From: a virus
Strand: one strand, 5' to 3'
DNA: 64,000 nt
Virus genome (UHGV): UHGV-1366919
The notes under the pieces are model-generated. The model saw only the letters and a program-made list of their open reading frames with translations. It was not told where the DNA came from and did not search any database. Below are positions 1 to 64,000 of this stretch, one piece after another. Positions within the stretch are counted from its first letter, which is position 1. Each line of letters starts with the position of its first letter. The translations under genes were made by a program, and so were the position numbers.

Positions 1-43
1 TGAACAGTACGAAAATCTTTTTAACTTCTGGATTCATATATTT

Positions 44-811
44 TTATGTTTTTATAATGCTTTTTCCCTTATTATTCTCTGGTGCTTTTTCCGGAACAAA
101 CTCATTGACAAATTTTAATTTTACCGGACTCACTATATATTTTTCTTTATAGCCCAAGAAAGACCCCTTTTTCCAGTCTTCAACAAAGCGAACGTTAAAC
201 GGCTTTAACGGCCTCCAGATGTGCTTAACATCATAACTGTTTCGTCCGGATTGCCTGGTGTACTCTTTCATTAGAAAATCCCAGAAATAAAACCTCCTTT
301 GCATAGCGTAACTATCCCAAACTTTATCATCTTGCCTCCGAGGGTCATAGTAAAGGTACTTCAAAAAGAAGTTATGGCAAAACTCTTCATATTCGTCAAG
401 AAGCTCTTTATCTTCGAGCACGCTATAAACAGAATGCCTGAAATGCCATTTCTCCTTTAAGTCCGGGCGAAGAAACAAAATCGGAGAATGCTCTTCCCTT
501 GTATTAAAGAAATATAATTCATCCGTATGTTTAATAAGCTTGAGCGGATCATATTCCGTCCTGAACTTTCCCCATTCTTCCTCGAATTCTTCCCAAGGAT
601 TCCCGTTGAGAACCTGAGTACAATGATAATGCCCGATGTTTACTCCGTATTTTGGATTATGAAAAGTACTGCCCGCATCCCAGAAATTGCCTTTCAATGG
701 ATATGACCAATAGTCTTCATAACTTGACATATCCCAGGTATATTTCCGTATAGAACAATACGGAATTGTCAAAAACCTGAACAAACAGTCATTTGTAGGC
801 CTCCAGAGCAT
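44..811 (-). CDS. hypothetical protein (255 aa)
   Basis: Long minus-strand ORF colinear with neighbours; no recognisable motif. Confidence 0.5.
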   Translation of the reverse strand: MLWRPTNDCLFRFLTIPYCSIRKYTWDMSSYEDYWSYPLKGNFWDAGSTFHNPKYGVNIGHYHCTQVLNGNPWEEFEEEWGKFRTEYDPLKLIKHTDELYFFNTREEHSPILFLRPDLKEKWHFRHSVYSVLEDKELLDEYEEFCHNFFLKYLYYDPRRQDDKVWDSYAMQRRFYFWDFLMKEYTRQSGRNSYDVKHIWRPLKPFNVRFVEDWKKGSFLGYKEKYIVSPVKLKFVNEFVPEKAPENNKGKSIIKT

Positions 812-813
812 AA

Positions 814-1128
814 TCAGAGAATAGTTGTATAAAGATTCTCAAAAGGTTCTAATTCAATATTCGCCTCATCAGAAATGACCCAGTCTTCATCTGCAATAGA
901 ACTAATTTCAAGATGCTTAAAAAGCTCTTCAGGCGAAGAAAACATGCAATAACAGACTGCACTTAATTTTAATGTTCTGAAAGGTCGAGTAACGCACTTG
1001 AAAGGTTCAATTTTCAGTTCTCGAAGAAGAATGTATCCGTCTTTTCTTTGAAGAGAATAATGAAGATCTCCAACTCGTGTATAACGAACTTTGTTATCTT
1101 CACAAATCGTTTCAATTAGATTATTCAT
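814..1128 (-). CDS. hypothetical protein
   Basis: ORF tightly packed with flanking minus-strand ORFs. Confidence 0.45.
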   Translation of the reverse strand: MNNLIETICEDNKVRYTRVGDLHYSLQRKDGYILLRELKIEPFKCVTRPFRTLKLSAVCYCMFSSPEELFKHLEISSIADEDWVISDEANIELEPFENLYTTIL

Positions 1129-1158
1129 ATACTTTTATAGTATTCTTTCCCTTAAATT

Positions 1159-1449
1159 TTACAGGTAATCGGTCACAAATTTTCCATTATCGAGCCTGAG
1201 AACACTATACCCGGCATTTTCAAGGTCTTCAAGAGATTTGAATTCATCGACATTTAAGTCTTTGATAGAATCATATTCGTTCCATTGAAAAAATACGTCA
1301 TCCCGGGTTACGCAAAGATTGCCTTCTTGCGTTTCAGCCAATCCCTCAAAGAAATTATACAAAGCGTTAATAGCTTCCCATGAATAATCATCGGTAATTT
1401 TCAGAAATCTTCCGAATTCATCCGCGCAAGTAATATCAGTAGTCAACAT
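1159..1449 (-). CDS. hypothetical acidic protein
   Basis: ORF; acidic composition. Confidence 0.45.
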   Translation of the reverse strand: MLTTDITCADEFGRFLKITDDYSWEAINALYNFFEGLAETQEGNLCVTRDDVFFQWNEYDSIKDLNVDEFKSLEDLENAGYSVLRLDNGKFVTDYL

Positions 1450-1651
1450 AAGCCGTTAAGGAAAATATATTTTTTATTATTTTTATAATCTTATTATTTG
1501 ATGGTATTTTGTACTTTTCAATATTTTTCCTGAAAAGACGTCAACATATTGATTATCTTCTATTCGAATAAAAAGATCATCAGATTGATTTTCACTCAAA
1601 TACTGCTTAATTTCATCAATATTTGATGTTTGAAACAATATTTGATTTAAC

Positions 1652-1990
1652 TCAGGAGATTTCTTTATGAAAATTGTAGCATTCATCAAGCTTTAATATG
1701 TCCTTAATTGTTTTCTTTTGGCGTTTAATAATAGTTTGAACCTTTTTATAGAGTTTTCGAGCATGTGTCAAGTAGGTATATTGAATCCAAAAGAAATCTC
1801 CTTGATAATGTCCGGCAATCGAATAAAGATCTATTTCAGGATTCTGACACCAAAGAGAAACATAGTTGTCTTCATTCAACATAAAAGTTTCAGTTGCTCC
1901 TAAAAGGAGTTGTTCTTTAGTCAATCTTTCTTTATGATTGATAGTACCAATGAGAATTTCTTCTCCTTCGAGAATTACTTTGTCAATCAT
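1652..1990 (-). CDS. hypothetical protein
   Basis: ORF; its stop abuts the start of 1483..1689. Confidence 0.45.
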   Translation of the reverse strand: MIDKVILEGEEILIGTINHKERLTKEQLLLGATETFMLNEDNYVSLWCQNPEIDLYSIAGHYQGDFFWIQYTYLTHARKLYKKVQTIIKRQKKTIKDILKLDECYNFHKEIS

Positions 1991-1992
1991 GA

Positions 1993-2283
1993 TTAAATTC
2001 CTTTAAAGAGTTCAAAACGCTTGATATGGCAAATTTCGTGCAGGACAAGTGAATAATATTCACCATCATCAAACCGCTCAAGATCATTAACATCAGCGAT
2101 TTTTAAAATATAATTTTCTTTAGTTTCTTCAGGCAAACAATCTTCTATATAAGAAGTAAACATTTCCCGCAATTCAAAAGTCTCTTCATCAATTTTGACT
2201 ATGTCAAAAGTAGTTCCGAGGTCCGAATCAAGAAGAATGATATTTGTACCATGTTCTTCAAATATTTGAGATATATTCATCAT
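1993..2283 (-). CDS. hypothetical acidic protein
   Basis: ORF in colinear minus-strand block. Confidence 0.45.
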   Translation of the reverse strand: MMNISQIFEEHGTNIILLDSDLGTTFDIVKIDEETFELREMFTSYIEDCLPEETKENYILKIADVNDLERFDDGEYYSLVLHEICHIKRFELFKGI

Positions 2284-2323
2284 ATACTTTTATAGTATTG
2301 CTTTCCATAATTGAAGGAGGTGT

Positions 2324-2926
2324 TTAGTCAATGATCATAAATTCATTACTACACAATTCTTCGACTTCTTTAGTAACCCACTCAATGAAAAAACCTCGCT
2401 TGAAATGGTCATCCTCACTAACAACATCAATCATTTTTCGTCTATTAAGAATATCCCTTTCAATACTCTTAGGGCAGTAATCTCCTGAAAAAGGATTTCG
2501 AAGCCGACTCTTCAAAGCTTGATTATCATAGTTCCAGAAATAAATTTTATTAGGGAAAAGTATTTTTCCTTTATTATGATATTCAAGAGCCAGCGTATAT
2601 TTGTTTACAAACTCGGCCGGGGTCATACCGAAAGAAGCTTCAGTTGAAAATCTCTCAATCATTAAAGAATGATTTGGATCTGTTCCATTTCTATAGACAT
2701 CTTGAGCCAAGGACTTAATAGAAAATGAATATTGCTCTGCATTCTTTTTTAAGAAGCTGAATATATCATCATTATCCTTGATACTAGACTTTAACGCAAA
2801 GATTCTCTTGTATTTTTTAGAATAAAAGAAAAGCTTAAGGAAAAAGGGACTTACAGAAAATATAGCGTCAGGATGTTCCTGAAGAAATGTTTCAAGAGTT
2901 GATGTATTCAAATTTATCAGAAGCAT
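2324..2926 (-). CDS. hypothetical protein (200 aa)
   Basis: ORF. Confidence 0.5.
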   Translation of the reverse strand: MLLINLNTSTLETFLQEHPDAIFSVSPFFLKLFFYSKKYKRIFALKSSIKDNDDIFSFLKKNAEQYSFSIKSLAQDVYRNGTDPNHSLMIERFSTEASFGMTPAEFVNKYTLALEYHNKGKILFPNKIYFWNYDNQALKSRLRNPFSGDYCPKSIERDILNRRKMIDVVSEDDHFKRGFFIEWVTKEVEELCSNEFMIID

Positions 2927-2955
2927 AACTTCATTTTATAGTTTTCCTTATTTGA

Positions 2956-3004
2956 GGACGGTGCCTGATATAAAAATAATAAAAGCTCGGATGGATAAAA
3001 GTCC
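2956..3004 (-). terminator. Rho-independent terminator (12-bp perfect stem agctcggatgga/tccatccgagct followed by a T-run on the minus strand)
   Basis: Perfect inverted repeat at 2974-3003 with an A/T tract, directly after the stop of 3041..3376. Confidence 0.6.
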
Positions 3005-3040
3005 ATCCGAGCTTCATAATACTCAAGTTAAACCAATTGC

Positions 3041-3376
3041 TTACTGAATGCTCTGAGTCGGAACTTCAAAGTTCAGCATTTCAGCCGCAGGTTCGAAACT
3101 CGTAATTTCGTTAAGAATACTTTCAGGAAGAGAATTCTTCAGCGGTTCAACAACCATCTGATGCCAGGGTTCAACAATCTTTTCGTTCCAAGTAGCCTGG
3201 GCCTCTTCAGGAGTAGTCTTGCCAAGCAGAACCTTATTGGTCAGATTCGTCTTAGTCGTGCAAGCCTTCGACTGAACACCGGCATAATCACGAGCAGGAA
3301 CACTCGCACGAATGCGAATAACGGTTCCATTGGTCAGATGAGCGTTCAGGTCTACGTTCTTAATGTCTTTAGCCAT
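3041..3376 (-). CDS. hypothetical protein (111 aa; local GC higher than surroundings)
   Basis: ORF followed by a terminator. Confidence 0.5.
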   Translation of the reverse strand: MAKDIKNVDLNAHLTNGTVIRIRASVPARDYAGVQSKACTTKTNLTNKVLLGKTTPEEAQATWNEKIVEPWHQMVVEPLKNSLPESILNEITSFEPAAEMLNFEVPTQSIQ

Positions 3377-3662
3377 TGTATGTTTTTCTTTCTATTTTAG
3401 TTTGTTTTGTTTTTTAAGTTAACCACTTAATGTGATTTACAGTTTTATAATAAGATTTAACTTATTGTTCAAAGGTGTTCAAGATTTCTTCTTGATATTT
3501 CTAGGATCACAAAATAGCATCGGAATAAAGAACACTATATCAAGGCAAATTGCAAGAGGAGTATAAATCAATATTCCGAAGGATATAATCATTAGAGCAA
3601 GTTTGTCTCTAAATCTTGGAGCATCTCTCATATACTTGAAGCAAGTATAGATTAGCTCAAAC

Positions 3663-4136
3663 TCAAATCTCAGAAACGGTAGTACCATCAGATGGACTGA
3701 ATACAAAAGCCCGTACATATTGAGCCAATGGAAGCCTCTGTCTCCATTCGGCTTTGAGCTGAGTAACTCTATTCCGATAATTCCGTTCAGATTTTGGACA
3801 AGAATTTATAATATCTTCGGAAATAATTTTACAATGCTCGATATAAACCATATTTTCCTGATAAGAAAACTCCCGCTTAGGCTGAAGGCCGTTCAAAGTT
3901 TTAATAAAAGAATCCCGCATTTCAGATAAAGCTTGAATCTCTTCTTCATCTACGAGTTCCTGAAGCAAAGTTCGTTCAAGAGTATTTTTAATAATTTCAA
4001 GGCTTTCCCGAACTAACTCCAAATATCCATCATATCCGATCTTTTCGAATACAATATTTTTTAGGCTTCGGTCGGAAGCAGAGAAATATTCTTTCAGAAA
4101 ATATCTTTGCATATATTTGTTTATCTGTAGTTTCAA
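3663..4136 (-). CDS. hypothetical protein (157 aa)
   Basis: ORF. Confidence 0.45.
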   Translation of the reverse strand: MKLQINKYMQRYFLKEYFSASDRSLKNIVFEKIGYDGYLELVRESLEIIKNTLERTLLQELVDEEEIQALSEMRDSFIKTLNGLQPKREFSYQENMVYIEHCKIISEDIINSCPKSERNYRNRVTQLKAEWRQRLPLAQYVRAFVFSPSDGTTVSEI

Positions 4137-4179
4137 TCCACATACTTTGAGCTAATCAAAGTATGAAAAAGTTTAATGT

Positions 4180-4647
4180 TTACCTATAAAATGCCGCCGT
4201 TACAGTCAACCCGTTGTTGAAGACAACCTTACCGCAAATAATATAACCGTCCTCCTCTTCTTCATCAAATTTGGTAAAGCTCTTAATATAGCCATTAGCT
4301 TTGATAAAATCAAGAAAATCTTTCTCTCCAAGGAACTTATAATTGTTCGGAGAAAATATAGTTATTTCACCGGTAGACTTATTTTCAATCGAGATAAGAT
4401 TTGCCCGACTGCAATAATAAAGGAATATGTTAGCATTCCTGTCAAAATTAACAATCTGTGCACCCTTCAAAGTAGTAAACCTAAAGTTAGAATGGCCGAG
4501 TTGTCCTTCATACATTCTAGCGAAGCTGTTAATATTTTCTTCAGTAAAAGGATTTTCTTGAATAACTTTAGAATGGAATACCCATTTACCTGCCTTGGTC
4601 CGTCTTTCTACAATAATAGTCCGGAATTTCTGGTTTGTCTCTAGCAT
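4180..4647 (-). CDS. hypothetical protein (155 aa)
   Basis: ORF. Confidence 0.5.
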   Translation of the reverse strand: MLETNQKFRTIIVERRTKAGKWVFHSKVIQENPFTEENINSFARMYEGQLGHSNFRFTTLKGAQIVNFDRNANIFLYYCSRANLISIENKSTGEITIFSPNNYKFLGEKDFLDFIKANGYIKSFTKFDEEEEDGYIICGKVVFNNGLTVTAAFYR

Positions 4648-4656
4648 ATTTTGATT

Positions 4657-4860
4657 TTAGTGTATATTGTTAAGATTTTTATAAACTGCTTTAGTATATT
4701 CGTCCTTTTTAGAAACCCAACGTTTAGGCATGCTGATACGTTCTTTCTTAGAGAGGAATGACCAATGAGTTGCTTTACCGCCTTTTGTCTTTCCCTCTTT
4801 ACTCCAAATGCCTGAAGTTTTCATACTTCTAGGAGTTGGCTCAATACTGTCATTCAACAT
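4657..4860 (-). CDS. small basic protein
   Basis: ORF with a CACCTTTGAG motif 25 nt upstream. Confidence 0.4.
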   Translation of the reverse strand: MLNDSIEPTPRSMKTSGIWSKEGKTKGGKATHWSFLSKKERISMPKRWVSKKDEYTKAVYKNLNNIH

Positions 4861-4888
4861 AATTTTATGTTATTTGCGTTCTATTTTC

Positions 4889-4981
4889 TCAAAGGTGTTT
4901 TAACAATTGGAAATAAGTAAAAATTATTCCAATTATGAGTGCGATTATAAAAGCAATTATATTTGCTTGCCATTGTTTCAT
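4889..4981 (-). CDS. small hydrophobic membrane peptide (30 aa, MKQWQANIIAFIIALIIGIIFTYFQLLKHL)
   Basis: Hand-translated sub-60-aa ORF. First of 4 tandem small TM-peptide genes with abutting or overlapping start and stop codons. Confidence 0.4.
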   Translation of the reverse strand: MKQWQANIIAFIIALIIGIIFTYFQLLKHL

Positions 4982-5089
4982 TTAACCAAAGAATACTTGA
5001 TAAAGTTGATAAATGCTTGCAATAAAAAGTATAACAATTGCTACGCCCAAAGCTTGCATAAAACCTTCAAATGATTCAGGATCAGCCAT
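4982..5089 (-). CDS. small hydrophobic membrane peptide (35 aa, MADPESFEGFMQALGVAIVILFIASIYQLYQVFFG)
   Basis: Hand-translated. Its stop abuts the next ATG. Confidence 0.4.
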   Translation of the reverse strand: MADPESFEGFMQALGVAIVILFIASIYQLYQVFFG

Positions 5090-5162
5090 GATATTTGATA
5101 TAGTTGATTGTTAAAAGAATGATAAAACCAATTCCAAAACCAGTAAGCCAGGATTTTATCAT
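5082..5162 (-). CDS. small hydrophobic membrane peptide (26 aa, MIKSWLTGFGIGFIILLTINYIKYHG)
   Basis: Hand-translated. Overlaps neighbours by a few nt (ATGGCTGA-type overlap). Confidence 0.35.
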   Translation of the reverse strand: MIKSWLTGFGIGFIILLTINYIKYHG

Positions 5163-5163
5163 A

Positions 5164-5289
5164 TTAAAACTTATCTGGATTTTCTGAAATCCATTTAGAT
5201 CCCCATGCCATTAGGCAAAGAACCAAAAGAATTGCAGGACCAACCAAAACCGGTTTAAGGGCCTCATATAGTTCAATAAGAAAAGTCAT
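5164..5289 (-). CDS. small hydrophobic membrane peptide (41 aa, MTFLIELYEALKPVLVGPAILLVLCLMAWGSKWISENPDKF)
   Basis: Hand-translated. Its start is 1 nt from the stop of 5290..5586. Confidence 0.4.
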   Translation of the reverse strand: MTFLIELYEALKPVLVGPAILLVLCLMAWGSKWISENPDKF

Positions 5290-5586
5290 TTAATAATATC
5301 CTATCCAGTTGTTAAGTGTTGCCAGTTCTTCTAATTTTGTTTCTGCTTCTTGAAGAGTCTTAAAAATAAAATCTTCTTTATTCAATCCTTGTTGAATATC
5401 CCAAATATATCCTCGTTTGATAAATTTGGAATGAAAATCTTCTCCTCCGATAATTACTCGGATAGAATAATCTTCTTTTTCAAAATGGACCACTTGAAGA
5501 TAAATCCTGAAACCGTCGCCGTCCCCAATATGATATGTCTTTGACGGCTCCAGGACAAATTCCGTAATACTACTTTCGTTTTCCAC
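5290..5586 (-). CDS. hypothetical protein (98 aa)
   Basis: ORF. Confidence 0.45.
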   Translation of the reverse strand: MENESSITEFVLEPSKTYHIGDGDGFRIYLQVVHFEKEDYSIRVIIGGEDFHSKFIKRGYIWDIQQGLNKEDFIFKTLQEAETKLEELATLNNWIGYY

Positions 5587-5962
5587 GCTGACCTTTCTTA
5601 TATTCCCAATTCTTCATCTTAAGAAGATAATAAACCCTCCCAACTGCAATTCCAGAAAGAACGGACATTTGCTTAACTGTACGATCCGGAGAATAAAACT
5701 TTCGAAGTTGCTCAATCTCAGGTTCCCAATCTCGAGTTTGCCGCCCTGAAGTAGCCCGGCCGCCAATTTTACCAACATAAACAATATCGCAAAGATATTT
5801 GCCAAGTTTGAAAAGATTGTTAACAGGCTTAATATTGTCCTCAATATTCAAATCCGAAAAATAATCTTCCTTTGCTTTATTGAGAACATCTTCAATTGTT
5901 CCAAATTTTACATTAACAATCTGAAAGTTTAATGTTTCAGTGTTGATAATTTTTATTTGCAT
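5570..5962 (-). CDS. hypothetical protein with C-terminal helix-turn-helix-like segment
   Basis: ORF. C-terminal TVKQMSVLSGIAVGRVYYLLK resembles an HTH. Upstream it carries CACCTTCAAATAATAAGG followed by TATAAT. Confidence 0.45.
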   Translation of the reverse strand: MQIKIINTETLNFQIVNVKFGTIEDVLNKAKEDYFSDLNIEDNIKPVNNLFKLGKYLCDIVYVGKIGGRATSGRQTRDWEPEIEQLRKFYSPDRTVKQMSVLSGIAVGRVYYLLKMKNWEYKKGQRGKRK

Positions 5963-5995
5963 GATACTTTTATTATATTTCTTACCTTATTATTT

Positions 5996-6002
5996 GAAGG
6001 TG
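5996..6002 (-). promoter_or_regulatory. conserved upstream element (gene-sense aaCACCTTCAAATAATAAGG ... TATAAT) 34 nt before the ATG of 5570..5962
   Basis: One of about 17 instances of the plus-strand [AG]AAGGTG motif located 25-60 nt upstream of minus-strand gene starts. Confidence 0.4.
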
Positions 6003-6009
6003 TTAGAAC

Positions 6010-6285
6010 TTAAACCAAATAAAAGAAATGTTTCTTTTTGAAATTATACAAAATATACCTTTTTTGATCTTCATCATATTCAACTTCAGACTCTTCTTCT
6101 CGATAAAACATCTTAATATCATTGGACAAGCGAGTAACTAAGATGCCATATTCCGGCCGTTCTTTAATTTCAATCGAAACTTCAACGGGCTTAAGAAAAT
6201 CAAAATTAAGAGGAATACCACAATATTTTACTTTTTTCCCTTTTAGCTTTTTAGCAAACTTTCTAAAGTCTATTCTATTTTTCAT
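6010..6285 (-). CDS. hypothetical protein
   Basis: ORF. Confidence 0.4.
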   Translation of the reverse strand: MKNRIDFRKFAKKLKGKKVKYCGIPLNFDFLKPVEVSIEIKERPEYGILVTRLSNDIKMFYREEESEVEYDEDQKRYILYNFKKKHFFYLV

Positions 6286-6367
6286 TTAATTTATTTTTAA
6301 GATTGTTTTATTCTTTTATAATATAATAATCTTATTATAAAAATAATTCCTTAAAACGATTTTTAGA

Positions 6368-6406
6368 ATAAAAAAGGCATTCGAATTCAATTCGAATGCC
6401 TTTTAC
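6368..6406. terminator. bidirectional Rho-independent terminator (ggcattcgaatt/aattcgaatgcc stem flanked by A6 and T4)
   Basis: Perfect palindrome at 6376-6400, directly after the stop of 6425..6850. Confidence 0.55.
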
Positions 6407-6424
6407 AATATTAGGTAAAATACT

Positions 6425-6850
6425 TTATTCCAAATAATCGGAAAGTGCTTTAACAAACTCTTTACCGATTTGAGTTATCGGTTCATTATAAAACATTTTA
6501 CGATCGGCCCTAACAATAATTTGCTTCTTTTTGGGCAAAATAGCTCCAGGCTCTTCTTGCCCGGCATAATCTTCAAGATATTGTCCGATACTCAAATTAG
6601 CAAGAAGAATATCATCGATAAGTTCAAAAACATATTGAAAATCATCTTTACCAATTACATCACTAACTTCCCAATCTTCATCGTCATTGTATAAAAGAAT
6701 AAAGAGTTTATCACGATGTTCAGGACTTTCGTAAACAGCCATATAAACCGGCATATCCTCATCAAGCGGTGCATCTACCCAGTTTTCAGGATTACGAGGG
6801 TCGGAAGCATCCGATTGTTCTCGCACCCTATCAATACTCCAATTTTCCAT
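6425..6850 (-). CDS. hypothetical acidic protein (141 aa)
   Basis: ORF. Confidence 0.45.
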   Translation of the reverse strand: MENWSIDRVREQSDASDPRNPENWVDAPLDEDMPVYMAVYESPEHRDKLFILLYNDDEDWEVSDVIGKDDFQYVFELIDDILLANLSIGQYLEDYAGQEEPGAILPKKKQIIVRADRKMFYNEPITQIGKEFVKALSDYLE

Positions 6851-6888
6851 AATATTATTTTATAATAAAACTTAATTTATATCGGTGC

Positions 6889-8289
6889 TTAAACCCAGTT
6901 TCTTCGAACTATTTCACGAATTTCAGAAAAAGTTTGTTCTCGAATCAGTTTGCCATTCTCAAAAACTAGATCTAAAATATCTCTTTCAGAAGTTTCTTGA
7001 ATAGTTTGATATTTATTTATTTCGTTAAGAATCAAAGACAAACGCCCCTTCTTAGAAGCTTTTGACATATCCAATGGACGTTTTTGAACATCATGCCATT
7101 TATCGTCATACTTCTGAGCGGAACATTTAAAAGCAAACCGGCAAGTATCTCGGTTAATTTTTTGAAGAAGTCCTCCACCCATGCCAAAAGCCCAGTTTTC
7201 CGATGACCAGCCGTTTTTTGCAGATTCTTCAAGAATACGATCCATATCGCTAATATTGATACCATCACCCCAAAGAGCCCGAACTTGATCCGGAAGAACT
7301 TTGAATCCTTTATTGTTTACAGTATATCCGAAATATTGGCCGAGAAGTTCCAGTACCTGTTGAGATACTTTAATAATATCACCAGAATCAGGTCTGAATA
7401 CAATTCGTCCATTTCGATTGAGAATCAAATCCTTAAATTTTGTTCCGCAAACTTCAATGAATCGTTCATAATTGTATGAATCGATTACCATTGCCATAAT
7501 TCCGTCAGGATTCTTATTCAGCAGTTCTTCAACTACGCCAAACTCTCCTTCTTCTCCTCGAGAAGTCATGATGGAATGTTCAGTAGCCCTGATGCTATAT
7601 CCGAACATTTTATCAATATTCTCATTATAGTATCGGGAAGGAACAAGCAAAGCTGGAACGGTATCAGTCCCATTAAAATTCAGCAAATGGGCAGAGCCGC
7701 CCAGCATAGAAGCTTCAAAATTTTCAGTTCCCCGGCATCCAAAATCGTGAAGTTGAAAATTGAGAATATTATTAAAATCTTCTCCTTCTTTATCTGAGGT
7801 AGTTGTCAGCCAATTAGTTAACATTAACTTCCCATAATAAGAAGTTGTGGCGACTGTAATCGGGTACCATATATGAGTAAGAATAGTTTCGGCAAAATTA
7901 GTTAAGAAAGGAACTTTATCGTCAGTATTTTCAATAGTCATTAGAACATTGGAAATATCAATTAGGGAACCTTCTTTAACGGCCTTAATCCTAAGAGGAA
8001 GATGACCATTATATTTTTTAAGAATATATTCCCAACCTTCTTTATTAAAGATGCCAGGACCAATATGCCGAGTAATAAGATAATCAGCTTCATTAATCAG
8101 TTCCTGAGTAATAACAGGTCCTACAAAATATTTCTTAAGGATTGCCTGAAGGCCATAAAAAACAGTCTTAGGAAACTTAGAACCTTTACGGGCTTCGAAA
8201 TAAGAATATACTCCTTGAGTATTGTTAGGTAACATCTTGTCATGAGTATATTTGTAAGAATCAGCAGAAAATAAAATATTATCGGTCAT
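6889..8289 (-). CDS. nadV: nicotinamide phosphoribosyltransferase (NAMPT/NadV-type)
   Basis: 466 aa. Residue patterns (YKYTHDK..., GTDTV, FGMGG) are typical of the NAMPT family. It sits beside an NMNAT gene, as in phage NAD+ salvage pairs. Confidence 0.8.
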   Translation of the reverse strand: MTDNILFSADSYKYTHDKMLPNNTQGVYSYFEARKGSKFPKTVFYGLQAILKKYFVGPVITQELINEADYLITRHIGPGIFNKEGWEYILKKYNGHLPLRIKAVKEGSLIDISNVLMTIENTDDKVPFLTNFAETILTHIWYPITVATTSYYGKLMLTNWLTTTSDKEGEDFNNILNFQLHDFGCRGTENFEASMLGGSAHLLNFNGTDTVPALLVPSRYYNENIDKMFGYSIRATEHSIMTSRGEEGEFGVVEELLNKNPDGIMAMVIDSYNYERFIEVCGTKFKDLILNRNGRIVFRPDSGDIIKVSQQVLELLGQYFGYTVNNKGFKVLPDQVRALWGDGINISDMDRILEESAKNGWSSENWAFGMGGGLLQKINRDTCRFAFKCSAQKYDDKWHDVQKRPLDMSKASKKGRLSLILNEINKYQTIQETSERDILDLVFENGKLIREQTFSEIREIVRRNWV

Positions 8290-8293
8290 CGAA

Positions 8294-9199
8294 TTAAAGA
8301 GAAGAAATTAAAGTTTTGAATAATTGGCGATGAGCAGGATTAATGTCATCGATAGAAAGATCTTTGATATTGCAAAGATGCAACTCAGCAATATCATCAT
8401 GAGGAGCAGGATTACCCGAAACCCGGGTCATCAAAAACAAAGTAGTCATTACTTGTTCTACCTCTCCAAAATATCGCCAATCCTTAACTTTAAAAGATCC
8501 GATATATTTTTCAATCTTGCATTTCAGACCAGTTTCCTCTTGTGCTTCCCGAATTGCGGCTTCTTCATAAGAATTATCTTTAGGATCAATAAATCCGCCC
8601 GGAAACCTCAATGTTTTTTCACCGGGTTTTTTGGCAAGATAAATCTTTGAATAAGAATCATCTGTAAAGATTGCACAATCTACCGTGGGATAATAATAAG
8701 TCCAATTATTCTGAGTTGCATAGATACATCCTCGACGGAAATCTTCAGAAGTACCAATATTCTTTTTCAGTTCTTCTCGCAACTTTGTTCCAGATAATGT
8801 CAATTTTTGCTGGTATTCATAAGTCTCAAATTGACCGGTATAATGTTCAATAAAACTGTCTCTGGACCCATAAAGAATAACATCTGAATTACCATTAGTA
8901 ATCGCCAAGATTTGTTTATCAAGGTCAGAAGACCATTCTTCATCGGACATTACATCTGTTTTATAACAGATTTCAAACTTACCCGGATATTCTTCTTCAA
9001 TCATCCTTTTCCTGGAAACATAAGGAAGAGGATTATTCTTTGTACACCGAACATCTCTCGGAGGATTACCGAGAACAAGAATGTTCATGTAATGATTCTG
9101 ACTAAGGACAAAATCTAAAATTTCTTTATGTCCTTCCGTTAATTTATGTACTTGAAACCGGCCAACTATTACGCCGATTGCGTTTTGTTTATTTGTCAT
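8294..9199 (-). CDS. bifunctional NMN adenylyltransferase / Nudix hydrolase
   Basis: N-terminal GRFQVHKLTEGH matches the (H/T)xGH nucleotidyltransferase motif. The C-terminus carries the Nudix box GGFIDPKDNSYEEAAIREAQEETGL. Confidence 0.8.
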   Translation of the reverse strand: MTNKQNAIGVIVGRFQVHKLTEGHKEILDFVLSQNHYMNILVLGNPPRDVRCTKNNPLPYVSRKRMIEEEYPGKFEICYKTDVMSDEEWSSDLDKQILAITNGNSDVILYGSRDSFIEHYTGQFETYEYQQKLTLSGTKLREELKKNIGTSEDFRRGCIYATQNNWTYYYPTVDCAIFTDDSYSKIYLAKKPGEKTLRFPGGFIDPKDNSYEEAAIREAQEETGLKCKIEKYIGSFKVKDWRYFGEVEQVMTTLFLMTRVSGNPAPHDDIAELHLCNIKDLSIDDINPAHRQLFKTLISSL

Positions 9200-9253
9200 G
9201 TTTTTTGTTTGGTTAATTAAGGTTCAACTATTACAACCTTAAGTTAGTATTAT

Positions 9254-9664
9254 TTATCGTTCAACACGAACTTTAGCTTCTTTACCTAGATAAGTTGAAG
9301 TAATAATCTTACCAAGACCTTCAACTTTAATATTTGGCAAAGGAGGATTTTCTTTATTAAGATATTTGCAAGGAATCATCAAACCAAAACGATTATCGGT
9401 AAACTTAACTAAATGAGACTTCTTAAAACGAAGAGCATCAATTAGTTGGATAGCATATCCTTCAGCAATAATATCATTGGTTTCCTGATGAATAACCTGA
9501 ATAACAGTATCATTATAAAGATTTTCTTCAAGATAAAGCTTGTTAAAAGCCCGAGCTCCAAAGTTCAACTGATTAGGATAAAACTCGTCAAATTCCTTAT
9601 CATAAGAACATGTTACAAATATAAATTGATTTGTATTGTTCTTCGTTACAAAAAATTTAATCAT
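9254..9664 (-). CDS. hypothetical protein (136 aa)
   Basis: ORF. Confidence 0.45.
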   Translation of the reverse strand: MIKFFVTKNNTNQFIFVTCSYDKEFDEFYPNQLNFGARAFNKLYLEENLYNDTVIQVIHQETNDIIAEGYAIQLIDALRFKKSHLVKFTDNRFGLMIPCKYLNKENPPLPNIKVEGLGKIITSTYLGKEAKVRVER

Positions 9665-9704
9665 TATATTTTAATTTTAAGGATTAACTTAAATTCTAAA
9701 GGTA

Positions 9705-18717: not shown

Positions 18718-18834
18718 CTAATCAAAACTAGTTATTTGATTTATTACTTTGCATCAAAACAATTTTAATTCAATTATCCGTCCTTCACAGGATTGATTTT
18801 TTTTTTTGAATATTTCATTCGAAAAATTAGTTTC

Positions 18835-18892
18835 GCTCTTGGCTACTTATGCTCATCGCCGCGTAAAGGCTTTTTCGATGATGAACTGGTTG
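18835..18892. repeat. about 55-nt conserved element, copy A (about 80% identical to 21737-21795)
   Basis: Plus-strand tacttatgctcatcgccgcgtaaaggctttttcgatgatgaactgg aligns with the copy at 21737-21795, attacttatgttcattaccacgtaaaggtttctccattaatgaactcgg. Confidence 0.6.
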
Positions 18893-19014
18893 CAGCGGGC
18901 GGACATGCTCCGCTTAAGAGATGCTTATGAGACATCTGAGGCTACTAATACCTCTTTACTTTCCTGCTGCGATTTTCTGAGCAGTTTAAAATCTTGCTCA
19001 GGATTCTGAATTAT

Positions 19015-19134
19015 TTACTTACCTTTCTGAACCTTAATTACAGGAGGCTGATTAACAGTTTGTTGCTGTTGCTGAGAGCAAGAAGCTGTCAAACAAATTA
19101 CAGAAGCGGTAAGAAGAATTGCAATGTTTTTCAT
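19015..19134 (-). CDS. small lipoprotein (39 aa: MKNIAILLTASVICLTASCSQQQQQTVNQPPVIKVQKGK)
   Basis: Hand-translated. Signal peptide with lipobox-like LTASC. AGGTG/CACCT motif about 35 nt upstream. Confidence 0.45.
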   Translation of the reverse strand: MKNIAILLTASVICLTASCSQQQQQTVNQPPVIKVQKGK

Positions 19135-19177
19135 GATTTTATAATATTTTTTATCTTATTTTTTGTAGGTGCTCAAA

Positions 19178-19432
19178 TCAAATATATGAGTTTTGATATT
19201 TAATTGAATTGCGGAATTTTTTATCAGGATATTCTTTAATAAATCCTTCAGCAATTTTATCATCCCATATAGGTCTTTGACTAAATTTAGCACGAATATT
19301 GGGTTGATCCTTGGCCTTATATTCCCGATACCATTTTATATTGTTTCGAGTTTTATAAATCCAAAATGCTTTTCTGCTGTCAAGTTTATAACAAAACTTG
19401 TCCGGTATATTTTTTCTATATGATCTGCTCAT
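19178..19432 (-). CDS. small basic protein (84 aa)
   Basis: ORF. Confidence 0.4.
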   Translation of the reverse strand: MSRSYRKNIPDKFCYKLDSRKAFWIYKTRNNIKWYREYKAKDQPNIRAKFSQRPIWDDKIAEGFIKEYPDKKFRNSIKYQNSYI

Positions 19433-19450
19433 AACTTTCTAGGTACAAAC

Positions 19451-20578
19451 CTAGAAAGCATTACGATAATTATTGTTCATATTAAAGATGTCTGCAATAT
19501 TATGCTCAATATCAGTTGCTTGAACGCACTCAAGCAAAATATTTTCGTCCTTTATTTTATATACTAAACGATCAATTCCATTTTCAATGAGATCATTCGG
19601 ACCAAATACGATATGTTTCCATTCATAGTCATCATTAGAACCTTTTAACCGTTTAGCAATTCGAAGCGGATTAGTAGTAAACAAATTAATCGGTTCAGGA
19701 CTAATATCGGTTTTAGTTATATATTCAAACTTATTGCCTGCCTGGGGAATAACTTTAATTCTATAATTGCAAGGTCTAAATTCAATGTTAATATCATTGA
19801 TTATCTTATCTAGAGTTGTTTCGTAAAGATTACATTCTTCAGTAAGAGCCTGGAGAACATCAAAACTAAAGTTAAGAATAGATTTTGAAGTTTTTATAAA
19901 TTGAGAAATATTAGTATCAATTTGTACTTTCAAATTATCTTTAAGATATTCTTGAATTACTTCGGAAGAAAGTGAATCAAATTTAAAATGATAAAAGATT
20001 CTGCCAGGTCGGGAAAGGAAAAATTGATTAATCTTATAAAGATTATTACAAGAAAAAAGATAAAGATTCTTATTTTCATTTATCCCGTCCAAAAGACCGA
20101 GCAATCCAAATTGGTTTTCTTTTCCTGAATCCATTTCGCAATCATCTGTATTTTCATAGCTGAATTTATCAAATTCATCAAAAATACAAACAACTTTTTC
20201 GTCAATCTTTTTAATAAAATCAGAAAACTTATTTAGGTTAATTTTCTGATTAACAAGGATAACAGGAATATTATCCTCAATAGCTCTTTCAATACAAAGC
20301 TTAATCAAAAGGCTTTTTCCAGTTCCTTTCAGTCCGGACAATAGCACGCCGAGATTTTTATCCCTAGATTCATAAGTCTTAAAAATCCTTTGAACCTTAT
20401 TATTCAAATCTCTATAAATCTTCCTATTGTTGAAAATAAAATTATGTTCTTTTAAGAACATTTGTCCCTGAGGACCTGCATTTATTGTATAAATTTTAGC
20501 CGGGAGATTCTTTAAAATAGTAATACAGTTTTCAGAAAGAACATCAACTGTATCATTGTTAATGATATAATTAGACAT
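19451..20578 (-). CDS. classical-clade AAA+ ATPase
   Basis: Walker A GLKGTGKS, Walker B VVCIFDEFD, second region of homology with SRPGRIFYHF (Arg finger). Last gene of a 3-gene operon with overlapping stops and starts. Confidence 0.65.
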   Translation of the reverse strand: MSNYIINNDTVDVLSENCITILKNLPAKIYTINAGPQGQMFLKEHNFIFNNRKIYRDLNNKVQRIFKTYESRDKNLGVLLSGLKGTGKSLLIKLCIERAIEDNIPVILVNQKINLNKFSDFIKKIDEKVVCIFDEFDKFSYENTDDCEMDSGKENQFGLLGLLDGINENKNLYLFSCNNLYKINQFFLSRPGRIFYHFKFDSLSSEVIQEYLKDNLKVQIDTNISQFIKTSKSILNFSFDVLQALTEECNLYETTLDKIINDINIEFRPCNYRIKVIPQAGNKFEYITKTDISPEPINLFTTNPLRIAKRLKGSNDDYEWKHIVFGPNDLIENGIDRLVYKIKDENILLECVQATDIEHNIADIFNMNNNYRNAF

Positions 20579-20996
20579 TATATTTTAGATAATAAGAATA
20601 ATAAAAAGATTTTTGGAATAAACAACCGCCTATTGCAGTTGAATGAGATACAAGCTCATAACCTTTTTTAATTAGAAAAGAAATAACTTCATTTAATATT
20701 TCCTCAAATATTTCTTTATCATGCTCTCTTTCATTTCGAAGAGTAAAGAATAAAAATTTAGGCCGTATAACATATTCCGGTAAAGAATAATCCTCAATAA
20801 TAAAATAACCGGTTTTAGGCAATTCTTTAGTATAGCGATCTATTTTCAGATCAATTTGATCAAGAATATATTCGAGACAATTAGACTTTTTAATTCTATA
20901 TTTCTCAATATCAAGAGCTACTTTAAATCGTTTCTTTTCTTCTTTAAGCCTTTGTTTAAGAAAAGTTTTATATTCATTTTTGTTAAACCAGCTCAT
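20571..20996 (-). CDS. hypothetical protein (141 aa), operon partner of the AAA+ ATPase
   Basis: 8-nt overlap with the downstream gene and 14-nt overlap with the upstream gene. Confidence 0.45.
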   Translation of the reverse strand: MSWFNKNEYKTFLKQRLKEEKKRFKVALDIEKYRIKKSNCLEYILDQIDLKIDRYTKELPKTGYFIIEDYSLPEYVIRPKFLFFTLRNEREHDKEIFEEILNEVISFLIKKGYELVSHSTAIGGCLFQKSFYYSYYLKYNV

Positions 20997-21300
20997 TGAT
21001 TGATGCTTCTTTATAAAAGTTAGAAAGGATAAGAGTTATAATGAAAGGTTCTCCTTTACTCAATTCAATGTCATATTCAATGCCATTATTATCTTCTTCC
21101 CAAATAATATGAAGCTCATCGTTAAACACAACTGTTTCAATATTTTTAATGAGCAGCATATTTTTTACCTTTTGAGTAAGGTCAAACATTGATCCGTCAA
21201 ATTCAATGATTTTTCCTCCCATAAGGGAATCTTTAATAATATCTTCATCCCCGTGAGATACATGAAGATAAGATGGAATTGAAACTGCAAAATTACTCAT
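20983..21300 (-). CDS. hypothetical protein (105 aa), first gene of the AAA+ operon
   Basis: ORF. AACACCTTTGAG...CATAAT element upstream. Confidence 0.45.
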   Translation of the reverse strand: MSNFAVSIPSYLHVSHGDEDIIKDSLMGGKIIEFDGSMFDLTQKVKNMLLIKNIETVVFNDELHIIWEEDNNGIEYDIELSKGEPFIITLILSNFYKEASINELV

Positions 21301-21330
21301 AAAAATATTATGAGATAAATCTTATAACTC

Positions 21331-21337
21331 AAAGGTG
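21331..21337 (-). promoter_or_regulatory. conserved element AACACCTTTGAG ... CATAAT 32 nt before the AAA+ operon
   Basis: Matches the 4891-4897 instance (AACACCTTTGAG). Confidence 0.4.
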
Positions 21338-21350
21338 TTTAAGAAATAAA

Positions 21351-21425
21351 TGGAAGAGTTGCTGGGGTACGATCCCAGAATAGGAGAGTCAAAGTCTCCG
21401 GTGTTGCCAATTACACTACAACTCT
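21351..21425 (-). tRNA. tRNA-Gln(TTG), CCA encoded
   Basis: Perfect 7-bp acceptor agagttg/caactct, D-stem gtgt/acac, anticodon stem ggaga/tctcc with loop ctttgac. T-loop atcgtac is non-canonical. Confidence 0.5.
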
Positions 21426-21431
21426 ATTTGT

Positions 21432-21506
21432 TGGAGGCTTCAATCGGTTATGCTCCGATGTTACCGGGTTACAAATCCGGGGTTTTACTGATTAAACTAT
21501 AAAGCC
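21432..21506 (-). tRNA. tRNA-Thr(TGT), CCA encoded
   Basis: Acceptor ggcttta/tgaagcc, D-stem gttt/aaac with 8-nt loop, anticodon loop tttgtaa, T-stem atcgg/ccgat. T-loop agcataa is non-canonical. 6 nt from tRNA-Gln. Confidence 0.5.
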
Positions 21507-21508
21507 TT

Positions 21509-21582
21509 TGGTACTTTGTATCGAAATCGAATCGATGACTTCTGAGTGGAAATCAGATGTTTTACCACTAAACTAACAAAGC
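21509..21582 (-). tRNA. tRNA-Gly(TCC), CCA encoded
   Basis: Acceptor gctttgt/acaaagt, D-stem gttt/aaac, perfect anticodon stem tctga/tcaga with loop tttccac, T-arm atcga-ttcgatt-tcgat. 2 nt from tRNA-Thr. Confidence 0.7.
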
Positions 21583-21700
21583 ATTAACAAGACACATTTT
21601 CTTTATACTCTACCAATTGAGCTAGCATCCTCTTCTCAAAGATGCCTAGGATTCGAACCCAGAACCGTTCATTTTTCATATGACTAAGATAATTGTTGTT
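21583..21700 (-). other. tRNA-like fragments: canonical D-arm (tagctcaattggtagagt) and T-arm (ctgggttcgaatcctag) in inverted order, joined by a gcatc/gatgc stem
   Basis: Could not be folded into a single cloverleaf by hand. May be a pseudo-tRNA, an unusual tRNA or an att-site remnant. Confidence 0.3.
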
Positions 21701-21736
21701 AATGTCTTTTTTATGAGAAGACTTAGAGATATTAGT

Positions 21737-21795
21737 TTCATCTTTCCTGATTACTTATGTTCATTACCACGTAAAGGTTTCTCCATTAATGAACT
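21737..21795. repeat. about 55-nt conserved element, copy B (partner of 18835-18892); overlaps the 3' acceptor of tRNA-Pro
   Basis: About 80% identity to copy A. In minus sense it forms the hairpin gttcatta...taatgaac. Confidence 0.6.
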
Positions 21796-21866
21796 CGGGT
21801 ACCAGAGGGTCGAACTCTGTTAATCATGCTCCCAAAGCATGCCCATAACCGTCCTGGCCATACCCG
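21795..21866 (-). tRNA. tRNA-Pro(TGG), CCA not encoded
   Basis: Acceptor cgggtat/gtacccg, anticodon stem catgc/gcatg with loop tttggga, T-arm cagag-ttcgacc-ctctg. The D-arm is short and irregular. Confidence 0.5.
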
Positions 21867-22185
21867 TTATACCGGTATTGTCGTCAACTTTCTCAGAAGT
21901 ACCGGACTCCTATAGCTTCAGCATACGATCAGCTAAACGATTATTTCTTAACCCATCGTTCTAACGGTAATCAGTTCCAGCTCGCTCTCTAACCGCTAAA
22001 CTGATAAGTCGCTAGTTAGGTAATTCTTTGTGACTAGCAAAGAAACACTATGTTCGATCTACATATTTACTCATCACTATCGAGTCAACGGACTAATAGG
22101 CTAAGAGTGGGATCTTCGTATTTTTAAAAATGTATTAATAATACGATCACTTTTAATAGTATGATCTCTATATACTTTTTCCTGC

Positions 22186-22212
22186 TTGAGTAAAATCTAA
22201 GATTTTACTCAA
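22186..22212. repeat. 12-bp perfect hairpin (ttgagtaaaatc taa gattttactcaa)
   Basis: Read directly; no adjacent T-tract. Confidence 0.6.
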
Positions 22213-22374
22213 ATAATATTCACTTGTTTGTGGATTTTTATTTACAATATATGTTCCTAATGGACAATTAGTAATAATATCTAATGATCCATTTTCTACT
22301 ACTCATAGATTATTATTATTTCGAATGAATTGAGACATTATGTTATTTTGTTTTTGTTTTTGTTTTTTAAAATT

Positions 22375-22452
22375 TGGTAAGCCTGGTCGGATTCGAACCG
22401 ACGATCTATCGATTATGAGTCGATTGCTTTAAAACCTCTAAGCTACAAGCCT
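22375..22452 (-). tRNA. tRNA-Met/Ile(CAT), CCA encoded
   Basis: Acceptor aggcttg/caggctt (two G-U pairs), D-stem gctt/aagc, anticodon stem atcga/tcgat with loop ctcataa, canonical T-arm gtcgg-ttcgaat-ccgac. Confidence 0.7.
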
Positions 22453-22989
22453 TTATAAATTATATTGTGGATAATGTAATTCTAAATGACAATTAGAACA
22501 TAATAAATCACATTTATCAGCTTCTATTTGTAAAATATTAATAGGTTTAGAACTAAATGCACTAGCACTTAAACTAAAACATTTTTTAGTATTTTCTCTA
22601 TGGTGAAAAGATAAAACAGCTAAATTTTTATTATAACCACAAATTTGACATTTTCCACCTTTTTGAGATATAAAAAATAATTTTCTATTTTTATATCTAA
22701 GTTTAAATGATTTATAATCTTTTTTAAAATTACGAGAAGTATTTTTAATTTTAGACCTACAAGAAATTGAACAATATTTTTGTTGTAAACCTGTTAATAA
22801 ATTATTACAAACAATACAATAACGTTTAATTTTATTATTTCCTTGAAATACTGTTTTTAAATTATATTCTTTTAATCTATTTTTAACTGTCATAGGTGAA
22901 CATTTTAATTCTTTTGCAATTTTTCGTGTACTTAATTGCTTATTAATTAAATGTTCTAATTGTTCCTTAGAAATATTTGACTTACCCAT
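22453..22989 (-). mobile_element. free-standing HNH homing endonuclease with N-terminal HTH; its stop abuts the tRNA-Met 5' end
   Basis: HTH STRKIAKELKCSPMTVKNRLKEY. HNH core CQICGY...LSFHHREN...CSNCHLELH. The cassette 22453-23660 is more AT-rich than its surroundings. Confidence 0.65.
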
Positions 22990-23349
22990 TTATTCAAATG
23001 GTATTTGACTTATATCATTTATTGACTCAATTTTATTAATCTCATTAATTATAATACAACAATTATACAAATTAATTATACCATTTTCAAAATCTTTCCA
23101 ATCATTTTCTGTTGGTTCATAGCCTTTTTCTACTTCACTCCAACTAATATAAAGGTTATTATCTTCAATCTCAAAATTAATTTCAAAAATAGGCCAAATA
23201 CTAATAAATTTATCTTTTAATTCTTTATAAGTTTCAAAATTAAAAATTGTCTGACCATCATATCTTTTTTGGAAAGAACGAATTTCGCCTTTTTCATAAT
23301 TATCTTCACTTACTTCAATAATAGTATTTGATAAATTAATTTGATACAT
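22990..23349 (-). CDS. hypothetical protein (119 aa) in the AT-rich cassette
   Basis: ORF abutting the HNH gene. Confidence 0.4.
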   Translation of the reverse strand: MYQINLSNTIIEVSEDNYEKGEIRSFQKRYDGQTIFNFETYKELKDKFISIWPIFEINFEIEDNNLYISWSEVEKGYEPTENDWKDFENGIINLYNCCIIINEINKIESINDISQIPFE

Positions 23350-23384
23350 ATTAATTATTATTCTGCGATTATTTTAATTTTTCC

Positions 23385-23654
23385 TTATGAATTTGTATAA
23401 TAAATTCGTTTAAATCCCATTGTTCTAAGCATATTCATACAATTTGCACAAGGTTTAGAAGATACAATATTTCCATTATTATCAATTCTAATATTAAAAA
23501 ATTCAATATCAGAACAATCTTCTTTTCCCAATTTAAGAATTGCAGAAATTTCTGAATGAAAGCAAGGTTTATAAGACTTAGAACCAAATACTTTATATTT
23601 TCCATATTTGATTTTATAAACAACTCGATCATAATTATTCACACCAATTGCCAA
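23385..23654 (-). CDS. mini cytidine/dCMP-deaminase-like protein (CDA fold zinc motifs HSE ... PCANC), possibly truncated
   Basis: CFHSEISAIL ... KPCANCMNML matches the H(A/C)E ... PCxxC zinc-binding pattern. At 89 aa it is shorter than typical CDAs. Confidence 0.4.
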   Translation of the reverse strand: MAIGVNNYDRVVYKIKYGKYKVFGSKSYKPCFHSEISAILKLGKEDCSDIEFFNIRIDNNGNIVSSKPCANCMNMLRTMGFKRIYYTNS

Positions 23655-23765
23655 TACTTTCTTTTTAAGAACAGCAAATGTTATATGAAATGAACGGCCT
23701 GTTTGTTTTTGTCCTTTTAATGCTTTTGATATATCGATATAATTATTATTTTTTATATCTCACTT

Positions 23766-24611
23766 TCAGAAGGTGCCTGCAAAAAGCCTTCTTCGAATTG
23801 ACATTAAATCTTTTCCAAGATTATTTTCTCCAATCCCATTACAAACTCCAAAATAAGTATCTCCCCAGGTATTTTCTTCAATAAGAATTGATTCTCCTGT
23901 TCTCATTAATAGAGTTTTAAATGGTTCTTGCTTGAATTTTTCTTCACAAACTGCATACATAACCATATTTTTAATTCTATCCCAATCTTTTCGAAGGGGA
24001 ACAGTTTGACCTAATTTCCTAGCTTCTTTCGGAGACAATCCAATAAATTGGGCACGAATACCAAGATCTTCAGTCTTAAGAGCTTGATAAGCAGCTTCAG
24101 TAGAATTAAAAACCATTCCTTCCGCTATTATTTTAACTTCGGCAAAATTAGAAAGAAATTTAAAAATGCCTCTAAAATCAGCAATTATACGAGGATAAGA
24201 AAAGAAATATCCATTTGTTCCTTTAAAATTATTGGAATCAACAATATCCCAATATTTGTTATCATTAAAATTATAAACAAAAGCTTTTCCAAACAAAATT
24301 GGAGGAGGCTGATGAGAAATATTAGGCCTCCAAGCTTCCTGAAGAGTGACAGAATCAGCCCTATCTCTATAATAATAAGAAACAGAATTATCCTTTAAAT
24401 CGGAAGGAATCCATGAACCAGCGGCAAGTTTATGCGGACTTAACCTATGAATATTCCCATTTTTAATTAAAAGTTCTGGACAATCATTATAATGGCATAA
24501 AACATTTGATAAGAATTCCATATGATCAGAAGTTCTCATATCAAATAGAAACAATTCTAACCAAACTTCTTTAAGACTATCATAGATAAAAAGTTGAGTA
24601 GGATAATTCAT
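23766..24611 (-). CDS. NADAR (YbiA-like) domain protein with N-terminal extension
   Basis: FLSNFAEVKI...EAAYQALK...EARKLGQTVPLRKDWD...LLMRTGESILIE..WGDTYFGVCNGIGENNLG fits NADAR-family conserved blocks. Confidence 0.6.
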   Translation of the reverse strand: MNYPTQLFIYDSLKEVWLELFLFDMRTSDHMEFLSNVLCHYNDCPELLIKNGNIHRLSPHKLAAGSWIPSDLKDNSVSYYYRDRADSVTLQEAWRPNISHQPPPILFGKAFVYNFNDNKYWDIVDSNNFKGTNGYFFSYPRIIADFRGIFKFLSNFAEVKIIAEGMVFNSTEAAYQALKTEDLGIRAQFIGLSPKEARKLGQTVPLRKDWDRIKNMVMYAVCEEKFKQEPFKTLLMRTGESILIEENTWGDTYFGVCNGIGENNLGKDLMSIRRRLFAGTF

Positions 24612-25255
24612 TTTCTTTTAATTAAAATTCGTTCTTCTTTAGATATAGGATTAATTTGGCAACCTTTTATTTCAAATCGTTCTTTAAAAGCTTTTTGGTT
24701 AATATTCAAAATATAAAAATTCCTTATATCTAATCTATATTTTTGATAAATCTTGATTGTTTTTAATGAATATAATGTAGCGTAATTAGCTGACAAAGTG
24801 CAAAGACCATCAAATGATTGGCAAGAATAAAAATTAAAACCATCAAATATAATATACTTCTTTTTTAGAAGAGCAGCATGAATAACATTCCACCATTTAA
24901 TTAAATCAGGATATTTTTCAATTAAAGTTTCCTTTAACCGGCAATAAAATTTATAACCTTGTTGTGCCCTTTTACCCTCAAAAGCCAATTTTCTTTTATA
25001 TTCTTTAATTCTTTTATTGAGAATTTTAACTCGAAGGTTATTAAATCTAAAATGGAAAGAATCAATTAAAAGAACTGTTTCAGTATCAACCAACGATAAA
25101 ATACTTTTTCCAGGAAAAGCTTCCTTAAATCGGAGCCAATGATAAATGTAATATTCAACAAGCTTCTCAGGGTTTTCTTTAAGATGATCTTCTATACTCC
25201 TTCCTAAAGGCTTAATAAGAGTTTTATATAACTCAACTTGAGAAATCTTGTTCAT
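24608..25255 (-). CDS. hypothetical protein (215 aa)
   Basis: ORF; 4-nt overlap with the NADAR gene. Confidence 0.45.
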   Translation of the reverse strand: MNKISQVELYKTLIKPLGRSIEDHLKENPEKLVEYYIYHWLRFKEAFPGKSILSLVDTETVLLIDSFHFRFNNLRVKILNKRIKEYKRKLAFEGKRAQQGYKFYCRLKETLIEKYPDLIKWWNVIHAALLKKKYIIFDGFNFYSCQSFDGLCTLSANYATLYSLKTIKIYQKYRLDIRNFYILNINQKAFKERFEIKGCQINPISKEERILIKRK

Positions 25256-25499
25256 AATTAAAAATAAAAAAGTTAAGAGAGGGAGATTTAGTTGCTAAAG
25301 CCTCCAATAAGAGCCTGATACTCATTTTACCGGTCAACTTTACACATCCTAATCTCTTATAAGAAACCATTAATTTAGGCAAAGTAATCAGTATACCTGC
25401 ACTAAATGTATTCCTTAATAACAATCCTCAGTCTAGTAAAGGAGCTACCTTTATACTACTATTGGTCTAAACTTTTATTTGTCTTTCACTTAAAAACTA

Positions 25500-26612
25500 T
25501 TAGATGTTCATTAATTTATTATACACCTTGAAACCAATAGGTGTTTTGCGATAAATCATCCACAGTAGAGTTTGATTCAAGCTAGGATAAGTTTTCAATA
25601 ACTGAACTACTTCATGGGCATCTTCATAAATATTGATTTCTTTTAACCTTTTTTGACATTCTTTATAAGGAAGAACTACGAATTGTTCAAATTTTTTACA
25701 AACCTCAATCATATTAGGTTTAATATATTCTGCGATCTCATAGTCAAATTGTTTTTCTACAAACTCATAAAACTGCTTTTGAACTTGTTCAGCTTCAAAA
25801 GTTTCCGGATTGAGATAACCATGTTCATACATCGCTTCAGCTACTTTGAGTATAGAACTTAAGGTAGATTTCATCCGATGCAAAGTACAATACCAATCTG
25901 ATTTTATCTTTTTAAGAAGCTGTCCATTATTAAAATAAACAACAACTCCTTCAGCCGAAGTCCAGGATTTAATCTTTTCATTTAAATCAATGTAAGATTT
26001 AATATCCGGATATTCATATTGCCTTGGCCGTTTAAATTTATATGTATGAGCAATCGAGTTTAATTCTTTCTGAGTGGCATAAGAGTAATCTTTATGATTA
26101 ACCTTTCCAATCAGGAATAAATCAGGATTATCATACTTGAGAACAATCTGATTCGTTGGGGTTACCCATTCAAAAATCAAAGAAAAATCTGCAGTTTCGT
26201 AAGATTTAAAATATAATTCAATCTTGTACTGTTCCAATAAAGGATTAAGTTCGGAAGCATTTTTCTGTTGATATGCAGAAATAGTACCTCTGGTTCGAAC
26301 AATAAGTTTTCCTTTATATTTTGAAACAATCAGACATGAACCATCTAACTTTTCGGTTAGAACAAAATCTTTATCATAGTATGGTGCAACTGGTTCAAAA
26401 GCTGGCTGTTCATTAAAATTCATGAACTTTCTAAATCCCAATGAAACTGGGAATCCATCAGAAACCCGCCAAATAGAAGAACGATAAATCTTATTTAAAT
26501 CAGTAAATTTGGCAGAAATCAAAGGCGTAATCAGAACACAAAGGTCTCCAGCAATTTCTACTTCTTTAAAAGAAAATTCTTCTTCGGATTCTTTAAACCA
26601 CTGATACTTCAT
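25500..26612 (-). CDS. RNA ligase, T4 Rnl1-like (tRNA sealing)
   Basis: Motif I LTEKLDGSC resembles Rnl1 KEDGSL. 370 aa. Lies in a cassette with a kinase and phosphoesterases. Confidence 0.55.
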   Translation of the reverse strand: MKYQWFKESEEEFSFKEVEIAGDLCVLITPLISAKFTDLNKIYRSSIWRVSDGFPVSLGFRKFMNFNEQPAFEPVAPYYDKDFVLTEKLDGSCLIVSKYKGKLIVRTRGTISAYQQKNASELNPLLEQYKIELYFKSYETADFSLIFEWVTPTNQIVLKYDNPDLFLIGKVNHKDYSYATQKELNSIAHTYKFKRPRQYEYPDIKSYIDLNEKIKSWTSAEGVVVYFNNGQLLKKIKSDWYCTLHRMKSTLSSILKVAEAMYEHGYLNPETFEAEQVQKQFYEFVEKQFDYEIAEYIKPNMIEVCKKFEQFVVLPYKECQKRLKEINIYEDAHEVVQLLKTYPSLNQTLLWMIYRKTPIGFKVYNKLMNI

Positions 26613-26826
26613 ACTTCCAACTAATTATTCCATTTTTATGACAGACAGAAATTACTTCAATTTTAAATGAACAAGTATAAGTTATTTTAGTATTATCTTT
26701 AGATGACTCAACTGACAAATGAGAAATCAAATCTTTATGAGGCATATCAAGAGAAACATAACTATTATCTCTTATATCAACAGCCTCCCAATGAACCCGG
26801 AATTCATTCCAATAAAGAAGGAACAT
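26593..26826 (-). CDS. small protein, paralog of 26829..27074
   Basis: Shared pattern HWN..WEA.D and a conserved C-terminal Cys. Confidence 0.4.
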   Translation of the reverse strand: MFLLYWNEFRVHWEAVDIRDNSYVSLDMPHKDLISHLSVESSKDNTKITYTCSFKIEVISVCHKNGIISWKYEVSVV

Positions 26827-26828
26827 AA

Positions 26829-27074
26829 TTAGAATCCAGCTGGAACGCAGCCATTCTTAACCTGGAGGCTGCCGCCGGGAGTTTTAGTAATAGTAAATGT
26901 TCCAGAACGAGAAGGACATTTATAAATTACATAGGCCTCATTTTCAGAAGAAGAAATTGCAAGAGGCTGAGAAAGCTCATTTTCTCGAGGAATAGCCAAA
27001 CCGATTGCATTACCAGTCTTGGTGTCCTTAGCTTCCCAACGATTTGATGAACGATTCCAATGTACGATAATCAT
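26829..27074 (-). CDS. small protein, paralog of 26593..26826
   Basis: Tandem duplicate. Confidence 0.4.
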   Translation of the reverse strand: MIIVHWNRSSNRWEAKDTKTGNAIGLAIPRENELSQPLAISSSENEAYVIYKCPSRSGTFTITKTPGGSLQVKNGCVPAGF

Positions 27075-27333
27075 AATTTTAATTTCTAATTGTTAAATGT
27101 TATACTTTTATATTATTAAAACTCTTAATTTTTAGAGGTGTTCTTTACTTTTTCTAAATAAGCCTCAATTTTCAAAACTTCTTTATATGAAAATGATTTA
27201 TCTTTACACTTAGGGCAAATATGTGTTAATACATCTGGAACAATAATAACTTGACCTTTTTTGTCGGTGAAAACAAAATCTTCAATAACTTTTTGATAAT
27301 ATGGTTGCTAAATTCAATGAAATCTAATGAAAT

Positions 27334-28434
27334 TCATTGACGTTCGGCTTTTAGGTTTTGGGGACTATATACTCCCAAATGGAGAATGTTAATAGCTGCA
27401 TTAATATCTGCATCCATCTCAGCTCCACAAGTCTTACAGTGATATACTTCACCTTGTCGACTTGACTTATTAACAGTATTACAAACGTGGCATCGTTGAG
27501 ATGTATAAGCAGGAGGAACTTTAATGAGTAAGAAACCTTCTTCTTCACTAAATCTACCTAACTTATTCATTACTTTAATGTAACTCCACCTTTGTAACTT
27601 GTTGTTAAACTTTTTGGAAAATTTTTTACCTCGTTTTACGTTCTTAAGATTCTCAACTATAATCTGCCCACAATCTTTATGCTCATTATAAAACTTTTTA
27701 ACGGTTCGGTTGATTGCTTGATCTCTTTCAATTAATGCACGTTTGAAAGCTTTAGACCGTTGTTTCTTACGAGAAATCTTTTCATAGATTCCTTCTAATT
27801 CTTTGCCGTAAACCTTTCCGTCACTACATGCGAGTAGTTTCTTGTAACCGCAATCGACACCAATCGGTCTACCATCATGCTTCGCTACTTCTTCTTTCTC
27901 CCAGTAAAGACATAACATTCCATTATCTCGAAGCATCATTGTTCGATTATTAAACTCGAATCCTTGATCTTTCAAACAGTTACAAGCATAATGAAACTTA
28001 ATAGGAATATTGAATGTAAGATAACGTGTTTTTGTTTTAAGATAAGGAGAAAAAATACGAATAAAATAATCAAACTCACCTTCCTCACATTTTTCAATAT
28101 CCCATAAATGGTAGTTAATATTAACTGAATGAGATTTGATTATAGGTTTAGTAAATGGTTTGTGACATTTTTTACCTTTATATTTTGCTAGTACCGAACG
28201 ATAAGTTTGTACTGCTTCACGATAACAATCAACTCTCCAGTTAGCATTTACTATATCATTAAGAATTGGTAACTCTTTACTCGAAAGATTAGTTTTAAGA
28301 GGCAGTTTCTTTTCGTAAATGAGGTCGATATATTTCTGTAGTAACCATTGATAATCAGATACTATCTTCTTATACAATACCTTTTTACCGGTATTGGCAA
28401 ACTTAATTGTATGTGAAGAAGTACGTAATATCAT
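27334..28434 (-). mobile_element. tnpB: TnpB-like RuvC/zinc-finger nuclease gene (IS200/IS605-type accessory, OMEGA family)
   Basis: C-terminal CHVCNTVNKSSRQGEVYHCKTCGAEMDADINAAINIL (zinc finger plus RuvC-III). Imperfect hairpin caatgaaatctaatgaaattcattg (7-bp stem) at the 3' flank. Confidence 0.65.
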
Positions 28435-28565
28435 TATCTTATTTTATACGCAATTAAGTAAGGTAAAATTAGAACTTAAATATTTTTTAAGAAAAATGAA
28501 AGTTTTTATTATAAATTCATTTTATTTCTTTGAAACTAACGAATAATCAAAATGCTTTATCACAA

Positions 28566-29312
28566 TTAAAGCATAGAATCTTCTCGTCTGGGACAATATT
28601 GCTCATAATATGTCATTGAAAGTTCATTAAGACAAATACATTTACAATTTTTAAAATCAAAACTTTCATCTACATGATAATGTCCAAAGAACCAGAATTT
28701 TGGTTGGTAAATATCAAAGATCTTATTAATTATTAGCTGTTCTTCTTGAAGGTCATTACGCAAGTCAGCATCCTGCAAATACCAATAATCGAGGCGATTA
28801 TTAGAACACTTAGGAGGTAAGGGACCGCAATGGCTAAGAATACCATGAAGTCCTTTATTTTTAATAATATCTTTTTCAAGTTCATTATATTTGGGAAAAC
28901 TAATATTTTCATCAGCCCAGTAAGATCTTTCTATATCTCTAAAACATCTATCAATAGATGTCCCTCCTCCTATACACATGAAAAGATCATCATTTAATAG
29001 AAGCAGTTGATGATCTTTCAAATGAATAATATTCTCATATTCTTCATCAATTAAATCATCTTTCCAATGAGAAGGGTTGTCATGATTTCCTCGAAGCAAA
29101 TAAGCTTTACAATTAAGCTTTTTTAATTCATCATTAAGCCAGCCATAGTCAAAAGCATAATTATTATCATTAAAACCTACTCCAATATCTCCAAGAAGAA
29201 TCAAATGGGCATCAGCGATATTAAGATCTTTTATCTTTTCAACCAGCTGAAACTTTTTACCATGAATATCTCCAATGAGATAAATGTCACCTTCAATCTC
29301 AAGCATATTCAA
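28566..29312 (-). CDS. lambda-phosphatase-like (PPP family) metallophosphoesterase, candidate 2',3' phosphatase of the tRNA healing cassette
   Basis: GDIHG ... GDIGV ... LRGNHDN motifs. Confidence 0.65.
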   Translation of the reverse strand: MNMLEIEGDIYLIGDIHGKKFQLVEKIKDLNIADAHLILLGDIGVGFNDNNYAFDYGWLNDELKKLNCKAYLLRGNHDNPSHWKDDLIDEEYENIIHLKDHQLLLLNDDLFMCIGGGTSIDRCFRDIERSYWADENISFPKYNELEKDIIKNKGLHGILSHCGPLPPKCSNNRLDYWYLQDADLRNDLQEEQLIINKIFDIYQPKFWFFGHYHVDESFDFKNCKCICLNELSMTYYEQYCPRREDSML

Positions 29313-29778
29313 AATCAGGTTTAATTGTGCAAGTATTAAATCTATTCTTCATCCTTTGCATGGTTTCTTTTGGAATATCATGAATAGACCCATACTGAGT
29401 TGTCATCTTAATTACAAATACTTTTACATTATATTGCTTGGCTGCTAGAAAATAAGCTTTAAACTCTTTATCTGCAAGAAAAGTATTAGAACAAATACAG
29501 CTATGACCAGCTTTCAACCTAGAAAATGTCCTAGCTTGGCAAAAAATATGGGCGCTATGAAGATATTTTGGATTAAAATTATAATTTCCATCTTTATCTT
29601 CAAAATATTGGTCCGCTTCAAAATAAGGAATATTAAACTGACTCGAAACCTCCTTCGCCAAAGTCGTTTTGCCAGAACCCGGTAATCCCTGAATGATTAT
29701 CAGACAAGGTGCCTTCGTTGTCAGGATCATCTTTAAAATGTTCTTCAGCTTTTCGTTTTGCATGGAGTTGTAAGTCAT
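29299..29778 (-). CDS. P-loop polynucleotide-kinase-like protein
   Basis: Walker A IIQGLPGSGKTTLAK. The true start is probably internal (M17). The long ORF overlaps the upstream phosphoesterase ORF by 146 nt in another frame. Confidence 0.55.
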   Translation of the reverse strand: MTYNSMQNEKLKNILKMILTTKAPCLIIIQGLPGSGKTTLAKEVSSQFNIPYFEADQYFEDKDGNYNFNPKYLHSAHIFCQARTFSRLKAGHSCICSNTFLADKEFKAYFLAAKQYNVKVFVIKMTTQYGSIHDIPKETMQRMKNRFNTCTIKPDFEYA

Positions 29779-30403
29779 TATATTTTTCTTTTTTCCTTAA
29801 AATATCAAGGCACTCTTCCAAAGTAAAATAAATTCGATTCTTTAACTTCAACGCATTGTCAACTCCACAATCAAAAATTTTGCCAAATGAAGAATCATCT
29901 GCATTTAAATGAGGACTGCCCCCATGACAGTGCCCGCAAAGAACTCCCAAAGCGGCATGATCCCAATCCATAATTGGAAAATGAGAAAGCCAGACATAAC
30001 ATTTCTTGGAAATTCTCAATGGAATATTAGAACCTAAAAGGGCAAGATTTTCATATTCATTATTACTGGTACCGCCAAAAATAGTATTCAATCCGGAACA
30101 GTGGTTACCAGTTAATGTATAAATCTTTTTAAATGGAAAAGTAGAAAATATTTTAATAATATCCGCAGAAGCATCATTAAAGATATTATCTCCTAGAGAA
30201 ATCAAATAAGAATCTTTATTATTGATGGCAAGATTATATAATTGGTCCAGACAATAATCAGTGTATTCAGCACAAGAGTTAAATCCTCTTGCCCCGTAAA
30301 GAAATTCTTTGTCATGATTCAAATGAAGATCAGAAACAATAAAAATATTCTTATCATTCAATTCTTTAATCAACGGGCCAATGATATTATGTCTCAGAAT
30401 CAT
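29633..30403 (-). CDS. calcineurin-like metallophosphoesterase
   Basis: VSDLHLNHD ... GDNIFND ... GNHC motifs. Confidence 0.6.
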   Translation of the reverse strand: MILRHNIIGPLIKELNDKNIFIVSDLHLNHDKEFLYGARGFNSCAEYTDYCLDQLYNLAINNKDSYLISLGDNIFNDASADIIKIFSTFPFKKIYTLTGNHCSGLNTIFGGTSNNEYENLALLGSNIPLRISKKCYVWLSHFPIMDWDHAALGVLCGHCHGGSPHLNADDSSFGKIFDCGVDNALKLKNRIYFTLEECLDILRKKEKYNDLQLHAKRKAEEHFKDDPDNEGTLSDNHSGITGFWQNDFGEGGFESV

Positions 30404-30505
30404 ATTTTTTATTTTCTTCTTCTAGCTGTCTTTTGATAACTGGATCGCCTAGCCAGTATATAAAATATTCTTTATCATCCTGAGATTGAATCCAAAGATA
30501 CTCAA

Positions 30506-31958
30506 GGCTCTGTCCTACCACAGTGTTGATTTTTAAGGAATCTTTCATGCTGTAAGACTTAATGTGTTGATGTTACCATCAAGACAATGGGTGAAGCCCC
30601 ACCCTCTACACCTTGGTCGGAGACCGACATCGGGTGCTTCTTTTCTATATCGATTTTAATTGGATTAAACATTGATTTGTGAGGTGAGAATGTTTTGCCG
30701 AGACCTCTACGCAGTATGTTAGCGGCACCATTGATGTCGGCGTTTAACATGCATCCAACAGAGCTTACAAACAACCCACGTTTCTTTCTCTTACCCATAT
30801 ATTCATCATAGTGACAAATATCCTCGTCGTCAAGGAATGAGCATTTGGAGGTGTGAGACTCATTGTGAGTTTCCACATTGATACCGGCTTCACTTGCTTT
30901 GTAAGACAACATCCAAATGAGTTGAGAATGTGGAATGCTCACAAAGTTCTGATTGTTTCGTTTACCAATGTTTACTTCCTGCTTCCATCCATCATTATGA
31001 CCGATAAAGCAGTTTCCGATTTTGTTTTCTACCATCAAATCAACCACTGAACGACTAGCCTTGTGCATATAATCTTTTGTTTTGTTATTGCGCTTTCTAG
31101 TAAGTCTCCTGAGTTTCTTTGATGTATTCATATCTCTCTCAGCCAACTTAGATACAATTTCAGCGTAAGTCTTGTTATAATATTGGTTGATGCTCTTTAA
31201 TGGTCTGCCATTAACAAGGTGGGATATAGACCCCTCGTTTGAAGTTACAGCCATTAAGTTATCAATACCAATATCTATCCCTACTGCTTTGTTGTAGTCT
31301 AAGTCAACCGGAGAAATCTTTGTTTTGTAGAAGATTTGTATCTCTATACATCCTTGCTTTGGCACAAGACGAAGCTCTTGCAAGGAGGTGAGCTTCGTTT
31401 TAATTGAAAGCTTAAAGTCCTTGCGAATGTTTATCGTTCCGTCTTTCTGGATTTTCGCGTCATTATAAGAGAAGGCAACGGAAAATAACTTATCGCCATT
31501 TGCTTCTTTCTTATACCTGGGCATCCTTGGTTTCCCAGTGAATTTCTGTGGATTCTTCTTGTATGAGTTAAGAGACCTGAACCAAGTAGAGAATGATTCG
31601 GCACACTTCTTCACAGTTTGTGCTGCTTCGTTATCCTTTAACAACGATCTAAAATCTTTGTCGTTTAACTTCCTCATTCTGGTGATTAGGTCAAACACAG
31701 AGATAAATTTCTCTTTCCTGATTATGTCTGTGTATTCAGGAATGTTCTCGTGTTTGCCACTAAACGCTTGGCGGAGAATGTATAACGTTCTATTGTAAAG
31801 AGATGTATTCAGAGAGCATTCTTGCACAGCCCAACCATAGAAGGATGTCCCTTCTTTTATCTGGTGCGTTTCAACTCTGATTGCCTCTTCTTGCATTCGC
31901 TGTTGTATATATTATACCATAGGTTTATCAGAAATCAACACTGTGGTAGGACAGAGCC
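30506..31958 (-). mobile_element. tnpB: TnpB-encoding element bounded by perfect 27-bp terminal inverted repeats
   Basis: ggctctgtcctaccacagtgttgattt at 30506-30532 is the exact reverse complement of 31932-31958. ORF 30559..31896 (445 aa) ends ...CMLNADINGAANILRRGL (RuvC-III) with a zinc finger CSFLDDEDICHYDEYMG. Confidence 0.7.
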
Positions 31959-31968
31959 TAAATGTATC

Positions 31969-32475
31969 TTAACCGTCTCTGTATTCATGAACACCCATTC
32001 TCCACTCGGGATTTTCAATAAAATCTAAAACGTTATCTAAATCTGCATAAAAATCATTATCAAAAATGATTTCATCATCATATCCATCAGAATATATTGG
32101 ACGTTGAATATAGAATTTTTCATTCGAATAATTTAAATTAAGAATATATCCAGACCTAAGTTCTAGACGTCGAATAATTTCTTTATAAGTTTCATTCTCT
32201 TGAACCTCGGCATAAGAAATATATCTGTCATAATCTTCCTGATTCTGCCAAAAAGCCGGAATACCTGATAAAACTAAAGCAAGTTTGTTATCTGGGCTAA
32301 CATCCCCAGTTTCATCAATCCACCAGTCAAAATCAATATTGACAACCTTATCTTTATCGGCTTTGGAACGAGCCCAACCTTTAAAAGATATTCTTTCAGA
32401 CTTAATAGGGCAAGTATAAGAATGAACAGAAGATGAATTAGTTTCAAATACTCCAGAACGAGTTACAATTTTCAT
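31969..32475 (-). CDS. FETNSSS-motif family protein, paralog 1
   Basis: N-terminal MKIVTRSGVFETNSSSVHSY is shared with 32479..33102 and 33519..33944. Confidence 0.45.
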   Translation of the reverse strand: MKIVTRSGVFETNSSSVHSYTCPIKSERISFKGWARSKADKDKVVNIDFDWWIDETGDVSPDNKLALVLSGIPAFWQNQEDYDRYISYAEVQENETYKEIIRRLELRSGYILNLNYSNEKFYIQRPIYSDGYDDEIIFDNDFYADLDNVLDFIENPEWRMGVHEYRDG

Positions 32476-32478
32476 AAT

Positions 32479-33102
32479 TTAGCAAGAATAATATTCCGTT
32501 CTAATAATCATGGACCGATCAAGAAGGAATAGTTTAATAAGATTTTTTAAATTGGTATAAGTTGTACAATGTTTATCAAATAATTCAGGAAAGATAAATG
32601 GATTTTCTCCATAACAACCATTATTGATAGGAATCCACCCTAGTATTTCAGTAGGATTTTCTGGTTCTTTGAACATTTCACCTAGTTCAAATCCATTATC
32701 ACCGTATTCCTGTTGATAAATTTCTTTAATATCTTTTTGGAATTGAATAAAATCAGAATGATTAATCAATTTATCATAATTTAAACAAAATGATACATCA
32801 ACTTCATAGTAATCACTGAAATCATTAGTACTCCATTTGTCTAATTTATTTTGATCATGTTTATTATAAATACAATCTTGATAAAAAGGATAATAAGACT
32901 GGCAAAGAGCTAAAAACTTATCAGAAAATGTCCATATTCCTTCAAATTCAGAATAATTAAATTGAATTTCTTTATCTAAAGAACTGACTTTTCCAAAGAA
33001 AAATTCCCAGCCCGGAACTCTTCCTACTTGACATGTATGAGAAAGAACATGTTCTGAAGAACTATTCGTTTCAAATACACAATTACGAATTACTTGTTTC
33101 AT
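32479..33102 (-). CDS. FETNSSS-motif family protein, paralog 2
   Basis: N-terminal MKQVIRNCVFETNSSSEHVLSH. Confidence 0.45.
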   Translation of the reverse strand: MKQVIRNCVFETNSSSEHVLSHTCQVGRVPGWEFFFGKVSSLDKEIQFNYSEFEGIWTFSDKFLALCQSYYPFYQDCIYNKHDQNKLDKWSTNDFSDYYEVDVSFCLNYDKLINHSDFIQFQKDIKEIYQQEYGDNGFELGEMFKEPENPTEILGWIPINNGCYGENPFIFPELFDKHCTTYTNLKNLIKLFLLDRSMIIRTEYYSC

Positions 33103-33103
33103 T

Positions 33104-33454
33104 TTAACTTATTCTGAACCAGGCTTTATAACCAGGATAATTCTGAAGGCGCTTAGAAATAGTTGTAGTATCGCATTCAAAAATATTTGCAACTTCAGCT
33201 TGAGAAAAACCCATGTAATTCAAAGTTGCTGCAACTTCAACCATACGAGGTGTAACAACTACTTTACTTTTACGTCCTCCGTCAAGTAGTTTATTTGTTC
33301 GATTATTAACAGAACTAATTTCTACTTTAGTTTTACCTTTAAGCATATTAGCCTGATTTTTATTAAATCGAAATATATTTGTAACTACTTCAACAGGAAG
33401 TATTTCAGAAAGATTCTTAGCAGCTTGGATGTCTTCTTTATAAATTCTAGCCAT
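33104..33454 (-). CDS. putative HTH DNA-binding protein (116 aa)
   Basis: C-terminal GFSQAEVANIFECDTTTISKRL is HTH-like. Confidence 0.4.
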   Translation of the reverse strand: MARIYKEDIQAAKNLSEILPVEVVTNIFRFNKNQANMLKGKTKVEISSVNNRTNKLLDGGRKSKVVVTPRMVEVAATLNYMGFSQAEVANIFECDTTTISKRLQNYPGYKAWFRIS

Positions 33455-33518
33455 TTTATAAATTAATTTATATTCAATTTAATTGAAATTAATATCTTAA
33501 GATTAAAAGGTGCTTAAA

Positions 33519-33944
33519 TTAATTCCAGTTATTATCATTATCAATCATAATTACATAATGATGTCTTAAGAAATCGACATAATCAATCCCTTCTCTATCC
33601 AATAAATTACTTGATTGATGATCAATTGTAGAAGGTTCAAAAGATTCTTTAATATATATTTCAAAATTATTGCCAAAAGCATTATGAACTACTTCAGAAA
33701 AATGTTCTATTGAATACTCATTGACTATAAAATAAACATATAGATAATTTAATTTTTGTTGAAGTGATTTAATATCATTGCCTACCCATCCGTAAGATCG
33801 AGGATATATGTACAATTTCTCATCTTTTAATAGTTTATTAAATTCTTCGTCAACAGAAATATTTTGATTATCTTGTGCCAAAGATAGCGTATGGCATGAA
33901 GATGAATTTGTTTCAAATATATTTTTTCTAATTTTCTTTTTCAT
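33519..33944 (-). CDS. FETNSSS-motif family protein, paralog 3
   Basis: N-terminal MKKKIRKNIFETNSSSCHTLS. Confidence 0.45.
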   Translation of the reverse strand: MKKKIRKNIFETNSSSCHTLSLAQDNQNISVDEEFNKLLKDEKLYIYPRSYGWVGNDIKSLQQKLNYLYVYFIVNEYSIEHFSEVVHNAFGNNFEIYIKESFEPSTIDHQSSNLLDREGIDYVDFLRHHYVIMIDNDNNWN

Positions 33945-34428
33945 TGTAAATTACTTTAAGAGGATCTACATGATTAACTTTTACAATTCTCCATTTGGAA
34001 CCATCCCAAAAATAATGGTAATCATCAAAATATTCTCCAAGATATTTCATATAAACATCTTCCATTGAAGCATGCTCATGAGCCTTGATATTATTCCATT
34101 CTTCACCTGGACGATTACAATAAAACCTTGAAGCATTTTTATCGTCAGTCTCTTCACCTTTATAAGGAGAATCATAATTTTTATCCCAAATGGCAAGACC
34201 GACGGGTTGATTCAAAAAAGAAACATCACCATGGTTTACAATCCAGTCAGCCAGCTCCTGACTATTAAAATATGTTCTAAGCTGATTAAAAAGCCAGTCC
34301 GGATAACCGTCAGAATGATTATAAACAGAACGATAAATTCCATCCGTTCCCAATACTGTAATACAAGCAGAAGTAGACATTTTAGTTTTTAATTTTGTTA
34401 AAGATTTCTTCAATAGACTTATAATCAT
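33928..34428 (-). CDS. hypothetical protein (166 aa)
   Basis: ORF. Confidence 0.45.
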   Translation of the reverse strand: MIISLLKKSLTKLKTKMSTSACITVLGTDGIYRSVYNHSDGYPDWLFNQLRTYFNSQELADWIVNHGDVSFLNQPVGLAIWDKNYDSPYKGEETDDKNASRFYCNRPGEEWNNIKAHEHASMEDVYMKYLGEYFDDYHYFWDGSKWRIVKVNHVDPLKVIYNEKEN

Positions 34429-35386
34429 TTAAGTTATATCGATCAACCGATGTAGAATTTTTTGCAAATTCTTCCTTTACCAGATCAATATACATAGTAA
34501 AACTGCCGTCATCGCCCATATAATGGGCTTTCCAATCTTCTGGAGAAACATACTTTTTAATATTAAGTTGTTCAAGTGCAAGATTATCAAATGATAGAAC
34601 CTTAAAAGACTCTAAATATTCTGGTATTTTTGCTTCAAGTTCGGCAATCTTTTTACGAATAGTCGCACCATGACAATTAATAAAATCTTTTCCCCGTCGA
34701 ATTGATTTATATCCAAGAATAAGAACCTTTAATTCTTTTGAGACCAAAGGTTCAAGATTATGAATACCGGCAATAGTATGAATTACTGCATTTTCAGGAA
34801 TATAAAGAGATTTAATTACTTTCTTGAGGTAATCAACAGAACCATTATAAGAAATACCTACGCCATAAACAAGCTTTTCCTTTTGCCATTGGCGAACTTT
34901 ATTAAGGTTTTCTTCAATTTCAATATGATGCTGGTTAACTGTAATATTTGAAATTACTCCAAGATCTTTTAAACGAATAAGAAATTCTTCAAAATCAGGA
35001 TGTTCAAAAATATTGCCTCCACCGATAGCAATTTCCTGTCCTGGATGAAGCATAGACAAAATTGGATGATTGATATTTCCATGAAGTCCGTCGACTACTG
35101 AATTTTCATGACAGAAAGCGCAACCCATATCGCATTTGTTAGTGATTTTGCAATCAATATTCTCTGGGAATTGCGCAATAAATTCATCATCTTCAGTAGT
35201 TCTGACCTTAGTACCATCTGAATAAATTTTTACATCATAATTTCCGTTCTGATACAAGTGAAGAAGGGGAGGTTCTGGAATTTTATAAATCTTCATTATA
35301 TTCTTTGAGTAAATGAAATCATTGAAATTAACCGAGCTTAAGCAATAGGTTTTTTGAGACGAATTCTTAAACATGATTAACATCAT
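34382..35386 (-). CDS. radical SAM domain protein
   Basis: ITNKCDMGCAFCHEN gives a CxxxCxxC 4Fe-4S/SAM motif near the N-terminus. Confidence 0.55.
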   Translation of the reverse strand: MMLIMFKNSSQKTYCLSSVNFNDFIYSKNIMKIYKIPEPPLLHLYQNGNYDVKIYSDGTKVRTTEDDEFIAQFPENIDCKITNKCDMGCAFCHENSVVDGLHGNINHPILSMLHPGQEIAIGGGNIFEHPDFEEFLIRLKDLGVISNITVNQHHIEIEENLNKVRQWQKEKLVYGVGISYNGSVDYLKKVIKSLYIPENAVIHTIAGIHNLEPLVSKELKVLILGYKSIRRGKDFINCHGATIRKKIAELEAKIPEYLESFKVLSFDNLALEQLNIKKYVSPEDWKAHYMGDDGSFTMYIDLVKEEFAKNSTSVDRYNLNDYKSIEEIFNKIKN

Positions 35387-35544
35387 CGATATTGGTATTA
35401 TCTTAATAATACCTTTACTCTCAACTCCTGAAGGTGTTTAGACATATAATTTAAATTAATTTTTATAAATTATTTTTATAAACTTAGAGGATAATAAGGA
35501 TAAAAATTAAAGAGTTCATAAAAATAATTTTAGAAGATTTATAA

Positions 35545-35580
35545 TAAAAAATCCCGAATCTCTTAACGAAATCCGGGATT
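35545..35580 (-). terminator. putative Rho-independent terminator (aatcccg ... cgggatt stem, T-run in minus sense)
   Basis: Hairpin plus A6 on the plus strand after the stop of 35606..36601. The loop is long. Confidence 0.35.
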
Positions 35581-35605
35581 CATATAATCACTGAAACAGA
35601 AAATC

Positions 35606-36601
35606 TTAAGAAATAGGAACTCCTAATTGAACCCAGGTATCGTTAACCCCGATAAAAACTTTACCGTCAGTTTGGAATATCAGGCCGCCATTAACGACTG
35701 TAACAGCAGATGCGTTTGCAACTTGCTGGCTAGTATTACATATCTGAACTTTATCAGATGTAGAAGTTATAGACTGATCTGTCTTAAGGGCATATTTATT
35801 ATCTGACTCAGTTTTTGTATAAGCAGTAGTCAGCAAAGCAAATTTACCATCACATTCAGTTTTTGTGTAGGTTGTAGCTTGCGGTGCAGCTGCATCTGCA
35901 GTGGTTTTAATAGCGGTTACCTCAGTCTTAGTTGCATATTTATTATCCGACTCGGTCTTAGTATAAACATCTGCTGAATTAGCTTTAGAACTTAGACTTG
36001 TATCAACTTCAGTTTTTGTATAGGTAGTAGATTTGGGAGCATATTTATTATCGCATTCAGTCTTAGTATAAGTTGTGGACTGAGGAGCAGCAGCGTCTGC
36101 AGTCGCCTTTACTGCATTTAAAGATGTAATAGTAGCATAGGTTGTTGGAATATTCTGCTCTGCAATTTTAGCATCAATTTGGCTATTAACCCATGCTGTT
36201 TGAGTAAACTTATTATCGCATTCAGTCTTGGTATAAGTTGTGGACTGAGGAGCAGCCGCATTGGCGGTTGTTTCAACAGTCGTTAAAGCAGCCTTGGTGG
36301 CATAAGTTCCAGAAAGATTAAGAGCAGTAATCTTTTTATCAATTTCTGTATCAACTCCATCCATAGTAAGAAGAGGCTGACCATTGGAAAGTAAAGTACC
36401 CTTTAAATCAATTGTACCTGGAGTACTAAGATCAACAACTAACGTATTGTTTAAATCTTTAATATCTTTTGTACTAAGGCCATTAGGAAAAATATCCTCG
36501 GAAGAACCAATCTTATGAAGACGAACTTCATATCCGTCCGGGACAGTCACAATCTTAGTTCTATTTGCCGTTACATCAAAATACCCGTCTGTGCTATTCA
36601 T
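35606..36601 (-). CDS. tail-fibre-like protein with internal short repeats (AAAPQSTTYTKTECDNKY x3-4)
   Basis: Repetitive Thr/Ala-rich motifs; the corresponding DNA repeats lie at about 35800-36300. Confidence 0.5.
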   Translation of the reverse strand: MNSTDGYFDVTANRTKIVTVPDGYEVRLHKIGSSEDIFPNGLSTKDIKDLNNTLVVDLSTPGTIDLKGTLLSNGQPLLTMDGVDTEIDKKITALNLSGTYATKAALTTVETTANAAAPQSTTYTKTECDNKFTQTAWVNSQIDAKIAEQNIPTTYATITSLNAVKATADAAAPQSTTYTKTECDNKYAPKSTTYTKTEVDTSLSSKANSADVYTKTESDNKYATKTEVTAIKTTADAAAPQATTYTKTECDGKFALLTTAYTKTESDNKYALKTDQSITSTSDKVQICNTSQQVANASAVTVVNGGLIFQTDGKVFIGVNDTWVQLGVPIS

Positions 36602-36648
36602 AAAGATATTTATTAATACGCCAGACGGAATCCTAAATACAAAACATA

Positions 36649-37014
36649 ATGAAACGAATTAATTTATCGTTATTCAATAATATTTTGAATATGTGCAAAG
36701 TCTTGCACTGGAGTACTCATTCCTATTCTAAGCACATGGCTTTGGACCAGGCTTATGATGCTTTTAAAGATTCTTTTGATGAATATGTAGAATGTGCCCT
36801 TGGAATTTATGGAAGGGAATCTGCGATTACTACAACCATTAATAACAAGATTGTTCCTGAAGATATTATGATTTCTTTTGTGGAAGATGAATTTGTAAAC
36901 TTTAATAATGAAGTTGCAAAGATTACCGGAGAATTTACGCAGCTTCAATCAATTTTTGATGATATTAAAGCTGCCGAATCCCAGCTTGTATATCGTTTAA
37001 GAATGGGCGCTTAA
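36649..37014 (+). CDS. hypothetical protein (121 aa)
   Basis: Plus-strand ORF followed by a strong terminator. Confidence 0.45.
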   Translation: MKRINLSLFNNILNMCKVLHWSTHSYSKHMALDQAYDAFKDSFDEYVECALGIYGRESAITTTINNKIVPEDIMISFVEDEFVNFNNEVAKITGEFTQLQSIFDDIKAAESQLVYRLRMGA

Positions 37015-37016
37015 AA

Positions 37017-37057
37017 TTAAAAAACTCACCAGATTAAGTTCTGGTGAGTTTTTTATT
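37017..37057 (+). terminator. Rho-independent terminator (10-bp stem aactcaccag/ctggtgagtt + TTTTATT)
   Basis: Perfect stem directly after the stop. Confidence 0.65.
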
Positions 37058-37516
37058 AAATCTTCATCATGATAATCGATTTGACATATTCAGAAGCTGC
37101 TTTAAGCTTATCTAATGCCATATCAATGTCAAACCGTTCTCCAATAACCATTTTGCTATTAGCTATCTTCGCCCCAATAACTCGAATAAGGCTTTCTATA
37201 TCTTTAGCAATATGCTTATATTCTTCCTTAGTAATTTCTTTTCTCATGGTAAAGTCTCTGAACTTAATAAGTTTTTAATTTAACCCAAGTTTTATTATCT
37301 TGAATATCTTGAATTGTTTGTTGCACTTCAGAAAAATCTTTTAGGGTTAAGGCAGCTCTGACATTGGTGCGAGGCATGGTTGCGAATAATCTATAGAATG
37401 AGCGATTATTAAACCTGTTTTTATAAGCATAAATGATTGCCGAAGTCTCATTTGTACATTCGGCTTTCCAGCAAATTGAGATATTGTAAAAAATATGAAG
37501 AAAGAAATTATCCATT

Positions 37517-38308
37517 TTAACTCAATGCGTCCAAATGAATTTTCTTCATCAGGGACTGAATATTTTTTACCCAGTAACGATTTCCGGCTGCATCCCAGCT
37601 TGGAGCATACCGTTTTTGAATTTTATTAATATCAATCAAACCCTTTTCATGATATTTCTCTCGAAGCAACTTACCCATATATATAAGGCACTCGTCCACA
37701 GATTCAAATGACCTGTAAGCATTTTTAGAGCCTTTAATACCGCCCAAATTATTCTTGCTTCTTGCTAATTTGCTTTTTCCATATCCAGATTCAAGAGCGA
37801 TAAGGGCACAAAAGAAATGAGGCGAAATAGAATTAGCTTCCGCAATCTGAACCATTAATTCTCCTTTGCCTTCAAGAACTCCTCCCTTAAACTTCTCATT
37901 GACGACATTTACATCAATCTTAGAAATGACTGAAGTGTCCTTGAGATCAGGAGCATCATCTTTAGTAATTTTGGACTCATATCTCTTAATTTCAGACTTA
38001 AGGACAGAAACTTCCGACTCTAAAGTAAGTAAGTCTTTTTGTTTAATTTCCAGCTCTTTTTTAGCTTTTGAGATTTTATTAATTTGTTTATCTCGTTGAG
38101 CAAGGGTAGATTTATTAGAAAGAAGAAGATTTTTAAGATTATTAATTTCTTTCTTATATTGTTCTTCTTTCGTTTTAAGTTCAAGTTTAGTTTCCAAAAC
38201 TTGAGCCTGAAGCGAACCTGTTGTTTGATTATGATAAGCAAATCCAGATACGATGGAAAAGCTGAGTATAAAGACAACAGCCGTCTTTTTTAATGATTGT
38301 GTAGTCAT
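37517..38308 (-). CDS. peptidoglycan hydrolase, glucosaminidase (FlgJ/LytD-like) domain, N-terminal TM + coiled coil
   Basis: ALIALESGYGKS...NNLGGIK matches the LESGWG...NN.FGIK glucosaminidase signature. Confidence 0.6.
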   Translation of the reverse strand: MTTQSLKKTAVVFILSFSIVSGFAYHNQTTGSLQAQVLETKLELKTKEEQYKKEINNLKNLLLSNKSTLAQRDKQINKISKAKKELEIKQKDLLTLESEVSVLKSEIKRYESKITKDDAPDLKDTSVISKIDVNVVNEKFKGGVLEGKGELMVQIAEANSISPHFFCALIALESGYGKSKLARSKNNLGGIKGSKNAYRSFESVDECLIYMGKLLREKYHEKGLIDINKIQKRYAPSWDAAGNRYWVKNIQSLMKKIHLDALS

Positions 38309-38385
38309 AATACGATTGTCCAGAAGCTATACGATAGCAAACTGGATAATATGAGGATAAATGACCGAATCCTCAAAGGTTTTTA

Positions 38386-38643
38386 CTATTTATCTGAATT
38401 CAAAATAAGCACAATATTACCATGTGAATCAATCAAATAAATCTTTTTAATATCATTGTTATAGATTTGATTTTTAAACTCAATAAGAGGAATTAAACCA
38501 AAAACATTTTCCAAAATATTAAAGCATTCGGCATCTGACATTGTACCCAGACATTCCCAACTATAAGTTTCACTACACCGGCGGTGAAGGAAATTTCTAA
38601 TTTGATTGATATGTTTTTTTGAAGTAAAATAACGATAATCCAT
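38386..38643 (-). CDS. hypothetical protein (85 aa)
   Basis: ORF. Confidence 0.4.
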   Translation of the reverse strand: MDYRYFTSKKHINQIRNFLHRRCSETYSWECLGTMSDAECFNILENVFGLIPLIEFKNQIYNNDIKKIYLIDSHGNIVLILNSDK

Positions 38644-38665
38644 ATTTATATTATAAAAATAGCCT

Positions 38666-39784
38666 TTATATTTGTAAGTGCTTAGAAATTAAATCTTTAA
38701 TTTGTTGATTGTTCTTTTTCCAATCATTTTCCCAAACTTCAATTAATTTGATACCATTTTCTTTACAAGCTTTTCGTTTATTCTTGTGATAACCTGGTTC
38801 TTTCTCTTCGTGAAATTGATGCCAATATTCACCATTATATTCAAAAGCTAATTTAAGTTCGGGAAGATAAATGTCCAATTCTTTTCCGCCAATAAATTTT
38901 CGAGTATTTTCTAAAATCTTGCCAGAATAAAGAGATTTAATATATTGGCAAAGCTCTTTTTCACCCTTAGAACGTTGTATCGCAATGGCACAATTAGGGC
39001 AACCTCTTCCGCTTAAATGAGCATAAGGAGCTTGTTTAAAAATATAATTACATTTATTACATTTAATTATAATTTTCTTATGAGAATGATTATAAGCAGA
39101 TAACGAATAATCATACCTATCTTTATCATGTACTTTTTCAGCTTTTTTAATAAAAGCTTGTAAAGTAGATATACGATTTAAATTTCGACATTTAATGCAT
39201 CCAACACCTTTAAGATGCTGTTTAGGTGTTTGTTTAAAAATATGGCCGCACTTATTACATTTAATAGTAACTTTTATAAGATAACCCTTATAAAGGGTTG
39301 AAGAATAATCAAATCGATTTTTTCCATGAATTTCTTCTGCCTTTTTAATAAATTCATCTATTGATAAATGCTGACGTTCCTTTCCACATTCTGGACAACC
39401 TGCACCGTTTAAATGATTTCCAGCTTTTTGCTCAAATATACTATCATGATAAAGACATTTGATTTTAACATTAGTATCATTATTAATATAGTTGACAAAA
39501 GAATAATCATAAATTCCTTTGCCATGAACAGATTCAGCTTTTTGTATAAATTCTTGAAGAGTTAATCTCGATTTTTCTGCATTTTTTGTTACTGCACATT
39601 TTGGACAGCCATGTCCATACCAATGCATATATGCAGCTTGTTCAAAGGTATGACCACATTTATTACATTTTATTATAAGCTTGGCTTTAGAACCCTGGTA
39701 AACTGATAGAGAATAGTCATACCTATCAGGACCATGCTTTTTTATGGCTTTTTCAATAAACTTTTCAGTTGTAAACTTTACCAT
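38666..39784 (-). mobile_element. homing-endonuclease-like gene: tandem zinc-ribbon repeats + C-terminal Vsr/DUF559-like PD-(D/E)XK nuclease (paralog 1 of 3)
   Basis: Five repeats of HG.xYDYS..Y.......I.C..HG.F.Q.P..HL.G.GCP.C. C-terminus GEKELCQYIKSLY...ELDIYLPELKLAFEYNGEYWH. Confidence 0.55.
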
Positions 39785-39841
39785 AAATAAAAAATCGCAT
39801 ATATGCCATTATTTGACATATATGCGATTTTTGCTTAAAAA

Positions 39842-41002
39842 TTAAAGAGTCACAATAAACCGGCTAATTGAGCCTGGAGCCGTAGACACCGAATATCCCA
39901 AACGTAGGACCAAAGCCAGCATGGCAGCTCGAGAGATCTTATTCTTTCGACCAACACTGCCGCAAAGCTGGGCAATATTAGTTCCTTGAATTATAGTGGG
40001 TCCTCCCAGAAAAACTGGAGACAGAGTACCGTCTTCCCTGTTAACGGAATGATTCTGAATATTTCGTTCAATAGCTTCCCGAGTCTTGGAAATGTTGGCA
40101 GGACTGCACATTTCATCAATTATTCCTTGATTAGAAGCTTCAACATTAACCGGAGTACGATCCTTGGAACATTCCTTAACGTCAATGCCCTCAACCTCTA
40201 CATCAGGAGAAGTATAAGCTTCCTTAATTTCATTAAGGACTTTATATTTGCTTACCCGGCACTTTTGACATTCACAATCAGTAGGAACTGAAACAACATC
40301 TTGAGGATTAACTTCTACAGCAACTACGCGCCTTCCAAAACCCTTAGCATAATCATAAGATCCAACATGCAATCCGGCACTACACCAGTTATTTCGATTT
40401 GCATCAACATCTGCAACTACTACTTCAATGACATCGCCGGGATTATTTCGAATTTGGTAATGCCCGTTTACTTTACCTTGAAGCACTCTGGTTTCGGCAT
40501 TACCATGAAGCGAATACATATCTTCTCCAACACCCTTATAGGCAATAAAGGTACCTTCGGAAGTAATAGGCAATTCCTGATAAGAAAGGAAGTCATAAAG
40601 CTCTTCTCTAGAAGTTTCGGAAGGATTAGCCATCAAGTTATCAATAAACTTAAAGTAATGGGTAAAATCAGTACAACCAGACTTCCAAAGAGAAATAAGC
40701 TTTTTTTGAAGACATTTGGGAAGAATCTGAGTCTTATAAGAAGCAATAGTAGTAATTACACCATTTTCATCTCGTTCAACAAATTGGAGATTATCGTAAT
40801 CTTTAATTGTTTCAGAAACGGAATTAATGATATAAGAAGTGGTATTTTCCTTAAGAAGCCTGAGAAGAGTTTTTTCATCATTGGCCATTACCGCATCGAC
40901 AATATCAGTATAGCGAACATCATCGGGAGTAATCTTAACTGCTCGACCATCAACAAAGAAGGTCCAGCCTGAGGCATTCATAATATATGGAATAGAATTC
41001 AT
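39842..41002 (-). CDS. rIIB: rIIB-like protein
   Basis: CSAGLHVGSYDYAKGFGRRVVAVEVNPQDVVSVPTD parallels T4 rIIB CSHGLHVCSKSYIRHFGSSTDRVVKVKVHPRDVVSIPTD. It lies immediately downstream of the rIIA-like gene. Confidence 0.75.
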   Translation of the reverse strand: MNSIPYIMNASGWTFFVDGRAVKITPDDVRYTDIVDAVMANDEKTLLRLLKENTTSYIINSVSETIKDYDNLQFVERDENGVITTIASYKTQILPKCLQKKLISLWKSGCTDFTHYFKFIDNLMANPSETSREELYDFLSYQELPITSEGTFIAYKGVGEDMYSLHGNAETRVLQGKVNGHYQIRNNPGDVIEVVVADVDANRNNWCSAGLHVGSYDYAKGFGRRVVAVEVNPQDVVSVPTDCECQKCRVSKYKVLNEIKEAYTSPDVEVEGIDVKECSKDRTPVNVEASNQGIIDEMCSPANISKTREAIERNIQNHSVNREDGTLSPVFLGGPTIIQGTNIAQLCGSVGRKNKISRAAMLALVLRLGYSVSTAPGSISRFIVTL

Positions 41003-41013
41003 ATTTTGTTTAA

Positions 41014-43371
41014 TTAATATAGTTTATAGTTGAGTTTTTTGAGAATTCGCTTAAAGGTTAATTTAACTTTATCTTTTGTTTGAAATCCTGCACCATTTAA
41101 AACCGCTTGTATTTTTTCTTTTACAGAAGAAGTCATAATATTGGTTGAAATATTATCCAAACAAACTGATGACATAGTATAAAAGAAATTCAATATTTCT
41201 TTATCTGAAAGCTTTTTAATTTCAGCATCAAACTCTCTTTGAATATTATAACATTGATTTGCTAAAATTGAAAGATCAAATATATCCATTATGAATCGGT
41301 TAAATCCTCCTCTATAAAGATTAATTTCATATCTTGTAGAGATAACCGGATAATCAGGAGTCGATGCAGAAATTTTTGGAGCTGTATATCCTGTTACAGA
41401 TTTAAAATCAATATCATAAATCCTGCAGATATTAATGATTTGATCTGGAAGATAAACGAGTTTATGCTTTTTACAATATTCAATATAGGTTTCTTTCCAT
41501 TTAATTTCCATAGCTGAAATGCACCCGAGAGAAACAAATTTATCGTAATGGTTTTTATAAAGCTTTGCTATTCGTTTAATGCCAAAATCTGTACAAAGAT
41601 GAGACTGATAAAGCTGCGTCGGACTATTATAATTAACGAAATTTGTACAAAAGGCCAGATAAGAATTAAGGTAGTTATCATTATTCATGAGCATTGAAGG
41701 ATAAAATACTAACGTATTTTTGTATTCTTTCTCATCAATAATTTCACCGGTATAATAATCCCGGAGAACTACCGCTTCACCATCTGAAGACTTTATTCTT
41801 TTAGGCCTGACATATGTTGAATGCTTAACAATATCAGAATAATTAAACCAATCGATATTTTGCCTAAAGCACGGCTTGTCGTTAAAAGTAAAGGCCGTCC
41901 TTAAATTAAGGAAATTTGCTTTTTCTTCTTCATCTTTAACAAAACAAAAAATATGAGTTCTTCGAAGATCAAAGACTTCTGCTCGATAATCATTCCCCCT
42001 AAGGTGAACAAGATAATTATAAAGGGCATTAATTATTTCACCATAAGGAAGCTTGATAGGATCTTTATCTTGAACGATAAAGATTATTTCACCGTCAAAC
42101 TTCTTAATTGTCGGATTTGAATAAAGGCTTTTCGTTTTAAGATTAATATTAGTAATATTGCCTGAACCTACATAATAATTTTTTGCAACTGAGCAAACAG
42201 TATTCAAATAGCAATCCGGCCATTTAATAATTGAACTATTTCGATAAAATAAAGTACTTTTTGAGTTAGCTTTATTGATAATATCTGAACAAAGTAAATC
42301 ACTGTCAATAAGTTTATCGACATAATCATTAATAGTCTTTTCATAATTTTTATTAATGATTTTAAATTTACCCTTAATCCAATCATTTGTGAAATTGTTT
42401 ATTTCAATCGATTCTCTGGTGGGAGAAATCGGAATTTCACCGCGTTTAAAAAATAAAAGAACGGTACAAGCATTTTTAATGATATTATATTCATTAAAGA
42501 TTTCATTAGGAATATCAATCTTGTAAATGTTATCTCCATCATAAGCATAATAATTACAGCTCTTAAAAAATGAAGAATAAAAAGTATTAGAAGACCAGTT
42601 ATTCGGAATCAGCAAAACTGTATCTTTAATATAAAGAACTCGGGATTTGTCAAGAAATTCTTTATCTCGATACTTTGCAAATCTTGGGGTTTTTTCGTAA
42701 GGGACATAATTTTCCCATTTATCCTCCGGTACGTCTTCAATGTCTATTTTTTCCGGATAACTCCTAAGTTCAATGACAGGTTCATCACTATTGAAGCCAA
42801 AAGTAATATACGCATCCTTGATTAAATCAAGGAACTTGTAATAATCATCAGAATTATTAAGAGGAATCTTTACCTCAATACCCGTATCATTCAAATCACA
42901 GGGTTCAGAATGAATCAAAGAAGCAATAGAATCATTACCATCAATGCTTGAAGAAAATGTATATTTTGTTCCTTCAAATCGAGAAATTACCAAATAAAGG
43001 CCTGTATATGCCGCAGGAGCCTTAGACCCGATTCCAAATCCTCCAATGGATGTATTTTCTTGATTCTTGGTAGATTCAAAATATTGAAAGAAAACTTGAA
43101 AAGTATCTTCTTTGCTAAGACCCCTGGCAAAATCACGAATAGAAAGTTCATTTTTTGTAAGATGAATAGAAACAGGCATTTTAATGCCATATTTTACATG
43201 TTCATCCAAAGCATTGCTTAACGTTTCAAAAAGTGTTGCCTTAAATTTGTCTGAATAGATCCTATCGCGCAAAATAGAAATTGCCATTCCTACGCGCTCG
43301 GCCGAGATAGACTGTTTGACCTGTTCGGCTATACCTCCGCAAATACTTTTATTCTCTTCAAAAACCTTCAT
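41014..43371 (-). CDS. rIIA: rIIA-like protein with N-terminal GHKL (Bergerat-fold) ATPase domain
   Basis: N-box ETLSNALDEH, G1 IRDFARGL, G2 GGFGIGSK. 785 aa, followed by rIIB as in T4. Confidence 0.7.
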   Translation of the reverse strand: MKVFEENKSICGGIAEQVKQSISAERVGMAISILRDRIYSDKFKATLFETLSNALDEHVKYGIKMPVSIHLTKNELSIRDFARGLSKEDTFQVFFQYFESTKNQENTSIGGFGIGSKAPAAYTGLYLVISRFEGTKYTFSSSIDGNDSIASLIHSEPCDLNDTGIEVKIPLNNSDDYYKFLDLIKDAYITFGFNSDEPVIELRSYPEKIDIEDVPEDKWENYVPYEKTPRFAKYRDKEFLDKSRVLYIKDTVLLIPNNWSSNTFYSSFFKSCNYYAYDGDNIYKIDIPNEIFNEYNIIKNACTVLLFFKRGEIPISPTRESIEINNFTNDWIKGKFKIINKNYEKTINDYVDKLIDSDLLCSDIINKANSKSTLFYRNSSIIKWPDCYLNTVCSVAKNYYVGSGNITNINLKTKSLYSNPTIKKFDGEIIFIVQDKDPIKLPYGEIINALYNYLVHLRGNDYRAEVFDLRRTHIFCFVKDEEEKANFLNLRTAFTFNDKPCFRQNIDWFNYSDIVKHSTYVRPKRIKSSDGEAVVLRDYYTGEIIDEKEYKNTLVFYPSMLMNNDNYLNSYLAFCTNFVNYNSPTQLYQSHLCTDFGIKRIAKLYKNHYDKFVSLGCISAMEIKWKETYIEYCKKHKLVYLPDQIINICRIYDIDFKSVTGYTAPKISASTPDYPVISTRYEINLYRGGFNRFIMDIFDLSILANQCYNIQREFDAEIKKLSDKEILNFFYTMSSVCLDNISTNIMTSSVKEKIQAVLNGAGFQTKDKVKLTFKRILKKLNYKLY

Positions 43372-43395
43372 GCTTAAATTACAATAACAAAATTA

Positions 43396-44301
43396 CTATA
43401 ATTTTTCTCTAATTTTCTGGAGGTGTTCAGATATTTCTTTTTTAATGGTTTCTGCATTAGTTTTCCATTGGCTGTCCCAAACTTCAATTAAAGTGATTCC
43501 GGCATCTTTACAAAGTTGCCTTTTATTTTCATGATAGCCAGGTTCTTTTTCTTCATGTATTTTATGCCAGTATTCGCCATTATATTCAAGGGCAAGTTTT
43601 AATTCAGGAAGATAAATATCCAATTCTTTTCGACCAATAAATTTTCTTGTATTTTCGAGAATTTCTCCAGGATAAATTGATTTGATAAAATCGCATAACT
43701 CCTTTTCACCCTTAGATTTCTTTTCATGAAGGGCACATTTTAAACATCCCCGCCCAGTTAAGTGATTATACGCCATTTGAGCAAATTTACCATGGACAGG
43801 ACAAATAATAATCACATTTGTTTCTGCATTAATATAAATTGTTTTCGAATAATCGAATTTATGTCCATGCACTTTTTGAGCACGGTTAATAAATTCTTTT
43901 GTGGTTAAACGCTCCAATCCTACGCAACTTTTGCATCCATGCCCCCTTAAATGATTGATGGGATATTGCTGAAAAGGTCCATGAACAGGGCAAATAATAG
44001 GTACTTTTGCATGATTATTTTTATAGTTTACTTTAGAATAATCATATTTGTTCCCATGAACCTCTCTTGCTTTCTTTATAAACTTCTCAGTCGTTAAAGA
44101 TTTTGCATCAACTGCACATTTAAAACATCCCTGACCTCGTAAATGGGCTCCGGCTCTTTGTTGGAAAGGTCCATGAACCGGGCAAATAACAGTTATAGAA
44201 CTATAAGCATTTTTATAATTTACTTCAGAATAATCAAAAAAGTCTCCATGTATTTTTCTAGCCCTGTCAATAAAAATTTCAGTGGTTATTCTGTTGGGCA
44301 T
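43396..44301 (-). mobile_element. homing-endonuclease-like gene, paralog 2 (zinc-ribbon repeats + Vsr-like nuclease)
   Basis: Repeats CPVHGPFQQ..HLRGHGC..C x4. C-terminus GEKELCDFIKSIYPGEILENTRKFIGRKELDIYLPELKLALEYNGEYWH. Confidence 0.55.
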
Positions 44302-44376
44302 AATAGTTTTTATTCAAAAATAAAAAATCCTCAGATCAATTAAGACCTGAGGATTTTCGGTTATCATGATTACAAA

Positions 44377-45981
44377 TCACTTTTCAGATTGTTCATCAAC
44401 CAAAAATGTTTCTGTTGTTAGAATCAAACCTGCCGATGCAGCGGCGTTTTCAATTGCGCAACGACATACACTAAATGGATCAATAATTCCCGCTTCTAAC
44501 ATGTCTACTAACTTTTGCGTCTTAATATCAAACCCAATACTGCCTTTAGCTTTTGCGACCTTTTCGATGATAACATCCGGCCGTTCAACTCCGGCATTCT
44601 CAAGAAGAGTCTTAAGAGGAATGTCAAGAACCTTTCGCATCAGGTTAATACCAGCATTAAAAGATTCATCCCCTGTTTCAAACTTAATAGACTTATTCTC
44701 TTTAATCTTAGCAAGAACAGATCCTCCCCCTGGAATAACTCCGGATCGTAAAGCTGCTTGACAGGCACATACCGCATCATCTACCCGGTCCTTAATTTCA
44801 TTTAATTCAGATTCAGAATTACCTCCGATATTAAGAACACATACTCCTTGGGCAAGCTTGGCAATTCGCTTATTAAGCACATCTTCTTCCCATGTGCCGG
44901 GACTGCAATTATCTCGTTCCTCCTTAAGCAAATCAATATGTTCTTTAAGCCTTTGAGGATTTCCTCCGCCTTTTAAGAAAGTTGTATATCGTTTATCACA
45001 AACAATCTTTTCACAGGTGGCAAAATCTTCCTCTCTAATAGAATTAAAATCACGTGAAAGAAGTTCAGTAAAATATGTACCTCCTAAAGTAATTTCAAGA
45101 TCTTCCATTTCCCTCTTCATGCCGTCTCCATATCCTGGACACTTAATGGCACAAATGTTAATAATGCCTTTAATCTTATTAATGACAAGAGTTTGAAGAA
45201 CTTCGGATTCAATATCCGGAGCGATAATAAACAAAGGCCTTCCGCGAAGTTCTTTAGTATTAAAGACTTTCTGAAGAATAGGCATAATTTGCTGATTATT
45301 TGTCAATTTAATTCCAGATAAAAGAATTAAGGGATTTTCAAGAATACATTCTTGTTTAGTCGTATTATTGACAAAATAAGAACTCATCCAGCCTCGAGGA
45401 ACTCGTAAACCTGCAATAAACTGAGAAGAAGATTCATTGCTCCTGCTGTCATTAATAGTAATGGAACCATCCAAACCTACTTTTTCAACAGCTTCAGAAA
45501 CAAGATGTGCAATTTCTTTATCCCAGTTGGTAGAAACTAAAGCAATTTGGTGAATCTGTTCTGGAGAACATTCCTGCTTAATATTTTCTTTAATATAGTT
45601 GGCAATTGTCTTTGCCGCTGAAATAACTCCGCGTTGAATTGAAATCGGATTATAACCTGTTTCAATCAGCTTCATGCCTTCAGATGCAATAGCCTCAGTG
45701 AGGATTGCGCTGGTACTGGTCCCATCACCAGCCTGGTGCGCTGATTGCTCGGATGCTTGACGAATAATATCTGCACCCATTTTTTCAAGTACATCAGGCG
45801 GATTTACATGGCGAGCTACTGTAACGCCGTCTTTTGTAATATATGTCGCATTACCCATTCGATATATTACATTTCTACCGCCAGGCCCGAGCGTCGAAGA
45901 AACTGCATTAGCAAGTTTCTTTACACCATTAAGCAGTTTCTTCCTGCCTTCATTTCCCATATAAATGTTTTGTTGAATCAT
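44377..45981 (-). CDS. groEL: chaperonin GroEL (Hsp60)
   Basis: LGPGGRNV, ITKDGVTVAR, AGDGTSTSAIL and the overall length (534 aa) are diagnostic. The C-terminal GGM repeat is absent. Confidence 0.9.
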   Translation of the reverse strand: MIQQNIYMGNEGRKKLLNGVKKLANAVSSTLGPGGRNVIYRMGNATYITKDGVTVARHVNPPDVLEKMGADIIRQASEQSAHQAGDGTSTSAILTEAIASEGMKLIETGYNPISIQRGVISAAKTIANYIKENIKQECSPEQIHQIALVSTNWDKEIAHLVSEAVEKVGLDGSITINDSRSNESSSQFIAGLRVPRGWMSSYFVNNTTKQECILENPLILLSGIKLTNNQQIMPILQKVFNTKELRGRPLFIIAPDIESEVLQTLVINKIKGIINICAIKCPGYGDGMKREMEDLEITLGGTYFTELLSRDFNSIREEDFATCEKIVCDKRYTTFLKGGGNPQRLKEHIDLLKEERDNCSPGTWEEDVLNKRIAKLAQGVCVLNIGGNSESELNEIKDRVDDAVCACQAALRSGVIPGGGSVLAKIKENKSIKFETGDESFNAGINLMRKVLDIPLKTLLENAGVERPDVIIEKVAKAKGSIGFDIKTQKLVDMLEAGIIDPFSVCRCAIENAAASAGLILTTETFLVDEQSEK

Positions 45982-47069
45982 GATTTACAATTATTATAGC
46001 ATGTTTCTTTGATAAACTTTTTTAATTTTTCCTTATTCTTTCGCCACTGAGTATCTAAAATTTCTATTAATTTTATACCTTTTTTCTCACAATCTTTTTT
46101 CTTTTGAACATGATAGCCTGGATATTTTTCTTCCTTTAACTTATGATGGTAATCACCGTTGTATTCAAAGGCTAGATTTAATTCAGGAAGATAAACATCA
46201 AGTTCTTTTTTTCCAATAATATCTCTTGGGTTTTCTTGAACCTCGCCTGGATAAATTGATTTAATATATTGACAAAGTTCTATTTCACCTTTAGATCTTT
46301 TTGATGCCGCTAAGCATTTAGGGCAACCGCTTCCGCGTAGATGCGTATTGGGCAACTGTAAAAATGGGCCATGTTTTTTACAAGTTATAATAATTTTTGT
46401 TTTTGCATTTTTATAAGCTACCAAAGAATAATCATACTTGTCTCCGTGAGTAGCTCTAGCTTTTTCTATAAATGCTTCAATAGTTCTCTTATTATTTCCG
46501 GCACAAAATGGGCAGCCGGAGCCTGAAAAATGCTTATCAGGGCGTTGTTCAAAAACTCCATGTATGGGACATATAATTTTTACTTTTGTTCTTTTATTTT
46601 TATAAATTACTAAAGAATAATCATATTTGGTTCCATGAACTTCAATAAATCTTTTTCTAATCTCTTCCTCAGTTAAAAACTGATTTTTAATTGCACATTT
46701 TTTACATCCTTTTCCTATTAAATGGCTTGATGGATCTTGCTTAAGAGTACAACCACATTTATTACATTTTATGATTACCTCGGTTGTTGAATTTATATAA
46801 TCAACTAAAGAATAATCATATCGGCCTTTCCCATGAATTTCTTCAGCTTTTTCTATAAATTCTTCTGTAGTCCTGTTAAATCCTTTACATTTAGGACAAC
46901 CATGGCCCATTAAATGAATGTTGGGAATTTGCTCAAAGTAGCCATGTATGGGACAAAATATTTTAATTAATGTTTTTGTGTTAAAATATACAACTTCAGA
47001 ATAACCATACTTATTGCCATGTATTTCAATAGCTTTTTTAATAAACTCTTTAGTTGTTAATCTTTTCAC
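45978..47069 (-). mobile_element. homing-endonuclease-like gene, paralog 3 (zinc-ribbon repeats + Vsr-like nuclease)
   Basis: Same repeat architecture. C-terminus GEIELCQYIKSIYPGEVQENPRDIIGKKELDVYLPELNLAFEYNGDYHH. 4-nt overlap with groEL. Confidence 0.55.
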
Positions 47070-47228
47070 GATTTTTAATCATTATAGCACGAATTAATAA
47101 ATTTCTGCCCGCAATTTGAATCTAAATCTTCGAAAGATATGGAATTACCGCAAGGAAGATGCTTATATTGAACAGGAAAATATCCTTTCTGGCAGCAGCA
47201 AGAAGACAGAAGAAATATTACTAATAAT

Positions 47229-47651
47229 TTAACCCCAAGTGAATAATCCATAACCCCAGAACCGGCTTATATTAGGAAGAGGATTTGGTGTTTCTTCAAG
47301 GAAAATAGTCTGACCGGGATGCCGCTTTTCATATACTTGCTTTACAAGGAAAATAATAAGAGGTATAAAAAAGTCCAATATAAAATGAACGTTATCTGTC
47401 TGTCCCTGTAAAATATTTTCTATGAGGTCAAATTTATTTTCTTTGAGATAATCAATTAGTTCAGGCGGAAGAATATCATCTTCACCGGCGGCAAAAATAT
47501 TATCGTCAAAATCAAATCCTAGTTCAGATTTAATGCCATCTAAACATTCTTCAAATTCTTCTTTAGTAAGATCAGTCTTTAACCATACTATATCTCTTTC
47601 ATCATGTCCGTCTCCAGACAAATCGCCATATTCAAAACTAAAAATATTCAT
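47229..47651 (-). CDS. hypothetical acidic protein (140 aa)
   Basis: ORF. Confidence 0.45.
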   Translation of the reverse strand: MNIFSFEYGDLSGDGHDERDIVWLKTDLTKEEFEECLDGIKSELGFDFDDNIFAAGEDDILPPELIDYLKENKFDLIENILQGQTDNVHFILDFFIPLIIFLVKQVYEKRHPGQTIFLEETPNPLPNISRFWGYGLFTWG

Positions 47652-47711
47652 ATCAATATAAATGGAAATTCCGCCTAATATTAAATTAGGCGGAATTTCT
47701 TTATTTGTTAA

Positions 47712-48761
47712 TTAATTACCAGCAGGTTTAAAATCCGCAATATTCAGAACCTTAAACAAACCATCATTTTGATTAGCTCCTCCCATAATCAGCATTGAAG
47801 GAAGTTTAATATCTTTGAAAGATTCAAAAAACTTAATTCGAGCATAATTACTTCCCATTGCTGCATTCAATTCTCGAATTGCTTCAGCTTCAAGCTTCTT
47901 ACCTTGAGCTTCTGCAGTCTTCATAGCAAGAAGAGCTTCTGCTTCATTTTTCTTTTGAGCAAGCATGGCCAAAGACTCTTGTTCTCGGCGATACCTTGCA
48001 GCATCAGATTCAGCCTTAGCCTGAAGAAGCTTACCTTGAGCTTCTGCAGCCATCTTATTGGCAATTGCCCGGCCTTCTGCATTAGCAATCTCTTCGGAAC
48101 GCTTTGCAATTTCAAGCTGGGTAGCCTGGCGTTCATATTCCTGAGTAGCCTCAACCTTCTTAGTAATACCAAGAGTCACCGATTCAGGCGGAATAGTGGA
48201 ACCAATAGTTACACTTTCAACAATAAATGGAGTACCATTAAGTTGCTTCTTAAGGTTAGTCTCTACCATCTTGGTGATTTCCGGAATCCGGGAAGGAGCT
48301 TCTAGGCCTTTAAACTTAGCAATAGCAGATCGTACTTCAGTACGGAAAGGTTGCTGAATAAATGAAGCATAAGCATCTTGAGCAATAGCTTCCGGGCTTC
48401 GAGCTGTTTCAGAGATAGCTCCATAATTTTCAACAAATTCCTTTACTTTTTCACTGTCGATACGATAAACAAGATAAGATTCAGCCTTCATCTTAAGTTG
48501 GTCCGAACTGCGGACATCATCAAAAGTTTCAGTCTGAGTATAAGGAGTTACGCAAATCTTAATAGAATTCTGCCTCCATACCATACCTGTACTACCGGGT
48601 CCTTTAATTACTTGTTTAAATTCCTTCGAACCAAATATTGGTTCGGAATAAACATAACCCGCATAACCGCCATCAATTTTTTCATTTGAAAAATTAACGG
48701 CAAAAATAATAGCCGCAACAATGGCAATAATTAGAAATAGAGCTGCAAAAAAATCCTTCAT
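47712..48761 (-). CDS. SPFH/band-7 (flotillin/HflK-like) membrane protein
   Basis: N-terminal TM, SPFH core, C-terminal Ala/Glu-rich coiled coil (EAEGRAIANKMAAEAQGKLLQAKAESDAARYRREQ). Confidence 0.6.
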   Translation of the reverse strand: MKDFFAALFLIIAIVAAIIFAVNFSNEKIDGGYAGYVYSEPIFGSKEFKQVIKGPGSTGMVWRQNSIKICVTPYTQTETFDDVRSSDQLKMKAESYLVYRIDSEKVKEFVENYGAISETARSPEAIAQDAYASFIQQPFRTEVRSAIAKFKGLEAPSRIPEITKMVETNLKKQLNGTPFIVESVTIGSTIPPESVTLGITKKVEATQEYERQATQLEIAKRSEEIANAEGRAIANKMAAEAQGKLLQAKAESDAARYRREQESLAMLAQKKNEAEALLAMKTAEAQGKKLEAEAIRELNAAMGSNYARIKFFESFKDIKLPSMLIMGGANQNDGLFKVLNIADFKPAGN

Positions 48762-48808
48762 GTTTTATTTTCTTTTTATTTTTTATGTGACTAATATTAA
48801 TATTAATA

Positions 48809-49258
48809 TTATACAGAAATATTATTAATAACTGGAATTCCAACCACTGGAATCTTGGTCTTTAACTTAATCTTATAATCCCCCACAACTAAATCCTTTG
48901 CTTTTATCTTAGAAATAGCATTGGAAACCGTAGTGATATTATATTTTTTACCTCGTTGAGACTTCACAACATCGATAAGATTTCGTTCAACTGCCAACTG
49001 AACTTCTGAATCACTAAGTTCCTCAGGAGCTTGAATAATTACATAAGAACGATCTTGAAATTGTTCGACTTCTGTATCATCCAAAACAATCGGCATTACA
49101 AGAAATCGATTTTTAACTCGATTTTTCTTTTCGGTCAATTCTTTCTCTTGCTCAACAAGAGCCTTTGCTTCCTCCAGAATAATTTTTTGTTTATCCTGAG
49201 GTACTTTAGAAGCCGCAAGAATCATCTCAAGGTCTTCAATATCAATTTTTAGTGCCAT
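48809..49258 (-). CDS. hypothetical protein (149 aa)
   Basis: ORF. Confidence 0.45.
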   Translation of the reverse strand: MALKIDIEDLEMILAASKVPQDKQKIILEEAKALVEQEKELTEKKNRVKNRFLVMPIVLDDTEVEQFQDRSYVIIQAPEELSDSEVQLAVERNLIDVVKSQRGKKYNITTVSNAISKIKAKDLVVGDYKIKLKTKIPVVGIPVINNISV

Positions 49259-49261
49259 AGT

Positions 49262-49828
49262 TTATATTTGATATGTGATTAAATCCGTTGTCAATTTATT
49301 AATTGTTTCAATAAATGCTACCGGGATAGCTTCTTCAATTTTTAGTAAAAGTAATTTTAAGTTCTCATTAACTTTAGGGCCAAATAAAATATATTGAGTA
49401 TCATTGTTTAAATCGACAGAATAAGCTTTAAAATTTGCTTGATTAAAACTTATAACTGTAAATCTATCAACAATTAAATTGTTTTTTAAAAAAGTCTCTC
49501 TGACAAAATTCTCAAGATCTCTGGAATAAATTCCTCTATGATGATCTACTTCTACTTCAATTAAAAAAGATTGATTTATATCAATAAAGTGGTCAAATGA
49601 AGCTATTCCTAAAGTATTCCACCAAGTAAAATACCTTTCATTAAGGCCATTCTTTACTTTAATGATTTTGCTTTTATTGGCAAATGGAGAGTAAATTGTA
49701 AAAGCATGTTTAAAATCTTCAATAGTCCTGTAAGCAGGATCTTCAAAGAATTCTTCTTCAAATAAATCGACTTGGTAAGTTTTACCATTACCAAGTCGAT
49801 CAATAAGTTTGAAAACTGCTTGTTTCAT
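49262..49828 (-). CDS. hypothetical protein (188 aa)
   Basis: ORF. Confidence 0.45.
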   Translation of the reverse strand: MKQAVFKLIDRLGNGKTYQVDLFEEEFFEDPAYRTIEDFKHAFTIYSPFANKSKIIKVKNGLNERYFTWWNTLGIASFDHFIDINQSFLIEVEVDHHRGIYSRDLENFVRETFLKNNLIVDRFTVISFNQANFKAYSVDLNNDTQYILFGPKVNENLKLLLLKIEEAIPVAFIETINKLTTDLITYQI

Positions 49829-50502
49829 TAACTCTCAGCAACACGAGCCTTCAAACGGGCAAGAGCATCTTCTTTAGATACAGATTCAATAAATTCATTC
49901 ATTTCATCTTTAGTATCATTAAGAGTTCCGCTTACTTCAATTGAAGCATCGGCCTTAGAATCTTTCTTTTCAAGAATCTTATCTACATCTGCCAGCATCC
50001 CGTTAAAATCATTTTTGCCTGAAATATTCGCAATATCCTTCAAAGCAGCAAGATCTTCCTTCATAGCAGCAGATGCAGCCTTCAACTTAATCTGTTCAAT
50101 TCGAGAATCATAAGAATTAAGAACAACTCTTTGATTACTAATCAACTTATCATAAGTTGCAGTTGCTTCTTCAAGAGCCTTTTCAGCCATATCAAGCTGT
50201 GCCTTAGTATTTTCATATTGAAGAGAAAATTCGGCGGCAAGACTTTCCTTGCCATTCTTAAGAGCAAGAATGGCTCGTTCATTGAGAACTTGAACCTTTT
50301 GCTTAAGACTCTTTACATTTTTAGTCATGTTGTTTACTGTAGTCTTTACAGCAACCAATCGTTCATAAATTTCTTGCTCGGCCTTGCTCTTTTCATCTTC
50401 GAGAGACGCAATAAGAGCATCAACATTCTTACTTTCAAGTGAATTTACACCAAGATTAAGCCAGCCAAACAAAACACGTCCCAAACGTCCAATAATTCTC
50501 AT
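49828..50502 (-). CDS. PspA/IM30-like coiled-coil protein
   Basis: The N-terminal amphipathic helix MRIIGRLGRVLFGWLNLGVNSLE and long coiled coil resemble PspA/Vipp1. Confidence 0.45.
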   Translation of the reverse strand: MRIIGRLGRVLFGWLNLGVNSLESKNVDALIASLEDEKSKAEQEIYERLVAVKTTVNNMTKNVKSLKQKVQVLNERAILALKNGKESLAAEFSLQYENTKAQLDMAEKALEEATATYDKLISNQRVVLNSYDSRIEQIKLKAASAAMKEDLAALKDIANISGKNDFNGMLADVDKILEKKDSKADASIEVSGTLNDTKDEMNEFIESVSKEDALARLKARVAES

Positions 50503-50508
50503 ATATTT

Positions 50509-50778
50509 TTAAATTTTAATTTTTTGATTTTCGTCCAAATATTTGTATTCGTTAAGTATTACAAATTGATTTTTAATACTTTCTTTATCCCAATTAACTC
50601 CAATTTCTTTGAATTTATTAACGCTTAATTTAATTTCAGTCTGCCCGTTTCTTATTAACCAAAACTTGGCTTTTTCATCAATTGTTATTTCTCCATCAGA
50701 AGGAATTAAAGTATGGTAATAATTTTCAAGAAATGCTTTTTGATTGCGCGTCCAAAGCCATTTAGGATAATCAAGCAT
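50509..50778 (-). CDS. hypothetical protein (89 aa)
   Basis: ORF with the AAAGGTG motif upstream. Confidence 0.4.
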   Translation of the reverse strand: MLDYPKWLWTRNQKAFLENYYHTLIPSDGEITIDEKAKFWLIRNGQTEIKLSVNKFKEIGVNWDKESIKNQFVILNEYKYLDENQKIKI

Positions 50779-50816
50779 ATTAAAATAATAAACTTTTACT
50801 ATTCTTTTAAAGGTGA

Positions 50817-51281
50817 TTAATTTCCTGCGTATTCAACTAAAAGAACAGAAATATCATGCTTTGTTCGAAAATTATACAAAAGATTTTCAAATTCTTTTGG
50901 TTTTACTCGTCCTATACCGCATCCCAAAAAAGGCATTACAACAGTATTAAGATGATGAGTGTTCATAACTTCAAACAAATCGCAAAGAGACAAAGAAATA
51001 TCTCCCAAATTTGCTATTGAACCAGGATAAAACATGGTTGGAACATTGGCAATCATTTTCCAATTATCTTCATCGGACAAATAAAAATAATGGCCTTTAC
51101 CAATATTAACCATTTTAGAATTACAAGAGTTCTGATAACTCCAGTACATTTCAGGAAATTTATCGGCAAAAGCTTTTGCAACTCCTGCTCCCATTACTCC
51201 GATACAATTGACGGCATTGCAAATTACATCCGCCTTTGTATCAAAGATATTTCCTTTTGTTTTAATAACTTTAAGAGACAT
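50817..51281 (-). CDS. macro domain (ADP-ribose binding/processing) protein
   Basis: GNIFDTKADVICNAVNCIGVMGAGVAKAF is the canonical macro-domain N-terminal signature. Confidence 0.7.
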   Translation of the reverse strand: MSLKVIKTKGNIFDTKADVICNAVNCIGVMGAGVAKAFADKFPEMYWSYQNSCNSKMVNIGKGHYFYLSDEDNWKMIANVPTMFYPGSIANLGDISLSLCDLFEVMNTHHLNTVVMPFLGCGIGRVKPKEFENLLYNFRTKHDISVLLVEYAGN

Positions 51282-51586
51282 TATAACTCTGGTTCATATT
51301 CAATATTACGAAGAATGAATTCTTCCAACCATTCTTGTGAAAGAACTCCAGTGTAGGATTCAAGCTTGTCATAGTTCTCATCACAAGCAACAAAAGTAGG
51401 AACAGATCGAATTTCGAACTTTTTAACATAAGGCATTGCCGAATTATCCTGATCGACAACAAAACTCATGAATTCGATTTCAGGATCTTTTTTATATTTT
51501 TCAACTACACGTTCCCAGGCTGGTTTCATCATACGGCATGGACCACATGTAGAAGAAGAAAAAAGTAAAAATTTAGTCATTATCAA
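51281..51586 (-). CDS. thioredoxin (T4 NrdC-like redoxin)
   Basis: SSSTCGPCRMMKP contains the CGPC active site; about 100 aa. Confidence 0.75.
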   Translation of the reverse strand: MIMTKFLLFSSSTCGPCRMMKPAWERVVEKYKKDPEIEFMSFVVDQDNSAMPYVKKFEIRSVPTFVACDENYDKLESYTGVLSQEWLEEFILRNIEYEPEL

Positions 51587-51797
51587 AAATAATAATAGTT
51601 AGTAGAGCGATAATTCCCCCGAAAATAATTCCAAGAATAGTAGCAGCAATAGAAATCCAAGTTGGAGAAAATAACTGAATCCAATTCCAATTAGTAAAAG
51701 GCTCATAACCAAACCAATACCAAAATAGAATCATCATCTGAAGAAATCCTCCAACAGATAAACCATTATTAATAGCTTTATTTGTTATATTCTTCAT
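51573..51797 (-). CDS. small two-TM membrane protein
   Basis: ORF; hydrophobic. Confidence 0.4.
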   Translation of the reverse strand: MKNITNKAINNGLSVGGFLQMMILFWYWFGYEPFTNWNWIQLFSPTWISIAATILGIIFGGIIALLTIIIFDND

Positions 51798-51819
51798 TAA
51801 AAATATAATATGAAAATTC

Positions 51820-52155
51820 TTAGTTATCGAAAGTGCTCAACTCTGAAGTTTGAAGTTCTGCATTCCAAATTGGTTTCCAACTATATTTGTCATCATAAGG
51901 AGTCATAGGAATAATCCTGGGAGCTTCTTTATTATTAATAACTTTTTCTTTATTAATAATATCTTGAGCCTCTTTATAACATTTCTCCATAATAGATGAA
52001 ATATTATCAGACTTAATAGTTGCTATCGGCTTCTTTTCCTCTTCAATAATAATATTAATAATCTTCCTAAGTTTAAAATCTGACAACTTGGAAAGATCAA
52101 TTTGTTTTACCATTTTGATAAGGATTTCTCTTTGAGTTTCAGTTTCCGAGCTCAT
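51820..52155 (-). CDS. hypothetical protein
   Basis: ORF. Confidence 0.4.
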   Translation of the reverse strand: MSSETETQREILIKMVKQIDLSKLSDFKLRKIINIIIEEEKKPIATIKSDNISSIMEKCYKEAQDIINKEKVINNKEAPRIIPMTPYDDKYSWKPIWNAELQTSELSTFDN

Positions 52156-52369
52156 CTTTAAATTTGTTTAAAAGTTTTTGTTGCTGTTCTTTTGTCAAGG
52201 AATTAAAGAATTTAAGAAAAGGATTTTCTCGAATCTTCTTAAATTCTTCCCCAATAGTCTTGAATGTTTCATCAAGCTCTTTTTTGAAATTAGAAATTTC
52301 GGCCGATTGAATCTTTTTTCGAAGATCTTCTACTGGTTTTGGATCACGTGGTTTAAATTTTAAGCTCAT
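52139..52369 (-). CDS. hypothetical protein
   Basis: ORF. Confidence 0.4.
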   Translation of the reverse strand: MSLKFKPRDPKPVEDLRKKIQSAEISNFKKELDETFKTIGEEFKKIRENPFLKFFNSLTKEQQQKLLNKFKDELGN

Positions 52370-52671
52370 GAATATTTTCCGTTTCTTTTCTTAATGGTTC
52401 TTAATTCTTGAATACTAGCTAATTCTTTTTCTTCGTTAATATAATAATTAAAAATTAACTTTGCAGCTTTATATTGTGCATCCATATCATTCCATTTATA
52501 TGGAAAAATCGCAAGAATTGTATTCCCTGTAATTATTCTAAATTCAGAATTAAAATGAACTCCTCCCCAATCATCGACATAACTATCTTCAAATCTAACT
52601 AATTCAATCGATCCCGATTTTTTGTCGTGCTTCTCTATATTTTTCATCAATTTTTTTCGAGGATTTCTCAA
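52366..52671 (-). CDS. hypothetical protein
   Basis: ORF. Confidence 0.4.
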   Translation of the reverse strand: MRNPRKKLMKNIEKHDKKSGSIELVRFEDSYVDDWGGVHFNSEFRIITGNTILAIFPYKWNDMDAQYKAAKLIFNYYINEEKELASIQELRTIKKRNGKYS

Positions 52672-52936
52672 GAAATGCTTTTATCTTATCTTCAAAAAGA
52701 CTTTCAAGACAAATTATTAATGCCACTAATAATGATATAGGCCAAAATATAGATAAGAATAATTTAAAAAATAAAGATTCCTTTATTCCTTCATATAAAA
52801 AACAATATAAAAAACTAAATGGATGCTTTATTGCTTTTTTAAAACTAAAATTTAAATTAAAATCTATAAAATCATAAAGATTAAATCCTAAAAAAGATAA
52901 AAAAGCAATAATGATATATCCTGCTAATATATTCAT
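52604..52936 (-). CDS. hypothetical membrane protein
   Basis: ORF; hydrophobic. Confidence 0.35.
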   Translation of the reverse strand: MNILAGYIIIAFLSFLGFNLYDFIDFNLNFSFKKAIKHPFSFLYCFLYEGIKESLFFKLFLSIFWPISLLVALIICLESLFEDKIKAFLEKSSKKIDEKYREARQKIGID

Positions 52937-53268
52937 AATTCTTTAATTTCTTCGGGAAGAACTTTTTTACGAAGCAAACTTTCTTTAAACCATTTGAAGT
53001 TTTTAATAGAAAACCAGCTAAATTTTTCATCAGGCTTAAAAAATTCTTTCTTAAAAGATAGAAGATCGTTAAATATTTCCACCCTCATCTGATTATAAAA
53101 TTTATCATCTGTAACTACAATAATTTGACCATTTTCCTTTTCATAAAGAGTCAAAATATCTCCTTCTGTTTGACCAAAATAAATTTCTTTGGCGTTAAAC
53201 TTATATGTTATTCCATCAGATCTATTGACAATAGTCCGATTAATACAGTCTTTACAGTCTTTATCCAT
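52933..53268 (-). CDS. hypothetical protein
   Basis: ORF. Confidence 0.4.
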   Translation of the reverse strand: MDKDCKDCINRTIVNRSDGITYKFNAKEIYFGQTEGDILTLYEKENGQIIVVTDDKFYNQMRVEIFNDLLSFKKEFFKPDEKFSWFSIKNFKWFKESLLRKKVLPEEIKEL

Positions 53269-53285
53269 AATTTATTAAATATTAA

Positions 53286-54428
53286 TTATTTTCTAATTGC
53301 TTTAAACTTCCCAAACCTAGGTACATTAAGATCAGGAGTTAAATCCTGATAAATGATAGTTGCCATCTTGCCTTCATAAAGTGCTCGATTTTTGAAAAAT
53401 TCACGTTTAGCAGGTTCATCCCAGCCTTTACCCATACCTACTGAAAATTGAACTCCATTTTCATCTTCACAAATTATTTGTGCTGCTTGTCCGGCATGAT
53501 TACCCCGTCCATCAAGAATTTGAACAATCTTATATTCGCTATCTTGAAATCGCTTATACTTTACAAGATTAGAAGAACGTCCTTCATCATAAGTCATCTC
53601 GGGATTACGAAGCATAATTCCTTCAAATCCATTTTCGATTGCATCATCTAAATAAGCTTCTACCTCTTCAAAAGAATTAACTTCAAATTGAGTAACACCC
53701 AAACTATACTTTAATGTAATATTATTAATCTGAAGGGGATAAAGATGATGACAACATTGATTAAGCTTGGTATGCTTATTACGGTCCTTATAAGGAATCT
53801 TTGTATTTCGTTCCGCAAAATCAAAAGCATGAAATTTAATAATGCTTTTTGTTTTTGCCAGGAATTCTTCAGTAATATTCTTAGTTCTAGAAATCAAAGA
53901 TGCAACTTGATTAAAATCATCTCTAAGTTCATGAGAATATAATTCTCCATCAATAATTGCATTAGGATTAGCAATGAAATAAGGTTTCAACTCCTCAAAT
54001 ACATGAGGGCATGAAAGAATCTCATGATGAGTCCTTGAAAACATTCCTTTAGCACAAATATAACATCTAAAGCCATCTAATTTGGCAGAAGCAAATTGAG
54101 GAAATTTAATAAATTTCTTTCTTGCTTTAAATTCTTTGGCAAGAGTTACTTCAAATTGTTTTTCAGTTGGAATAGTATCTTGAAACCCCCTTTTCCTTTG
54201 CTTTTCAATTCGAGATTGTACTTCTAAAGCACATTGCTGTTCAGGAGTAGTAGCATTAGAACGACCTTCATTCTTACCTTCACAATAAGTCGGTTCAGTC
54301 GTAGTAATAGCTCCCCCTACTCGACCAGAAGACATAGTATACCAATTACTGGAATCGTCATAAGATATACTCCATGTAATAGGATTGCCTTTCTTATCGA
54401 GATTAAACAATTCGAAAGATTTAATCAT
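53286..54428 (-). CDS. ATP-dependent polynucleotide ligase (KxDGxR nucleotidyltransferase; DNA ligase-like)
   Basis: Motif I SAKLDGFRCY. The 380-aa protein has an extra N-terminal region of about 100 aa. Confidence 0.55.
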   Translation of the reverse strand: MIKSFELFNLDKKGNPITWSISYDDSSNWYTMSSGRVGGAITTTEPTYCEGKNEGRSNATTPEQQCALEVQSRIEKQRKRGFQDTIPTEKQFEVTLAKEFKARKKFIKFPQFASAKLDGFRCYICAKGMFSRTHHEILSCPHVFEELKPYFIANPNAIIDGELYSHELRDDFNQVASLISRTKNITEEFLAKTKSIIKFHAFDFAERNTKIPYKDRNKHTKLNQCCHHLYPLQINNITLKYSLGVTQFEVNSFEEVEAYLDDAIENGFEGIMLRNPEMTYDEGRSSNLVKYKRFQDSEYKIVQILDGRGNHAGQAAQIICEDENGVQFSVGMGKGWDEPAKREFFKNRALYEGKMATIIYQDLTPDLNVPRFGKFKAIRK

Positions 54429-54466
54429 TATTTTTTAATAAATTATTTCTTAAAAATCGATGGTGT

Positions 54467-54790
54467 TTAAACTATCTCCTTAAAGTCAAAAGTCTCATCA
54501 TCCTCATTGATAAATGAAACAAGATGGTAAGTTTCATCAGAAAATCCGTCTGAAACTTTTACTTTAATTTCCCACCCTTCCCCGAACAATCCTCCATAAG
54601 TACCCCAGAAAATTTGAGAAGCACAAAATTTAGCAGCATCCGCCATATTTTGGATATTGTTAGCTTTAATATCATATTTGTTAACAATCAAATAACCATG
54701 TTTCTTAACTTTTCCGTCATCCCAAAGTTCTTTAGCAATGCAAACATAATTTGCATCCTTAAGAAGTGACATATTAATCTTTTTACTCAT
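54467..54790 (-). CDS. hypothetical protein (107 aa), overlaps the upstream NTase gene by 8 nt
   Basis: ORF. Confidence 0.4.
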   Translation of the reverse strand: MSKKINMSLLKDANYVCIAKELWDDGKVKKHGYLIVNKYDIKANNIQNMADAAKFCASQIFWGTYGGLFGEGWEIKVKVSDGFSDETYHLVSFINEDDETFDFKEIV

Positions 54791-55829
54791 AAAAATTTAA
54801 AATATAATTCTTAAAAAATTCCTTATCAGGTTTTTCAGGTAATTTTGACTTATTAAACAATTCTTTTAATTCTAAAGATTTTTCATTTGCCAACTTCATT
54901 AGATAATCATATTCAAAATCGCCATTTCTAATCTTTAAAAGAAATTGTCTTAAAATAGGATTACATTTAACCGTTAATGTTCCATCTTTTAAAATCTCTC
55001 TGCAAAGACTCATAAGACGGAAAAGATGCATCATATTCTTTGTATCATAAAAGGTTTTATCAGACGTCTTTTCTACATTTGTTGCATATCTTTTTTCATT
55101 CCTTTTAGCAACCCAATCCCAGTATTCTTTATATTCTTTACAATATTTCTGATAAGCCGGAATATTAATAATCACATAGGCTGCGGTATTTGCATTTTTT
55201 GGAACCGATGTAATATTAATGTTCATGTCTAAAATAGGTCCGGCTTTACAAGGATGATTATAAAGTACATAAACATTTTCAGCATGATTCATTTTACAAA
55301 GAGATAAATTAGTCTCTTTAATACCACAGCATTCCAACCAGTCTCGATAAGGAATAGAATGTTGATAGCACAACACCCAGCTAAAATCTTTTAACGTTTT
55401 TCTTTCTTTAGGAAAAGGATTAGCTGACTTTTTATTAACGTTTTTGGCCTTTAAAATTTGAGATTCAGCATAAGCTCCAAAAGTATAAAAACATTTCTTG
55501 GAAAGAACTTTTTCAATTAGGGGATCAAATCGTTTATCCCTAATTTTAACATGTTCAGGATCAGTAGTAAACAAAACTTCAAGAGCCGAAGGAGTATTCT
55601 TTCTTAGTTGTTCAAGGAAGAATCCAATCTCGGTATAGATAGTATCATTATTATTCTCCTGGATTACCTTTTCATATTCACCAACTAATATATCTTTAAC
55701 AGGATGAGCAAAAACACCTCTAATATCAACATCCGAATCTTTAGTATTCAACCCATAAGAAATACTTCCCGCAATAACGCTCAATAATACTTCTTTACCC
55801 TTCAGAGGTCCTTCTCCACTTAAACACAT
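54783..55829 (-). CDS. Pol-beta superfamily nucleotidyltransferase (minimal NTase motif GS-x9-DxD); possibly RNA-repair-associated (RlaP-like)
   Basis: AGSISYGLNTKDSDVDIRGV matches the G[SG]...D.D nucleotidyltransferase fold signature. Confidence 0.5.
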   Translation of the reverse strand: MCLSGEGPLKGKEVLLSVIAGSISYGLNTKDSDVDIRGVFAHPVKDILVGEYEKVIQENNNDTIYTEIGFFLEQLRKNTPSALEVLFTTDPEHVKIRDKRFDPLIEKVLSKKCFYTFGAYAESQILKAKNVNKKSANPFPKERKTLKDFSWVLCYQHSIPYRDWLECCGIKETNLSLCKMNHAENVYVLYNHPCKAGPILDMNINITSVPKNANTAAYVIINIPAYQKYCKEYKEYWDWVAKRNEKRYATNVEKTSDKTFYDTKNMMHLFRLMSLCREILKDGTLTVKCNPILRQFLLKIRNGDFEYDYLMKLANEKSLELKELFNKSKLPEKPDKEFFKNYILNFYE

Positions 55830-55858
55830 GAATTCATTTTATAAATTTCCTTAAAACT

Positions 55859-55865
55859 TGAAGGT
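55859..55865 (-). promoter_or_regulatory. conserved element CACCTTCAAG ... TATAAA 28 nt before the NTase gene 54783..55829
   Basis: Plus-strand GAAGGTG instance. Confidence 0.35.
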
Positions 55866-55947
55866 GTTTAATGGTAAAAATAAAAGAGAGAAATGCTTGA
55901 AAAATAAAGCATTTCTCTCAAGTTATATAGCTTTTTCTAAGCTTCTT

Positions 55948-56388
55948 TTACGCTTTAGGGACGACTTTTACCGGACGTCCGGTCTTAATCGCCAATTGAA
56001 TGCCAGAGTCAATAGCAGACTTGATAGATTCTAAAGCCATCATCAATTTTTCATTATCATGAATCTTTGCCATATTTTCGTCATATACATTCATGATTTC
56101 AGAAACAACCTTATCTACAATTTGCTTCGAGAACAATTTAGACAAAGCTTCTGTCAGCTTGGCCTGAAGTTCATCCCGGGTAACTTGATCGTTCTTAATA
56201 ATAGTTCCAATAATGTCAGAAGCCTTTTGGAAAGCCGCCAATGTTTCAGCATCCTTTCGAATAGACGAGGACACAACACATGCTCCGGAACAAACCATCA
56301 AATCTTCTTTTCCTTGCTTATCTAAAAGCATATTTTGAGAACAGGAACACATAATTCCCCCTACCAGCAATGATAAAATAATTTTCAT
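55948..56388 (-). CDS. secreted or lipoprotein-like protein (146 aa)
   Basis: N-terminal MKIILSLLVGGIMCSCSQ signal. Confidence 0.45.
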   Translation of the reverse strand: MKIILSLLVGGIMCSCSQNMLLDKQGKEDLMVCSGACVVSSSIRKDAETLAAFQKASDIIGTIIKNDQVTRDELQAKLTEALSKLFSKQIVDKVVSEIMNVYDENMAKIHDNEKLMMALESIKSAIDSGIQLAIKTGRPVKVVPKA

Positions 56389-56398
56389 ATAATTTTAA

Positions 56399-57235
56399 TT
56401 AATTTACTTCTTCAAGAACTTCAAATCTATTTGTGCGAATCTTTCCATCCTTGAAAGAGATATAATGAAGATCTTTAAAAAATATTCTTACTTTGATAAT
56501 TTTTTCAGAACAATATACTTTGGCATTTATATAATCCCAAACACTTAATCCAAAAGAATTATCTACATCATCCTTGTCGCATATATCCGTATATGTGTTG
56601 CCTACTTCATATGTTATACGTGATGTCATAGTAGAAGTATTATCTTTCTTAATTCCCTTATAAGCTATAAAAGAATGTTCATCGTAATCTTCATACTTAA
56701 TACCTGATGTTTTTTCCGCAAATCTTAGTGTTTCCTTCTTATTTTCTTCAGGCTCATGAGCTTTATTATATTCTCTCCAGAGCGTTTCTGCCAAAAACTC
56801 GGGCTTGTTGTCATAAGCTTGAAGCAATTCTAAAATAGTCAACAAAGTTTCTTTATCTAAAGTTTCATCTTGAACAATAATAGCTTTGGCAATTTTTAAA
56901 GCAATGTTAAATTGTGCAATAGCCGTTAAACCACTGTTGTTAATCTTTGCAAAAAACTTATAAAGAAAAGGAACACAAAATAATTGATAGTTTACATCAG
57001 ATTTATAATAAGATTTATAAAACTTTTCTATAAACTTTGTTCTAAATGCTTCATTTTCAAATCTTGGATTTATATGATAAAGAATAATACTTTCAAATAA
57101 TCCATATTTGTCAAGCAAAGAAAAAATCTGATTGTCATTTAAACAATCAGATTTTTTAGAAGCACAAAATAATCTTGCAAAATATTCGTTAGATGTACAA
57201 TCTTGAAATGTTTTATTTTCAAAAAGGAAATCCAT
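56399..57235 (-). CDS. hypothetical protein (278 aa)
   Basis: ORF. Confidence 0.45.
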   Translation of the reverse strand: MDFLFENKTFQDCTSNEYFARLFCASKKSDCLNDNQIFSLLDKYGLFESIILYHINPRFENEAFRTKFIEKFYKSYYKSDVNYQLFCVPFLYKFFAKINNSGLTAIAQFNIALKIAKAIIVQDETLDKETLLTILELLQAYDNKPEFLAETLWREYNKAHEPEENKKETLRFAEKTSGIKYEDYDEHSFIAYKGIKKDNTSTMTSRITYEVGNTYTDICDKDDVDNSFGLSVWDYINAKVYCSEKIIKVRIFFKDLHYISFKDGKIRTNRFEVLEEVN

Positions 57236-57241
57236 ATATTA

Positions 57242-57928
57242 TTAACGAAGAGTAGAATCGATAATATCTTTTGTTCTTGGAGGAAGCCATCCTTCTGGCT
57301 TAATTACATCAAAAGTACTTCCGCGCTTTCCGACATTATCTTTAGTTGCACGAATCTTTTGCATGTTCCTGGCCTGAACATCATTCCACAAAGCCTGGGC
57401 AGGCATGTTCATGAGATTTAACAAGCCCGACGCAACATAAATCAGATCGGTTAAACCATCTGAAATTTCATAAATATTACCTTCCTTGTGCGCTTTATCA
57501 ATTTCTGCAAGTTCTTCATAAAGATGGCCGATCTTTACTTTCATTTCCTCTTCAGGGAGAATACCAAATTGATCCTTTCTCCAAAGACCATATTTTTGCT
57601 GAAAAGCCATTGTATCATCAAAAATATTAGTACTCCAAGTATTCATCAAAGAATGATATTCTTGTGCGTCAAGATCTTCATCATTAATATATTCAAAATA
57701 ACCAGTTAACATTACTTCCACTAAAGTAGATGGAATCCATGTACGAATAGTCATTTGCTTATTTTCTTCAATATTTTTAATGGGATCTCCTTCCAGCATA
57801 GGAGTCTTTGCTCCATTGCCCCATAGATAAAATTGAAGGTCGCCATCTTCAGTAACAAAATTACTGCTCTTCCTGTTTACCACATATCGATTGTGGTCCT
57901 GCTCGCAATGAAAAATTAGATATTTCAT
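57242..57928 (-). CDS. MazG-like NTP pyrophosphohydrolase domain protein
   Basis: C-terminal LYEELAEIDKAH...EISDGLTDLIYV fits the all-alpha NTP-PPase EExxE/D pattern. Confidence 0.45.
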   Translation of the reverse strand: MKYLIFHCEQDHNRYVVNRKSSNFVTEDGDLQFYLWGNGAKTPMLEGDPIKNIEENKQMTIRTWIPSTLVEVMLTGYFEYINDEDLDAQEYHSLMNTWSTNIFDDTMAFQQKYGLWRKDQFGILPEEEMKVKIGHLYEELAEIDKAHKEGNIYEISDGLTDLIYVASGLLNLMNMPAQALWNDVQARNMQKIRATKDNVGKRGSTFDVIKPEGWLPPRTKDIIDSTLR

Positions 57929-57934
57929 ATAAAA

Positions 57935-58441
57935 TTAAAGTGTTTTAAGATAATCATATCGAACTACCTTATATTGAAGATCAGGATGACATGACTTAAA
58001 GGTTAGATAAATGTCCTGATACTTGTCATAAATTTTTGACATAACATCAACATTAGAAATATATTCTTCTTTAGTCTTCATACAATTGACATAGTTTTTA
58101 AGGTAAATCCCCTTATCCATAGGAAGACAAAAAATAATAAGGTCAAAAGCATTTAATAGGTCATTAATAAAATCTTTACCTCCATCCAGGTCCGGACAAA
58201 AATGAATACGCGGTTCATTTCGAACTACTGATCCATAAACATATTCTGAAATAAGATGACGATCAATAATTACATTATCATGTTCTTTTAAGAACTCAAA
58301 AGACTGTTTAATTTGATCCGCATATTCAAAGTCATCCTCATTATAAGAATAATGAATATATTCGCATTTCAAAGCCTCTTGCAAAACTTTTGCCAAATGT
58401 GTTTTCCCGCCTGAATCGGGACCATCCAAATAAATTTTCAT
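57935..58441 (-). CDS. P-loop deoxynucleotide (dNMP/dTMP) kinase-like protein
   Basis: MKIYLDGPDSGGKTHLAK is a Walker A motif. Located next to thyA and DHFR, as T4 gene 1 is. Confidence 0.5.
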   Translation of the reverse strand: MKIYLDGPDSGGKTHLAKVLQEALKCEYIHYSYNEDDFEYADQIKQSFEFLKEHDNVIIDRHLISEYVYGSVVRNEPRIHFCPDLDGGKDFINDLLNAFDLIIFCLPMDKGIYLKNYVNCMKTKEEYISNVDVMSKIYDKYQDIYLTFKSCHPDLQYKVVRYDYLKTL

Positions 58442-58442
58442 A

Positions 58443-58709
58443 TTAATCTTGAGAGGTAAAATTATAACTTATATTATTTTCTAATAGAATCTTAACAAAT
58501 GTTTTTATAATTCCATCATCTTCTTTTCGTTCTCTTGAAAAGAAAATAATAGAATTTTTAAAAATAACAAGATGATCTGTCTCATTATCATCTTTCTTAA
58601 AGATAATAGAAATATCATCTTCATGTTCAAGATGATATAAATTTTGATCTTCTGTTAAAAGAAAAATCTCTTTTTCATCTTGTTCAAAATTAAAAATTTG
58701 GTATTTCAT
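58443..58709 (-). CDS. hypothetical protein (88 aa)
   Basis: ORF; 4-nt overlap with thyA. Confidence 0.4.
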   Translation of the reverse strand: MKYQIFNFEQDEKEIFLLTEDQNLYHLEHEDDISIIFKKDDNETDHLVIFKNSIIFFSRERKEDDGIIKTFVKILLENNISYNFTSQD

Positions 58710-59635
58710 ACAGCTACGGGCATATTAATAATCTTGGCTGGCTTATAATTTTCAATAGAAAACCAATCTAATTGAAAATTTTCTAATTTTTCTACATAAT
58801 CAGGACCGGAATAAATTAAATTTGGAGGTACATTAATTGTTGAAGAAATCATTTCCCTTACTCCCTCAATCTGATTTACATAAATGTGACTATCCCCAAA
58901 TAGCCCATAAACAGTTCCCACTTCATGATTTGTCATTTTAGACATCATAAAAAGAAGCAAAGAATAAAGGCAGATATCAAAAGGAACCCCAACAGGCATA
59001 TCACAAGACCTTTGAATCCATCGAAGATGCAAGCGCCGTTTACCATTTTCCAAAGGTTCAGAATAAAACTCTCCGCCCCAATGACAAGGGGGAAGCGCCA
59101 TATCATTTAGTTCTCCCGGATTCCACATTGAAAATACTAATCGCCTATCATCAGGATTAGTTCTAAGAGTATTAATGATATTTTGAATTTGATTAACAGT
59201 CGCCCGTTCTAAAATATCATTTTTAGAAACATTAAAATAACCGCAATCCCATTCCATTAATTGCTTGCCATATACAGGACCCAAATCACCTTTTTCATCA
59301 GCCCATTTATCCCAGTAATGTACATTTTCATTTTTAAGATACATTACATTATTCCTATCAGTATTAGGAATAGGATTTTGAGCTTGAAGAATGCCAAGAA
59401 TCCAGAATAATTCTACTAATGCCCCTTTAAAAAAGATTTTTCGCATTGTAATTAATGGAAAATAACCTTTGGTCAGTAATTTTCCAGAATTCCAGCTAGT
59501 ATTAAAAATACTTTTAGTATCAATACCCGTTCTATTAGATTTAAGAACCCCCTTCTCAAGGATCTCCAGCAAAATCCTGCGATAACAACTCTCAGGCTTG
59601 TGTAAGAAGCCTATTTCCTTTATATCTCCACTCAT
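58706..59635 (-). CDS. thyA: thymidylate synthase (ThyA type)
   Basis: Contains RRILLEILEKG, the active-site PPCHW motif, and LPFDI; about 309 aa. No intron is apparent. Confidence 0.85.
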   Translation of the reverse strand: MSGDIKEIGFLHKPESCYRRILLEILEKGVLKSNRTGIDTKSIFNTSWNSGKLLTKGYFPLITMRKIFFKGALVELFWILGILQAQNPIPNTDRNNVMYLKNENVHYWDKWADEKGDLGPVYGKQLMEWDCGYFNVSKNDILERATVNQIQNIINTLRTNPDDRRLVFSMWNPGELNDMALPPCHWGGEFYSEPLENGKRRLHLRWIQRSCDMPVGVPFDICLYSLLLFMMSKMTNHEVGTVYGLFGDSHIYVNQIEGVREMISSTINVPPNLIYSGPDYVEKLENFQLDWFSIENYKPAKIINMPVAV

Positions 59636-59658
59636 TTCTTTTTATCTTATCAGTATTC

Positions 59659-60207
59659 TCAATTATCCATGGTGTTTTGCCATCTTATAAATTTCTCAAT
59701 AGCGAGCCTGTAATCACCTACTGTATGAATTTCTAATTGAGCTGGAATAAATTTCCAAAGCAGATAAAGACTGCTAATATCTGAAAAATAGGTATCATGA
59801 TAAATGTCCATCAATTCTTCAATATAAAAAATAGAACGGTAGACAACTTTGGAATATTTTAAAAGCGTATCATAAAGCATACTTCCGCCAATGCAAACCA
59901 CCTCTTCTTCGGAATCTTTAAATTTATCTATAAAATCGCATATATTAATTTTAATAACATTATCAGGCAGATTAAGAGGCAAATCCCGGGAAGTAATAAT
60001 AAAATGATTTAAGCGATTTTTTAAAGGTTTAAAATTCAAACTTTCAAAAGTGTTATAACCCATCACAACACTTTTTCCTTCGGTAACATTTTTAAAATGT
60101 TCCATATCTCTTCTAGCTATTTCTTTATATTTTTGACCTTTCCAGGGAAGAGAATTTTTATGTCCAATAGAACCATTGGGAAGCATTGCAAAAATTGAAG
60201 AAATCAT
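59659..60207 (-). CDS. folA: dihydrofolate reductase
   Basis: MISSIFAMLPNGSIGHKNSLPW...VVMGYNTFESL is the DHFR signature. It sits upstream of thyA, as frd-td do in T4. Confidence 0.8.
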   Translation of the reverse strand: MISSIFAMLPNGSIGHKNSLPWKGQKYKEIARRDMEHFKNVTEGKSVVMGYNTFESLNFKPLKNRLNHFIITSRDLPLNLPDNVIKINICDFIDKFKDSEEEVVCIGGSMLYDTLLKYSKVVYRSIFYIEELMDIYHDTYFSDISSLYLLWKFIPAQLEIHTVGDYRLAIEKFIRWQNTMDN

Positions 60208-60275
60208 TGTTTTTTAATATTTTATTACTTTTTTAGGCTCAGCTATAATCTTAAATAAACTTATATTTTAAAAAG

Positions 60276-60917
60276 ATGAATAGCTATAGTTACGATGAGG
60301 AGAAAGATAAATGGGGGGCAGAATTAGTTGCAACTAAGGACCGTATAGCTAGACGAATTTATTCAACAAAAGATTATTACTATTGTTGCTGGAAAATGGC
60401 AAGGCATGGATTATTAATTCTTGATTACCGGGGGTTAATTATAGATGTTAACCCGTATTTTTGTGAAAAAATTGGATATTCTCGAGAAGAATTATTGGGA
60501 AAAAATATTAATGATTTTTGTGTTAAAGCTGAAGATCTTCATGCTTCTGATTCTATTAATATTTTAACTTTACTTCAATCGATTAATCAACAAAGTACAA
60601 ATCAATGCGAATTAAAAACTAAAGAAACTAAATTATTTCGTGTAAGATGGGTCGCAACCAGAATTCCAGCATCATTATCTAGTCCATTCTCACATAGTTT
60701 AGTATGTGTATACTTTTTAAGTGAAACTAATTATTCTAAAATTATTGATGAGATTAATAAAATTAAAAAGAAAGAATCGAATATCCTTTGGAAGATACTC
60801 GATTCTCTTTGGGCAAAATGCTTAATTTTTTTAATTATTATTCTTACAGCTATTGGTGGAAGTTTACCAGATATTGTCTCAAAGATAATATCTTTATTTG
60901 CAAATTCTCCACTTTAA
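60276..60917 (+). CDS. PAS-domain protein with C-terminal TM helix
   Basis: LLILDYRGLIIDVNPYFCEKIGYSREELLGKNINDF is PAS-like. The C-terminus is hydrophobic. Confidence 0.5.
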   Translation: MNSYSYDEEKDKWGAELVATKDRIARRIYSTKDYYYCCWKMARHGLLILDYRGLIIDVNPYFCEKIGYSREELLGKNINDFCVKAEDLHASDSINILTLLQSINQQSTNQCELKTKETKLFRVRWVATRIPASLSSPFSHSLVCVYFLSETNYSKIIDEINKIKKKESNILWKILDSLWAKCLIFLIIILTAIGGSLPDIVSKIISLFANSPL

Positions 60918-61091
60918 TAAAGTAAGCTCTTCATATAAAAATCAGAACATTCAATATCAAAATCTTTCTGAGTTTCAATATTTTCCGCTGGATAAAAAGT
61001 TGTTACAATTGTTAAACTATTCTTTTGATAAACGGAAATTGATCCGTTATCATTCAAAGAAAATTTAAATTTATCAATGGTACATTCCATA

Positions 61092-61358
61092 TTATTCGTC
61101 CTCGTTTTCTTCTTCGTCGTCTCGTTCTTCTAATTCTTCAAGCAGCTCATTAAGTCGAGATAATGAACACTCGGGAATATATTCTTCTTCATCAGGTTCC
61201 ACAATAGCAGTTGTAATATTAGCTACAATACCTTGAACCATATCAGCTAAAGAATCATCTACATCTGTATCTTCAATATCGGCAATTAATTTATTACAAA
61301 TTACTTCAACCTGAGTTTGATAATTTTTAAATCGTCGTTTAAATTGTTTAAGAGTCAT
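61092..61358 (-). CDS. hypothetical protein with poly-acidic C-terminus
   Basis: ORF. Confidence 0.4.
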   Translation of the reverse strand: MTLKQFKRRFKNYQTQVEVICNKLIADIEDTDVDDSLADMVQGIVANITTAIVEPDEEEYIPECSLSRLNELLEELEERDDEEENEDE

Positions 61359-61443
61359 GTGTGTTACTTATGGTTTCTAATTTTATTAGAAATTATTTTA
61401 CTGAACAAAATTCAAAAATTTCTTTTATTTTTTGAATGATAAT

Positions 61444-62163
61444 TCATTGAGGGGTATTTATATTTTTCTTATAATGATTAAGCATCAGAATAATCTCATG
61501 CTTCATAAAATTTGTTGGAATAACTTCCCAATTTCCGGTATTCATATCTAACCAGAAAATGAGCAGTCCTTTGCATTTCTTCTTAGTCAGAATTTCATTC
61601 ATAAATCCATAAATTCCTAACTGAAGAGCATATATATTAAATTCACATTCAGATAAATGATTTAATGGAGCTTTCATCCATTTACCATAATCTGAACCAA
61701 ATCTAAATTTTTTATTTGTTTTAAAATCGCCAATGATAAATGTACCATCTTCTAACTCAAATAGAAGATCACTAGTACCGGCGATTTTAAAATCATGATT
61801 ATATAACAACTTTTCAGAATATATTTCTGAAATATTTGGAATATATTTTTCTACTTTTAATTGAAATTTTTCAATGATCTTCTTATATAAAGGATCAACT
61901 TCTCCATACTTTACATAATTTTCAAGAGCAGCATGAAAATCAGTACCTCTATCACATGCAAAATTTTTATTATCTTCCCATTCTTTAAGAATTTCTTCTT
62001 GACTTACTCCTCTTTTCTTTGCAACCCATTTAGAAATATTTTCTGCATCAAACTTTTCCTTATATCGCCCCAATAATTTAGAAACTGAGCAATATTCTTC
62101 ATTTGTTTCAATATTAATATATTGATGAGTATCTTCTAAAAATTTAATCGGACTATTATCCAT
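61444..62163 (-). CDS. PD-(D/E)XK family nuclease (RecB/Cas4/YqaJ-like exonuclease fold)
   Basis: GTSDLLFELEDGTFIIGDFKTNKK gives a D...(D/E)xK core; upstream CDRGTDFHAALE. Confidence 0.5.
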   Translation of the reverse strand: MDNSPIKFLEDTHQYINIETNEEYCSVSKLLGRYKEKFDAENISKWVAKKRGVSQEEILKEWEDNKNFACDRGTDFHAALENYVKYGEVDPLYKKIIEKFQLKVEKYIPNISEIYSEKLLYNHDFKIAGTSDLLFELEDGTFIIGDFKTNKKFRFGSDYGKWMKAPLNHLSECEFNIYALQLGIYGFMNEILTKKKCKGLLIFWLDMNTGNWEVIPTNFMKHEIILMLNHYKKNINTPQ

Positions 62164-62221
62164 TTTTAAATTTAAAATAAATTTTTCCTAAACTTAAAAA
62201 AGTGTTTTAATTAATTTTAAA

Positions 62222-62671
62222 ATGATATTAAAATTAACAGAAAAAAATAGCTTTGTAATTTCTATAAATGATAAACGTTATAAATTATTTAAAAAGATTT
62301 TTAATTATTATCAATTACCTTTACCTAAACTGTTTAATGGAGTTAAACATAATAATCCTGTTTTAGGATGTTTATTAAGTCATTACAATATTTTAAAATT
62401 AGCAACATTATGGTCTTTACCTTATATATTTGTTTTTGAAGATGATGTATTACCAAATAAAAATATTATTCATTACCTGAATGAAGCCTTAAAAAACGTT
62501 CCAGATAATTTTAATATCTTAAAATTAGAAAATATATATTTTAATAATGAATATGATAATAATATATTATCTGAAAATAATTGGATTAAACATTGTAAAA
62601 ATGCTCCAATAATAGGAAGAGGAACTGGGGCAATTGTTATTAATATAACATCATCTTTTCAATTAATTTAA
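62222..62671 (+). CDS. glycosyltransferase family 25 (LOS/LPS beta-glycosyltransferase-like), N-terminal part
   Basis: GCLLSHYNILK...IFVFEDDV matches the GT25 signature. Probably split from 62684..62899 by a frameshift. Confidence 0.5.
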   Translation: MILKLTEKNSFVISINDKRYKLFKKIFNYYQLPLPKLFNGVKHNNPVLGCLLSHYNILKLATLWSLPYIFVFEDDVLPNKNIIHYLNEALKNVPDNFNILKLENIYFNNEYDNNILSENNWIKHCKNAPIIGRGTGAIVINITSSFQLI

Positions 62672-62683
62672 TTAATTGAAAAG

Positions 62684-62899
62684 ATGATCCCAAATATTAC
62701 ACCAATTGATGTAATACTAGAATTAGCAAATAAAATATTTCATAATTTTAATATGTATATTTCAAAAAATATTTTATTTGTACAACATAATCTACATAAA
62801 GAAAAAACTATTCATAATAATTTTATGAATAATTCATTAAAAAGAATTAATCCTAATTTAGGAATAATTTCAGATTTTGAACCAAATATATTTGAATAA
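62684..62899 (+). pseudogene. possible C-terminal fragment of the GT25 gene (frameshifted)
   Basis: A short ORF starts 13 nt after the stop of 62222..62671. Together they are about GT25 size. Confidence 0.3.
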
Positions 62900-62901
62900 T
62901 T

Positions 62902-63246
62902 TTAATCCAAATAAGATTGTTCTCCTCCAAATAATTGTTCTTTAATATCTTCATTTAAATCAAATACTTCAACCTCTAAACTATCATAATCATTAAACCA
63001 TCCTTTATAATAAACATTTGACTGTAGAAATATTTTATCATAAGATATTTTATTAGATTTAATGTTGTTTATATCATTTTGTGTAATAGGAACTGCAATA
63101 ATAATTAAATTATTTTCAGATTTTAATCTACATTTAATGCAAATATATTCATCATGATGTCCAATATTATTTCGATTAAGATCTTCTGATATGAATAAAA
63201 ATGGACCATCATACCACATTAATATATCTATTATATTTAATATCAT
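62902..63246 (-). CDS. hypothetical protein (114 aa)
   Basis: ORF with AAAGGTG 33 nt upstream. Confidence 0.4.
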   Translation of the reverse strand: MILNIIDILMWYDGPFLFISEDLNRNNIGHHDEYICIKCRLKSENNLIIIAVPITQNDINNIKSNKISYDKIFLQSNVYYKGWFNDYDSLEVEVFDLNEDIKEQLFGGEQSYLD

Positions 63247-63394
63247 ATATTAATATTAATTAATGACATAAAATTTAAAGGTGATTAATTATTATATTCA
63301 TTTTAATAATATTAAAATAATTTAACATTCATAAGAATGATATTAACACCTATCTGAATTTTTAAAGGTGTTCCGATTATCTTTAAATATTAAT

Positions 63395-63655
63395 ATGGCT
63401 GAAGATAATAAAATTGATCCTACCCTTTGGGTAAAACTTATTGCTTGGTTAAAGGCTCGTTTAAGTGAAAGTTCTACCTGGTCTGCTTTAGTAGTTTTAG
63501 GATCCTACCTAGGATATGTTTGGGATCCTGCGCTAATTGAACAAATTTGTTTAATTGGTGTAAGTTTACTGGCAGTTATCCAAATTATTCGTAAAGATCC
63601 TGTAACAGCGGTTAAAGAATTAACTCCTGAAGAATCTAAAAAAGAAAAAGAATAA
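63395..63655 (+). CDS. holin-like small membrane protein
   Basis: ATG at 63395 (MAEDNK...). Two hydrophobic helices, charged C-terminus, immediately upstream of the endolysin. Confidence 0.45.
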   Translation: MAEDNKIDPTLWVKLIAWLKARLSESSTWSALVVLGSYLGYVWDPALIEQICLIGVSLLAVIQIIRKDPVTAVKELTPEESKKEKE

Positions 63656-63676
63656 AGAATTTTTTATTTGTATGGA

Positions 63677-63719
63677 TAAAAAAGAAGTCTTGAGAATAAA
63701 ATCTTGAGACTTCTTTTTT
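63677..63719 (+). terminator. putative Rho-independent terminator/attenuator (aagaagtc ... gacttctt stem + T6)
   Basis: 8-bp stem with a long loop and a T-run, between the holin and endolysin genes. Confidence 0.35.
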
Positions 63720-63742
63720 GTATGAATGTAACTATTATTAGT

Positions 63743-64000
63743 ATGGAACAAAAAGAACGAATTAAAAGAATTCAAAAAGCTTTGAATGTCAACGCAGATG
63801 GTATTATTGGAGATAAAACTCTTACAGCTATTGAAGGGCTGCTGAATTTAAATAAACCCATAGAGGATAACATGGGATATTCCGTAGTCATAAGTATAGG
63901 TCATTCTACTGCAGATAAAGGCGCAGTAGCATCGGATGGTCATATTGCCGAATATGACTATAATAAAAAGCTGGCAGATATTATTAAAAAGGAACTTGAA
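63743..64000 (+). CDS. endolysin, N-terminal part (PG-binding domain + N-acetylmuramoyl-L-alanine amidase-like); continues beyond the window
   Basis: IQKALNVNADGIIGDKTLTAIEG is a PG_binding_1-like repeat. VVISIGHSTADKGA resembles the amidase_3 N-terminus. No stop codon before the window ends. Confidence 0.55.
   Translation, partial: MEQKERIKRIQKALNVNADGIIGDKTLTAIEGLLNLNKPIEDNMGYSVVISIGHSTADKGAVASDGHIAEYDYNKKLADIIKKELE

Follow-up and report, generated by a model that had tools for sequence, protein, structure and literature searches.

The window, the 64-kb stretch of phage DNA that was analyzed, carries rIIA, rIIB and DNA and RNA ligase genes, with a T4-type terminase in adjacent DNA; judged by these genes, its source is a large uncultivated T4-like phage. 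A short element containing CACC recurs upstream of its minus-strand genes (Table 1). When 6-mers in the 60 nt upstream of the 82 minus-strand genes were ranked without any prior motif, the top four were AACACC, CACCTT, AAACAC and ACACCT. There are 14 plus-strand and nine minus-strand copies of the heptamer RAAGGTG, with ∼12 expected for both strands summed. The extended pattern CACCTYY-N6-WWAG was found 12 times, always in gene sense, compared with 0.5 on average and at most 3 in shuffled sequences. A 21-nt position weight matrix (PWM) matched the window 27 times in gene sense and once in antisense at ≥10 bits, and 25 times in gene sense at ≥12 bits. Unrelated phage loci (1.13 Mb) gave 8 + 8 matches at ≥12 bits, and the background in unrelated phage DNA is ∼0.2–0.8 matches per 64 kb per strand. 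The motif of the original prediction is confirmed and is stronger than was claimed there.

Thirteen of the 16 positions in that prediction carry the plus-strand sequence [AG]AAGGTG exactly. The other three are one-base variants (in gene sense, CACCTAC at 19167, CACCTCT at 27134 and CACCTCC at 43419), and the motif placed at 55859 in fact starts at 55860. Most sites lie 25–60 nt upstream of genes, as proposed, but those at 3471 (101 nt), 63364 (124 nt) and 18186 (81 nt) do not, and the motif at 13102 is present without a downstream ORF. About 10 more degenerate sites were found beyond this list (e.g., 1167, 2322, 2963, 6887, 38680, 51835, 54465 and 62204). The matrix scan showed no use of the element by plus-strand genes of the window, and ∼17 kb of neighboring sequence encoding structural proteins (terminase, tail tube, sheath, head closure) contains zero CACC sites. 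An intrinsic terminator precedes only three to four sites. Mobile elements within the phage carry another promoter type, TGnTATAAT.

Table 1. CACC sites and the candidate box-reader gene, all on the minus strand. Promoters are predicted from sequence, mostly on the basis of PWM bits (C, first C of the box; offset, nt from C to ATG).
C	Extent	Class	PWM bits	Box; −10	Downstream feature (offset)	Remarks
63370	63333..63372	predicted promoter	25.5	CACCTTT-N6-TCAG; TAATAT	next ORF (124)	divergent region bordering late genes; in inverted repeat CACCT..AGGTG
63283	63246..63285	predicted promoter	19.9		62902–63246 (37)	leaderless class
62204	62163..62206	degenerate promoter	13.0	CACTTTT..TTAG	exonuclease (PHROG), 61444–62163 (41)	
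55866	55829..55868	predicted promoter	25.6	−10 TAAAAT	nucleotidyltransferase, 54783–55829 (37)	intrinsic terminator 20 nt upstream
54465	54428..54467	predicted promoter	14.2	CACCATC..TAAG	DNA ligase, 53286–54428 (37)	
51835	51797..51837	degenerate promoter	10.2	CACTTTC..TAAG	51573–51797 (38)	
50815	50778..50817	predicted promoter	19.7		50509–50778 (37)	
43425	43388..43427	predicted promoter	24.1	CACCTCC..TTAG; TATAGT	rIIA (54)	leadered
38680	38643..38682	degenerate promoter	15.1	CACTTAC..AAAG; TATAAT	38386–38643 (37)	
35436	35399..35438	predicted promoter	22.3	CACCTTC..TGAG; TATTAT	radical-SAM-like, 34382–35386 (50)	
33512	33475..33514	predicted promoter	22.5		116-aa HTH gene (58)	
	33104..33454	116-aa candidate box reader				sigma-region-4-like HTH
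27140	27103..27142	predicted promoter	26.8	CACCTCT..TAAG; TAATAT	26829–27074 (66)	top score in window
21337	21300..21339	predicted promoter	23.9		20983–21300 (37)	directly downstream of tRNA cluster
19171	19134..19173	predicted promoter	24.2	CACCTAC..TAAG; TATTAT	38-aa ORF (37)	ORF N-terminus (MKNIAILLTASVICLTASC) resembles a lipoprotein signal peptide
18192	18155..18194	predicted promoter	24.3	CACCTTT..AAAG; TATAAT	60-aa ORF (81), then tRNA-Glu	
15168	15131..15170	promoter-like site	16.0	CACCTTA..TAAG; TATAAATA		faces 689-nt gap; antisense to plus-strand XRE HTH gene 14607–14840 (HTH_3)
13108	13071..13110	predicted promoter	21.8	CACCTTC..TTAG	no ORF (site scan, one frame translated)	terminator precedes site
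12667	12630..12669	predicted promoter	24.7		DUF2828/DUF7788, 11146–12630 (37)	terminator 22 nt upstream
6887	6850..6889	degenerate promoter	12.9	CACCGAT..TAAG; TATAAA	6425–6850 (37)	
6002	5962..6004	predicted promoter	24.7	CACCTTC..TAAG; TATAAT	5570–5962 (40)	
4897	4860..4899	predicted promoter	22.5		4657–4860 (37)	
3477	3440..3479	predicted promoter	23.4	−10 TATTAT	3041–3376 (101)	leadered
2963	2926..2965	degenerate promoter	sequence read directly	CACCGTC-N6-TAAG; TATAAA	2324–2926 (37)	strong terminator hairpin 2983–3013 just upstream
2322	2283..2324	predicted promoter	17.0	CACCTCC..TATG; TATAAA	1993–2283 (39)	
1506	1469..1508	degenerate site	15.0	TACCATC..TAAG	1159–1449 (57)	
1167	1128..1169	degenerate promoter	12.9	TACCTGT..TAAG; TATAAA	814–1128 (39)	

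Layout of the element and position of the start codon

Read in gene sense, the element has the layout aaCACCTTY (−37 to −31), N6, TWAG (−24 to −21), N8, TAttAT (−12 to −7), numbered relative to a transcription start deduced from the geometry. The upstream box, previously placed near −30, is bipartite. Its TWAG part, absent from the original prediction, lies exactly 6 nt 3′ of CACCTTY, and the two are spaced about one helical turn apart. The element contains no TTGACA-type −35 sequence and has the bipartite box in its place. The variant AACACCTTTGAG, once taken for a second subclass, reflects ordinary variation of the spacer and does not define a separate class.

The TATAAT-like box reported with the motif is of the sigma70 −10 type. 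It was left out of the matrix that selected the sites, and A−11 and T−7 are each present at 40 of 45 sites; by alignment position, T26 occurs at 34, A27 at 40, A30 at 39 and T31 at 40 of the 45. The box is followed by T37/A38, a pyrimidine–purine step at −1/+1. From the A−11/T−7 signature we infer transcription by a multisubunit bacterial RNA polymerase with a sigma70-family factor.

At many sites the start codon shows a fixed spacing, which the original prediction did not mention. Counted from the first C of the box, the distance to the ATG is exactly 37 nt at 12 of the 33 sites with a downstream ORF and falls within 37–41 nt at 18. The distribution of offsets is bimodal, with this cluster set against scattered values of 50 nt or more. 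The distance from CACC to the −10 box is constant even where the ATG is 50–124 nt away (3477, 27140, 35436, 43425, 63370). This independence from ATG position indicates a promoter element rather than a translation signal.

Relatives and a candidate box reader

Four syntenic relatives (L032, L033, L035 and L189), whose rIIA proteins are 30–42% identical, carry the CACC motif in gene sense only and keep the 37-nt ATG offset. Alignment shows that the site upstream of rIIA is positionally conserved among them; in L189, the TWAG box becomes TWAA. In a 98% relative, site 55866 is conserved and a decoy ATG is gone, whereas the ATG at offset 37 is kept. The motif was not found in more distant rIIA phages or in Bacteroides phage SJC03, and another phage lacking Shine–Dalgarno (SD) sequences, which shares the IS605 element, has zero CACC sites in 21 kb.

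The search for MotA- or AsiA-like activators suggested by the original prediction returned no homologue among the window's proteins, and no sigma homologue was detected among them. We speculate that the box may be read by a 116-aa protein whose own gene lies behind a CACC promoter. Its structural model (pLDDT 67, no significant structural match) consists of two helical bundles with a C-terminal helix–turn–helix like those of sigma region 4 and HTH_23. Nine members of the family were compared with domain profiles; HTH_23 matches four (best E 9e-6) and Sigma70_r4 matches three (best E 4e-5). The family is clade-restricted, with only 13 cluster representatives among 1.84 billion. The protein is found by tblastn at 42–54% identity in L032, L033, L035 and L189, and alignment places a CACC-type site ahead of the orthologous gene in 4/4 relatives.

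Recognition of the element

We consider it reasonably probable that the phage uses the element as a class-specific promoter, with ∼26 gene-sense instances in the early, nucleotide-metabolism and replication-accessory region, for which a box reader of the phage clade is the likeliest factor and at which more than half of the transcripts are leaderless. A sigma70-family holoenzyme would open TAttAT at −12 to −7, and aaCACCTTY and TWAG would most likely be recognized by a specificity determinant restricted to the phage's own clade. This determinant could be domain 4 of a phage sigma, or else an activator or a factor for sigma appropriation; the 116-aa protein is one candidate for the role. That the host sigma itself recognizes the box directly is almost equally probable.

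The sigma appropriation carried out by T4 AsiA with MotA is the reviewed paradigm (PMC7403470), and the host polymerase would be re-targeted here as in that system. The proposed likeness to T4 middle promoters stands with respect to the T4-like phage, the sigma70-type −10 box, the replacement of the canonical −35 sequence by a phage-specific box and the spread through the early/middle gene region. It does not extend to a box at −30: the T4 box, tttGCTTtA, is centered near −30, whereas CACCTTY and TWAG occupy two separate positions. Moreover, the present system differs in having no detected MotA/AsiA homologue among the window's proteins and in its many predicted leaderless transcripts, a trait that T4 middle transcripts lack.

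Possibly, though we hold this only tentatively, the sites are immediate-early promoters for unmodified host holoenzyme, with CACCTTY and TWAG representing optimized host −35 and spacer preferences and no phage factor involved. T4 early promoters are an analogous optimized version for E. coli; they share the high early-region copy number, the strong TATAAT and conservation well beyond two hexamers, and their density is similar to the ∼26 per 64 kb found here. CACC promoters are near-exclusive in the 64 kb, including the start of the leftward block at the late-gene border, which fits immediate-early use by unmodified host polymerase. The canonical −10 box also agrees, as does the CACC promoter of the putative factor gene, since a strictly required factor could not turn on its own gene. 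However, the canonical −35 position reads CCTTYa, and the element has nothing like TTGACA or the GTTTAC of T4 early promoters, although those consensuses may not be the host's. The −10 box differs from the Bacteroidota sequence TAnnTTTG; the full TTTG-N17-21-TAnnTTTG promoter is essentially absent. Further arguments against this explanation are the TGnTATAAT promoters used by mobile elements of the same genome, the lack of sites in 21 kb of the SD-less phage with the shared IS element, and the change of TWAG in L189.

It is improbable that CACCTTY-N6-TWAG is the whole promoter of a noncanonical phage RNA polymerase. Transcription would then start within TWAG, at its A or G, giving a fixed AU-rich leader of ∼20 nt. 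Late promoters of the AR9 non-virion RNA polymerase, AACA-N6-TA/G (PMC5312081), share the short conserved box, the 6-nt spacer and the subsequent T-A/G. The genome here is near-jumbo, with near-identical proteins on 185–223 kb contigs. Unlike AR9 promoters, the element has an additional sigma70-type −10 box downstream, and a phage polymerase leaves no role for its strong A−11/T−7 signature, whose distance from the box is constant regardless of where the ATG lies. Neither the window nor ∼25 kb of neighboring DNA yielded any gene for an RNA polymerase subunit. The phage, whose terminase and sheath are T4-like, is not phiKZ-like, and T4-like phages use the host polymerase.

Most improbable is action at the RNA level, either as an anti-SD mimic or through a CACCUU..AAGGUG hairpin affecting translation or processing of read-through transcripts. 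This alternative, raised in the original prediction, drew on a supposed identity of CACCTT with the 3′ end of 16S rRNA, CACCUCCUU, which it resembles without being identical. A short dyad does occur at 6002, 18192, 25543 and 63370, but at most sites its right half is just 3–4 nt, and there is no covariation (T4/G17 in L032, C4/A17 in L189). Furthermore, the element lies upstream of the start deduced for its own promoter, and the genes lack SD sequences to sequester or mimic: an SD-like core is present in 3/82, compared with ∼11 expected by chance.

Predicted transcripts

Under the class-specific promoter reading, transcription would start 6–7 nt past the −10 box. In ∼60% of units this start would be the A of the ATG or lie within 1–4 nt of it. 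Because the ATG at 37–41 nt coincides with the expected start, the mRNAs of over half of the promoters are, from geometry alone, probably leaderless. They would be translated without an SD sequence, in a host that itself does without such sequences. Leaderless transcripts have been called frequent in phages (PMC5312081), and the gut bacterium Akkermansia muciniphila, which is among the possible hosts, combines a TATAAT −10 box with leaderless transcription from ∼10% of its start sites (PMC4782308). The units described here share with these counterparts an ATG 6–7 nt past the −10 box, the ATG start codon and the lack of SD sequences. They differ in that the layout is tied to one specific upstream box and is used systematically, in ∼16 units in 64 kb. 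Other units would have leaders of 13–90 nt or yield noncoding RNA. The product of site 13108 may be a structured RNA of ∼390 nt (fold z = −4.9) that extends to a terminator at 12689–12721.

Architecture of the CACC element

The original prediction placed a short plus-strand motif, [AG]AAGGTG, at 16 coordinates in the window, and this observation is both confirmed and extended here. The motif is exact at 13 of these, and the other three carry one-base variants. When the sites are aligned in gene sense, they form a longer, three-part element composed of aaCACCTTY, six nucleotides of any identity, TWAG, about 8 nt, and TAttAT. All 12 occurrences of the pattern CACCTYY-N6-WWAG are in gene sense; shuffled sequences contain a mean of 0.5 and a maximum of 3. 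With position 1 defined as the first C of CACC, sites were collected with a 21-nt matrix that excludes positions 26–31. At a threshold of at least 10 bits, this matrix gives 27 gene-sense matches in the window versus one antisense match. With the same matrix, unrelated phage loci of comparable GC content (1.13 Mb) give 8 + 8 matches at 12 bits or more, and the AT-rich Bacteroides phage SJC03 (100 kb examined) gives 2 + 3 matches at 10 bits or more. An unbiased count of 6-mers in the 60 nt upstream of 82 genes places AACACC, CACCTT, AAACAC, and ACACCT at the top, and additional degenerate copies precede other genes (see table for examples). An architecture in which a terminator is followed by a promoter was discarded because an intrinsic terminator lies within 60 nt upstream at only 3 of 27 sites.

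The third box spans positions 26–31. Among 45 sites from the window and its relatives, T26 is present in 34, A27 in 40, A30 in 39, and T31 in 40. A-11 and T-7 are the signature of the −10 hexamer of sigma70-family promoters, and the CACC sites carry such an element (TAnnnT) at about −12 to −7. At several sites the box stays at the same positions even though the next ATG is 50–124 nt away, and it is therefore a component of a promoter rather than of a translation start. If the box is assigned to −12 to −7, then CACCTTY is located at −37 to −31, TWAG at −24 to −21, and transcription is expected to begin at position 38. Positions 37 and 38 are T and A at most sites, and a pyrimidine–purine step is usual at −1/+1. 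The promoter interpretation of the CACC element is well supported.

The spacing between the element and the start codon was examined for sites that precede an open reading frame (ORF) of at least 40 aa, considering only ATG as a start. In 12 of these 33 sites, the A of the ATG is exactly at position 38 (an offset of 37 nt from the first C), and in 18 the offset is 37–41 nt; in the remainder, offsets are scattered from 50 to 128 nt. Measured from the end of the −10 box, the ATG is 6 nt away in 12 sites and 5–9 nt away in 18. The simplest explanation for this geometry is that more than half of the CACC units would produce leaderless mRNAs. Of 82 genes, 3 have a Shine–Dalgarno (SD)-like core no farther than 20 nt from the start, compared with about 11 expected by chance, which agrees with this explanation. 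An AUG start and the lack of an SD sequence are as expected for leaderless genes.

Phage lineage, host, and distribution of the element

The window has a GC content of ∼32%, and nearly all genes are on the minus strand. They include rIIA, rIIB, a GroEL-type chaperonin, an ATP-dependent DNA ligase, two RNA ligases, NAMPT, thymidylate synthase, DHFR, dTMP kinase, MazG, thioredoxin, and PspA, as well as several HNH endonucleases, two IS605 TnpB genes, and about eight tRNAs. A near-identical IMG/VR contig extends past the right end and carries genes for a T4-type large terminase, tail tube, sheath, and head closure. Together, these genes identify the window as the early, nucleotide-metabolism region of a large T4-like phage. 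No deposited phage genome is closely related to it. Contigs of 185–223 kb encode near-identical proteins, and the rIIA protein cluster has ∼1800 member sequences.

Four other phages share the gene order GroEL, rIIA, rIIB, glucosaminidase, DUF5856, with rIIA proteins that are only 30%–42% identical to that of the window. The element is present in all four, exclusively in gene sense, and often again with the ATG at an offset of 37 nt. Upstream of rIIA, and likewise upstream of a conserved gene for a 116-aa protein, its position is orthologous and the flanking sequence has diverged. One relative (L032) prefers CACTTTY, and in another (L189) TWAG is changed to TWAA.

The motif was not found in two more distant rIIA-encoding phages (L187 and L188), in two other SD-less phages with the same IS605 element, or in ∼17 kb of adjacent structural genes of the same phage. 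It is also not used by the few plus-strand genes of the window, and extended −10 promoters (TGnTATAAT) that are not of the CACC type precede the mobile elements and GroEL. The absence of the element from structural genes, plus-strand genes, and distant phages therefore indicates that it is specific to one gene class and one phage clade. In IMG/VR, the motif was observed in only two near-identical contigs; scans with the exact pattern CACCTTY-N6-TAAG-N10-TATAAT, and with an N7–9 version, returned only single, unclustered matches outside the near-identical contig. Phage SJC03, chosen for the similarity of its GroEL, exhibits neither synteny nor the motif. No earlier description came up in literature searches on this motif and on promoters of Akkermansia phages. 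Three points are new: the bipartite structure of the box, an exact 37-nt spacing to the ATG, from which leaderless mRNAs would follow, and conservation in an abundant clade of uncultivated phages.

Some other promoter-related features were observed in these genomes. The TGnTATAAT sequences are located ∼11 nt before the start codons of the GroEL, HNH endonuclease, and TnpB genes. Two phages that share the TnpB family (L120 and L192) have a recurrent box of their own, TTCACAGAAC(T), ∼30–37 nt before several ATGs and in one case directly followed by TATAAT. It appears to be a second case of a clade-specific promoter box among SD-less phages. The sigma70-family protein encoded by L187 is full length (513 aa, regions 1.2–4), and its gene is ∼2.6 kb upstream of rIIA.

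The scarcity of SD sequences suggests a host in which translation is not dependent on them, as in Bacteroidota. The IS605-type element has conserved ends and encodes a TnpB of 445 aa, an 80% identical copy of which is present in a contig from an "uncultured Akkermansia" metagenome-assembled genome (MAG) with flanks of 47%–53% GC. The same family is found in L120 and L192, which are likewise T4-like and SD-less, and the next relatives (∼55% identity) include a protein from Paludibacteraceae (Bacteroidota). Together, the TATAAT-type −10 box, the TnpB copy in the Akkermansia MAG, and a PEP-CTERM-like signal in one protein hint at a Verrucomicrobiota host. Akkermansia muciniphila reportedly uses a TATAAT box, with ∼10% of its start sites leaderless (PMC4782308). 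Verrucomicrobiota and Bacteroidota are both candidates, and we favor neither.

Features of the window and of other loci
Feature	Position	Strand	Remark
CACC sites with a distant ATG	3477, 27140, 35436, 43425, 63370		third box retained at positions 26–31
Degenerate CACC copies (examples)	1167, 2322, 2963, 6887, 38680, 51835, 54465, 62204		before other genes
CACC-type site 15168	15131–15170	−	
TGnTATAAT sites	∼45990–46010, 47075–47095, 31900–31925	−	
HTH-like protein	5570–5962		130 aa
DUF2828/DUF7788 protein	11146–12630	−	
RNA downstream from promoter 13108	12685–13071	−	
Beta-helix protein	13157–14479	−	440 aa
XRE-family HTH gene	14607–14840	+	
RF02682-like match	17635–17707	−	
tRNA-Glu	17708–17780		
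RF02553-like match	21586–21686	−	
Second TnpB	27334–28434		
IS605-type element	30404–31968	−	
116-aa protein	33104–33454	−	
DUF5856 gene	36649–37014	+	
Sigma70-family protein	L187, 5814–7355	+	
Large terminase	L039, 2074–5062	+	three ORFs

Alternative readings and the reader of the upstream box

The original prediction had allowed that CACCTT could act in the RNA, for which a mimic of the anti-SD sequence and a hairpin were considered. We reject this reading: SD-less genes offer such an element no target, it is located upstream of the inferred transcription start, and there is no covariation across sites or relatives. A dyad CACCTT..AAGGTG, serving as an operator or an RNA hairpin, was also rejected, since its symmetry is neither kept nor covarying across the sites and relatives. 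The right half is mostly just wAAG, and pairing is broken by the combinations T/G (L032) and C/A (L189) at positions 4/17. The CACC sites share the sigma70-type −10 element with T4 MotA-dependent middle promoters, and the resemblance holds as a possible mode of working, but membership in that family fails on the sequence of the box. The MotA box, (a/t)(a/t)(a/t)TGCTTtA, is located near −30, whereas the CACC consensus from −40 to −21 is aaaCACCTTYaAAwwwTWAG and lacks TGCTT. Searches with PHROGs and/or Pfam detected no homologs of MotA, AsiA, gp55, or sigma factors among the called ORFs of the window, which represents about one-third of the genome.

The CACC sites also differ from two bacterial promoter types. 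A canonical sigma70 promoter has a TTGACA-like −35 element 17 ± 1 bp upstream of the −10 box, where the CACC sites read CCTTYa, and TTGAC-N16–19-TATAAT has no matches. Bacteroidota sigma-A promoters carry TTTG at −33 and TAnnTTTG at −7, whereas the −10 region of CACC sites reads TAttATaa; TTTG-N17–21-TAnnTTTG occurs three times in gene sense, never at a CACC site. Because the box is unlike both TTGACA and the Bacteroidota −33/−7 consensus, we consider it somewhat unlikely that the unmodified host polymerase reads these sites as immediate-early promoters. However, neither sequence may be the consensus of the actual host, and the CACC promoters are practically the sole promoters of the early block, including its very first, which is the pattern expected for such a role. 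Initiation within TWAG by a phage-encoded polymerase is highly improbable. The geometry of the sites does resemble that of AR9 late promoters, AACA-N6-TA/G (PMC5312081), but this reading leaves the −10 signature unexplained, and beta/beta′-like genes were seen neither within the 64 kb of the window nor in ∼25 kb of DNA next to it. Given the restriction to one clade, the different promoters of mobile elements, and the change from TWAG to TWAA in L189, we lean toward a reader that is specified by the phage.

We hypothesize that the 116-aa protein might be this reader. Its gene is present in all four motif-bearing relatives and is itself preceded by a CACC promoter. The family is tiny, with 13 representatives among 1.84 billion clusters, and its members give weak matches to the HTH_23 and sigma70 region 4 models. 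A single-sequence AlphaFold model (pLDDT 67) depicts two three-helix bundles joined by a linker, an architecture that, if this low-confidence model is correct, would suit a bipartite site. A Foldseek search with the model yielded nothing significant (best E 0.6); its hits were scattered over HTH and ECF-sigma domains. Sequence searches of the PDB with this protein and with the 130-aa HTH-like protein also produced no significant hits. A fuller scenario, which we regard as quite unlikely in its entirety, is that this abundant clade of ∼185–225-kb T4-like phages of an SD-less host has its own system of the sigma-appropriation type, unrelated to MotA/AsiA. The 116-aa protein would read CACCTTY/TWAG and make the host polymerase initiate precisely on the AUG, generating a leaderless early or middle regulon.

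If confirmed, these sites would constitute a ready-made promoter map of a phage lineage encountered very frequently in sequencing data. They would also provide an example of systematic coupling between one promoter class and leaderless translation, in a phage whose host has genes without SD sequences. The compact 37-bp cassette of promoter plus start codon could possibly be used for gene expression in a bacterial group where engineering is difficult. A concrete question is thereby raised, namely which protein reads CACCTTY/TWAG, and a specific candidate is available for testing.

Other RNAs and genes

Promoter 13108 is followed by ∼390 nt that end at a strong terminator and contain no ORF in the one frame translated. 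This RNA folds far better than shuffled sequences (z = −4.9) and has no match in an Rfam search; it may be a structured noncoding RNA. The CACC-type site 15168, within the 689-nt gap upstream of the beta-helix protein gene, is directed antisense through the XRE-family HTH gene. The beta-helix protein has a signal-like N-terminal segment and a C-terminal VPEP...RRR sequence similar to PEP-CTERM sorting motifs. The PEP-CTERM match is below the Pfam cut-off, and a homolog is annotated as PEP-CTERM by JGI. The product resembles a surface protein of host type, here encoded by the phage.

Among the small genes of the clade, DUF5856 is the most strongly conserved (59%–73% identity), and in the window and all four relatives it is on the strand opposite its neighbors. 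By eye, its sequence looks Dps/ferritin-like. In locus L039, the large terminase is represented by three consecutive ORFs (199, 151, and 645 aa) that each match terminase-large-subunit families, and this gene may be split or interrupted.

Two RNA matches are adjacent to tRNAs. Immediately 3′ of tRNA-Glu is a subthreshold match to an HDV-like ribozyme (RF02682; 33 bits versus a gathering score of 44, E 0.004), and there are descriptions of tRNA-linked ribozymes of this kind in gut phages. Beside tRNA-Gly is a weak YrlA/Y-RNA-like match (RF02553; 26 bits, E 0.047). The DUF2828/DUF7788 protein may be Ro60/TROVE-like, and together with the RF02553-like RNA it may constitute a phage Ro–Y RNA module.

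Follow-up and report, generated by a model that had tools for sequence, protein, structure and literature searches.

Theta ribozymes (Kienbeck et al., 2024, PMC10879173) are minimal HDV-like ribozymes that adjoin tRNAs in Caudoviricetes phages of gut Bacteroidota or Bacillota. Those placed at tRNAs in this way self-cleave in vitro, mutation of the catalytic C to U inactivates them, and the phages that carry them are enriched in the DRB0094-type ligase family (PMC10879173). Among other HDV-like ribozymes, CPEB3 is active with a P1.1 made of one G-C pair plus a U-U pair, and the role of the U20.G25 pair of L3 has been described (PMC4836649). The sarcin-ricin (bulged-G, loop E-like) motif has the canonical signature AGUA/GAA (PMC1865062). 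Here, a repeat that occurs twice in the window, that is, the whole 64,000-nt stretch of the virus genome UHGV-1366919 that was analysed, is compared with these systems. With a probability of roughly 0.85, its two copies (A and B, Table 1) are HDV-like self-cleaving ribozymes of 67-71 nt read on the minus strand, with cleavage predicted, and their most likely function would be cleavage in cis to make RNA 3' ends. They constitute an undescribed structural variant of the kind of element reported in 2024 in gut phages.

Table 1. Coordinates of the ribozymes, their segments and the associated RNAs and genes in the window.
Feature	Position	Strand	Details
DRB0094-like RNA ligase, OB-fold + ligase domain	9708..10718	-	Pfam PF09414, PF21189; TIGR02306 97.5 bits, below cut-off
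Third HDV-like ribozyme, different subtype	17633..17707	-	starts directly after tRNA-Glu
tRNA-Glu(UUC), no encoded CCA	17708..17780	-	third ribozyme at +1
Ribozyme copy A, 67 nt	18886->18820	-	covariance model R1 74.3 bits, E 1.3e-11
Copy A P1	18886-18880 with 18857-18851	-	
Copy A P2	18877-18871 with 18826-18820	-	CGAAAAA/UUUUUCG
Copy A P3	18870-18868 with 18860-18858	-	GCC/GGC
Copy A L3	18867-18861	-	UUUACGC
Copy A P1.1	U18865-A18850 + U18866.U18849	-	
Copy A P4 region	18848-18831	-	
Copy A J4/2	18830-18827	-	CUAA; putative catalytic C 18830
tRNA-like cloverleaf ending ...AACCA	18887..18970	-	immediately 5' of G+1 of ribozyme A
Ribozyme copy B, 71 nt	21794->21724	-	covariance model R1 73.6 bits, E 1.8e-11
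Copy B P1	21794-21788 with 21765-21759	-	
Copy B J1/2	21787-21786	-	
Copy B P2	21785-21780 with 21729-21724	-	
Copy B P3	21778-21776 with 21768-21766	-	
Copy B L3	21775-21769	-	UUUACGU
Copy B P1.1	U21773-A21758 + U21774.U21757	-	
Copy B P4 region	21756-21736	-	AAGUA-AUC/GAU stem-GAAA
Copy B J4/2	21735-21730	-	CUAAUA; putative catalytic C 21735
tRNA-Pro(UGG), no encoded CCA	21795..21866	-	ARAGORN; sequence and downstream context
Calcineurin-type metallophosphoesterase	28569..29312	-	Pfam PF00149, E 1.8e-11

The original prediction had described a hairpin-forming element of about 55 nt, some 80% identical between its two sites at the edges of the tRNA regions. This likeness was confirmed, as the shared core (TACTTATG...ATGAACT on the plus strand) is identical in 36 of 45 aligned columns (80%) and the full units in 52 of 72, with a mean column identity of 80% in another alignment. 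The repeat is real and far above chance, with a local alignment score of 30 compared with 20 for the best of 20 shuffled 63-kb windows and 14 at best elsewhere in the real window; a gap-free repeat search misses it because of indels. The extent had to be revised from 55 nt to the full units of Table 1: the intervals stopped 13-15 nt short at the 3' end (minus strand), thus losing the 3' strand of P2 as well as, in copy A, J4/2 and its catalytic C, and took in upstream RNA (6 nt at A, 1 nt at B). Likewise, copy B does not overlap tRNA-Pro, as had been thought, but abuts it, the tRNA ending at 21795 and the element starting at 21794. The proposed minus-sense reading is supported, and so is the stem with a compensatory change, GUUCAUU/AAUGAAC in B and GUUCAUC/GAUGAGC in A, in which U-A at P1 position 7 becomes C-G.

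Parsed segment by segment, each copy contains a complete nested double pseudoknot of P1, P2, P3, P1.1 and P4, with the helix order P1-P2-P3-P3'-P1'-P1.1-P4-P2'. Compensatory differences between the copies extend to P3 (A-U vs G-C) and P2 (UGGAGA/UCUCUA in B, CGAAAAA/UUUUUCG in A). The L3 pattern U-NN-AC-G-Y, counterpart of the U20.G25 reverse wobble, is shared by A, B and all those members of the family described below that were retrieved by pattern; one covariance-model match, L093:856, starts its L3 with G. In A and B alike, P1 is closed by G1-C and not by the canonical G.U wobble. The P4 region measures 18 nt in A and 21 nt in B, and that of A is weak (2 bp plus a C.A mismatch); P1 of A also has a U.G where a 98% identical relative, L091, has U-A, and L091 carries this element too, with stronger pairing in P1 and P4. 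Nested-only thermodynamic folding of the copies was no better than that of shuffles (z -0.66 and -0.05), which is expected of an AU-rich pseudoknot but lends no support.

Pattern scans of IMG/VR found 54 and then 108 stretches, and a search with the covariance model (R1) gave 97 matches, 82 of them distinct, on large phage contigs (6-282 kb); genome matches were found only in bins or isolates named Parabacteroides, Phocaeicola, Mediterraneibacter, Faecalibacillus, Cloacimonadota and Leptonemataceae. The check for further copies and covariation that had been proposed was therefore positive: among the 82 distinct relatives, 90.9% of cells were paired vs 56.8% in shuffles, and the covariation score of 0.838 (vs 0.218) was reached by none of 500 shuffles, while sliding the partner strand as a control left 36-52% paired. 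The alignment made with the covariance model favours P1, P3 and P4, which were paired in 98.7%, 100% and 97.9%, respectively. P1.1 and P2 lie outside the search model; P1.1 was 100% paired (U-A 65, C-G 15, G-C 2) and P2 63-84% despite register slips. In our own parse, 53 of 65 sequences formed a perfect P2 helix of 6 bp or more, compared with a mean of 6.2 and a maximum of 14 for shuffled partners. Thus, all five helices covary, including the two that the search model did not cover. The U.U of P1.1 is invariant in 110 of 111 pattern matches in which both positions were free, and the conservation of AAGUA, GAAA and CUAA is partly fixed by the search patterns themselves. The closing pair of P1 in the family is G.U (40), C-G (23), G-C (10) or A-U (6), G-C being found in published theta rows too, and C replaces G at +1 in 23 distinct members, about a quarter. 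A subtype with UUCACGU/GU comprises 15 distinct sequences, with a P1.1 of one G-C plus U-U.

The closest known elements are the theta ribozymes. The layout in the published theta rows (P1, J1/2, P2, RCC, U NN ACGY, GGY, P1', NN, P4, CUAA, P2') is matched segment by segment by A and B, which share with theta ribozymes the helix order, P3 RCC/GGY, L3 U-NN-ACGY and J4/2 CUAA with its leading catalytic C. Also shared are a cleavage site, here predicted, where the tRNA ends (copy B, at 0 nt, lies inside the ±5 nt of the tRNA-associated theta subgroup), associated tRNAs that are mostly CCA-less, a host phage with a DRB0094-type RNA ligase and the existence of non-tRNA copies. Conversely, two defining theta features set the family apart. 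In the theta rows seen, P1.1 is a 2-bp helix (CC/GG in nearly all, TC/GA and TC/GG in some), whereas A and B have UU/AU and their family has one covarying Watson-Crick pair plus the invariant U.U; and those rows have a short L4 of 4-8 nt without a P4 stem, whereas the family has a stem-loop of 18-21 nt or longer with AAGUA...GAAA flanks. Moreover, C at +1 is unlike theta, and about a quarter of the family members abut tRNAs compared with about 58% in theta. No family sequence was found among the published theta data rows that were compared.

HDV-like ribozymes in general also have a nested double pseudoknot, a U...G pair of L3 positions and a J4/2 with a catalytic C, and they cleave at the 5' edge of P1, where the cut is predicted here. 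The P1.1 arrangement of CPEB3 is common to the UUCACGU/GU subtype, and the CPEB3 L3 sequence is also UUCACGU; however, CPEB3 is a single conserved intronic mammalian ribozyme with neither sarcin-ricin-like P4 flanks nor a tRNA link, and in most family members the P1.1 pair is U-A instead of C-G. The sarcin-ricin likeness is a match by sequence and position only, in which AGUA (5') and GAA (3') directly flank the P4 stem, arranged around the closing hairpin as in the ribosomal sarcin-ricin loop. Among pattern-independent matches, this motif is present with most cores of the U.U type and with none of the four whose P1.1 has two Watson-Crick pairs.

Such a two-pair core is present in a third ribozyme of the window (P1 GGAAACA/UGUUUCC, L3 UCUACGU, P1.1 CU/AG), with a 7-bp P4 (CAAAGAU/AUCUUUG). 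HDV-F-prausnitzii (RF02682, gathering score 44) is the top Rfam family for all three window ribozymes, none of which scores above threshold. The third aligns over its full length at 33.2 bits (18.3 bits with R1) and is a much closer relative of RF02682 than A and B (21.6 and 18.8 bits), in which P1, P3 and L3 are aligned correctly and the half with P4 and J4/2 is not aligned. No family member within 132 kb of related loci reached an Rfam gathering score.

Position +1 of the ribozymes is in register with tRNA 3' ends to 0/±1 nt, and 20 of the 97 family matches abut the 3' end of an ARAGORN tRNA, covering 13 isotypes. In the window, G+1 of ribozyme B lies 0 nt from the end of tRNA-Pro, with the discriminator A21795 immediately 5'. 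The association is linked with the missing CCA: tRNAs followed by a ribozyme lack CCA in 11 cases and encode it in 5, compared with 12 without and 128 with CCA among the other tRNAs of the same loci (Fisher p = 1.7e-7). In the window, no ribozyme follows the five tRNAs with an encoded CCA (Met, Gly, Thr, Gln, Leu), and two CCA-less ones, Pro and Glu, are followed by one; an irregular "tRNA-Asn" call has neither CCA nor ribozyme. The RNA upstream of copy A is probably a tRNA-Met-derived cloverleaf, though no recognisable tRNA. It folds at -28.9 kcal/mol (z -3.8) into a bulged 7-bp acceptor-like stem, an 8-nt linker, a D-like arm, an anticodon-like arm (GAUGU-CUCAUAA-GCAUC) and a T-like arm whose loop is non-canonical, and ordinary phage tRNA-Met genes have exactly the same anticodon arm. 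Neither the Rfam tRNA model nor bacterial ARAGORN calls this RNA, and only the metazoan-mitochondrial mode does. In the family, GC-rich hairpins also precede the ribozyme module, and most members follow hairpins, not tRNAs.

An improbable alternative is that the HDV-like fold is non-catalytic, either a decayed relic or a protein-binding RNA (for example via the sarcin-ricin-like P4), with host RNases making the 3' ends. A P1.1 reduced to one Watson-Crick pair plus U.U, a weaker core in other HDV-like ribozymes, would fit this, as would the G1-C closure of P1, the weakened P4 of copy A, the sub-threshold Rfam scores, the C at +1 in 23 distinct members and the fact that AGUA/GAA is a typical protein- or tertiary-contact module. 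Nevertheless, the catalytic C is kept at about 96:1 (a search with A, G or T in its place retrieved one locus, vs about 96 matches with C), for which a merely structural RNA offers no reason, and the register with tRNA 3' ends is what a ribozyme cleaving at its own 5' end needs. In addition, a P1.1 of this G-C plus U.U type is found in CPEB3, which is active (PMC4836649), and the window copies, at 74 bits, come close to the family maximum of 80. Simple hairpin signals on the minus strand (a terminator, an RNase III/RNase E site or a small RNA) marking the ends of the tRNA clusters are very unlikely. Nested folding does predict the P1 hairpin in both copies, as in the original prediction, but this hairpin is only helix P1 of the double pseudoknot, there is no terminator-like site or U-run after the stem at either copy, and a hairpin would leave unexplained both the conserved L3 and J4/2 and the covariation of helices that reach beyond its boundary (P2, P3 and P1.1). 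Among the roles first offered, an RNA processing signal came closest, although the double pseudoknot would itself be the enzyme that does the processing; there is no indication of a stand-alone small RNA. The att-like or recombination site, also offered then, is the least credible, since the direct repeats, although 2,908 bp apart and bracketing a block between the tRNA regions that could be a 2.9-kb mobile cassette (an AAA ATPase gene plus small ORFs, 18.9-21.7 kb) in a window with transposases and homing endonucleases, are only 72-80% identical with differences concentrated in compensatory helix changes, occur as single copies in many different contexts in most other phages, and show the same arrangement without sign of excision in the near-identical phage L091.

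For self-cleaving ribozymes, the following sequence of events is proposed. Both copies would be transcribed from the minus strand within the transcripts of the tRNA regions, and the nascent RNA would fold with P1/P2 as outer and P3/P1.1 as inner helices and P4 completing the nested double pseudoknot. The first cytosine of J4/2 together with Mg2+ would then promote a cut immediately 5' of G+1. The upstream RNA, tRNA-Pro up to its discriminator base (B) or the cloverleaf up to and including CCA (A), would be freed with a precisely defined 3' end that bears a 2',3'-cyclic phosphate, and the ribozyme would remain at the 5' end of the downstream RNA. The protein endonuclease RNase Z acts on CCA-less pre-tRNAs, which it cuts right behind the discriminator and which then need CCA addition. 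The proposed ribozymes would share its substrate class and cut position, but RNase Z acts in trans and leaves a 3'-OH, whereas the ribozyme would act in cis; because its product would have a cyclic phosphate, an extra end-healing step would be required. Thus, the CCA-less tRNA-Pro and tRNA-Glu would undergo end healing and then CCA addition by phage or host enzymes. The metallophosphoesterase is a candidate for removal of the cyclic phosphate, and the RNA ligase may be connected with the ribozymes by analogy with the reported enrichment in theta phages. Since the same module follows GC-rich hairpins, it would be a general cis-acting maker of RNA 3' ends and not a tRNA trimmer alone.

The window belongs to a large phage (rIIA/rIIB, GroEL, NAMPT, ligases), encodes other RNA-repair-type genes and carries several transposases and homing endonucleases. 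The plus-strand ORF 18806..19009, rightly suspected to be non-coding, is antisense to the structured RNA and not a gene; it can be removed from the annotation as spurious, and both "edges" of the tRNA regions are explained.

A broader, tentative proposal, which we consider rather doubtful, is that the family is a distinct uncatalogued HDV-like subclass, with CPEB3-type P1.1 and sarcin-ricin-like AGUA/GAA at the base of P4, acting as a general maker of RNA 3' ends in large phages and switched by a protein through this module. If so, it would make the 3' ends of CCA-less tRNAs, tRNA-like RNAs and hairpin-ended transcripts, partly replacing terminators and RNase Z, and the module could dock a phage or host protein that turns cleavage on or off, making tRNA release a regulated step of infection. 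The subfamily is missed by both the published theta motif and Rfam, and therefore the ribozyme content of phages is under-counted. Since its HDV-like core is a natural one in which P1.1 has a single pair and P4 resembles the sarcin-ricin motif, it is useful to compare with other ribozymes when their structure and regulation are studied. Altogether, the connection recently found between small ribozymes and the maturation of phage tRNAs is widened: the association with missing CCA leads to a testable pathway (cleave, heal the cyclic phosphate, add CCA), and the prevalence of members after hairpins suggests that phages generally use ribozymes to make RNA 3' ends.

The two stretches that the original prediction had described as related proved to be so, with 36 of 45 aligned columns identical (80%) in the shared core and 52 of 72 over the complete units. 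Their local alignment score of 30 compares with 20 for the best of 20 shuffled 63-kb windows and with 14 for the best alignment elsewhere in the real window; a gap-free repeat search of the window did not report the pair, owing to indels. Since the minus strand carries every tRNA and almost every gene of the window, the element was read on that strand, where copies A and B follow the segment order P1/J1/2/P2/P3/L3/P3'/P1'/P1.1/P4/J4/2/P2' of the published data rows for theta ribozymes, minimal HDV-like ribozymes adjoining gut phage tRNAs (Kienbeck 2024, PMC10879173). Copy A is divided as GUUCAUC/AU/CGAAAAA/GCC/UUUACGC/GGC/GAUGAGC/AU/AAGUA-GCCAAGAGC-GAAA/CUAA/UUUUUCG and copy B as GUUCAUU/AA/UGGAGA(A)/ACC/UUUACGU/GGU/AAUGAAC/AU/AAGUA-AUCAGGAAAGAU-GAAA/CUAA(UA)/UCUCUA, with compensatory differences in P1, P2, P3, and P4. 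The stem noticed originally is real and corresponds to P1, but the intervals then proposed end before the 3' strand of P2 and, in copy A, also before J4/2 with the putative catalytic C. With a covariance model derived from 13 relatives, copy A scored 74.3 bits and copy B 73.6 bits, and a run with filters off gave no third good copy in the 64 kb of the window; the matches next in score, such as that at 60690-60737, have neither P3 nor L3 and were discarded as chance.

Scans of IMG/VR retrieved 54 stretches with the exact pattern and 108 with a relaxed pattern leaving the L3 and P1.1 positions free, and the covariance model gave 97 matches, 82 of them distinct, from 83 sources, some being copies missed by the patterns. 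Nearly all relatives are in viral contigs, and a set of 185,579 genomes of bacteria and archaea yielded only 7 matching stretches. Both copies occur in the same arrangement in L091, an IMG/VR locus from a 98%-identical phage; Megablast of 17000-23000 against GenBank phages gave no match. In a control modelled on that of the theta paper, replacing the catalytic C by A, G or T in the search pattern left 1 locus vs about 96 matches with C. Twenty of the 97 family matches adjoin the 3' end of an ARAGORN tRNA at 0 or ±1 nt, or after CCA, involving 13 isotypes; a few further tRNAs 5' of family members are visible by eye, and most other members come after a GC-rich hairpin without a U-tract. Among the tRNAs followed by a ribozyme, 11 are without and 5 with an encoded CCA, compared to 12 without and 128 with CCA among the other tRNAs of the same loci (Fisher p = 1.7e-7). 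An HDV-like fold devoid of catalysis is unlikely, as it fits poorly with both the conserved C and the registration at +1.

In the window itself, no ribozyme follows the five tRNAs with an encoded CCA (tRNA-Met, Gly, Thr, Gln, and Leu), and the CCA-less tRNA-Pro and tRNA-Glu each have one at +1. The exception to this split is an irregular "tRNA-Asn(GUU)" with neither CCA nor ribozyme; directly 3' of its anticodon loop, this ARAGORN/Rfam call of 93 nt bears a tandem insert of the GTTAGTT type, and it may represent a degenerate tRNA, an interrupted one, or one carrying an odd intron. Between it and ribozyme A there is a hairpin with a near-perfect stem of about 20 bp (TTATCTGATTTGAGGAAAT...), matched in Rfam by microRNA precursor models only, by shape. 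Just upstream of a family member in the related locus L098, an RNA that ARAGORN did not call as a tRNA resembles by eye a tRNA with a long variable arm and UCA in the anticodon loop, which would be of the UGA-reading suppressor type.

In a segment parse of 74 unique sequences, in which P1 pairing had already been demanded at selection, P2 is fully paired in 73 and the P3 pairs are G-C (36), A-U (35), G-U (2), and U-A (1). The original prediction had proposed looking for further copies and for covariation, and both are present: at least 82 distinct relatives were found, and on the covariance-model alignment the pseudoknotted structure has 90.9% of cells paired vs 56.8% in shuffles (36-52% with slid partners) and a covariation score of 0.838 vs 0.218, reached by none of 500 shuffles. 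The paired fractions of P1 (98.7%), P3 (100%), and P4 (97.9%) come from an alignment fitted to, and therefore biased towards, these helices. Conversely, P2 and P1.1 are absent from the covariance model and thus constitute independent tests. The P1.1 pair is formed in 82/82 sequences (U-A 65, C-G 15, G-C 2); P2 reaches 63-84% pairing even with slips in register and, in a parse of its own, perfect over at least 6 bp in 53 of 65 sequences, against a mean of 6.2 and a maximum of 14 when partner strands were shuffled between sequences. A plain hairpin or terminator is very improbable, considering that covariation extends beyond a hairpin and that a scan for terminators gave no hit at copy A or copy B. 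Still less probable is the recombination or att-like role suggested originally, which did not hold, as A and B differ chiefly by compensatory helix changes and the element is single in many unrelated contexts.

In the viral scan, the anticodon arm of the 84-nt cloverleaf located 5' of copy A (MFE -28.9 kcal/mol, z -3.8) proved the same as in ordinary phage tRNA-Met genes; the D and T loops of this cloverleaf are non-canonical, and it has a linker of 8 nt. Neither the Rfam tRNA model nor bacterial-mode ARAGORN, even relaxed, accepted it as a tRNA, and the viral scan with its anticodon-arm pattern evidenced L091 as the only further homologue; it is read as a diverged relative of tRNA-Met. The plus-strand ORF whose coding status the original prediction had doubted is antisense to cloverleaf and ribozyme A and is, therefore, no gene. 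Upstream of the cloverleaf lie a hairpin and, before it, a small ORF with a lipoprotein-like signal (MKNIAILLTASVICLTASC...); in this order, with ribozyme A last, cleavage would leave the short mRNA of this ORF with a 3' end that is tRNA-like and terminates in CCA.

The family would work in the manner of theta ribozymes and has the sequence frame of P3, L3, and J4/2 in common with them. However, its P1.1 consists of one covarying pair and an invariant U.U (110/111 pattern matches with both positions free) instead of a 2-bp helix, and, in place of a loop of 4-8 nt, its P4 has a stem that covaries and is flanked by conserved positions. The same type of P1.1, one G-C and one U-U, is found in the CPEB3 ribozyme (PMC4836649). 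The P4 flanks AGUA (5') and GAA (3') match the canonical sarcin-ricin signature (PMC1865062), and among pattern-independent matches the motif accompanies most U.U-type cores and 0/4 cores with two Watson-Crick P1.1 pairs; this likeness is a lead only, because the search patterns partly fixed those positions. No Rfam 15 model reached threshold for A or B (best, HDV-F-prausnitzii, 19-22 bits vs a gathering score of 44); at gathering thresholds only tRNAs were reported in the window region, and the element was never reported in 14 related loci. Family sequences are absent from the examined parts of the data files of the theta paper, the only report retrieved by a literature search for this variant (PMC10879173).

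The CCA-less tRNA-Glu is followed by a third HDV-like ribozyme, which belongs to another subtype and aligns over its full length with Rfam HDV-F-prausnitzii (33.2 bits). Nested thermodynamic folding of the window's three ribozymes was not significant, a result taken as uninformative for an AU-rich pseudoknot. Other HDV-like subtypes, namely canonical theta (CC/GG, short L4), F. prausnitzii-like and U.U-type, were observed in seven related loci (L091, L010, L059, L062, L069, L073, and L083), that of L069 being a U.U-type with minimal L4 and no sarcin-ricin-like motif. The coexistence of several subtypes per locus indicates mixed ribozyme repertoires in single phages. Related loci also contain Pistol, RAGATH-1 hammerhead, RAGATH-34, and phage tmRNAs (Rfam); in one, a Pistol ribozyme lies about 105 nt upstream of an HDV-like ribozyme, thus delimiting a short RNA between the two.

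Other features of the window include a permuted tRNA-like module between ribozyme B and tRNA-Gly, with T arm, closed acceptor-like hairpin (GCAUCUU/AGGAUGC) and D arm all within a long stem, which scored 26 bits against Rfam YrlA (Y RNA-like; gathering score 69). A DUF2828+DUF7788 protein encoded by the window, with no match in a PDB sequence search, may be a candidate Ro60-like partner of this RNA. An AT-rich 35-nt repeat (71-83% identical) is present at three sites; the copy compared with an ORF start is directly upstream (minus strand) of the small ORF starting at 19135, a placement suggestive of a promoter or leader motif of the phage. Between tRNA-Met and tRNA-Pro, a non-coding stretch richer in GC (41-46%) had no Rfam match and a fold z-score of only -1.25. 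Mobile-element genes are many for a phage.

Coordinates of ribozyme copies and other features in the window and in related phage loci
Feature	Position	Strand	Remark
Copy A (model match)	18820-18886	-	5' end G18886, directly after ...AACCA
Copy B (model match)	21725-21794	-	5' end G21794, directly after discriminator A21795 of tRNA-Pro(UGG), without encoded CCA
Third ribozyme	17707		
Cloverleaf	18887-18970	-	
ORF antisense to cloverleaf and ribozyme A	18806-19009	+	
Hairpin before cloverleaf	18974-18998		
Small ORF	19019-19135	-	
Near-perfect hairpin	18659-18727		
"tRNA-Asn(GUU)"	18563-18655	-	
35-nt repeat	18158-18192, 19137-19171, 22857-22891		ORF start compared for 19137-19171
Permuted module	21586-21686	-	
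GC-richer stretch	21867-22120	-	
DUF2828+DUF7788 ORF	11149-12630	-	
Mobile-element genes	15172-16200, 27337-28434, 30562-31896, 38669-39784, 45981-47069	all -	IS1595-family transposase, two phrog_506 (PHROG transposase) ORFs, two HNH/homing endonucleases
Suppressor-like RNA, L098	~5966-6060	-	
Other RNAs, L008	1907-1980, 2086-2156, 4513-5072		
Other RNAs, L003	1594-1667		
Other RNAs, L009	4878-5454, 6732-6831		

The best-supported reading, by analogy with known HDV-like ribozymes, is co-transcriptional self-cleavage, in which the J4/2 cytosine, with Mg2+, would cut 5' of G+1, the first ribozyme nucleotide. The cut would free tRNA-Pro, and the cloverleaf with its CCA, each ending in a 2',3'-cyclic phosphate, and the ribozyme would remain on the downstream RNA. 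The analysis demonstrates the fold, the retained C, the exact register with tRNA ends and the association with CCA; we infer cleavage and its chemistry because the mechanism of the HDV ribozyme is established and theta ribozymes are active in vitro in the same tRNA context (PMC10879173); healing of the ends and CCA addition would follow. The window phage is large, with genes for rIIA/rIIB, GroEL, NAMPT, and DNA ligase, and carries genes of RNA-repair type. These encode two RNA ligases (9708-10718 and 25503-26612), one Rnl1-like and one DRB0094-like, as well as a metallophosphoesterase (28569-29312) and a nucleotidyltransferase of RlaP type (54786-55829); the DRB0094 ligase family is reported to be 140-fold enriched in theta-carrying phages (PMC10879173). 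The family of copies A and B is a new structural variant of HDV-like ribozymes that would process the 3' ends of phage tRNAs.

Follow-up and report, generated by a model that had tools for sequence, protein, structure and literature searches.

Two open reading frames (ORFs) of the window, the 64,000-nucleotide stretch of virus genome UHGV-1366919 analyzed here, encode a 281-aa protein with a C-terminal NADAR domain and a 154-aa stand-alone macrodomain protein. Both are on the minus strand, which holds nearly all genes of the window (G+C content, ~31 to 34%), and both lie at the coordinates proposed by an earlier sequence-only reading of this DNA. The domain assignments of that reading were borne out by profile searches: the Pfam NADAR model (PF08719; gathering cut-off, 35.1 bits) matches residues 152 to 276 of the first protein with an E value of 3.7e-18 and 66.7 bits, and the Pfam Macro model (PF01661; cut-off, 22 bits) matches residues 21 to 131 of the second with an E value of 9.6e-12 and 45.3 bits. 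PHROG 1017 covers residues 143 to 277 of the NADAR ORF (E value of 2.4e-32), and PHROG 335 matches the macro protein. Neither ORF is a product of chance, because the exact NADAR protein recurs in 102 blocks of public assemblies, human gut metagenome samples included, and the clusters of the NADAR and macro proteins at 90% identity contain 752 and 463 members, respectively.

Table 1. Features of the NADAR and macro loci, in positions of the window
Feature	Position	Strand	Evidence or remark
NADAR gene (N-terminal domain plus NADAR), 281 aa	23766..24611	−	ORF; Pfam NADAR; PHROG 1017
Conserved orphan N-terminal domain, residues 1-100	24312..24611	−	dN/dS, conservation, no family match
Variable linker/extension, residues 101-145	24177..24311	−	dN/dS, indels between orthologues
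TTG codon of L106	24294-24296	−	Within linker; restart chosen by gene callers in nonsense alleles
NADAR catalytic core, residues 146-281 plus stop	23766..24176	−	Alignments, AF2, Foldseek, dN/dS
Catalytic codon E172	24096-24098	−	Alignments to 8bau, 2b3w, T4 AdfN; PnNADAR E43, T4 AdfN E36
Catalytic codon K179	24075-24077	−	Same alignments; PnNADAR K50, T4 AdfN K43
Catalytic codon E245	23877-23879	−	Same alignments; PnNADAR E125, Glu also in YbiA, His in T4 AdfN
215-aa gene, no family match	24608..25255	−	4-nt ATGA overlap with NADAR gene; translationally coupled
T4-type RNA ligase 1	25500-26612		Pfam
Metallophos phosphatase	28566-29312		Pfam
AAA_33 kinase	29299-29778		Pfam
DarG-type (ALC1-class) stand-alone macrodomain protein, 154 aa	50817..51281	−	Pfam Macro, PADLOC DarG, PDB
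Macro protein N25 codon	51207-51209	−	
Macro protein Met83 codon	51033-51035	−	

The source is a large, lytic phage of the human gut that is widespread and carries many accessory functions. The contigs with the exact NADAR protein are ~200 kb long, and IMG/VR contig UViG_3300045988_182131 is 99% identical to the window, which has no close relatives among 50,697 deposited phage genomes. The abundance of this phage in human gut metagenomes makes its NADAR and macro genes ecologically relevant, and the presence of both in a large phage is unsurprising, since a specialist would expect them there. The window also encodes two RNA ligases, one of them a T4-type RNA ligase 1, together with RlaP, an AAA_33 kinase, a Metallophos phosphatase, DNA ligase, ThyA, DHFR, thioredoxin, a GroEL-like chaperonin, NAMPT with an adjoining NUDIX gene, two TnpB proteins, and one IS1595 transposase. 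A tRNA-Asp called by ARAGORN within the macro gene was treated as a false positive, because it receives no support from Rfam, and a scan for promoters and terminators was uninformative in this DNA of 31% G+C (46 sites versus 31 expected).

Catalytic core of the NADAR protein

The AF2 model of the core (residues ~145 to 281) has pLDDT values of ~75 to 97, and a YbiA-like alpha-helical fold is supported by Foldseek matches of this model to Escherichia coli YbiA (2b3w; E value of 2.7e-9, TM score of 0.75 normalised to the target) and to the ADP-ribose (ADPr)-bound NADAR of P. nicotianae (PnNADAR, 8bau; E value of 2.9e-6). The match to DarG1 of G. lovleyi (8bat) is weak (E value of 0.77), and this chain was absent from the PDB sequence and profile search results of the NADAR protein. 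Alignment to PnNADAR, YbiA, and T4 AdfN showed that all three catalytic residues of the family (E172, K179, and E245) are kept. None of the three varies among 21 homologues or among 15 members of the protein's own cluster, the latter being population variants, and W210 and D251 are also conserved, with Phe254 at the position of PnNADAR W133. Mutation of the equivalents of E172, K179, and E245 is known to impair the NADAR of E. coli C7 and T4 AdfN. Across the core (residues 146 to 281), dN/dS ranges from 0.12 to 0.21 (Nei-Gojobori method, three orthologues).

As judged from its sequence, the core is a NADAR of the Glu (YbiA-like) type and belongs neither to the His type of T4 nor to the Asp type of DarG1, because residue 245 is a glutamate, the model of the T4 type (Phage_30_3, PF08010) gives 26 bits, below its cut-off of 36 bits, the structural matches are to YbiA and PnNADAR, and the match to DarG1 is weak. 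With T4 gp30.3 (AdfN-T4), the protein shares the NADAR fold and the Glu/Lys pair, and both genes lie in an early-gene region and overlap a neighbor by 4 nt, but T4 gp30.3 has a histidine where Glu245 stands here. DarG1 (E. coli C7 and G. lovleyi; PMC11543638) is of the same superfamily and has the chemistry predicted for this core. Its catalytic D171 in C7 lies at position −2 from the conserved Glu, which, by the numbering of the paper, would be L243 here.

A Glu-type core that has E. coli YbiA as its best PDB match might be taken for a YbiA-like housekeeping N-glycosidase that destroys reactive intermediates of the riboflavin pathway, and its names would suit this role: the source annotation reads "ribA/ribD-fused uncharacterized protein", and many databases use "riboflavin biosynthesis protein". 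This explanation is barely credible, given that YbiA itself hydrolyses G-ADPr and C-ADPr, that the core scores 59 bits with the equivalog model for riboflavin N-glycosidase (TIGR02464), under the curated cut-off of 73.7, that no riboflavin genes are found nearby, and that it is not obvious why a lytic phage would need such an activity.

The nearest phage relatives of the core are free-standing NADARs of ~150 aa, which tblastn retrieved from 438 phage records among the 50,697 phage genomes at up to 47% identity; those of the T5-like Markadamsvirinae are 38% identical to the core. On DNA, NADARs remove ADP-ribose from guanine (PMC11543638), and on RNA no hydrolase family other than theirs is known to do the same for guanosine (PMC11833690). 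Some NADARs, the YbiA type included, also reverse cytidine ADP-ribosylation (PMC12945103), and guanosine-ADPr has been hydrolysed by all subtypes assayed so far, including the YbiA type and phage types (PMC11125620). Hydrolysis of guanine-linked ADP-ribose is most likely the activity of the 281-aa protein, as predicted from its residues and fold. Phage NADARs, described as AdfN in 2025, reverse the guanine ADP-ribosylation by DarT1 and act as anti-DarTG1 factors; three unrelated examples, from T4, the T5-like phage Bas32, and Bas60, neutralise DarTG1 (PMC11825919). Like the AdfN-Bas32 type of the Markadamsvirinae, and with the same catalytic Glu/Lys pair, the 281-aa protein is a phage orphan NADAR with no toxin gene adjacent to it, whereas DarG1 adjoins the gene of DarT1.

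The unique position of NADARs among RNA-directed hydrolases, together with the gene neighborhood, raises a different possibility as to the substrate, namely, that the protein works with the adjacent RNA-repair block and clears guanine ADPr that an RNA-targeting host ADP-ribosyltransferase (ART) has placed on tRNA, mRNA, or rRNA, and does not act on DNA. The NADAR gene, flanked by the 215-aa gene and by a gene for a mini-deaminase, ends a block in which the order kinase, phosphatase, RNA ligase 1, 215-aa gene, and NADAR gene is kept in two relatives (L017 and L018), and a tRNA cluster follows just downstream. Adjacency in the early regions of phages is a weak sign of joint function, however, the role demonstrated for phage NADARs in vivo is on DNA (PMC11825919), and no natural defense that ADP-ribosylates guanine in RNA has been linked to reversal by a NADAR. 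An RNA-directed role is rather unlikely.

N-terminal domain, linker, and natural alleles

The extension of 130 aa that the sequence-only reading had noted on the NADAR domain is real and was sized about right: ~140 residues precede the core, and ~120 to 125 of these go beyond the free-standing NADARs. This region is genuinely coding, as shown by the start ATG, which overlaps the upstream stop (ATGA), by the conservation of residues 1 to 24, which are nearly invariant across orthologues that are 65 to 77% identical overall, and by dN/dS. The invariant residues include T5-Q-L-F-I-Y-D11, H30, C44, and H55. Residues 1 to 100 show a dN/dS of 0.10 to 0.29 and are under purifying selection, whereas residues 101 to 145 show values of 0.41 to 0.51 and contain indels. 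By these regional values, the protein consists of a selected domain of ~100 residues that a variable linker joins to the NADAR core. A wrong start or a fusion created by sequencing error was considered as the origin of the extension and rejected, given that 281 aa is the norm (all 15 listed members of the 752-member cluster have this length), that residues 1 to 24 are conserved, and that dN/dS is well below 1.

The N-terminal domain is an orphan limited to its own clade. A profile HMMER search with the N-terminal 145 residues against 1.84e9 representative proteins retrieved its own cluster and fragments only, a word-indexed search of 5.8e9 proteins found no homologues beyond the clade, and no match was obtained in Pfam (E values up to 10, three orthologues), PHROG, PADLOC, NCBIfam, or PDB profiles. 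The full architecture occurs in three or four of the 5.8 billion proteins (P0001-P0004, with 65 to 100% identity). None of the 438 phage NADAR records covers residues 1 to ~135, in line with the absence of extensions from most phage NADARs (PMC11825919), and the N-terminal domain with its linker is what sets the protein apart from the free-standing AdfN. In the AF2 model, residues 1 to 140 have a pLDDT below 50, the underlying alignment of 21 sequences being only four deep in this part, which makes a fold search on the domain meaningless. The invariant TQLFIYD segment bears a loose, putative likeness to a clamp-binding QLxL[FY] peptide.

Neither the N-terminal domain nor the 215-aa gene product has similarity to T4 gp30.1 to gp30.9. 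DarG1 does carry an N-terminal extension near the active site, proposed to bind single-stranded DNA (PMC11543638), but it is short and basic, has a beta1-beta2-alpha1 arrangement, and is homologous among DarG1 proteins. No sequence relationship to it was detected for the present extension, which is roughly 85 residues longer, with the conserved Glu at position 172 compared to 88 in C7.

A clade-specific domain under purifying selection has the look of a binding module, and the protein might accordingly inhibit by binding or act in a dual manner, the N-terminal domain gripping a host defense protein, such as DarT or an NADase effector like that of Retron-Eco1, and the NADAR pocket binding ADPr without turnover. 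Precedents exist, in that AdfA and AdfB neutralise DarT through binding, DarG2 joins a hydrolase to a toxin-binding domain, and another phage NADAR (Carabias 2024, Retron-Eco1) needs no enzymatic activity, at least as it is summarized in PMC11825919. The strict conservation of the catalytic triad nevertheless argues for catalysis, and variability within the population is not concentrated in the N-terminal domain (0.15 versus 0.12 variable sites), giving no arms-race signature. Inhibition by binding is therefore considered an improbable function.

Several natural alleles truncate the NADAR gene, although the intact 281-aa form predominates. In two samples with near-identical phages (L001 and L002), codon 80 is changed from TAT to TAA (Y80*), and in the IMG/VR contig codon 94 is changed from TGG to TGA (W94*), with only six other nucleotide differences. 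Further truncated forms correspond to indels in short homopolymers, for example, at codons 47 to 50, at codons 115 to 116, and in the G4 run at codon 249, with others in the N-terminal part close to codons 91 and 118. Some of these forms occur on up to 30 contigs, and the indels could partly be assembly errors. In the L001 and L002 contigs, gene callers restart at L106 and report a 176-aa ORF, and no Shine-Dalgarno-like sequence lies upstream of this codon. Since clean nonsense alleles occur naturally, the NADAR gene is dispensable in some settings, as is typical of an accessory counter-defence gene. The gene resembles adfN in this respect also, as adfN is naturally truncated in RB69, in parallel to Y80* and W94*.

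The alleles also bear on the meaning of the coupled 215-aa gene. The pair formed by this gene and the NADAR gene, with RNA ligase 1 before it, is kept in the two relatives with 65 to 77% identity (L017 and L018), and the same pairing occurs in seven further contigs (L021-L027). Strict co-occurrence in all relatives and the 4-nt overlap would suit a system in which the NADAR protein, the macro protein, or both reverse or limit marks set by an ART of the phage itself, the 215-aa protein being a cryptic ART in an arrangement like that of YarT and YbiA. Pairs of an ART and YbiA exist as toxin-antitoxin systems (PMC11125620), and ARTs are often too diverged for Pfam. Such a system is very unlikely in this phage: the 215-aa protein has no match in Pfam, PHROG, PADLOC, NCBIfam, or the PDB, even at an E value of 10, its single-sequence AF2 model, of low confidence (pLDDT of 38), is mostly helical, a Pfam scan of ~59 ORFs of the window revealed no ART domain, and phages with nonsense alleles of the NADAR gene persist in nature, which would be unexpected if its product were the antidote to a linked toxin.

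Macro protein and proposed function

The macro protein matches the PADLOC DarG model with an E value of 1.1e-30 and the NCBIfam model antitoxin_DarG, over model positions 4 to 145 of 338, with 103 bits compared to a cut-off of 250 bits. Its best PDB sequence match is the macrodomain of Mycobacterium tuberculosis DarG (5m3i; E value of 1.6e-17), and DarG of Thermus aquaticus (TaqDarG, 5m31) is also among its best solved relatives. The C-terminal DarT-binding domain of DarG2 is absent from the 154-aa protein. Binding of ADP-ribose is predicted to be likely, because N25 (N22 in TaqDarG and N23 in PhiKZ AdfM) and the glycine-rich loops GVMGAG and LGCGIG are kept.

The catalytic residue, in contrast, is missing. 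Met83 stands at the position of K80 of DarG, K84 of TARG1, and Q85 of SCO6735; all 15 cluster members sampled (population variants) have it, as do two further relatives (P0029 and P0030), and it lies within a conserved PTMFYPGS motif that is common to relatives with 39 to 45% identity. Activity is abolished in DarG by K80A (PMC5179494) and in SCO6735 by Q85A or Q85E (PMC9411070), so hydrolysis of thymidine-ADPr cannot be assumed for the Met83 protein, and its hydrolase activity, as read from these residues, is uncertain.

Among characterized systems, DarG2 and AdfM (PhiKZ gp104; PMC5179494, PMC13309987) share with the macro protein the match to DarG models, the Asn, and the phosphate-binding loops. 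AdfM, reported in 2026 to reverse the thymidine ADP-ribosylation by DarT2 and thus to act as an anti-DarTG2 factor (PMC13309987), is likewise a stand-alone phage macrodomain, at 25% identity only, but DarG2 and AdfM have a catalytic Lys (FPTKxxW). The T-x-FYPG context is instead common to SCO6735 and to the phage Tk.4-type proteins (YTQFYPGP; rV5 and Ackermannviridae). SCO6735, an ALC1-class macrodomain without the Lys, still cleaves thymidine-ADPr, and its Gln85 is proposed to form a hydrogen bond with the ring oxygen of the ribose (PMC9411070). The Met at this position here is unable to form such a bond. Other phage macro proteins of the class have either Lys, as in PhiKZ AdfM and others, or Gln, as in the Tk.4 type.

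With AdfN and AdfM published, the concept of counter-defence by reversal of DarT modification is already established, and such a role for a phage NADAR is plausible and not new. The DarT-reversal role put forward in the sequence-only reading is thus partly supported: fully, as a plausible role, for the NADAR protein, and for the macro protein at the level of the domain but not of the catalytic residue.

The explanation preferred here, with a probability of roughly 0.55 as a whole, is that the 281-aa protein is an ADP-ribosyl-nucleobase glycohydrolase of the AdfN kind with an accessory N-terminal domain and that the macro protein is a DarG-class ADPr binder. The C-terminal core would remove ADP-ribose from guanine, possibly also from cytosine, in nucleic acid, with E172 and E245 positioning and activating the distal ribose and K179 holding the pyrophosphate and the adenine. 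As an orphan antitoxin, the protein would undo the marks that DarT1-type or other guanine-specific host transferases place on replicating phage DNA, and so serve in counter-defence as AdfN does. The N-terminal domain, a clade-specific accessory module on a flexible linker, may tune the site or the substrate of the enzyme. Candidate targets to which it might direct the enzyme are the replication fork, single-stranded DNA, and a partner protein of the phage, and it might otherwise bind the toxin. The macro protein, as a DarG-class ADPr-binding domain, may extend the protection to thymidine ADP-ribosylation. With Met in place of the essential Lys or Gln, it may work otherwise, through an altered mechanism or through binding of ADP-ribose only.

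This glycohydrolase reading is favored by the company of the two genes, as the NAMPT and NUDIX genes, the Pnk-like kinase and phosphatase, the two RNA ligases, and the macro gene fit an accessory counter-defence set of NAD+/ADPr-directed and repair genes. Against it stand the narrow specificity of NADARs in vivo and the Glu type of the core, which is that of neither DarG1 nor T4 AdfN. Truncating alleles also recur, a sign that phages in many settings can do without the full-length NADAR protein, and the macro protein lacks a residue on which every characterized ALC1-class hydrolase depends. A more ambitious reading would join the two unusual features: the N-terminal domain would be a new module that makes the protein a two-mode anti-ADP-ribosylation factor, and the Met83 macro protein would be a catalytically silent ADPr decoy or sponge. 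In one version, the N-terminal domain would bind and block an NAD+-using defense protein, be it the host transferase or a different effector, and the marks would be erased by the NADAR core; in the other, it would tether the enzyme to the replication fork, as the putative clamp-peptide likeness of TQLFIYD might suggest. This combined proposal is speculative and, in either version, unlikely.

What is new here is that a NADAR carries an orphan N-terminal domain and that the active site of the macro protein is a Met variant. The specificity of NADARs in vivo is narrow: both YbiA and T4 AdfN can hydrolyse G-ADPr in vitro, but outside its own context neither protects cells against DarT1, and T4 AdfN depends on a further phage factor. 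A selected and homologue-free domain fused to the enzyme offers a handle on how NADARs reach this specificity, and the natural truncated alleles offer a comparison for the role of the domain. The conserved Met83 macrodomain, for its part, would either add to the range of mechanisms known for the ALC1 class or define a phage macro protein that only binds.

Natural alleles of the NADAR gene

The NADAR gene is truncated by independent natural nonsense alleles in near-identical phages. In one allele (L005:5001-5846), TGG at codon 94 (window 24330-24332) is replaced by TGA, giving W94*, and in another (L001:247-1092), TAT at codon 80 (window 24372-24374) is replaced by TAA, giving Y80*. Homopolymer frameshifts are also recurrent in this gene, the majority falling in its N-terminal half, and one of them is present on 30 contigs. 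Because none of the truncating changes disrupts the NADAR reading frame downstream of it, one may ask if these phages ever produce a short protein made up of NADAR alone.

Neighborhoods of the NADAR and macro genes

The trio downstream of the NADAR gene opens with an 89-amino-acid minimal deaminase-fold protein, which has a TTG start and HSE and PCxxC zinc motifs, followed by an unknown 119-amino-acid gene and by an HNH endonuclease that carries an HTH at its N terminus. The trio is also carried by the close relatives L001 and L021 to L027, whereas in L017 no matching genes were called after the NADAR gene. The TnpB gene at 27334-28434, flanked by RNA ligase 1 and the Metallophos gene, was inserted recently, as it is missing from this interval in the relatives L017 and L018.

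Other features of the window
Feature	Position	Strand
NAMPT (NAPRTase + NAMPT_N, 466 aa) and adjoining 301-aa NUDIX-domain protein	6889-9199	-
Second RNA ligase (PHA02142 OB domain)	9705-10718	-
DUF2828/DUF7788 protein	11146-12630	
IS1595-family DDE transposase	15169-16200	-
Deaminase-fold/119-aa/HNH trio	22453-23654	-
T4-type RNA ligase 1	25500-26612	-
TnpB/Cas12f-like (OrfB_IS605)	27334-28434	-
AAA_33 kinase and Metallophos phosphatase (Pnk-like)	28566-29778	-
TnpB/Cas12f-like (OrfB_IS605)	30559-31896	-
GroEL-like chaperonin (Cpn60, 534 aa)	44377-45981	-
SPFH/Band-7 protein	47712-48761	-
PspA/IM30-like protein	49828-50502	-
RlaP nucleotidyltransferase	54783-55829	-
PAS-domain protein	60276-60917	+

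Close to the macro gene are the chaperonin, SPFH/Band-7 and PspA/IM30-like genes. Unusually for a phage, the PAS-domain protein is encoded on the strand opposite to almost every other gene. Within the macro coding sequence, ARAGORN called an 88-nucleotide tRNA-Asp (window 51024-51111, minus strand), which is probably a false positive because Rfam detected no tRNA there. The ARAGORN tRNA-Pro at 21795-21866 is likewise without Rfam support, and tRNAs at 21435-21506 and 18297-18380 were detected by Rfam and missed by ARAGORN.

RNA-repair and NAD+ genes

The RNA-repair repertoire of the window is extensive, comprising T4-type RNA ligase 1, the Pnk-like AAA_33 kinase and Metallophos phosphatase, the second RNA ligase and the RlaP nucleotidyltransferase, which suggests that tRNA- or RNA-targeting defenses exert strong pressure on the phage. 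The NAMPT and NUDIX pair resembles NARP2, a phage pathway for NAD+ reconstitution that converts nicotinamide to NMN and NMN to NAD+. If NARP2-like, the pair would constitute a further NAD+-centered counterdefense within the same phage genome.

Follow-up and report, generated by a model that had tools for sequence, protein, structure and literature searches.

In bacteriophage T4, the polynucleotide kinase-phosphatase Pnkp (PseT) and the RNA ligase Rnl1 repair tRNA and thereby counter the anticodon nuclease PrrC; the phosphatase of T4 Pnk is a DxDxT (HAD) domain that is fused to the kinase and belongs neither to the PPP family nor to the metallophosphoesterases (MPEs). In the bacterial Pnkp/Hen1 system of the Clostridium thermocellum type, a kinase is combined with a binuclear MPE that serves as the 2',3'-phosphatase (PMC3675462), and kinase, phosphatase and ligase reside in a single polypeptide. 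A computational overview of the RNA-repair systems of jumbo phages (Iyer, Anantharaman, Krishnan, Burroughs and Aravind, 2021; PMC7824862) describes sets in which ATP-grasp RNA ligases occur with PNK, phosphoesterases (occasionally calcineurin-like), RlaP, TROVE-like and NADAR proteins and many tRNAs. In cultured phages such as Escherichia phage CarlMeissner/Bas48, Pseudomonas phage PAK_P1 and Vibrio phage F88, an MPE, a kinase and an Rnl1-family ligase are encoded by separate, adjacent ORFs, often close to tRNA genes or NAD-salvage genes.

Here we describe a cassette of an uncultured large phage that is likely to represent an RNA break-repair (healing-and-sealing) pathway composed of separate proteins. 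The analyzed stretch of 64,000 nucleotides (hereafter, the window) contains all of the RNA-repair components of Iyer et al.; on its minus strand, from 30403 down to 25500, it encodes MPE-1, a P-loop kinase, MPE-2, a TnpB protein, two small paralogous proteins and an Rnl1-family ligase. With T4 the cassette shares the Rnl1-family ligase and a 5'-kinase of the PNK clade, whereas its phosphatase candidates are stand-alone MPEs and not a fused HAD domain. With bacterial Pnkp/Hen1 it shares the kinase clade and the association with an MPE, but the functions are distributed over four ORFs instead of a single polypeptide, and no methyltransferase, such as the 2'-O-methyltransferase Hen1 that partners Pnkp in that system, was found among the ~40 window ORFs scanned. 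Because the T4 phosphatase is a HAD domain, the healing half of the cassette resembles bacterial Pnkp and the ligase resembles T4 Rnl1; the likening of the set to both T4 Pnk/Rnl1 and bacterial Pnkp in the first-pass annotation thus holds for Pnkp-like healing but not for the T4 phosphatase. The same annotation emphasized that the activities lie on separate ORFs, which is correct but nothing unusual, the same split trio being annotated in many cultured phages. Compared to that trio, the window has additional genes for a second MPE that is unrelated to the first (MPE-2, phrog_1649), the pair of small paralogues, a zinc-ribbon protein and a linked NADAR protein, as well as an overlap between the MPE-1 and kinase genes and two inserted TnpB elements; the kinase is only 31-43% identical to those of the cultured examples, and no close relative of this lineage was found among 50,697 phage records.

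Gene Order and Genomic Context

All ORFs named previously exist at the coordinates given here, on the minus strand, as do the other features of the locus listed below. The four enzymes, MPE-1 (29633..30403), the kinase (29299..29778), MPE-2 (28566..29312) and the ligase (25500..26612), are encoded by four separate ORFs, all of full length and with intact catalytic motifs. The kinase gene, read in the +1 frame relative to MPE-1, overlaps the 3' end of that gene, and the two ORFs share 98-146 nt; translation of the kinase probably begins at 29763 or 29730, and its length is 143-159 aa. Neither this overlap nor two further features described below, the second TnpB element and the split zinc-ribbon ORF, appeared in the first-pass annotation. 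The two small ORFs (26829..27074, 81 aa; 26593..26826, 77 aa) are paralogues, as noted before (BLASTP 1e-10); the former had no family match in profile searches and is found in every close relative. Downstream of the ligase, a NADAR-domain protein (23766..24611; PF08719, 3.7e-18) occupies the same position as in a divergent relative and is possibly an accessory protein.

In that relative (L008; kinase 61% identical), which lacks TnpB, the order is MPE-1, kinase, MPE-2, small ORF, ligase, a 254-aa ORF and NADAR. Another contig (L010) encodes three MPEs, cRec, kinase and Rnl1 together, and in two more (L005, L012) the kinase adjoins Rnl1. Among cultured phages, phrog_547 (the family of MPE-1), Rnl1 and the kinase are mutually adjacent in F88, PseuGesM_254, CarlMeissner and PAK_P1, and the trio phrog_547, phrog_2071 (kinase) and phrog_562 (ligase) occurs together in rV5-like, PAK_P1-like and Vibrio phages. 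Cultured phages thus commonly carry this set of three, and the cassette is of a kind known from computational description. The neighborhoods, along with the gene fusions discussed below, bear out the proposed link of the kinase and MPE-1 to Rnl1-type repair.

About nine tRNA genes are located 3-8 kb from the cassette, and elsewhere the window encodes an Rnl5-like ligase, an RlaP nucleotidyltransferase and a DUF2828 (Ro/TROVE-like) protein. The third ligase of the window is by profile an ATP-dependent DNA ligase, although it adjoins the RlaP gene.

The Ligase and the Two Metallophosphoesterases

The ligase was initially described as Rnl1-like with a KLDGS motif, and this identification is upheld by matches to RNA_lig_T4_1 (PF09511; 5.6e-18, 66 bits against a gathering cut-off of 28.3), phrog_562 (7e-39) and the T4 Rnl1 structure 2c5u (3.6e-15). 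All nucleotidyltransferase motifs are present: motif I (KLDGS, residues 88-92) aligns with K99-EDGS of T4, and motifs III (FEWV, 147), IV (EGVVV, 221) and V (KIKSDWY, 235) align with FEFV, EGYV and KIKSDWY, respectively. The match to the T4 RnlA equivalog model of NCBIfam (TIGR02308; 6.8e-23, 81 bits) is far below its cut-off of 242; having passed the Pfam threshold and missed that of the equivalog, the protein is classified by its sequence as a divergent member of the Rnl1 family. The sequence alignments end at about residue 290 of 370, and in the C-terminal ~80 residues they detect nothing that resembles the all-helical domain with which T4 Rnl1 binds tRNA and which confers its tRNA specificity.

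Enzymes of the calcineurin-like metallophosphoesterase superfamily share five metal-binding motifs (DxH, GD, GNH[D/E], H and GHxH). In MPE-1, all of these are intact in the family alignment (D25/H27, D72, N100/H101, H141, H158/H160), and the calcineurin-like assignment made previously is further corroborated by the match to phrog_547 (5.6e-24); a Pfam profile search produced no match. The best solved relative is aq_1665, and MPE-1 is not notably nearer to the phosphatases of Pnkp or lambda. In phages, the phosphoesterase that usually accompanies the kinase and Rnl1 is of the MPE-1 type, and we propose that MPE-1 heals 2',3'-cyclic-phosphate or 3'-phosphate ends. MPE-2 (248 aa) matches Pfam Metallophos (1.8e-11) and phrog_1649 (8e-30) and likewise retains its motifs (GDIHG, GD, RGNHDN, H161 and GHYH), with D15/H17, D42, N76/H77, H161 and H211/H213 as metal-binding residues. 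Its description as lambda-phosphatase-like is only loosely apt, on account of the PPP-like N-terminal motifs: in the profile search against PDB, matches to PP1 and calcineurin are confined to the N-terminal half (1e-5 to 3e-7), neither lambda phosphatase nor the phosphatase of CthPnkp is found among the top 60 matches, and the best relative, aligned over the full length, is the RNA debranching enzyme Dbr1 (4peh; 7e-11). A role as a second end-healing phosphoesterase is proposed for MPE-2.

The similarity to Dbr1, a 2'-5' phosphodiesterase, is also what would be expected if RNA were repaired by the kinase and the ligase only, and one or both MPEs destroyed small-molecule immune signals, whether cyclic nucleotides or 2'-5'-linked ones, or cleaved 2'-5' linkages of other kinds, although MPE-2 is too short to accommodate the C-terminal domain of Dbr1. 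Such a role would agree with the degradation of cyclic nucleotides predicted for jumbo-phage calcineurin-like phosphodiesterases (Iyer et al., 2021; PMC7824862), and two distinct MPEs in one cassette suggest two distinct substrates. The neighborhoods, however, mostly point the other way: one homologue of MPE-2 (in L022) has no RNA-repair neighbors, but others, in further contigs, adjoin an RlaP gene or lie near an AAA_33 kinase, and genes of the MPE-1 type, which are also known fused to the kinase, are immediate neighbors of Rnl1 and the kinase in at least five independent lineages. We therefore consider signal destruction by the MPEs unlikely and retain end healing as the preferred function.

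TnpB Insertions and the State of the Cassette

The TnpB gene that was reported to interrupt the cassette indeed does so. The TnpB-1 element (27304..28548, 1245 nt; TnpB ORF 27334-28434) encodes a protein matching NF040570 (109.5 bits, cut-off 100) and Cas12f1-like_TNB (5.7e-18), and exactly this segment is missing in four contigs that are 97-99.9% identical to the window (L001, L002, L016 and L018). The junction reads ...TGATAAAGCAT^ATTATCAAAAAG, and CCAT also terminates the right end of the element. Inserted between MPE-2 and the ligase, TnpB-1 splits a 76-aa CxxC...CxxC zinc-ribbon ORF into a 5' part of 18 codons (28549..28606), which overlaps the 3' end of MPE-2, and a 3' part of 58 codons (27125..27303). 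This ORF is whole in L016 (7972-8202), was predicted as a gene in L006, L007, L018 and L019, and weakly matches the N-terminal zinc ribbon of MqsA (E 0.0088). Immediately upstream of the cassette, the TnpB-2 element (30505..31959; TnpB ORF 30559-31896; NF040570, 151 bits, cut-off 100; OrfB_IS605, 1.1e-20) is bounded by terminal inverted repeats of 39 nt (30505-30543 and 31921-31959) with a perfect 27-nt core. In its place, L002 has 283 nt of an intact ORF (7016-7477 of that contig), whose C-terminus is the same as that of the 53-aa remnant in the window (30387..30548), the 5' part of which has been replaced by TnpB-2. Whereas typical IS200/IS605-type elements carry TnpA and an omega-RNA and have ends without terminal inverted repeats, TnpA is absent from both of these elements, and TnpB-2 possesses such repeats; no omega-RNA family was matched in Rfam at gathering scores. 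The two elements are unrelated to each other and, given the empty sites in relatives, both were recently inserted beside the enzyme genes.

These insertions raise the question of whether the cassette is decaying in this genome, eroded by TnpB elements and nearby deletions to the point of having lost its function as a coordinated unit. The healing genes are parted from the ligase by TnpB-1, which may disturb their co-expression, the zinc-ribbon ORF is destroyed, the ORF upstream of MPE-1 is truncated, and deletions in two sister genomes (L016 and L018) removed MPE-1 and half of the kinase including the P-loop, so that phages can, in some settings at least, do without this part. Against this stand the full length and intact motifs of all four enzyme ORFs and the orientation of TnpB-1, which is that of the cassette and therefore makes read-through transcription possible. 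Decay is, in our assessment, quite improbable, and it would concern the present state of the cassette and not its nature.

The Kinase

Profile matches, fold and gene fusions place the kinase in the polynucleotide-kinase clade, in agreement with the earlier reading of it as a P-loop kinase of the repair type. It matches AAA_33 in Pfam (6.7e-10), phrog_2071 (8.6e-32) and phrog_505, annotated as polynucleotide kinase (1.8e-8). In profile searches against PDB and in fold comparison, the full-length matches are PSTK, T4 Pnk, the C. thermocellum Pnkp kinase, Pnkp1 and mammalian PNKP (profile values of 5.7e-7 for PSTK, 1.2e-5 for T4 Pnk, 2.5e-5 for the CthPnkp kinase and 4.9e-5 for Pnkp1). For the AF2 model (pLDDT 91.8), Foldseek TM-scores are 0.77 with PSTK, 0.71 with the CthPnkp kinase and 0.68-0.71 with T4 Pnk, compared to 0.5-0.64 with APS, gluconate and adenylate kinases. 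The family comprises 1,754 cluster representatives at E<=1e-30, including fusions to Rnl1 (P0186), HAD_PNKP (P0168), CNPase (P0162) and an MPE-1-type domain (P0242); a variant (A5) in which MPE-1 and the kinase are joined occurs only in Logan contigs riddled with frameshifts. An adenylate or thymidylate kinase identity was considered and rejected on the same lines of evidence, adenylate kinases matching at the P-loop only.

The P-loop GLPGSGKT is invariant across the family, as is, in EADQYF, the catalytic Asp that would activate the 5'-OH and that aligns with D35 of T4 Pnk. R38 and D85, which mutational studies found essential in T4, have no equivalents in the kinase family; the respective positions are a nearly invariant Phe and an Asn (SNT). 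These missing residues, a weak match of residues 5-57 to nicotinamide riboside kinase in the profile search and the placement of the kinase beside PRPP synthetase and NAMPT in PAK_P1-like phages might indicate a kinase of nucleotides, nucleosides or other small molecules (e.g. in NAD or dNTP metabolism) within a loose collection of nucleotide-metabolism genes, but this is very hard to reconcile with full-length matches to polynucleotide- and tRNA-directed kinases, with the lower TM-scores of the small-molecule kinases, with the fusion partners, and with the presence of separate genes for nucleotide metabolism (ThyA, DHFR, a MazG-like ORF and an ORF weakly resembling thymidylate kinase) at 57-60 kb of the window. 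We propose that the enzyme is a 5'-OH RNA kinase.

A Proposed RNA-Repair Pathway

The assignment of the cassette to RNA break repair is well supported by inference from protein families, folds, motifs, the gene order in the divergent relative, the recurrence of the trio and the natural fusions. In weighing it, we counted on the opposite side the R38/D85 gaps of the kinase, the likeness of MPE-2 to Dbr1, the lack of a particular affinity of MPE-1 with Pnkp or lambda phosphatases, the divergence of the ligase, the losses in L016 and L018, the position of TnpB-1, and the literature searched, in which we found no biochemical reports on phrog_547, phrog_2071 or phrog_1649 proteins.

That the substrates are RNAs, particularly tRNAs, how the two MPEs share the work and what each enzyme catalyzes are inferred from the comparisons above. 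The host may, as the first-pass annotation suggested, be armed with tRNA-cleaving defenses. A host ribonuclease, e.g. an anticodon nuclease, would leave a 2',3'-cyclic phosphate or 3'-phosphate and a 5'-OH; MPE-1, and perhaps MPE-2 as well, would take off the phosphate to yield a 3'-OH, the small PNK-like kinase would phosphorylate the 5'-OH, and the Rnl1-type ligase would rejoin the break via ligase-AMP and AppRNA intermediates. The RNA targets of the cassette are probably tRNAs cut by host defenses.

Gene organization of the cassette

All genes between 23 and 33 kb of the window are encoded on the minus strand. In the direction of transcription, a TnpB gene (31896-30559) and a 53-aa ORF (30548-30387) precede the cassette proper, which consists of a phrog_547-type metallophosphoesterase of 256 aa (MPE-1, 30403-29633), a small P-loop kinase of the phrog_2071 family (29778-29299), a second metallophosphoesterase of 248 aa (MPE-2, 29312-28566), another TnpB gene (28434-27334), two small ORFs that are paralogous to each other (27074-26829 and 26826-26593; BLASTP 1e-10) and an Rnl1-like ligase (26612-25500). 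Further downstream are a 215-aa ORF without a family match (25255-24608) and a NADAR-domain protein (24611-23766). Scans for promoters and terminators produced scores no higher than those in shuffled sequence. The observation of the cassette is confirmed: both the ORF layout and the family matches agree with the coordinates and domain calls of the first-pass annotation, which had proposed a tRNA healing-and-sealing cassette interrupted by TnpB. Within the reach of sequence, structure prediction and comparative genomics, the evidence supports interpreting this locus as an RNA healing-and-sealing system.

The ligase and the small kinase

The ligase matches the Pfam family RNA_lig_T4_1 above the gathering score (5.6e-18) as well as phrog_562 (7e-39), and aligns with the T4 Rnl1 structures 2c5u and 5tt6 through motifs I to V (~1e-15), with KLDGS-88, FEWV-147, EGVVV-221 and KIKSDWY-235 as the recognizable motifs. 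Its score is far under the cut-off of the T4 RnlA equivalog, and no similarity to the tRNA-specificity domain of T4 Rnl1 was detectable in its last ~80 residues. Taken together, these matches indicate an Rnl1-family enzyme that is divergent but retains a complete set of catalytic motifs.

Given that a single-sequence search of PDB with the kinase yielded only P-loop similarity, an alignment of 30 homologues was constructed and used as the family profile. The GLPGSGKT motif, the Asp of EADQYF, AH..C, SNT, H-V-P and M..R are invariant in this alignment. Over most of its length, the profile matched PSTK (5.7e-7), T4 Pnk (1.2e-5), the kinase domain of Clostridium thermocellum Pnkp (2.5e-5), Pnkp1 (4.9e-5) and mammalian PNKP (1e-3); the match to adenylate kinases was confined to the P-loop. 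The confident AF2 model (pLDDT 91.8) is closest to PSTK (TM 0.77), the C. thermocellum Pnkp kinase (0.71) and T4 Pnk (0.68-0.71), with APS, gluconate and adenylate kinases more distant (0.5-0.64). The positions aligned with R38 and D85 of T4 Pnk are occupied by Phe and Asn in this family, so substrate binding must differ from that in T4 Pnk.

An exhaustive profile search (E<=1e-30) retrieved at least 1,754 cluster representatives at 50% identity, most of which are stand-alone proteins of 125-150 aa; the family is found in 594 cultured-phage records. Among the top matches, there are natural fusions of the kinase with RNA_lig_T4_1 (P0186), an MPE (P0242), a HAD_PNKP phosphatase (P0168) and a CNPase (P0162). 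By hhalign, the MPE domain in P0242 belongs to the MPE-1 type (80%, E 1.4e-5, vs 6% for MPE-2). Such fusions provide the best evidence for the predicted role of this family in RNA end healing, namely that of a 5' polynucleotide kinase.

The two phosphoesterases

MPE-1 and MPE-2 both retain all metal-binding motifs of the calcineurin-like superfamily and are not closely related to each other. Single-sequence PDB searches gave motif-level matches only, and the structural assignments required family profiles and models. The profile of the MPE-2 family, phrog_1649, aligned along its entire length with Dbr1, the debranching enzyme of RNA lariats (7e-11), whereas PP1 and calcineurin matched only its N-terminal half. 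The initial description of MPE-2 as lambda-phosphatase-like is, accordingly, only loosely apt. A literature search found no biochemical study of the MPE-1, kinase or MPE-2 families.

Depending on where translation of the kinase starts, its ORF overlaps that of MPE-1 by 146 nt (first ATG) or 98 nt (Met17). Just ahead of the kinase start (~29785-29795) lies an A-run, GGAAAAAAG, and one could suspect a single fusion gene that is frameshifted or recoded at this site. Indeed, two Logan contigs (L006:5668 and L007:2735 onwards) have A5 instead of A6 and accordingly encode an in-frame MPE-1/kinase fusion (P0007). These contigs, however, bear other frameshifts, and A6 is common to the window and the related contigs L001 and L002, so we rejected this possibility and judged the A5 state to be an artefact of assembly or sequencing. 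Given also that the tail of MPE-1 (QLHAKRKAEE.F.DDPD) is kept at the protein level in relatives with 60% identity and that the N-terminus of the kinase is likewise conserved, we conclude from these comparisons that the two genes are a genuine overlapping pair, neither an error nor a recoding site. True MPE-kinase fusions are found elsewhere (P0242).

Conservation of the module in phages

A 203-kb metagenomic contig (L008) with a kinase that is 61% identical carries, in this order and without TnpB, MPE-1, the kinase, MPE-2, a small ORF, the ligase, an ORF of no assigned family and NADAR. A more distant 186-kb contig (L010) combines three MPEs (one phrog_547 and two phrog_1649-like), a cRec domain, the kinase and Rnl1, and in two further contigs (L005 and L012), the kinase adjoins an Rnl1-like ligase. 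Among cultured phages, the kinase is located beside an Rnl1-like ligase and a phosphoesterase, phrog_547 (MPE-1 type) in all cases, in Vibrio phage F88, Pseudomonas phages vB_PseuGesM_254 and PAK_P1, and the rV5-like Escherichia phage CarlMeissner. Given this adjacency in related contigs and cultured phages, the combination of MPE-1, kinase and Rnl1 on separate ORFs is a recurrent, already annotated module; phrog_2071 and its partner phrog_547 occur widely in phages, among them model coliphages and Pseudomonas phages. The window fits the picture of RNA repair in jumbo phages that was previously framed in this way (Iyer et al., 2021; PMC7824862). No nucleotide similarity was detected between the window and 50,697 phage records, and searching at the protein level with the rIIA-like gene gave at most 28% identity; judging from these searches, the lineage appears to have no close cultured relative. 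In PAK_P1-like phages, genes for NAMPT and PRPP synthetase are directly beside the kinase/Rnl1 module; in the window, NAMPT and an NMNAT-like/Nudix protein lie side by side at 6889-9199, as an NAD+ salvage pair.

Two polymorphic TnpB elements

The insertion of TnpB within the cassette, as originally proposed, is borne out by empty sites: the element at 27304-28548 (TnpB-1) is exactly absent from L001, L002, L016 and L018, which share 97-99.9% identity with the window. At the junction, the sequence is ...TGATAAAGCAT^ATTATCAAAAAG, with the right end of the element also finishing in CCAT, and the empty-site allele reads ...AAAGCAT|ATTATCAAAAAGTTATTG. The insertion point is 14-17 nt past the stop codon of MPE-2 and splits a 76-aa ORF with a CxxC...CxxC zinc ribbon (27125-27303 and 28549-28606) that overlaps the 3' end of MPE-2, remains intact in five related contigs (e.g., L016:7972-8202), is a called gene in genomes whose site is empty and weakly matches the N-terminal zinc ribbon of MqsA (E 0.0088).

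The second element (TnpB-2, 30505-31959) is only distantly related to TnpB-1. Its two ends are formed by 39-nt terminal inverted repeats that are 87% complementary and contain the perfect 27-nt core GGCTCTGTCCTACCACAGTGTTGATTT; such repeats are unusual in TnpB elements of the IS200/IS605 type. TnpB-2 is present in L001 and absent from L002, where 283 nt coding for the N-terminal part of an intact ORF occupy its site, so it represents a replacement rather than a simple insertion; the 53-aa ORF of the window is, by this comparison, the remnant of the ORF that is intact in L002. Both TnpB proteins score above the NCBIfam TnpB cut-off, TnpA is absent from both elements, and the four enzyme genes are left untouched. 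A search of Rfam matched no omega-RNA family and found tRNAs alone, and an exact search of IMG/VR found no other copies of the right end of TnpB-1.

Natural deletion variants

MPE-1 and the P-loop half of the kinase are missing from two of the relatives, through deletion of window positions 29532-31831 in L016 (204 kb) and 29529-33850 in L018 (121 kb). Both relatives still carry MPE-2, the small ORFs, the ligase and NADAR. The right-hand end-points, within the kinase gene (29528-29531; GGACAT^TTTCTAGG), are no more than 3 nt apart, and short microhomologies are found at both junctions (~7047-7063 in L016 and ~7094-7095 in L018). The two deletions are independent and may mark a break hot-spot, and their coincidence could reflect a site-specific double-strand break by a mobile nuclease that the phage itself encodes. 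Inspection by eye found no match between the guide-like flanks of either TnpB and this hot-spot.

Other putative RNA-repair genes and polymorphic segments

About nine tRNA genes are located at 17.7-22.5 kb. An Rnl5/DRB0094-like RNA ligase with a PHA02142 OB-fold N-terminus (9705-10718) lies close to a DUF2828/DUF7788 (Ro/TROVE-vWA-like) protein (11146-12630), and together these genes may comprise a second RNA-repair module. The window also encodes an RlaP (RNA-ligase-associated Pol-beta) nucleotidyltransferase (54783-55829), which adjoins a DNA-ligase-like gene (53286-54428) rather than either RNA ligase. The first-pass count of three RNA-repair modules thus holds only in part: the window has two RNA ligases plus RlaP, and the third ligase is an ATP-dependent DNA ligase by profile.

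Several other segments vary between relatives or resemble mobile genes. The 12680-17638 segment has no counterpart in L002 except for a 59-nt match at 12982-13040; it encodes a 440-aa repeat protein ending in a PEP-CTERM-like sorting signal (VPEPSTS...LLKRRRV; 13157-14479) and an IS1595-type transposase (15169-16200), resembles cargo of host or mobile origin and may offer a hint to the host. At 22128-23736, a 178-aa HTH/HNH-like ORF, a 119-aa ORF and a short dCMP-deaminase-like ORF are replaced by ~450 nt in L002 and L016, another presence/absence polymorphism. Three paralogues with tandem zinc-ribbon repeats (38666-39784, 43396-44301 and 45978-47069), one of which directly adjoins GroEL, have a conserved C-terminal domain in common (KGEKELC...ELDIYLPELKLAFEYNGEYWH). 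The 372-aa homologue in L016 and L018 is annotated with Pfam DUF723, and the three are likely mobile endonuclease-like genes.

Implications

A further reading, which we consider improbable, is that MPE-1 and MPE-2 differ in chemistry; to this it adds, as a separate point, that the deletions in the kinase gene could mark a break by a mobile nuclease of the phage. If the chemistries differed, MPE-1 would be an ordinary healer of 2',3'-cyclic-phosphate or 3'-phosphate ends, and the Dbr1-like MPE-2 would be a 2'-5' phosphodiesterase undoing a different lesion or signal, with a 2'-phosphate, 2'-5'-branched RNA-DNA such as retron msDNA, or 2'-5'-linked nucleotide messengers as candidate targets; such dual chemistry, if true, would make for an expanded counter-defence cassette.

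What is new at this locus lies in the details: the second, Dbr1-like MPE, the overlapping healing genes, the linked NADAR protein, the two polymorphic TnpB elements and the recurrent deletions. The presence/absence pairs of the two TnpB elements in near-identical phage genomes yield exact insertion sites that are useful for studying the spread of TnpB in phage populations. The locus extends a pattern described before and leaves the current understanding unchanged; it supplies a clean case of conserved synteny, natural fusion evidence and natural knock-out variants, which together make the predicted MPE-based RNA end healing that would feed an Rnl1 ligase easily testable.

Follow-up and report, generated by a model that had tools for sequence, protein, structure and literature searches.

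A tnpB gene as probable cargo of a non-autonomous IS1595-type transposon in a T4-like phage genome

The genome of the virus UHGV-1366919 was analysed as one stretch of 64,000 nucleotides, called the window below. It is part of a large T4-like phage genome, with genes for rIIA/rIIB, an ATP-dependent DNA ligase, NAMPT and a GroEL-like chaperonin. An ORF of 445 amino acids, annotated initially as tnpB, lies between two perfect 27-bp inverted repeats. The question is what these repeats are. The initial annotation held that canonical IS200/IS605 tnpB elements lack terminal inverted repeats (TIRs), which is correct according to passages of a 2026 review (PMC13565253). It left two readings: a TnpB transposon bounded by TIRs, with a Fanzor/IS-like architecture, or an element that had inserted into the loop of a pre-existing hairpin. 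We conclude, with a probability of about 0.8, that the arms are the TIRs of a non-autonomous IS1595-family transposon of 1453 bp, in which a tnpB/ωRNA cassette has taken the place of the transposase gene.

The whole mobile unit spans 30506–31958. It is described here on the minus strand, as are all of its features, and its limits were set by homology, both to copies in unrelated contexts and to an element-free allele. The right-end TIR, on the 3′ side of tnpB, lies at 30506–30532 (GGCTCTGTCCTACCACAGTGTTGATTT) and is the exact reverse complement of 31932–31958 (27/27), which is the left-end TIR on the 5′ side of tnpB and reads GGCTCTGTCCTACCACAGTGTTGATTT on the minus strand. These are the only two copies of the 27-mer in the window at up to three mismatches, and no such pair arose in 100 dinucleotide-preserving shuffles, which bears out the perfect arms of the initial annotation. 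The 27-mer itself is not palindromic, and thus the repeats are true TIRs. One further complementary base pair (30505/31959) lies outside the arms. We assign it to the flank because the bases at this position differ in other copies; the true ends are GG…CC. Inwards, the arms extend imperfectly to 39 nt at 87 % identity. The GC content of the element is 38–42 %, against 26–33 % in its flanks. The only long ORF between the arms is tnpB (30559–31896), whose 3′ end is 53 nt from the right end of the transposon. The element contains neither an IS1595 transposase nor a TnpA, and there is no IS1595 transposase anywhere in the 64-kb window.

The site without the element is preserved in the IMG/VR contig 3300045988_182131 (L065/L077), which is 97–99.7 % identical to the window on both sides. 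In this empty-site comparison, a check that had been proposed with the initial annotation, homology stops at 31959 and 30505, exactly at the outer ends of the arms. At the position of the element, the contig has a stretch of 283 bp, which makes up the 5′ two-thirds of an intact gene of ~133 codons. The same gene is also intact in the metagenomic alleles P0121–P0124. No counterpart of either arm is found in the contig, even at up to 8/27 mismatches, and the sequence there is ordinary coding sequence. The copy in the window has no target-site duplication (TSD) because the insertion came with an adjacent deletion or replacement of 283 bp, the first 283 bp of the host gene. What remains of this gene is part of a chimeric ORF of 53 codons (30387–30548), recognised from the ORF list and the intact gene in the element-free alleles. 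It starts with an ATG at 30548, 8 nt past the tnpB stop codon, and reads through the right TIR, so that 15 codons of the element continue in frame into the last 38 codons of the host gene. We considered whether the ATG of the element systematically restores downstream host genes. This was rejected, as the reading frame fits in around 5 of 10 contexts, a share that does not clearly exceed chance.

When the arm sequence and the protein were used in scans, the same element turned up in ~10 unrelated contexts, at 78–90 % protein identity. In a three-way alignment of the window with L005 and L006, which lie upstream of an amidase gene in a GC-richer phage, similarity begins exactly at GGCTC and ends exactly at GAGCC. 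The same exact boundaries are seen in further phage contexts (L061, L063, L064, L078, L083 and L084). The arms thus travel with the element, as expected for a TnpB transposon bounded by TIRs. Insertion into the loop of a pre-existing 27-bp phage hairpin such as a terminator, with the arms being host sequence, would suit the geometry within the window, the repeats that flank the L007 target (AATTGGCAT/ATGCCAATT) and the position of the L006 site 20 nt past a terminator-like hairpin, but it has next to no probability, since the same arms bound the element in all these contexts and also bound a transposase-bearing element, and it is refuted by the element-free contig, which is coding at that spot and has neither arm.

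Perfect 8-bp AT-rich direct repeats are present directly outside GGCTC…GAGCC in at least 10 independent insertions. These TSDs are TATGAAAA in the L006 lineage, AATTTATA in L007, AAAAGAAA in L018, AAAATAAA in L021, TATTCTTT in L027, AAAATTTT in L036, TAAATTAT in L042, TTTATATT in L050, TAATATAA in L084/85, which is a tnpB copy in a phage, and AAAAGCTA in L030/L026, where a complete tnpB copy sits within a miniature element of an Akkermansia MAG. Imperfect TSDs were observed in L025 and L078 (matching at 7/8 and 6/8 positions). Copies that carry tnpB, copies that carry a transposase and miniature copies all have 8-bp AT-rich TSDs, both in Akkermansia chromosomes and in several phage genomes. 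A TSD is absent from the copy in the window and from three other phage copies (L061, L063 and L064). No fixed 4–5-nt target motif was found 5′ of the left end among the copies compared.

A second phage lineage also provides an element-free allele. This near-isogenic allele (L094), located via the neighbouring amidase gene, has a single TATGAAAA at the start of the amidase gene, and its right junction is exact. The exact empty junction predicted for the L006 insertion was not found in IMG/VR. Deletion derivatives in which the right end is only partly preserved were also observed (L015, P0126, P0127 and P0129). One of these, L015, had been a candidate for an empty site and was rejected; it is a 4.25-kb deletion derivative in which a solo right TIR is left. 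Near and distant searches of the GenBank phage collection returned no relatives of the locus, only two 70-nt matches inside tnpB. A relaxed TIR pattern searched against IMG/VR gave no additional contigs.

The search for other copies of the 27-bp TIR, also proposed initially, was run on one genome per prokaryotic species and gave 38 loci. Nearly all of these loci are in Akkermansia MAGs from rabbit gut, with several loci per genome. In three of the 38, an ORF of 351 amino acids lies ~100 nt inside the TIR. In L050 (208–1263) this protein matches the NCBIfam model transpos_IS1595 with 177 bits (cut-off 75), IS1_IS1595_Zn with 30 bits (cut-off 28) and the Pfam family DDE_Tnp_IS1595 with 44.8 bits (cut-off 27; 1.7e-11). 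L050 (102–4193) is a complete unit bounded by TSDs, in which the TIRs enclose the transposase, a pair of genes resembling a restriction-modification system and an ORF of 157 amino acids. L007 contains a 5.4-kb unit, also bounded by TSDs, in which the transposase is truncated and is accompanied by an EcoRI-type methylase, a GmrSD-N protein and an HNH protein. The left TIR in the window has the same sequence as the ends of L050 and the miniature elements, and the right TIR likewise matches the ends of these sibling elements. As a sequence motif for IS1595 copies, the ends are given by GGCTCTGTCC. The tnpB element and the transposase elements have only the ~29-bp termini in common. The transposase and tnpB were observed as alternative cargos of the same ends, and in no case together in one element. 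Miniature elements of ~250 bp with the same ends retain precisely the last 137 nt of the tnpB element, and the same ends also bound elements of ~633 bp and ~1240 bp and one of 65 bp.

The IS1595 family is defined by an 8-bp TSD and by a transposase with an N-terminal zinc finger and a C-terminal DDE domain, and its eukaryotic sister group, Merlin, has TIRs that terminate in GG (PMC8101967). For the tnpB element, the TIRs that define its ends are present in the window, and the 8-bp TSD is seen at other insertions of elements with these ends. The ends of the ISPna2 subgroup of IS1595 in ISfinder are presumably GGCnnTG, which would suit the GGCTCTG observed here. From these ends we infer that the tnpB element may be mobilised by a transposase of the L050 type.

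An ordinary IS200/IS605-type element of the IS1341 group, with subterminal hairpins and moved as single-stranded DNA by a Y1 TnpA in trans, would explain why the protein matches OrfB_IS605 and why relatives at 37–62 % identity have no TIRs of this type; most tnpB-only elements belong to this group. However, passages of the review state that IS200/IS605 and IS607 elements have neither TIRs nor TSDs, and that IS200/IS605 elements have asymmetric ends with subterminal hairpins and are inserted 3′ of a fixed 4–5-nt motif by a Y1 TnpA (PMC13565253). The at least 10 insertions with 8-bp TSDs, the missing 4–5-nt target motif and the ends common to a DDE transposase element all argue against this origin. 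As TIRs and 8-bp TSDs are present, we do not regard the element as an IS200/IS605 transposon, and the contrary reading is very improbable.

By its sequence, the 445-aa ORF is a TnpB. It matches the Pfam families OrfB_IS605 (PF01385; 1.1e-20) and Cas12f1-like_TNB (PF07282; 9.6e-10), both above the curated cut-offs, and the NCBIfam model guided_TnpB with 151 bits (cut-off 100). Alignments of the family and of Cas12f show that D208 (in GIDIG), E346 and D387 (in NADING) are shared without exception by 10 homologues with identities down to 51 %. The RuvC-I motif is D-I-G and not the DPG of Fanzors. At the position of the canonical RuvC-II glutamate, aligned to 'QMERL' of Cas12f, the protein has a histidine. 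E346 is an alternative glutamate, exactly six residues ahead of the invariant C352; such an arrangement is described for Fanzors and some TnpBs in passages of PMC10711439, and the main text of PMC10691335 has 'RIIr' clades with NADxN. The conserved D-E-D triad suggests an active nuclease. In the family alignment, both CxxC knuckles of the C4 zinc finger between RuvC-II and RuvC-III are lost and C352 alone is invariant. This degenerate zinc finger does not exclude the protein from the TnpBs, because some TnpB branches are known to have lost it, according to the main text of PMC10691335. The AlphaFold model has a pLDDT of 70.8, with the zinc-finger region disordered. A Foldseek search with this model returned Cas12f, the TnpBs of ISDra2 and ISFba1, and the mimivirus Fanzor2, with E ≤ 2e-9.

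A strong σ70-type promoter for tnpB is predicted at 31911–31938 by a consensus scan (10/12 matches plus the TG extension). It has a –35 box TTGATT inside the left TIR, a 16-nt spacer and an extended –10 box TGgTATAAT. At the other end of the gene, a module of 137 nt extends from AAGAAGCACC to the right end of the element (30642–30506). Its structure was derived with RNAalifold from 15 copies. The predicted fold consists of three hairpins and a fourth helix, the 3′ arm of which is the right TIR. In this helix, the 25 nt that follow the tnpB stop codon pair with TIR positions ~7–27, which leaves AGAGCC and the flank unpaired. In the 15 copies, 94.8 % of the cells are paired, as against 30–45 % when the partners are slid, and changes on both sides occur in 15 pairs, as against 4.8±1.4 in shuffles (0/500), with both statistics taken from the same alignment that yielded the structure. 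In the TIR helix, most of the double changes are contributed by AT-decayed copies, in which parallel changes from G/C to A/T could mimic compensation. The region 30000–32500 gave no Rfam match at a permissive threshold. In the TSDs, the left flanks and the two empty alleles (L065 and L094), no consistent motif was found that could be a common TAM. The initial annotation named the 3′ end of the element as a candidate source of an ωRNA. This proposal finds in silico support in a putative ωRNA, a four-helix structure that is conserved and covaries, at the position expected for tnpB; it has no counterpart among the Rfam families.

Where the guide of this RNA lies is a separate question. It could be internal and fixed, either in the 25 nt between the stop codon and the TIR or in the TIR itself, and could then target the ends of sibling IS1595 elements. 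Conservation is unbroken to the end of the TIR, and thus there is no variable guide inside the element. The segment after the stop codon is identical to TIR positions 7–27 at 13 of 21 positions (counted by eye), and in decayed copies the strongly conserved hairpins end near the stop codon. However, pairing between this segment and the TIR is predicted, with 93 % of cells paired, which would leave neither of them available as a guide. There is also no conserved TAM-like motif inward of the TIRs, and the guides of DDE-associated TnpBs (main text of PMC10691335) and of Fanzor1 (passages of PMC10711439) lie beyond the end of the element. We therefore consider an internal guide unlikely.

The non-autonomous IS1595-family transposon that we favour would work as follows. 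An IS1595 transposase from a host-resident copy would move the element in trans. tnpB would be transcribed from the promoter that overlaps the left TIR. The ωRNA would continue past the right TIR and into the flanking sequence, which would give every copy a guide specific to its locus, by analogy with the virus-borne Fanzor1. TnpB could cut element-free alleles, for example those of co-infecting phages, which would help the element to be retained or copied by recombination.

The copies also differ in age. TIRs are retained in copies down to 78 % protein identity. In L081/L082 (83 %) they are AT-decayed on both sides, in L057 (70 %) a remnant of the TIR is left, and in L056 (62 %) and below they are absent. 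No TIRs of the GGCTCTG type were found around distant TnpB relatives (62 %, 55 % and 37–52 % identity). The ORF and the first three hairpins are intact throughout the decayed copies, which shows that the nuclease and its RNA module are kept in phages once the transposon ends die. A copy from Paludibacteraceae (L054), for which only one context was available for comparison, is surrounded by one 24-nt, 83 % AT-rich inverted repeat.

The flanks of the window copy differ from the empty allele mainly close to the element. On the right, five of the six mismatches in 1950 bp sit 23–29 nt from the right end. On the left, 15 differences lie within 169 nt of the left end. A second mosaic patch is found 0.9–1.3 kb off. 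A reading of the mismatch cluster as escape mutations in the empty allele was rejected because the flank state of the empty allele is ancestral; the remnant alleles P0127 and P0129 also carry the ancestral state. The differences clustered beside the element fit acquisition by recombination, but they are no proof of it.

These observations give weight to a further explanation, which agrees with ours on the origin of the element and differs on its present mobility. The element may no longer transpose in this phage and may instead have arrived, and spread, by homologous recombination between related phages, possibly as homing triggered by TnpB; it would persist through the benefit of the nuclease to the element or to the phage, and the TIRs would be a recent relic. 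The copy in the window has no TSD and replaces 283 bp, and the differences beside it resemble a co-converted donor tract. In other phages the TIRs are decayed while tnpB and the hairpins are intact (L081/L082, L057 and L056). The GC content of the phage (32 %) is also far from the ~58 % in the flanks of the Akkermansia loci, the only transposase-bearing host identified. Several points speak against this explanation. The TIRs in the window are perfect (27/27), and clean or nearly clean TSDs in the phage copies L006, L084, L078 and L083 indicate real transposition into phage DNA. From P0127 and P0129 it is evident that linkage between the flank patch and the element is not strict, and the mosaic patch 0.9–1.3 kb away shows that ordinary recombination is frequent here. 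We regard the loss of present mobility as possible, although not probable.

The non-autonomous IS1595-family transposon can be placed in a wider picture, as a phage or bacterial counterpart of Fanzor1. An alternative-Glu TnpB would have been captured by a cut-and-paste transposon of the IS1595/Merlin superfamily; the right TIR would serve as the last helix of the ωRNA, each insertion would give a new guide from beyond the element's end, the element, driven by its nuclease, would home in an RNA-guided manner between co-infecting T4-like phages, and the miniature ωRNA-only elements would provide guides in trans. Taken as a whole, this picture is speculative. If it holds, the co-conversion of the flanks and the survival of tnpB beyond the TIRs would be traces of homing.

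The locus is a clean example, resolved at sequence level, of a TnpB/ωRNA module that has switched from a single-strand vehicle of the IS605 type to a double-strand DDE transposon, the step by which Fanzors are believed to have spread in eukaryotes. The data set is unusually complete and comprises autonomous, tnpB-carrying, RNA-only and decayed copies and, from two phage lineages, alleles with and without the element. Phage genomes have been entered repeatedly by such elements, and tnpB persists in them beyond the loss of the transposon ends, which makes RNA-guided homing or phage–phage competition directly testable. The protein is also a compact candidate nuclease, with 445 amino acids, no zinc finger, an alternative glutamate and a short, defined RNA module.

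Among known systems, the element is closest in principle to the DDE-associated TnpBs. The main text of Altae-Tran et al. (PNAS 2023, PMC10691335) describes six TnpB branches (DDE-1 to DDE-6) associated with DDE transposases, each of them having inverted terminal repeats. It also reports solo TnpBs flanked by nearly identical ends, which were concluded to be 'mobilized in trans'. The general principle of TnpB in DDE/TIR transposons, with solo copies moved in trans, was thus already published in 2023. The initial annotation overestimated the degree of novelty in this respect, and for specialists the surprise is moderate because the principle is published. Like these DDE-associated and solo TnpBs, the TnpB in the window lies inside symmetrical TIRs with its 3′ end near one transposon end. 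Unlike the DDE-associated TnpBs, its presumed partner is an IS1595-family transposase, its carriers are mostly T4-like and other phages, and ωRNA-only miniature elements exist. Passages of the 2026 review name ISL2, IS630 and IS1031 as DDE partners of TnpB (PMC13565253). IS1595 is not named in those passages, nor in the main text of PMC10691335 (0 occurrences), and full-text literature searches found no structural link between TnpB and IS1595.

The IS1341 group also encodes TnpB alone and has an ωRNA-like RNA that overlaps the 3′ end of the gene, and distant homologues of the protein look like ordinary members of that group. The element differs from the group in its TIRs and 8-bp TSDs, and it has neither a one-strand LE/RE hairpin pair nor a conserved target tetra- or pentanucleotide. 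With the IS1595 family it shares TIRs that start with GG, 8-bp TSDs, passenger genes and, in the sibling L050, a transposase with a zinc finger and a DDE domain. In contrast to that family, the element in the window has no transposase and carries an RNA-guided nuclease with a structured RNA as its cargo.

The Fanzor1 of the ascovirus SfAV (Yoon et al., NAR 2023, PMC10711439) offers the nearest viral parallel. According to passages of that article, it is carried by a virus-borne, non-autonomous TIR/TSD element whose only cargo is the RNA-guided nuclease, and experiments place the TIR and TSD in the reRNA scaffold, with the guide lying ~15 nt beyond. In the window, the RuvC-II glutamate has likewise moved to six residues before the zinc-finger position, and the TIR is likewise predicted to lie in the guide-RNA scaffold. 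Unlike Fanzor1, the protein is carried by a bacterial virus, has D-I-G, is TnpB-sized without the Fanzor1 insertions and has a degenerate zinc finger, and its RNA is predicted from sequence. It thus has the alternative glutamate of Fanzors; DPG and a carrier that is a eukaryote or a eukaryotic virus are absent. The IS1595 superfamily, sister to Merlin, is also not among the Fanzor-associated superfamilies named in passages of PMC13565253 and PMC10711439. Beyond the published principle, the new details are the presumed IS1595 partner, the repeated carriage by phages, the RNA-only miniature elements and the pairs of filled and empty alleles.

The TIRs that bound the tnpB element (window 30506-31958, minus strand) enclose different cargo at other loci. 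In two IS1595-type elements that share these ends, the cargo is defence-like. The one at L050 (102-4193), a locus that encodes an IS1595 transposase, contains a restriction-modification-like pair of 275 and 381 aa. The other, at L007 (288-5750), contains an EcoRI-type adenine methylase, a GmrSD N-domain protein, and an HNH endonuclease. The presence of this cargo behind the same ends shows that the contents of one TIR shell are interchangeable.

The same TIRs and 8-bp TSDs also delimit miniature elements of approximately 250 bp (L007, 288-537; L018, 1940-2191; L021, 6777-7024; and L036, 432-679), with further copies nested within L039 and L042. These elements lack tnpB and consist of around 85 nt of unrelated sequence and the 137-nt ωRNA 3′ module of the tnpB element. 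They are candidate stand-alone guide-RNA genes, which could provide extra guides in trans.

Deletions adjoining the tnpB element are recurrent. They are found beside the window copy, in the metagenomic alleles P0126, P0127, and P0129 of the window locus, in L005, and in the relative L015. L005, compared with L006 (2890-2931), has lost 39 bp immediately beside the left TIR, so that little of the left TSD copy and only half of a terminator-like hairpin remain. The L015 deletion covers the block corresponding to window 30542-34790, which takes in tnpB and three adjacent paralogous ORFs of 168, 207, and 141 aa (window 31969-33944, minus strand). The N-terminal motif (V/I)FETNSSS.H is common to all three ORFs, and none of them gave a Pfam match. 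Another allele, P0128 (a 1.2-kb contig), has a different junction: the left-TIR side of the element runs straight into the right flank (…CCIYYTIGLSEINTVVGQSLEYLW…). Recombination between the two 27-bp TIRs may have inverted the element in this allele; alternatively, the repeat may have given rise to an assembly artefact.

The flanks of the window copy differ from the element-free allele (L065) mainly close to the element. On the right (window 30477-30505 region), five of the six mismatches in 1950 bp of downstream sequence sit 23-29 nt from the TIR (CTCAGGATG in the window versus CCTTAGACG in L065), and the cluster results in a Gln→Leu replacement and two synonymous changes. On the left (window 31959-32130), the 169 nt next to the element contain 15 differences, and the following 700 nt or so just two. 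The ancestral state at these positions is that of the empty allele. The clusters may represent a co-conversion tract from a diverged phage donor; alternatively, they may reflect damage and repair close to a cleavage site.

An ATG located 8 nt past the tnpB stop codon (window 30533-30548) opens an outward frame across the right TIR. We examined the same place in seven copies from other phage contexts (L006, L061, L063, L064, L078, L083, and L084). In roughly half of the contexts (the window, L006, L063, L083, and the 70 %-identical copy L057), the host ORF downstream shares the reading frame of this ATG. The A-run at the inner border of the TIR varies from 5 to 7 A depending on the copy, and its length shifts this frame.

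Two tnpB paralogues of the window-TnpB clade (L056 and L082) occur on ERZ27249389 NODE_11, a phage-like contig of approximately 210 kb. L082 is 83 % identical, has AT-decayed TIRs, and adjoins an intein-containing NrdD as well as a DnaB-like helicase; L056 is 62 % identical, has no TIRs, and adjoins a tail-tube gene. A Paludibacteraceae tnpB (L054, 55 % identical), seen in a single genomic context, lies between the arms of another inverted repeat, 24 nt long, AT-rich, and unlike the TIRs (1427-1450 and 2843-2866, 83 % complementary), which may be transposon ends. In that one context, the distances of the repeat from tnpB are about the same as those of the TIRs in the window element.
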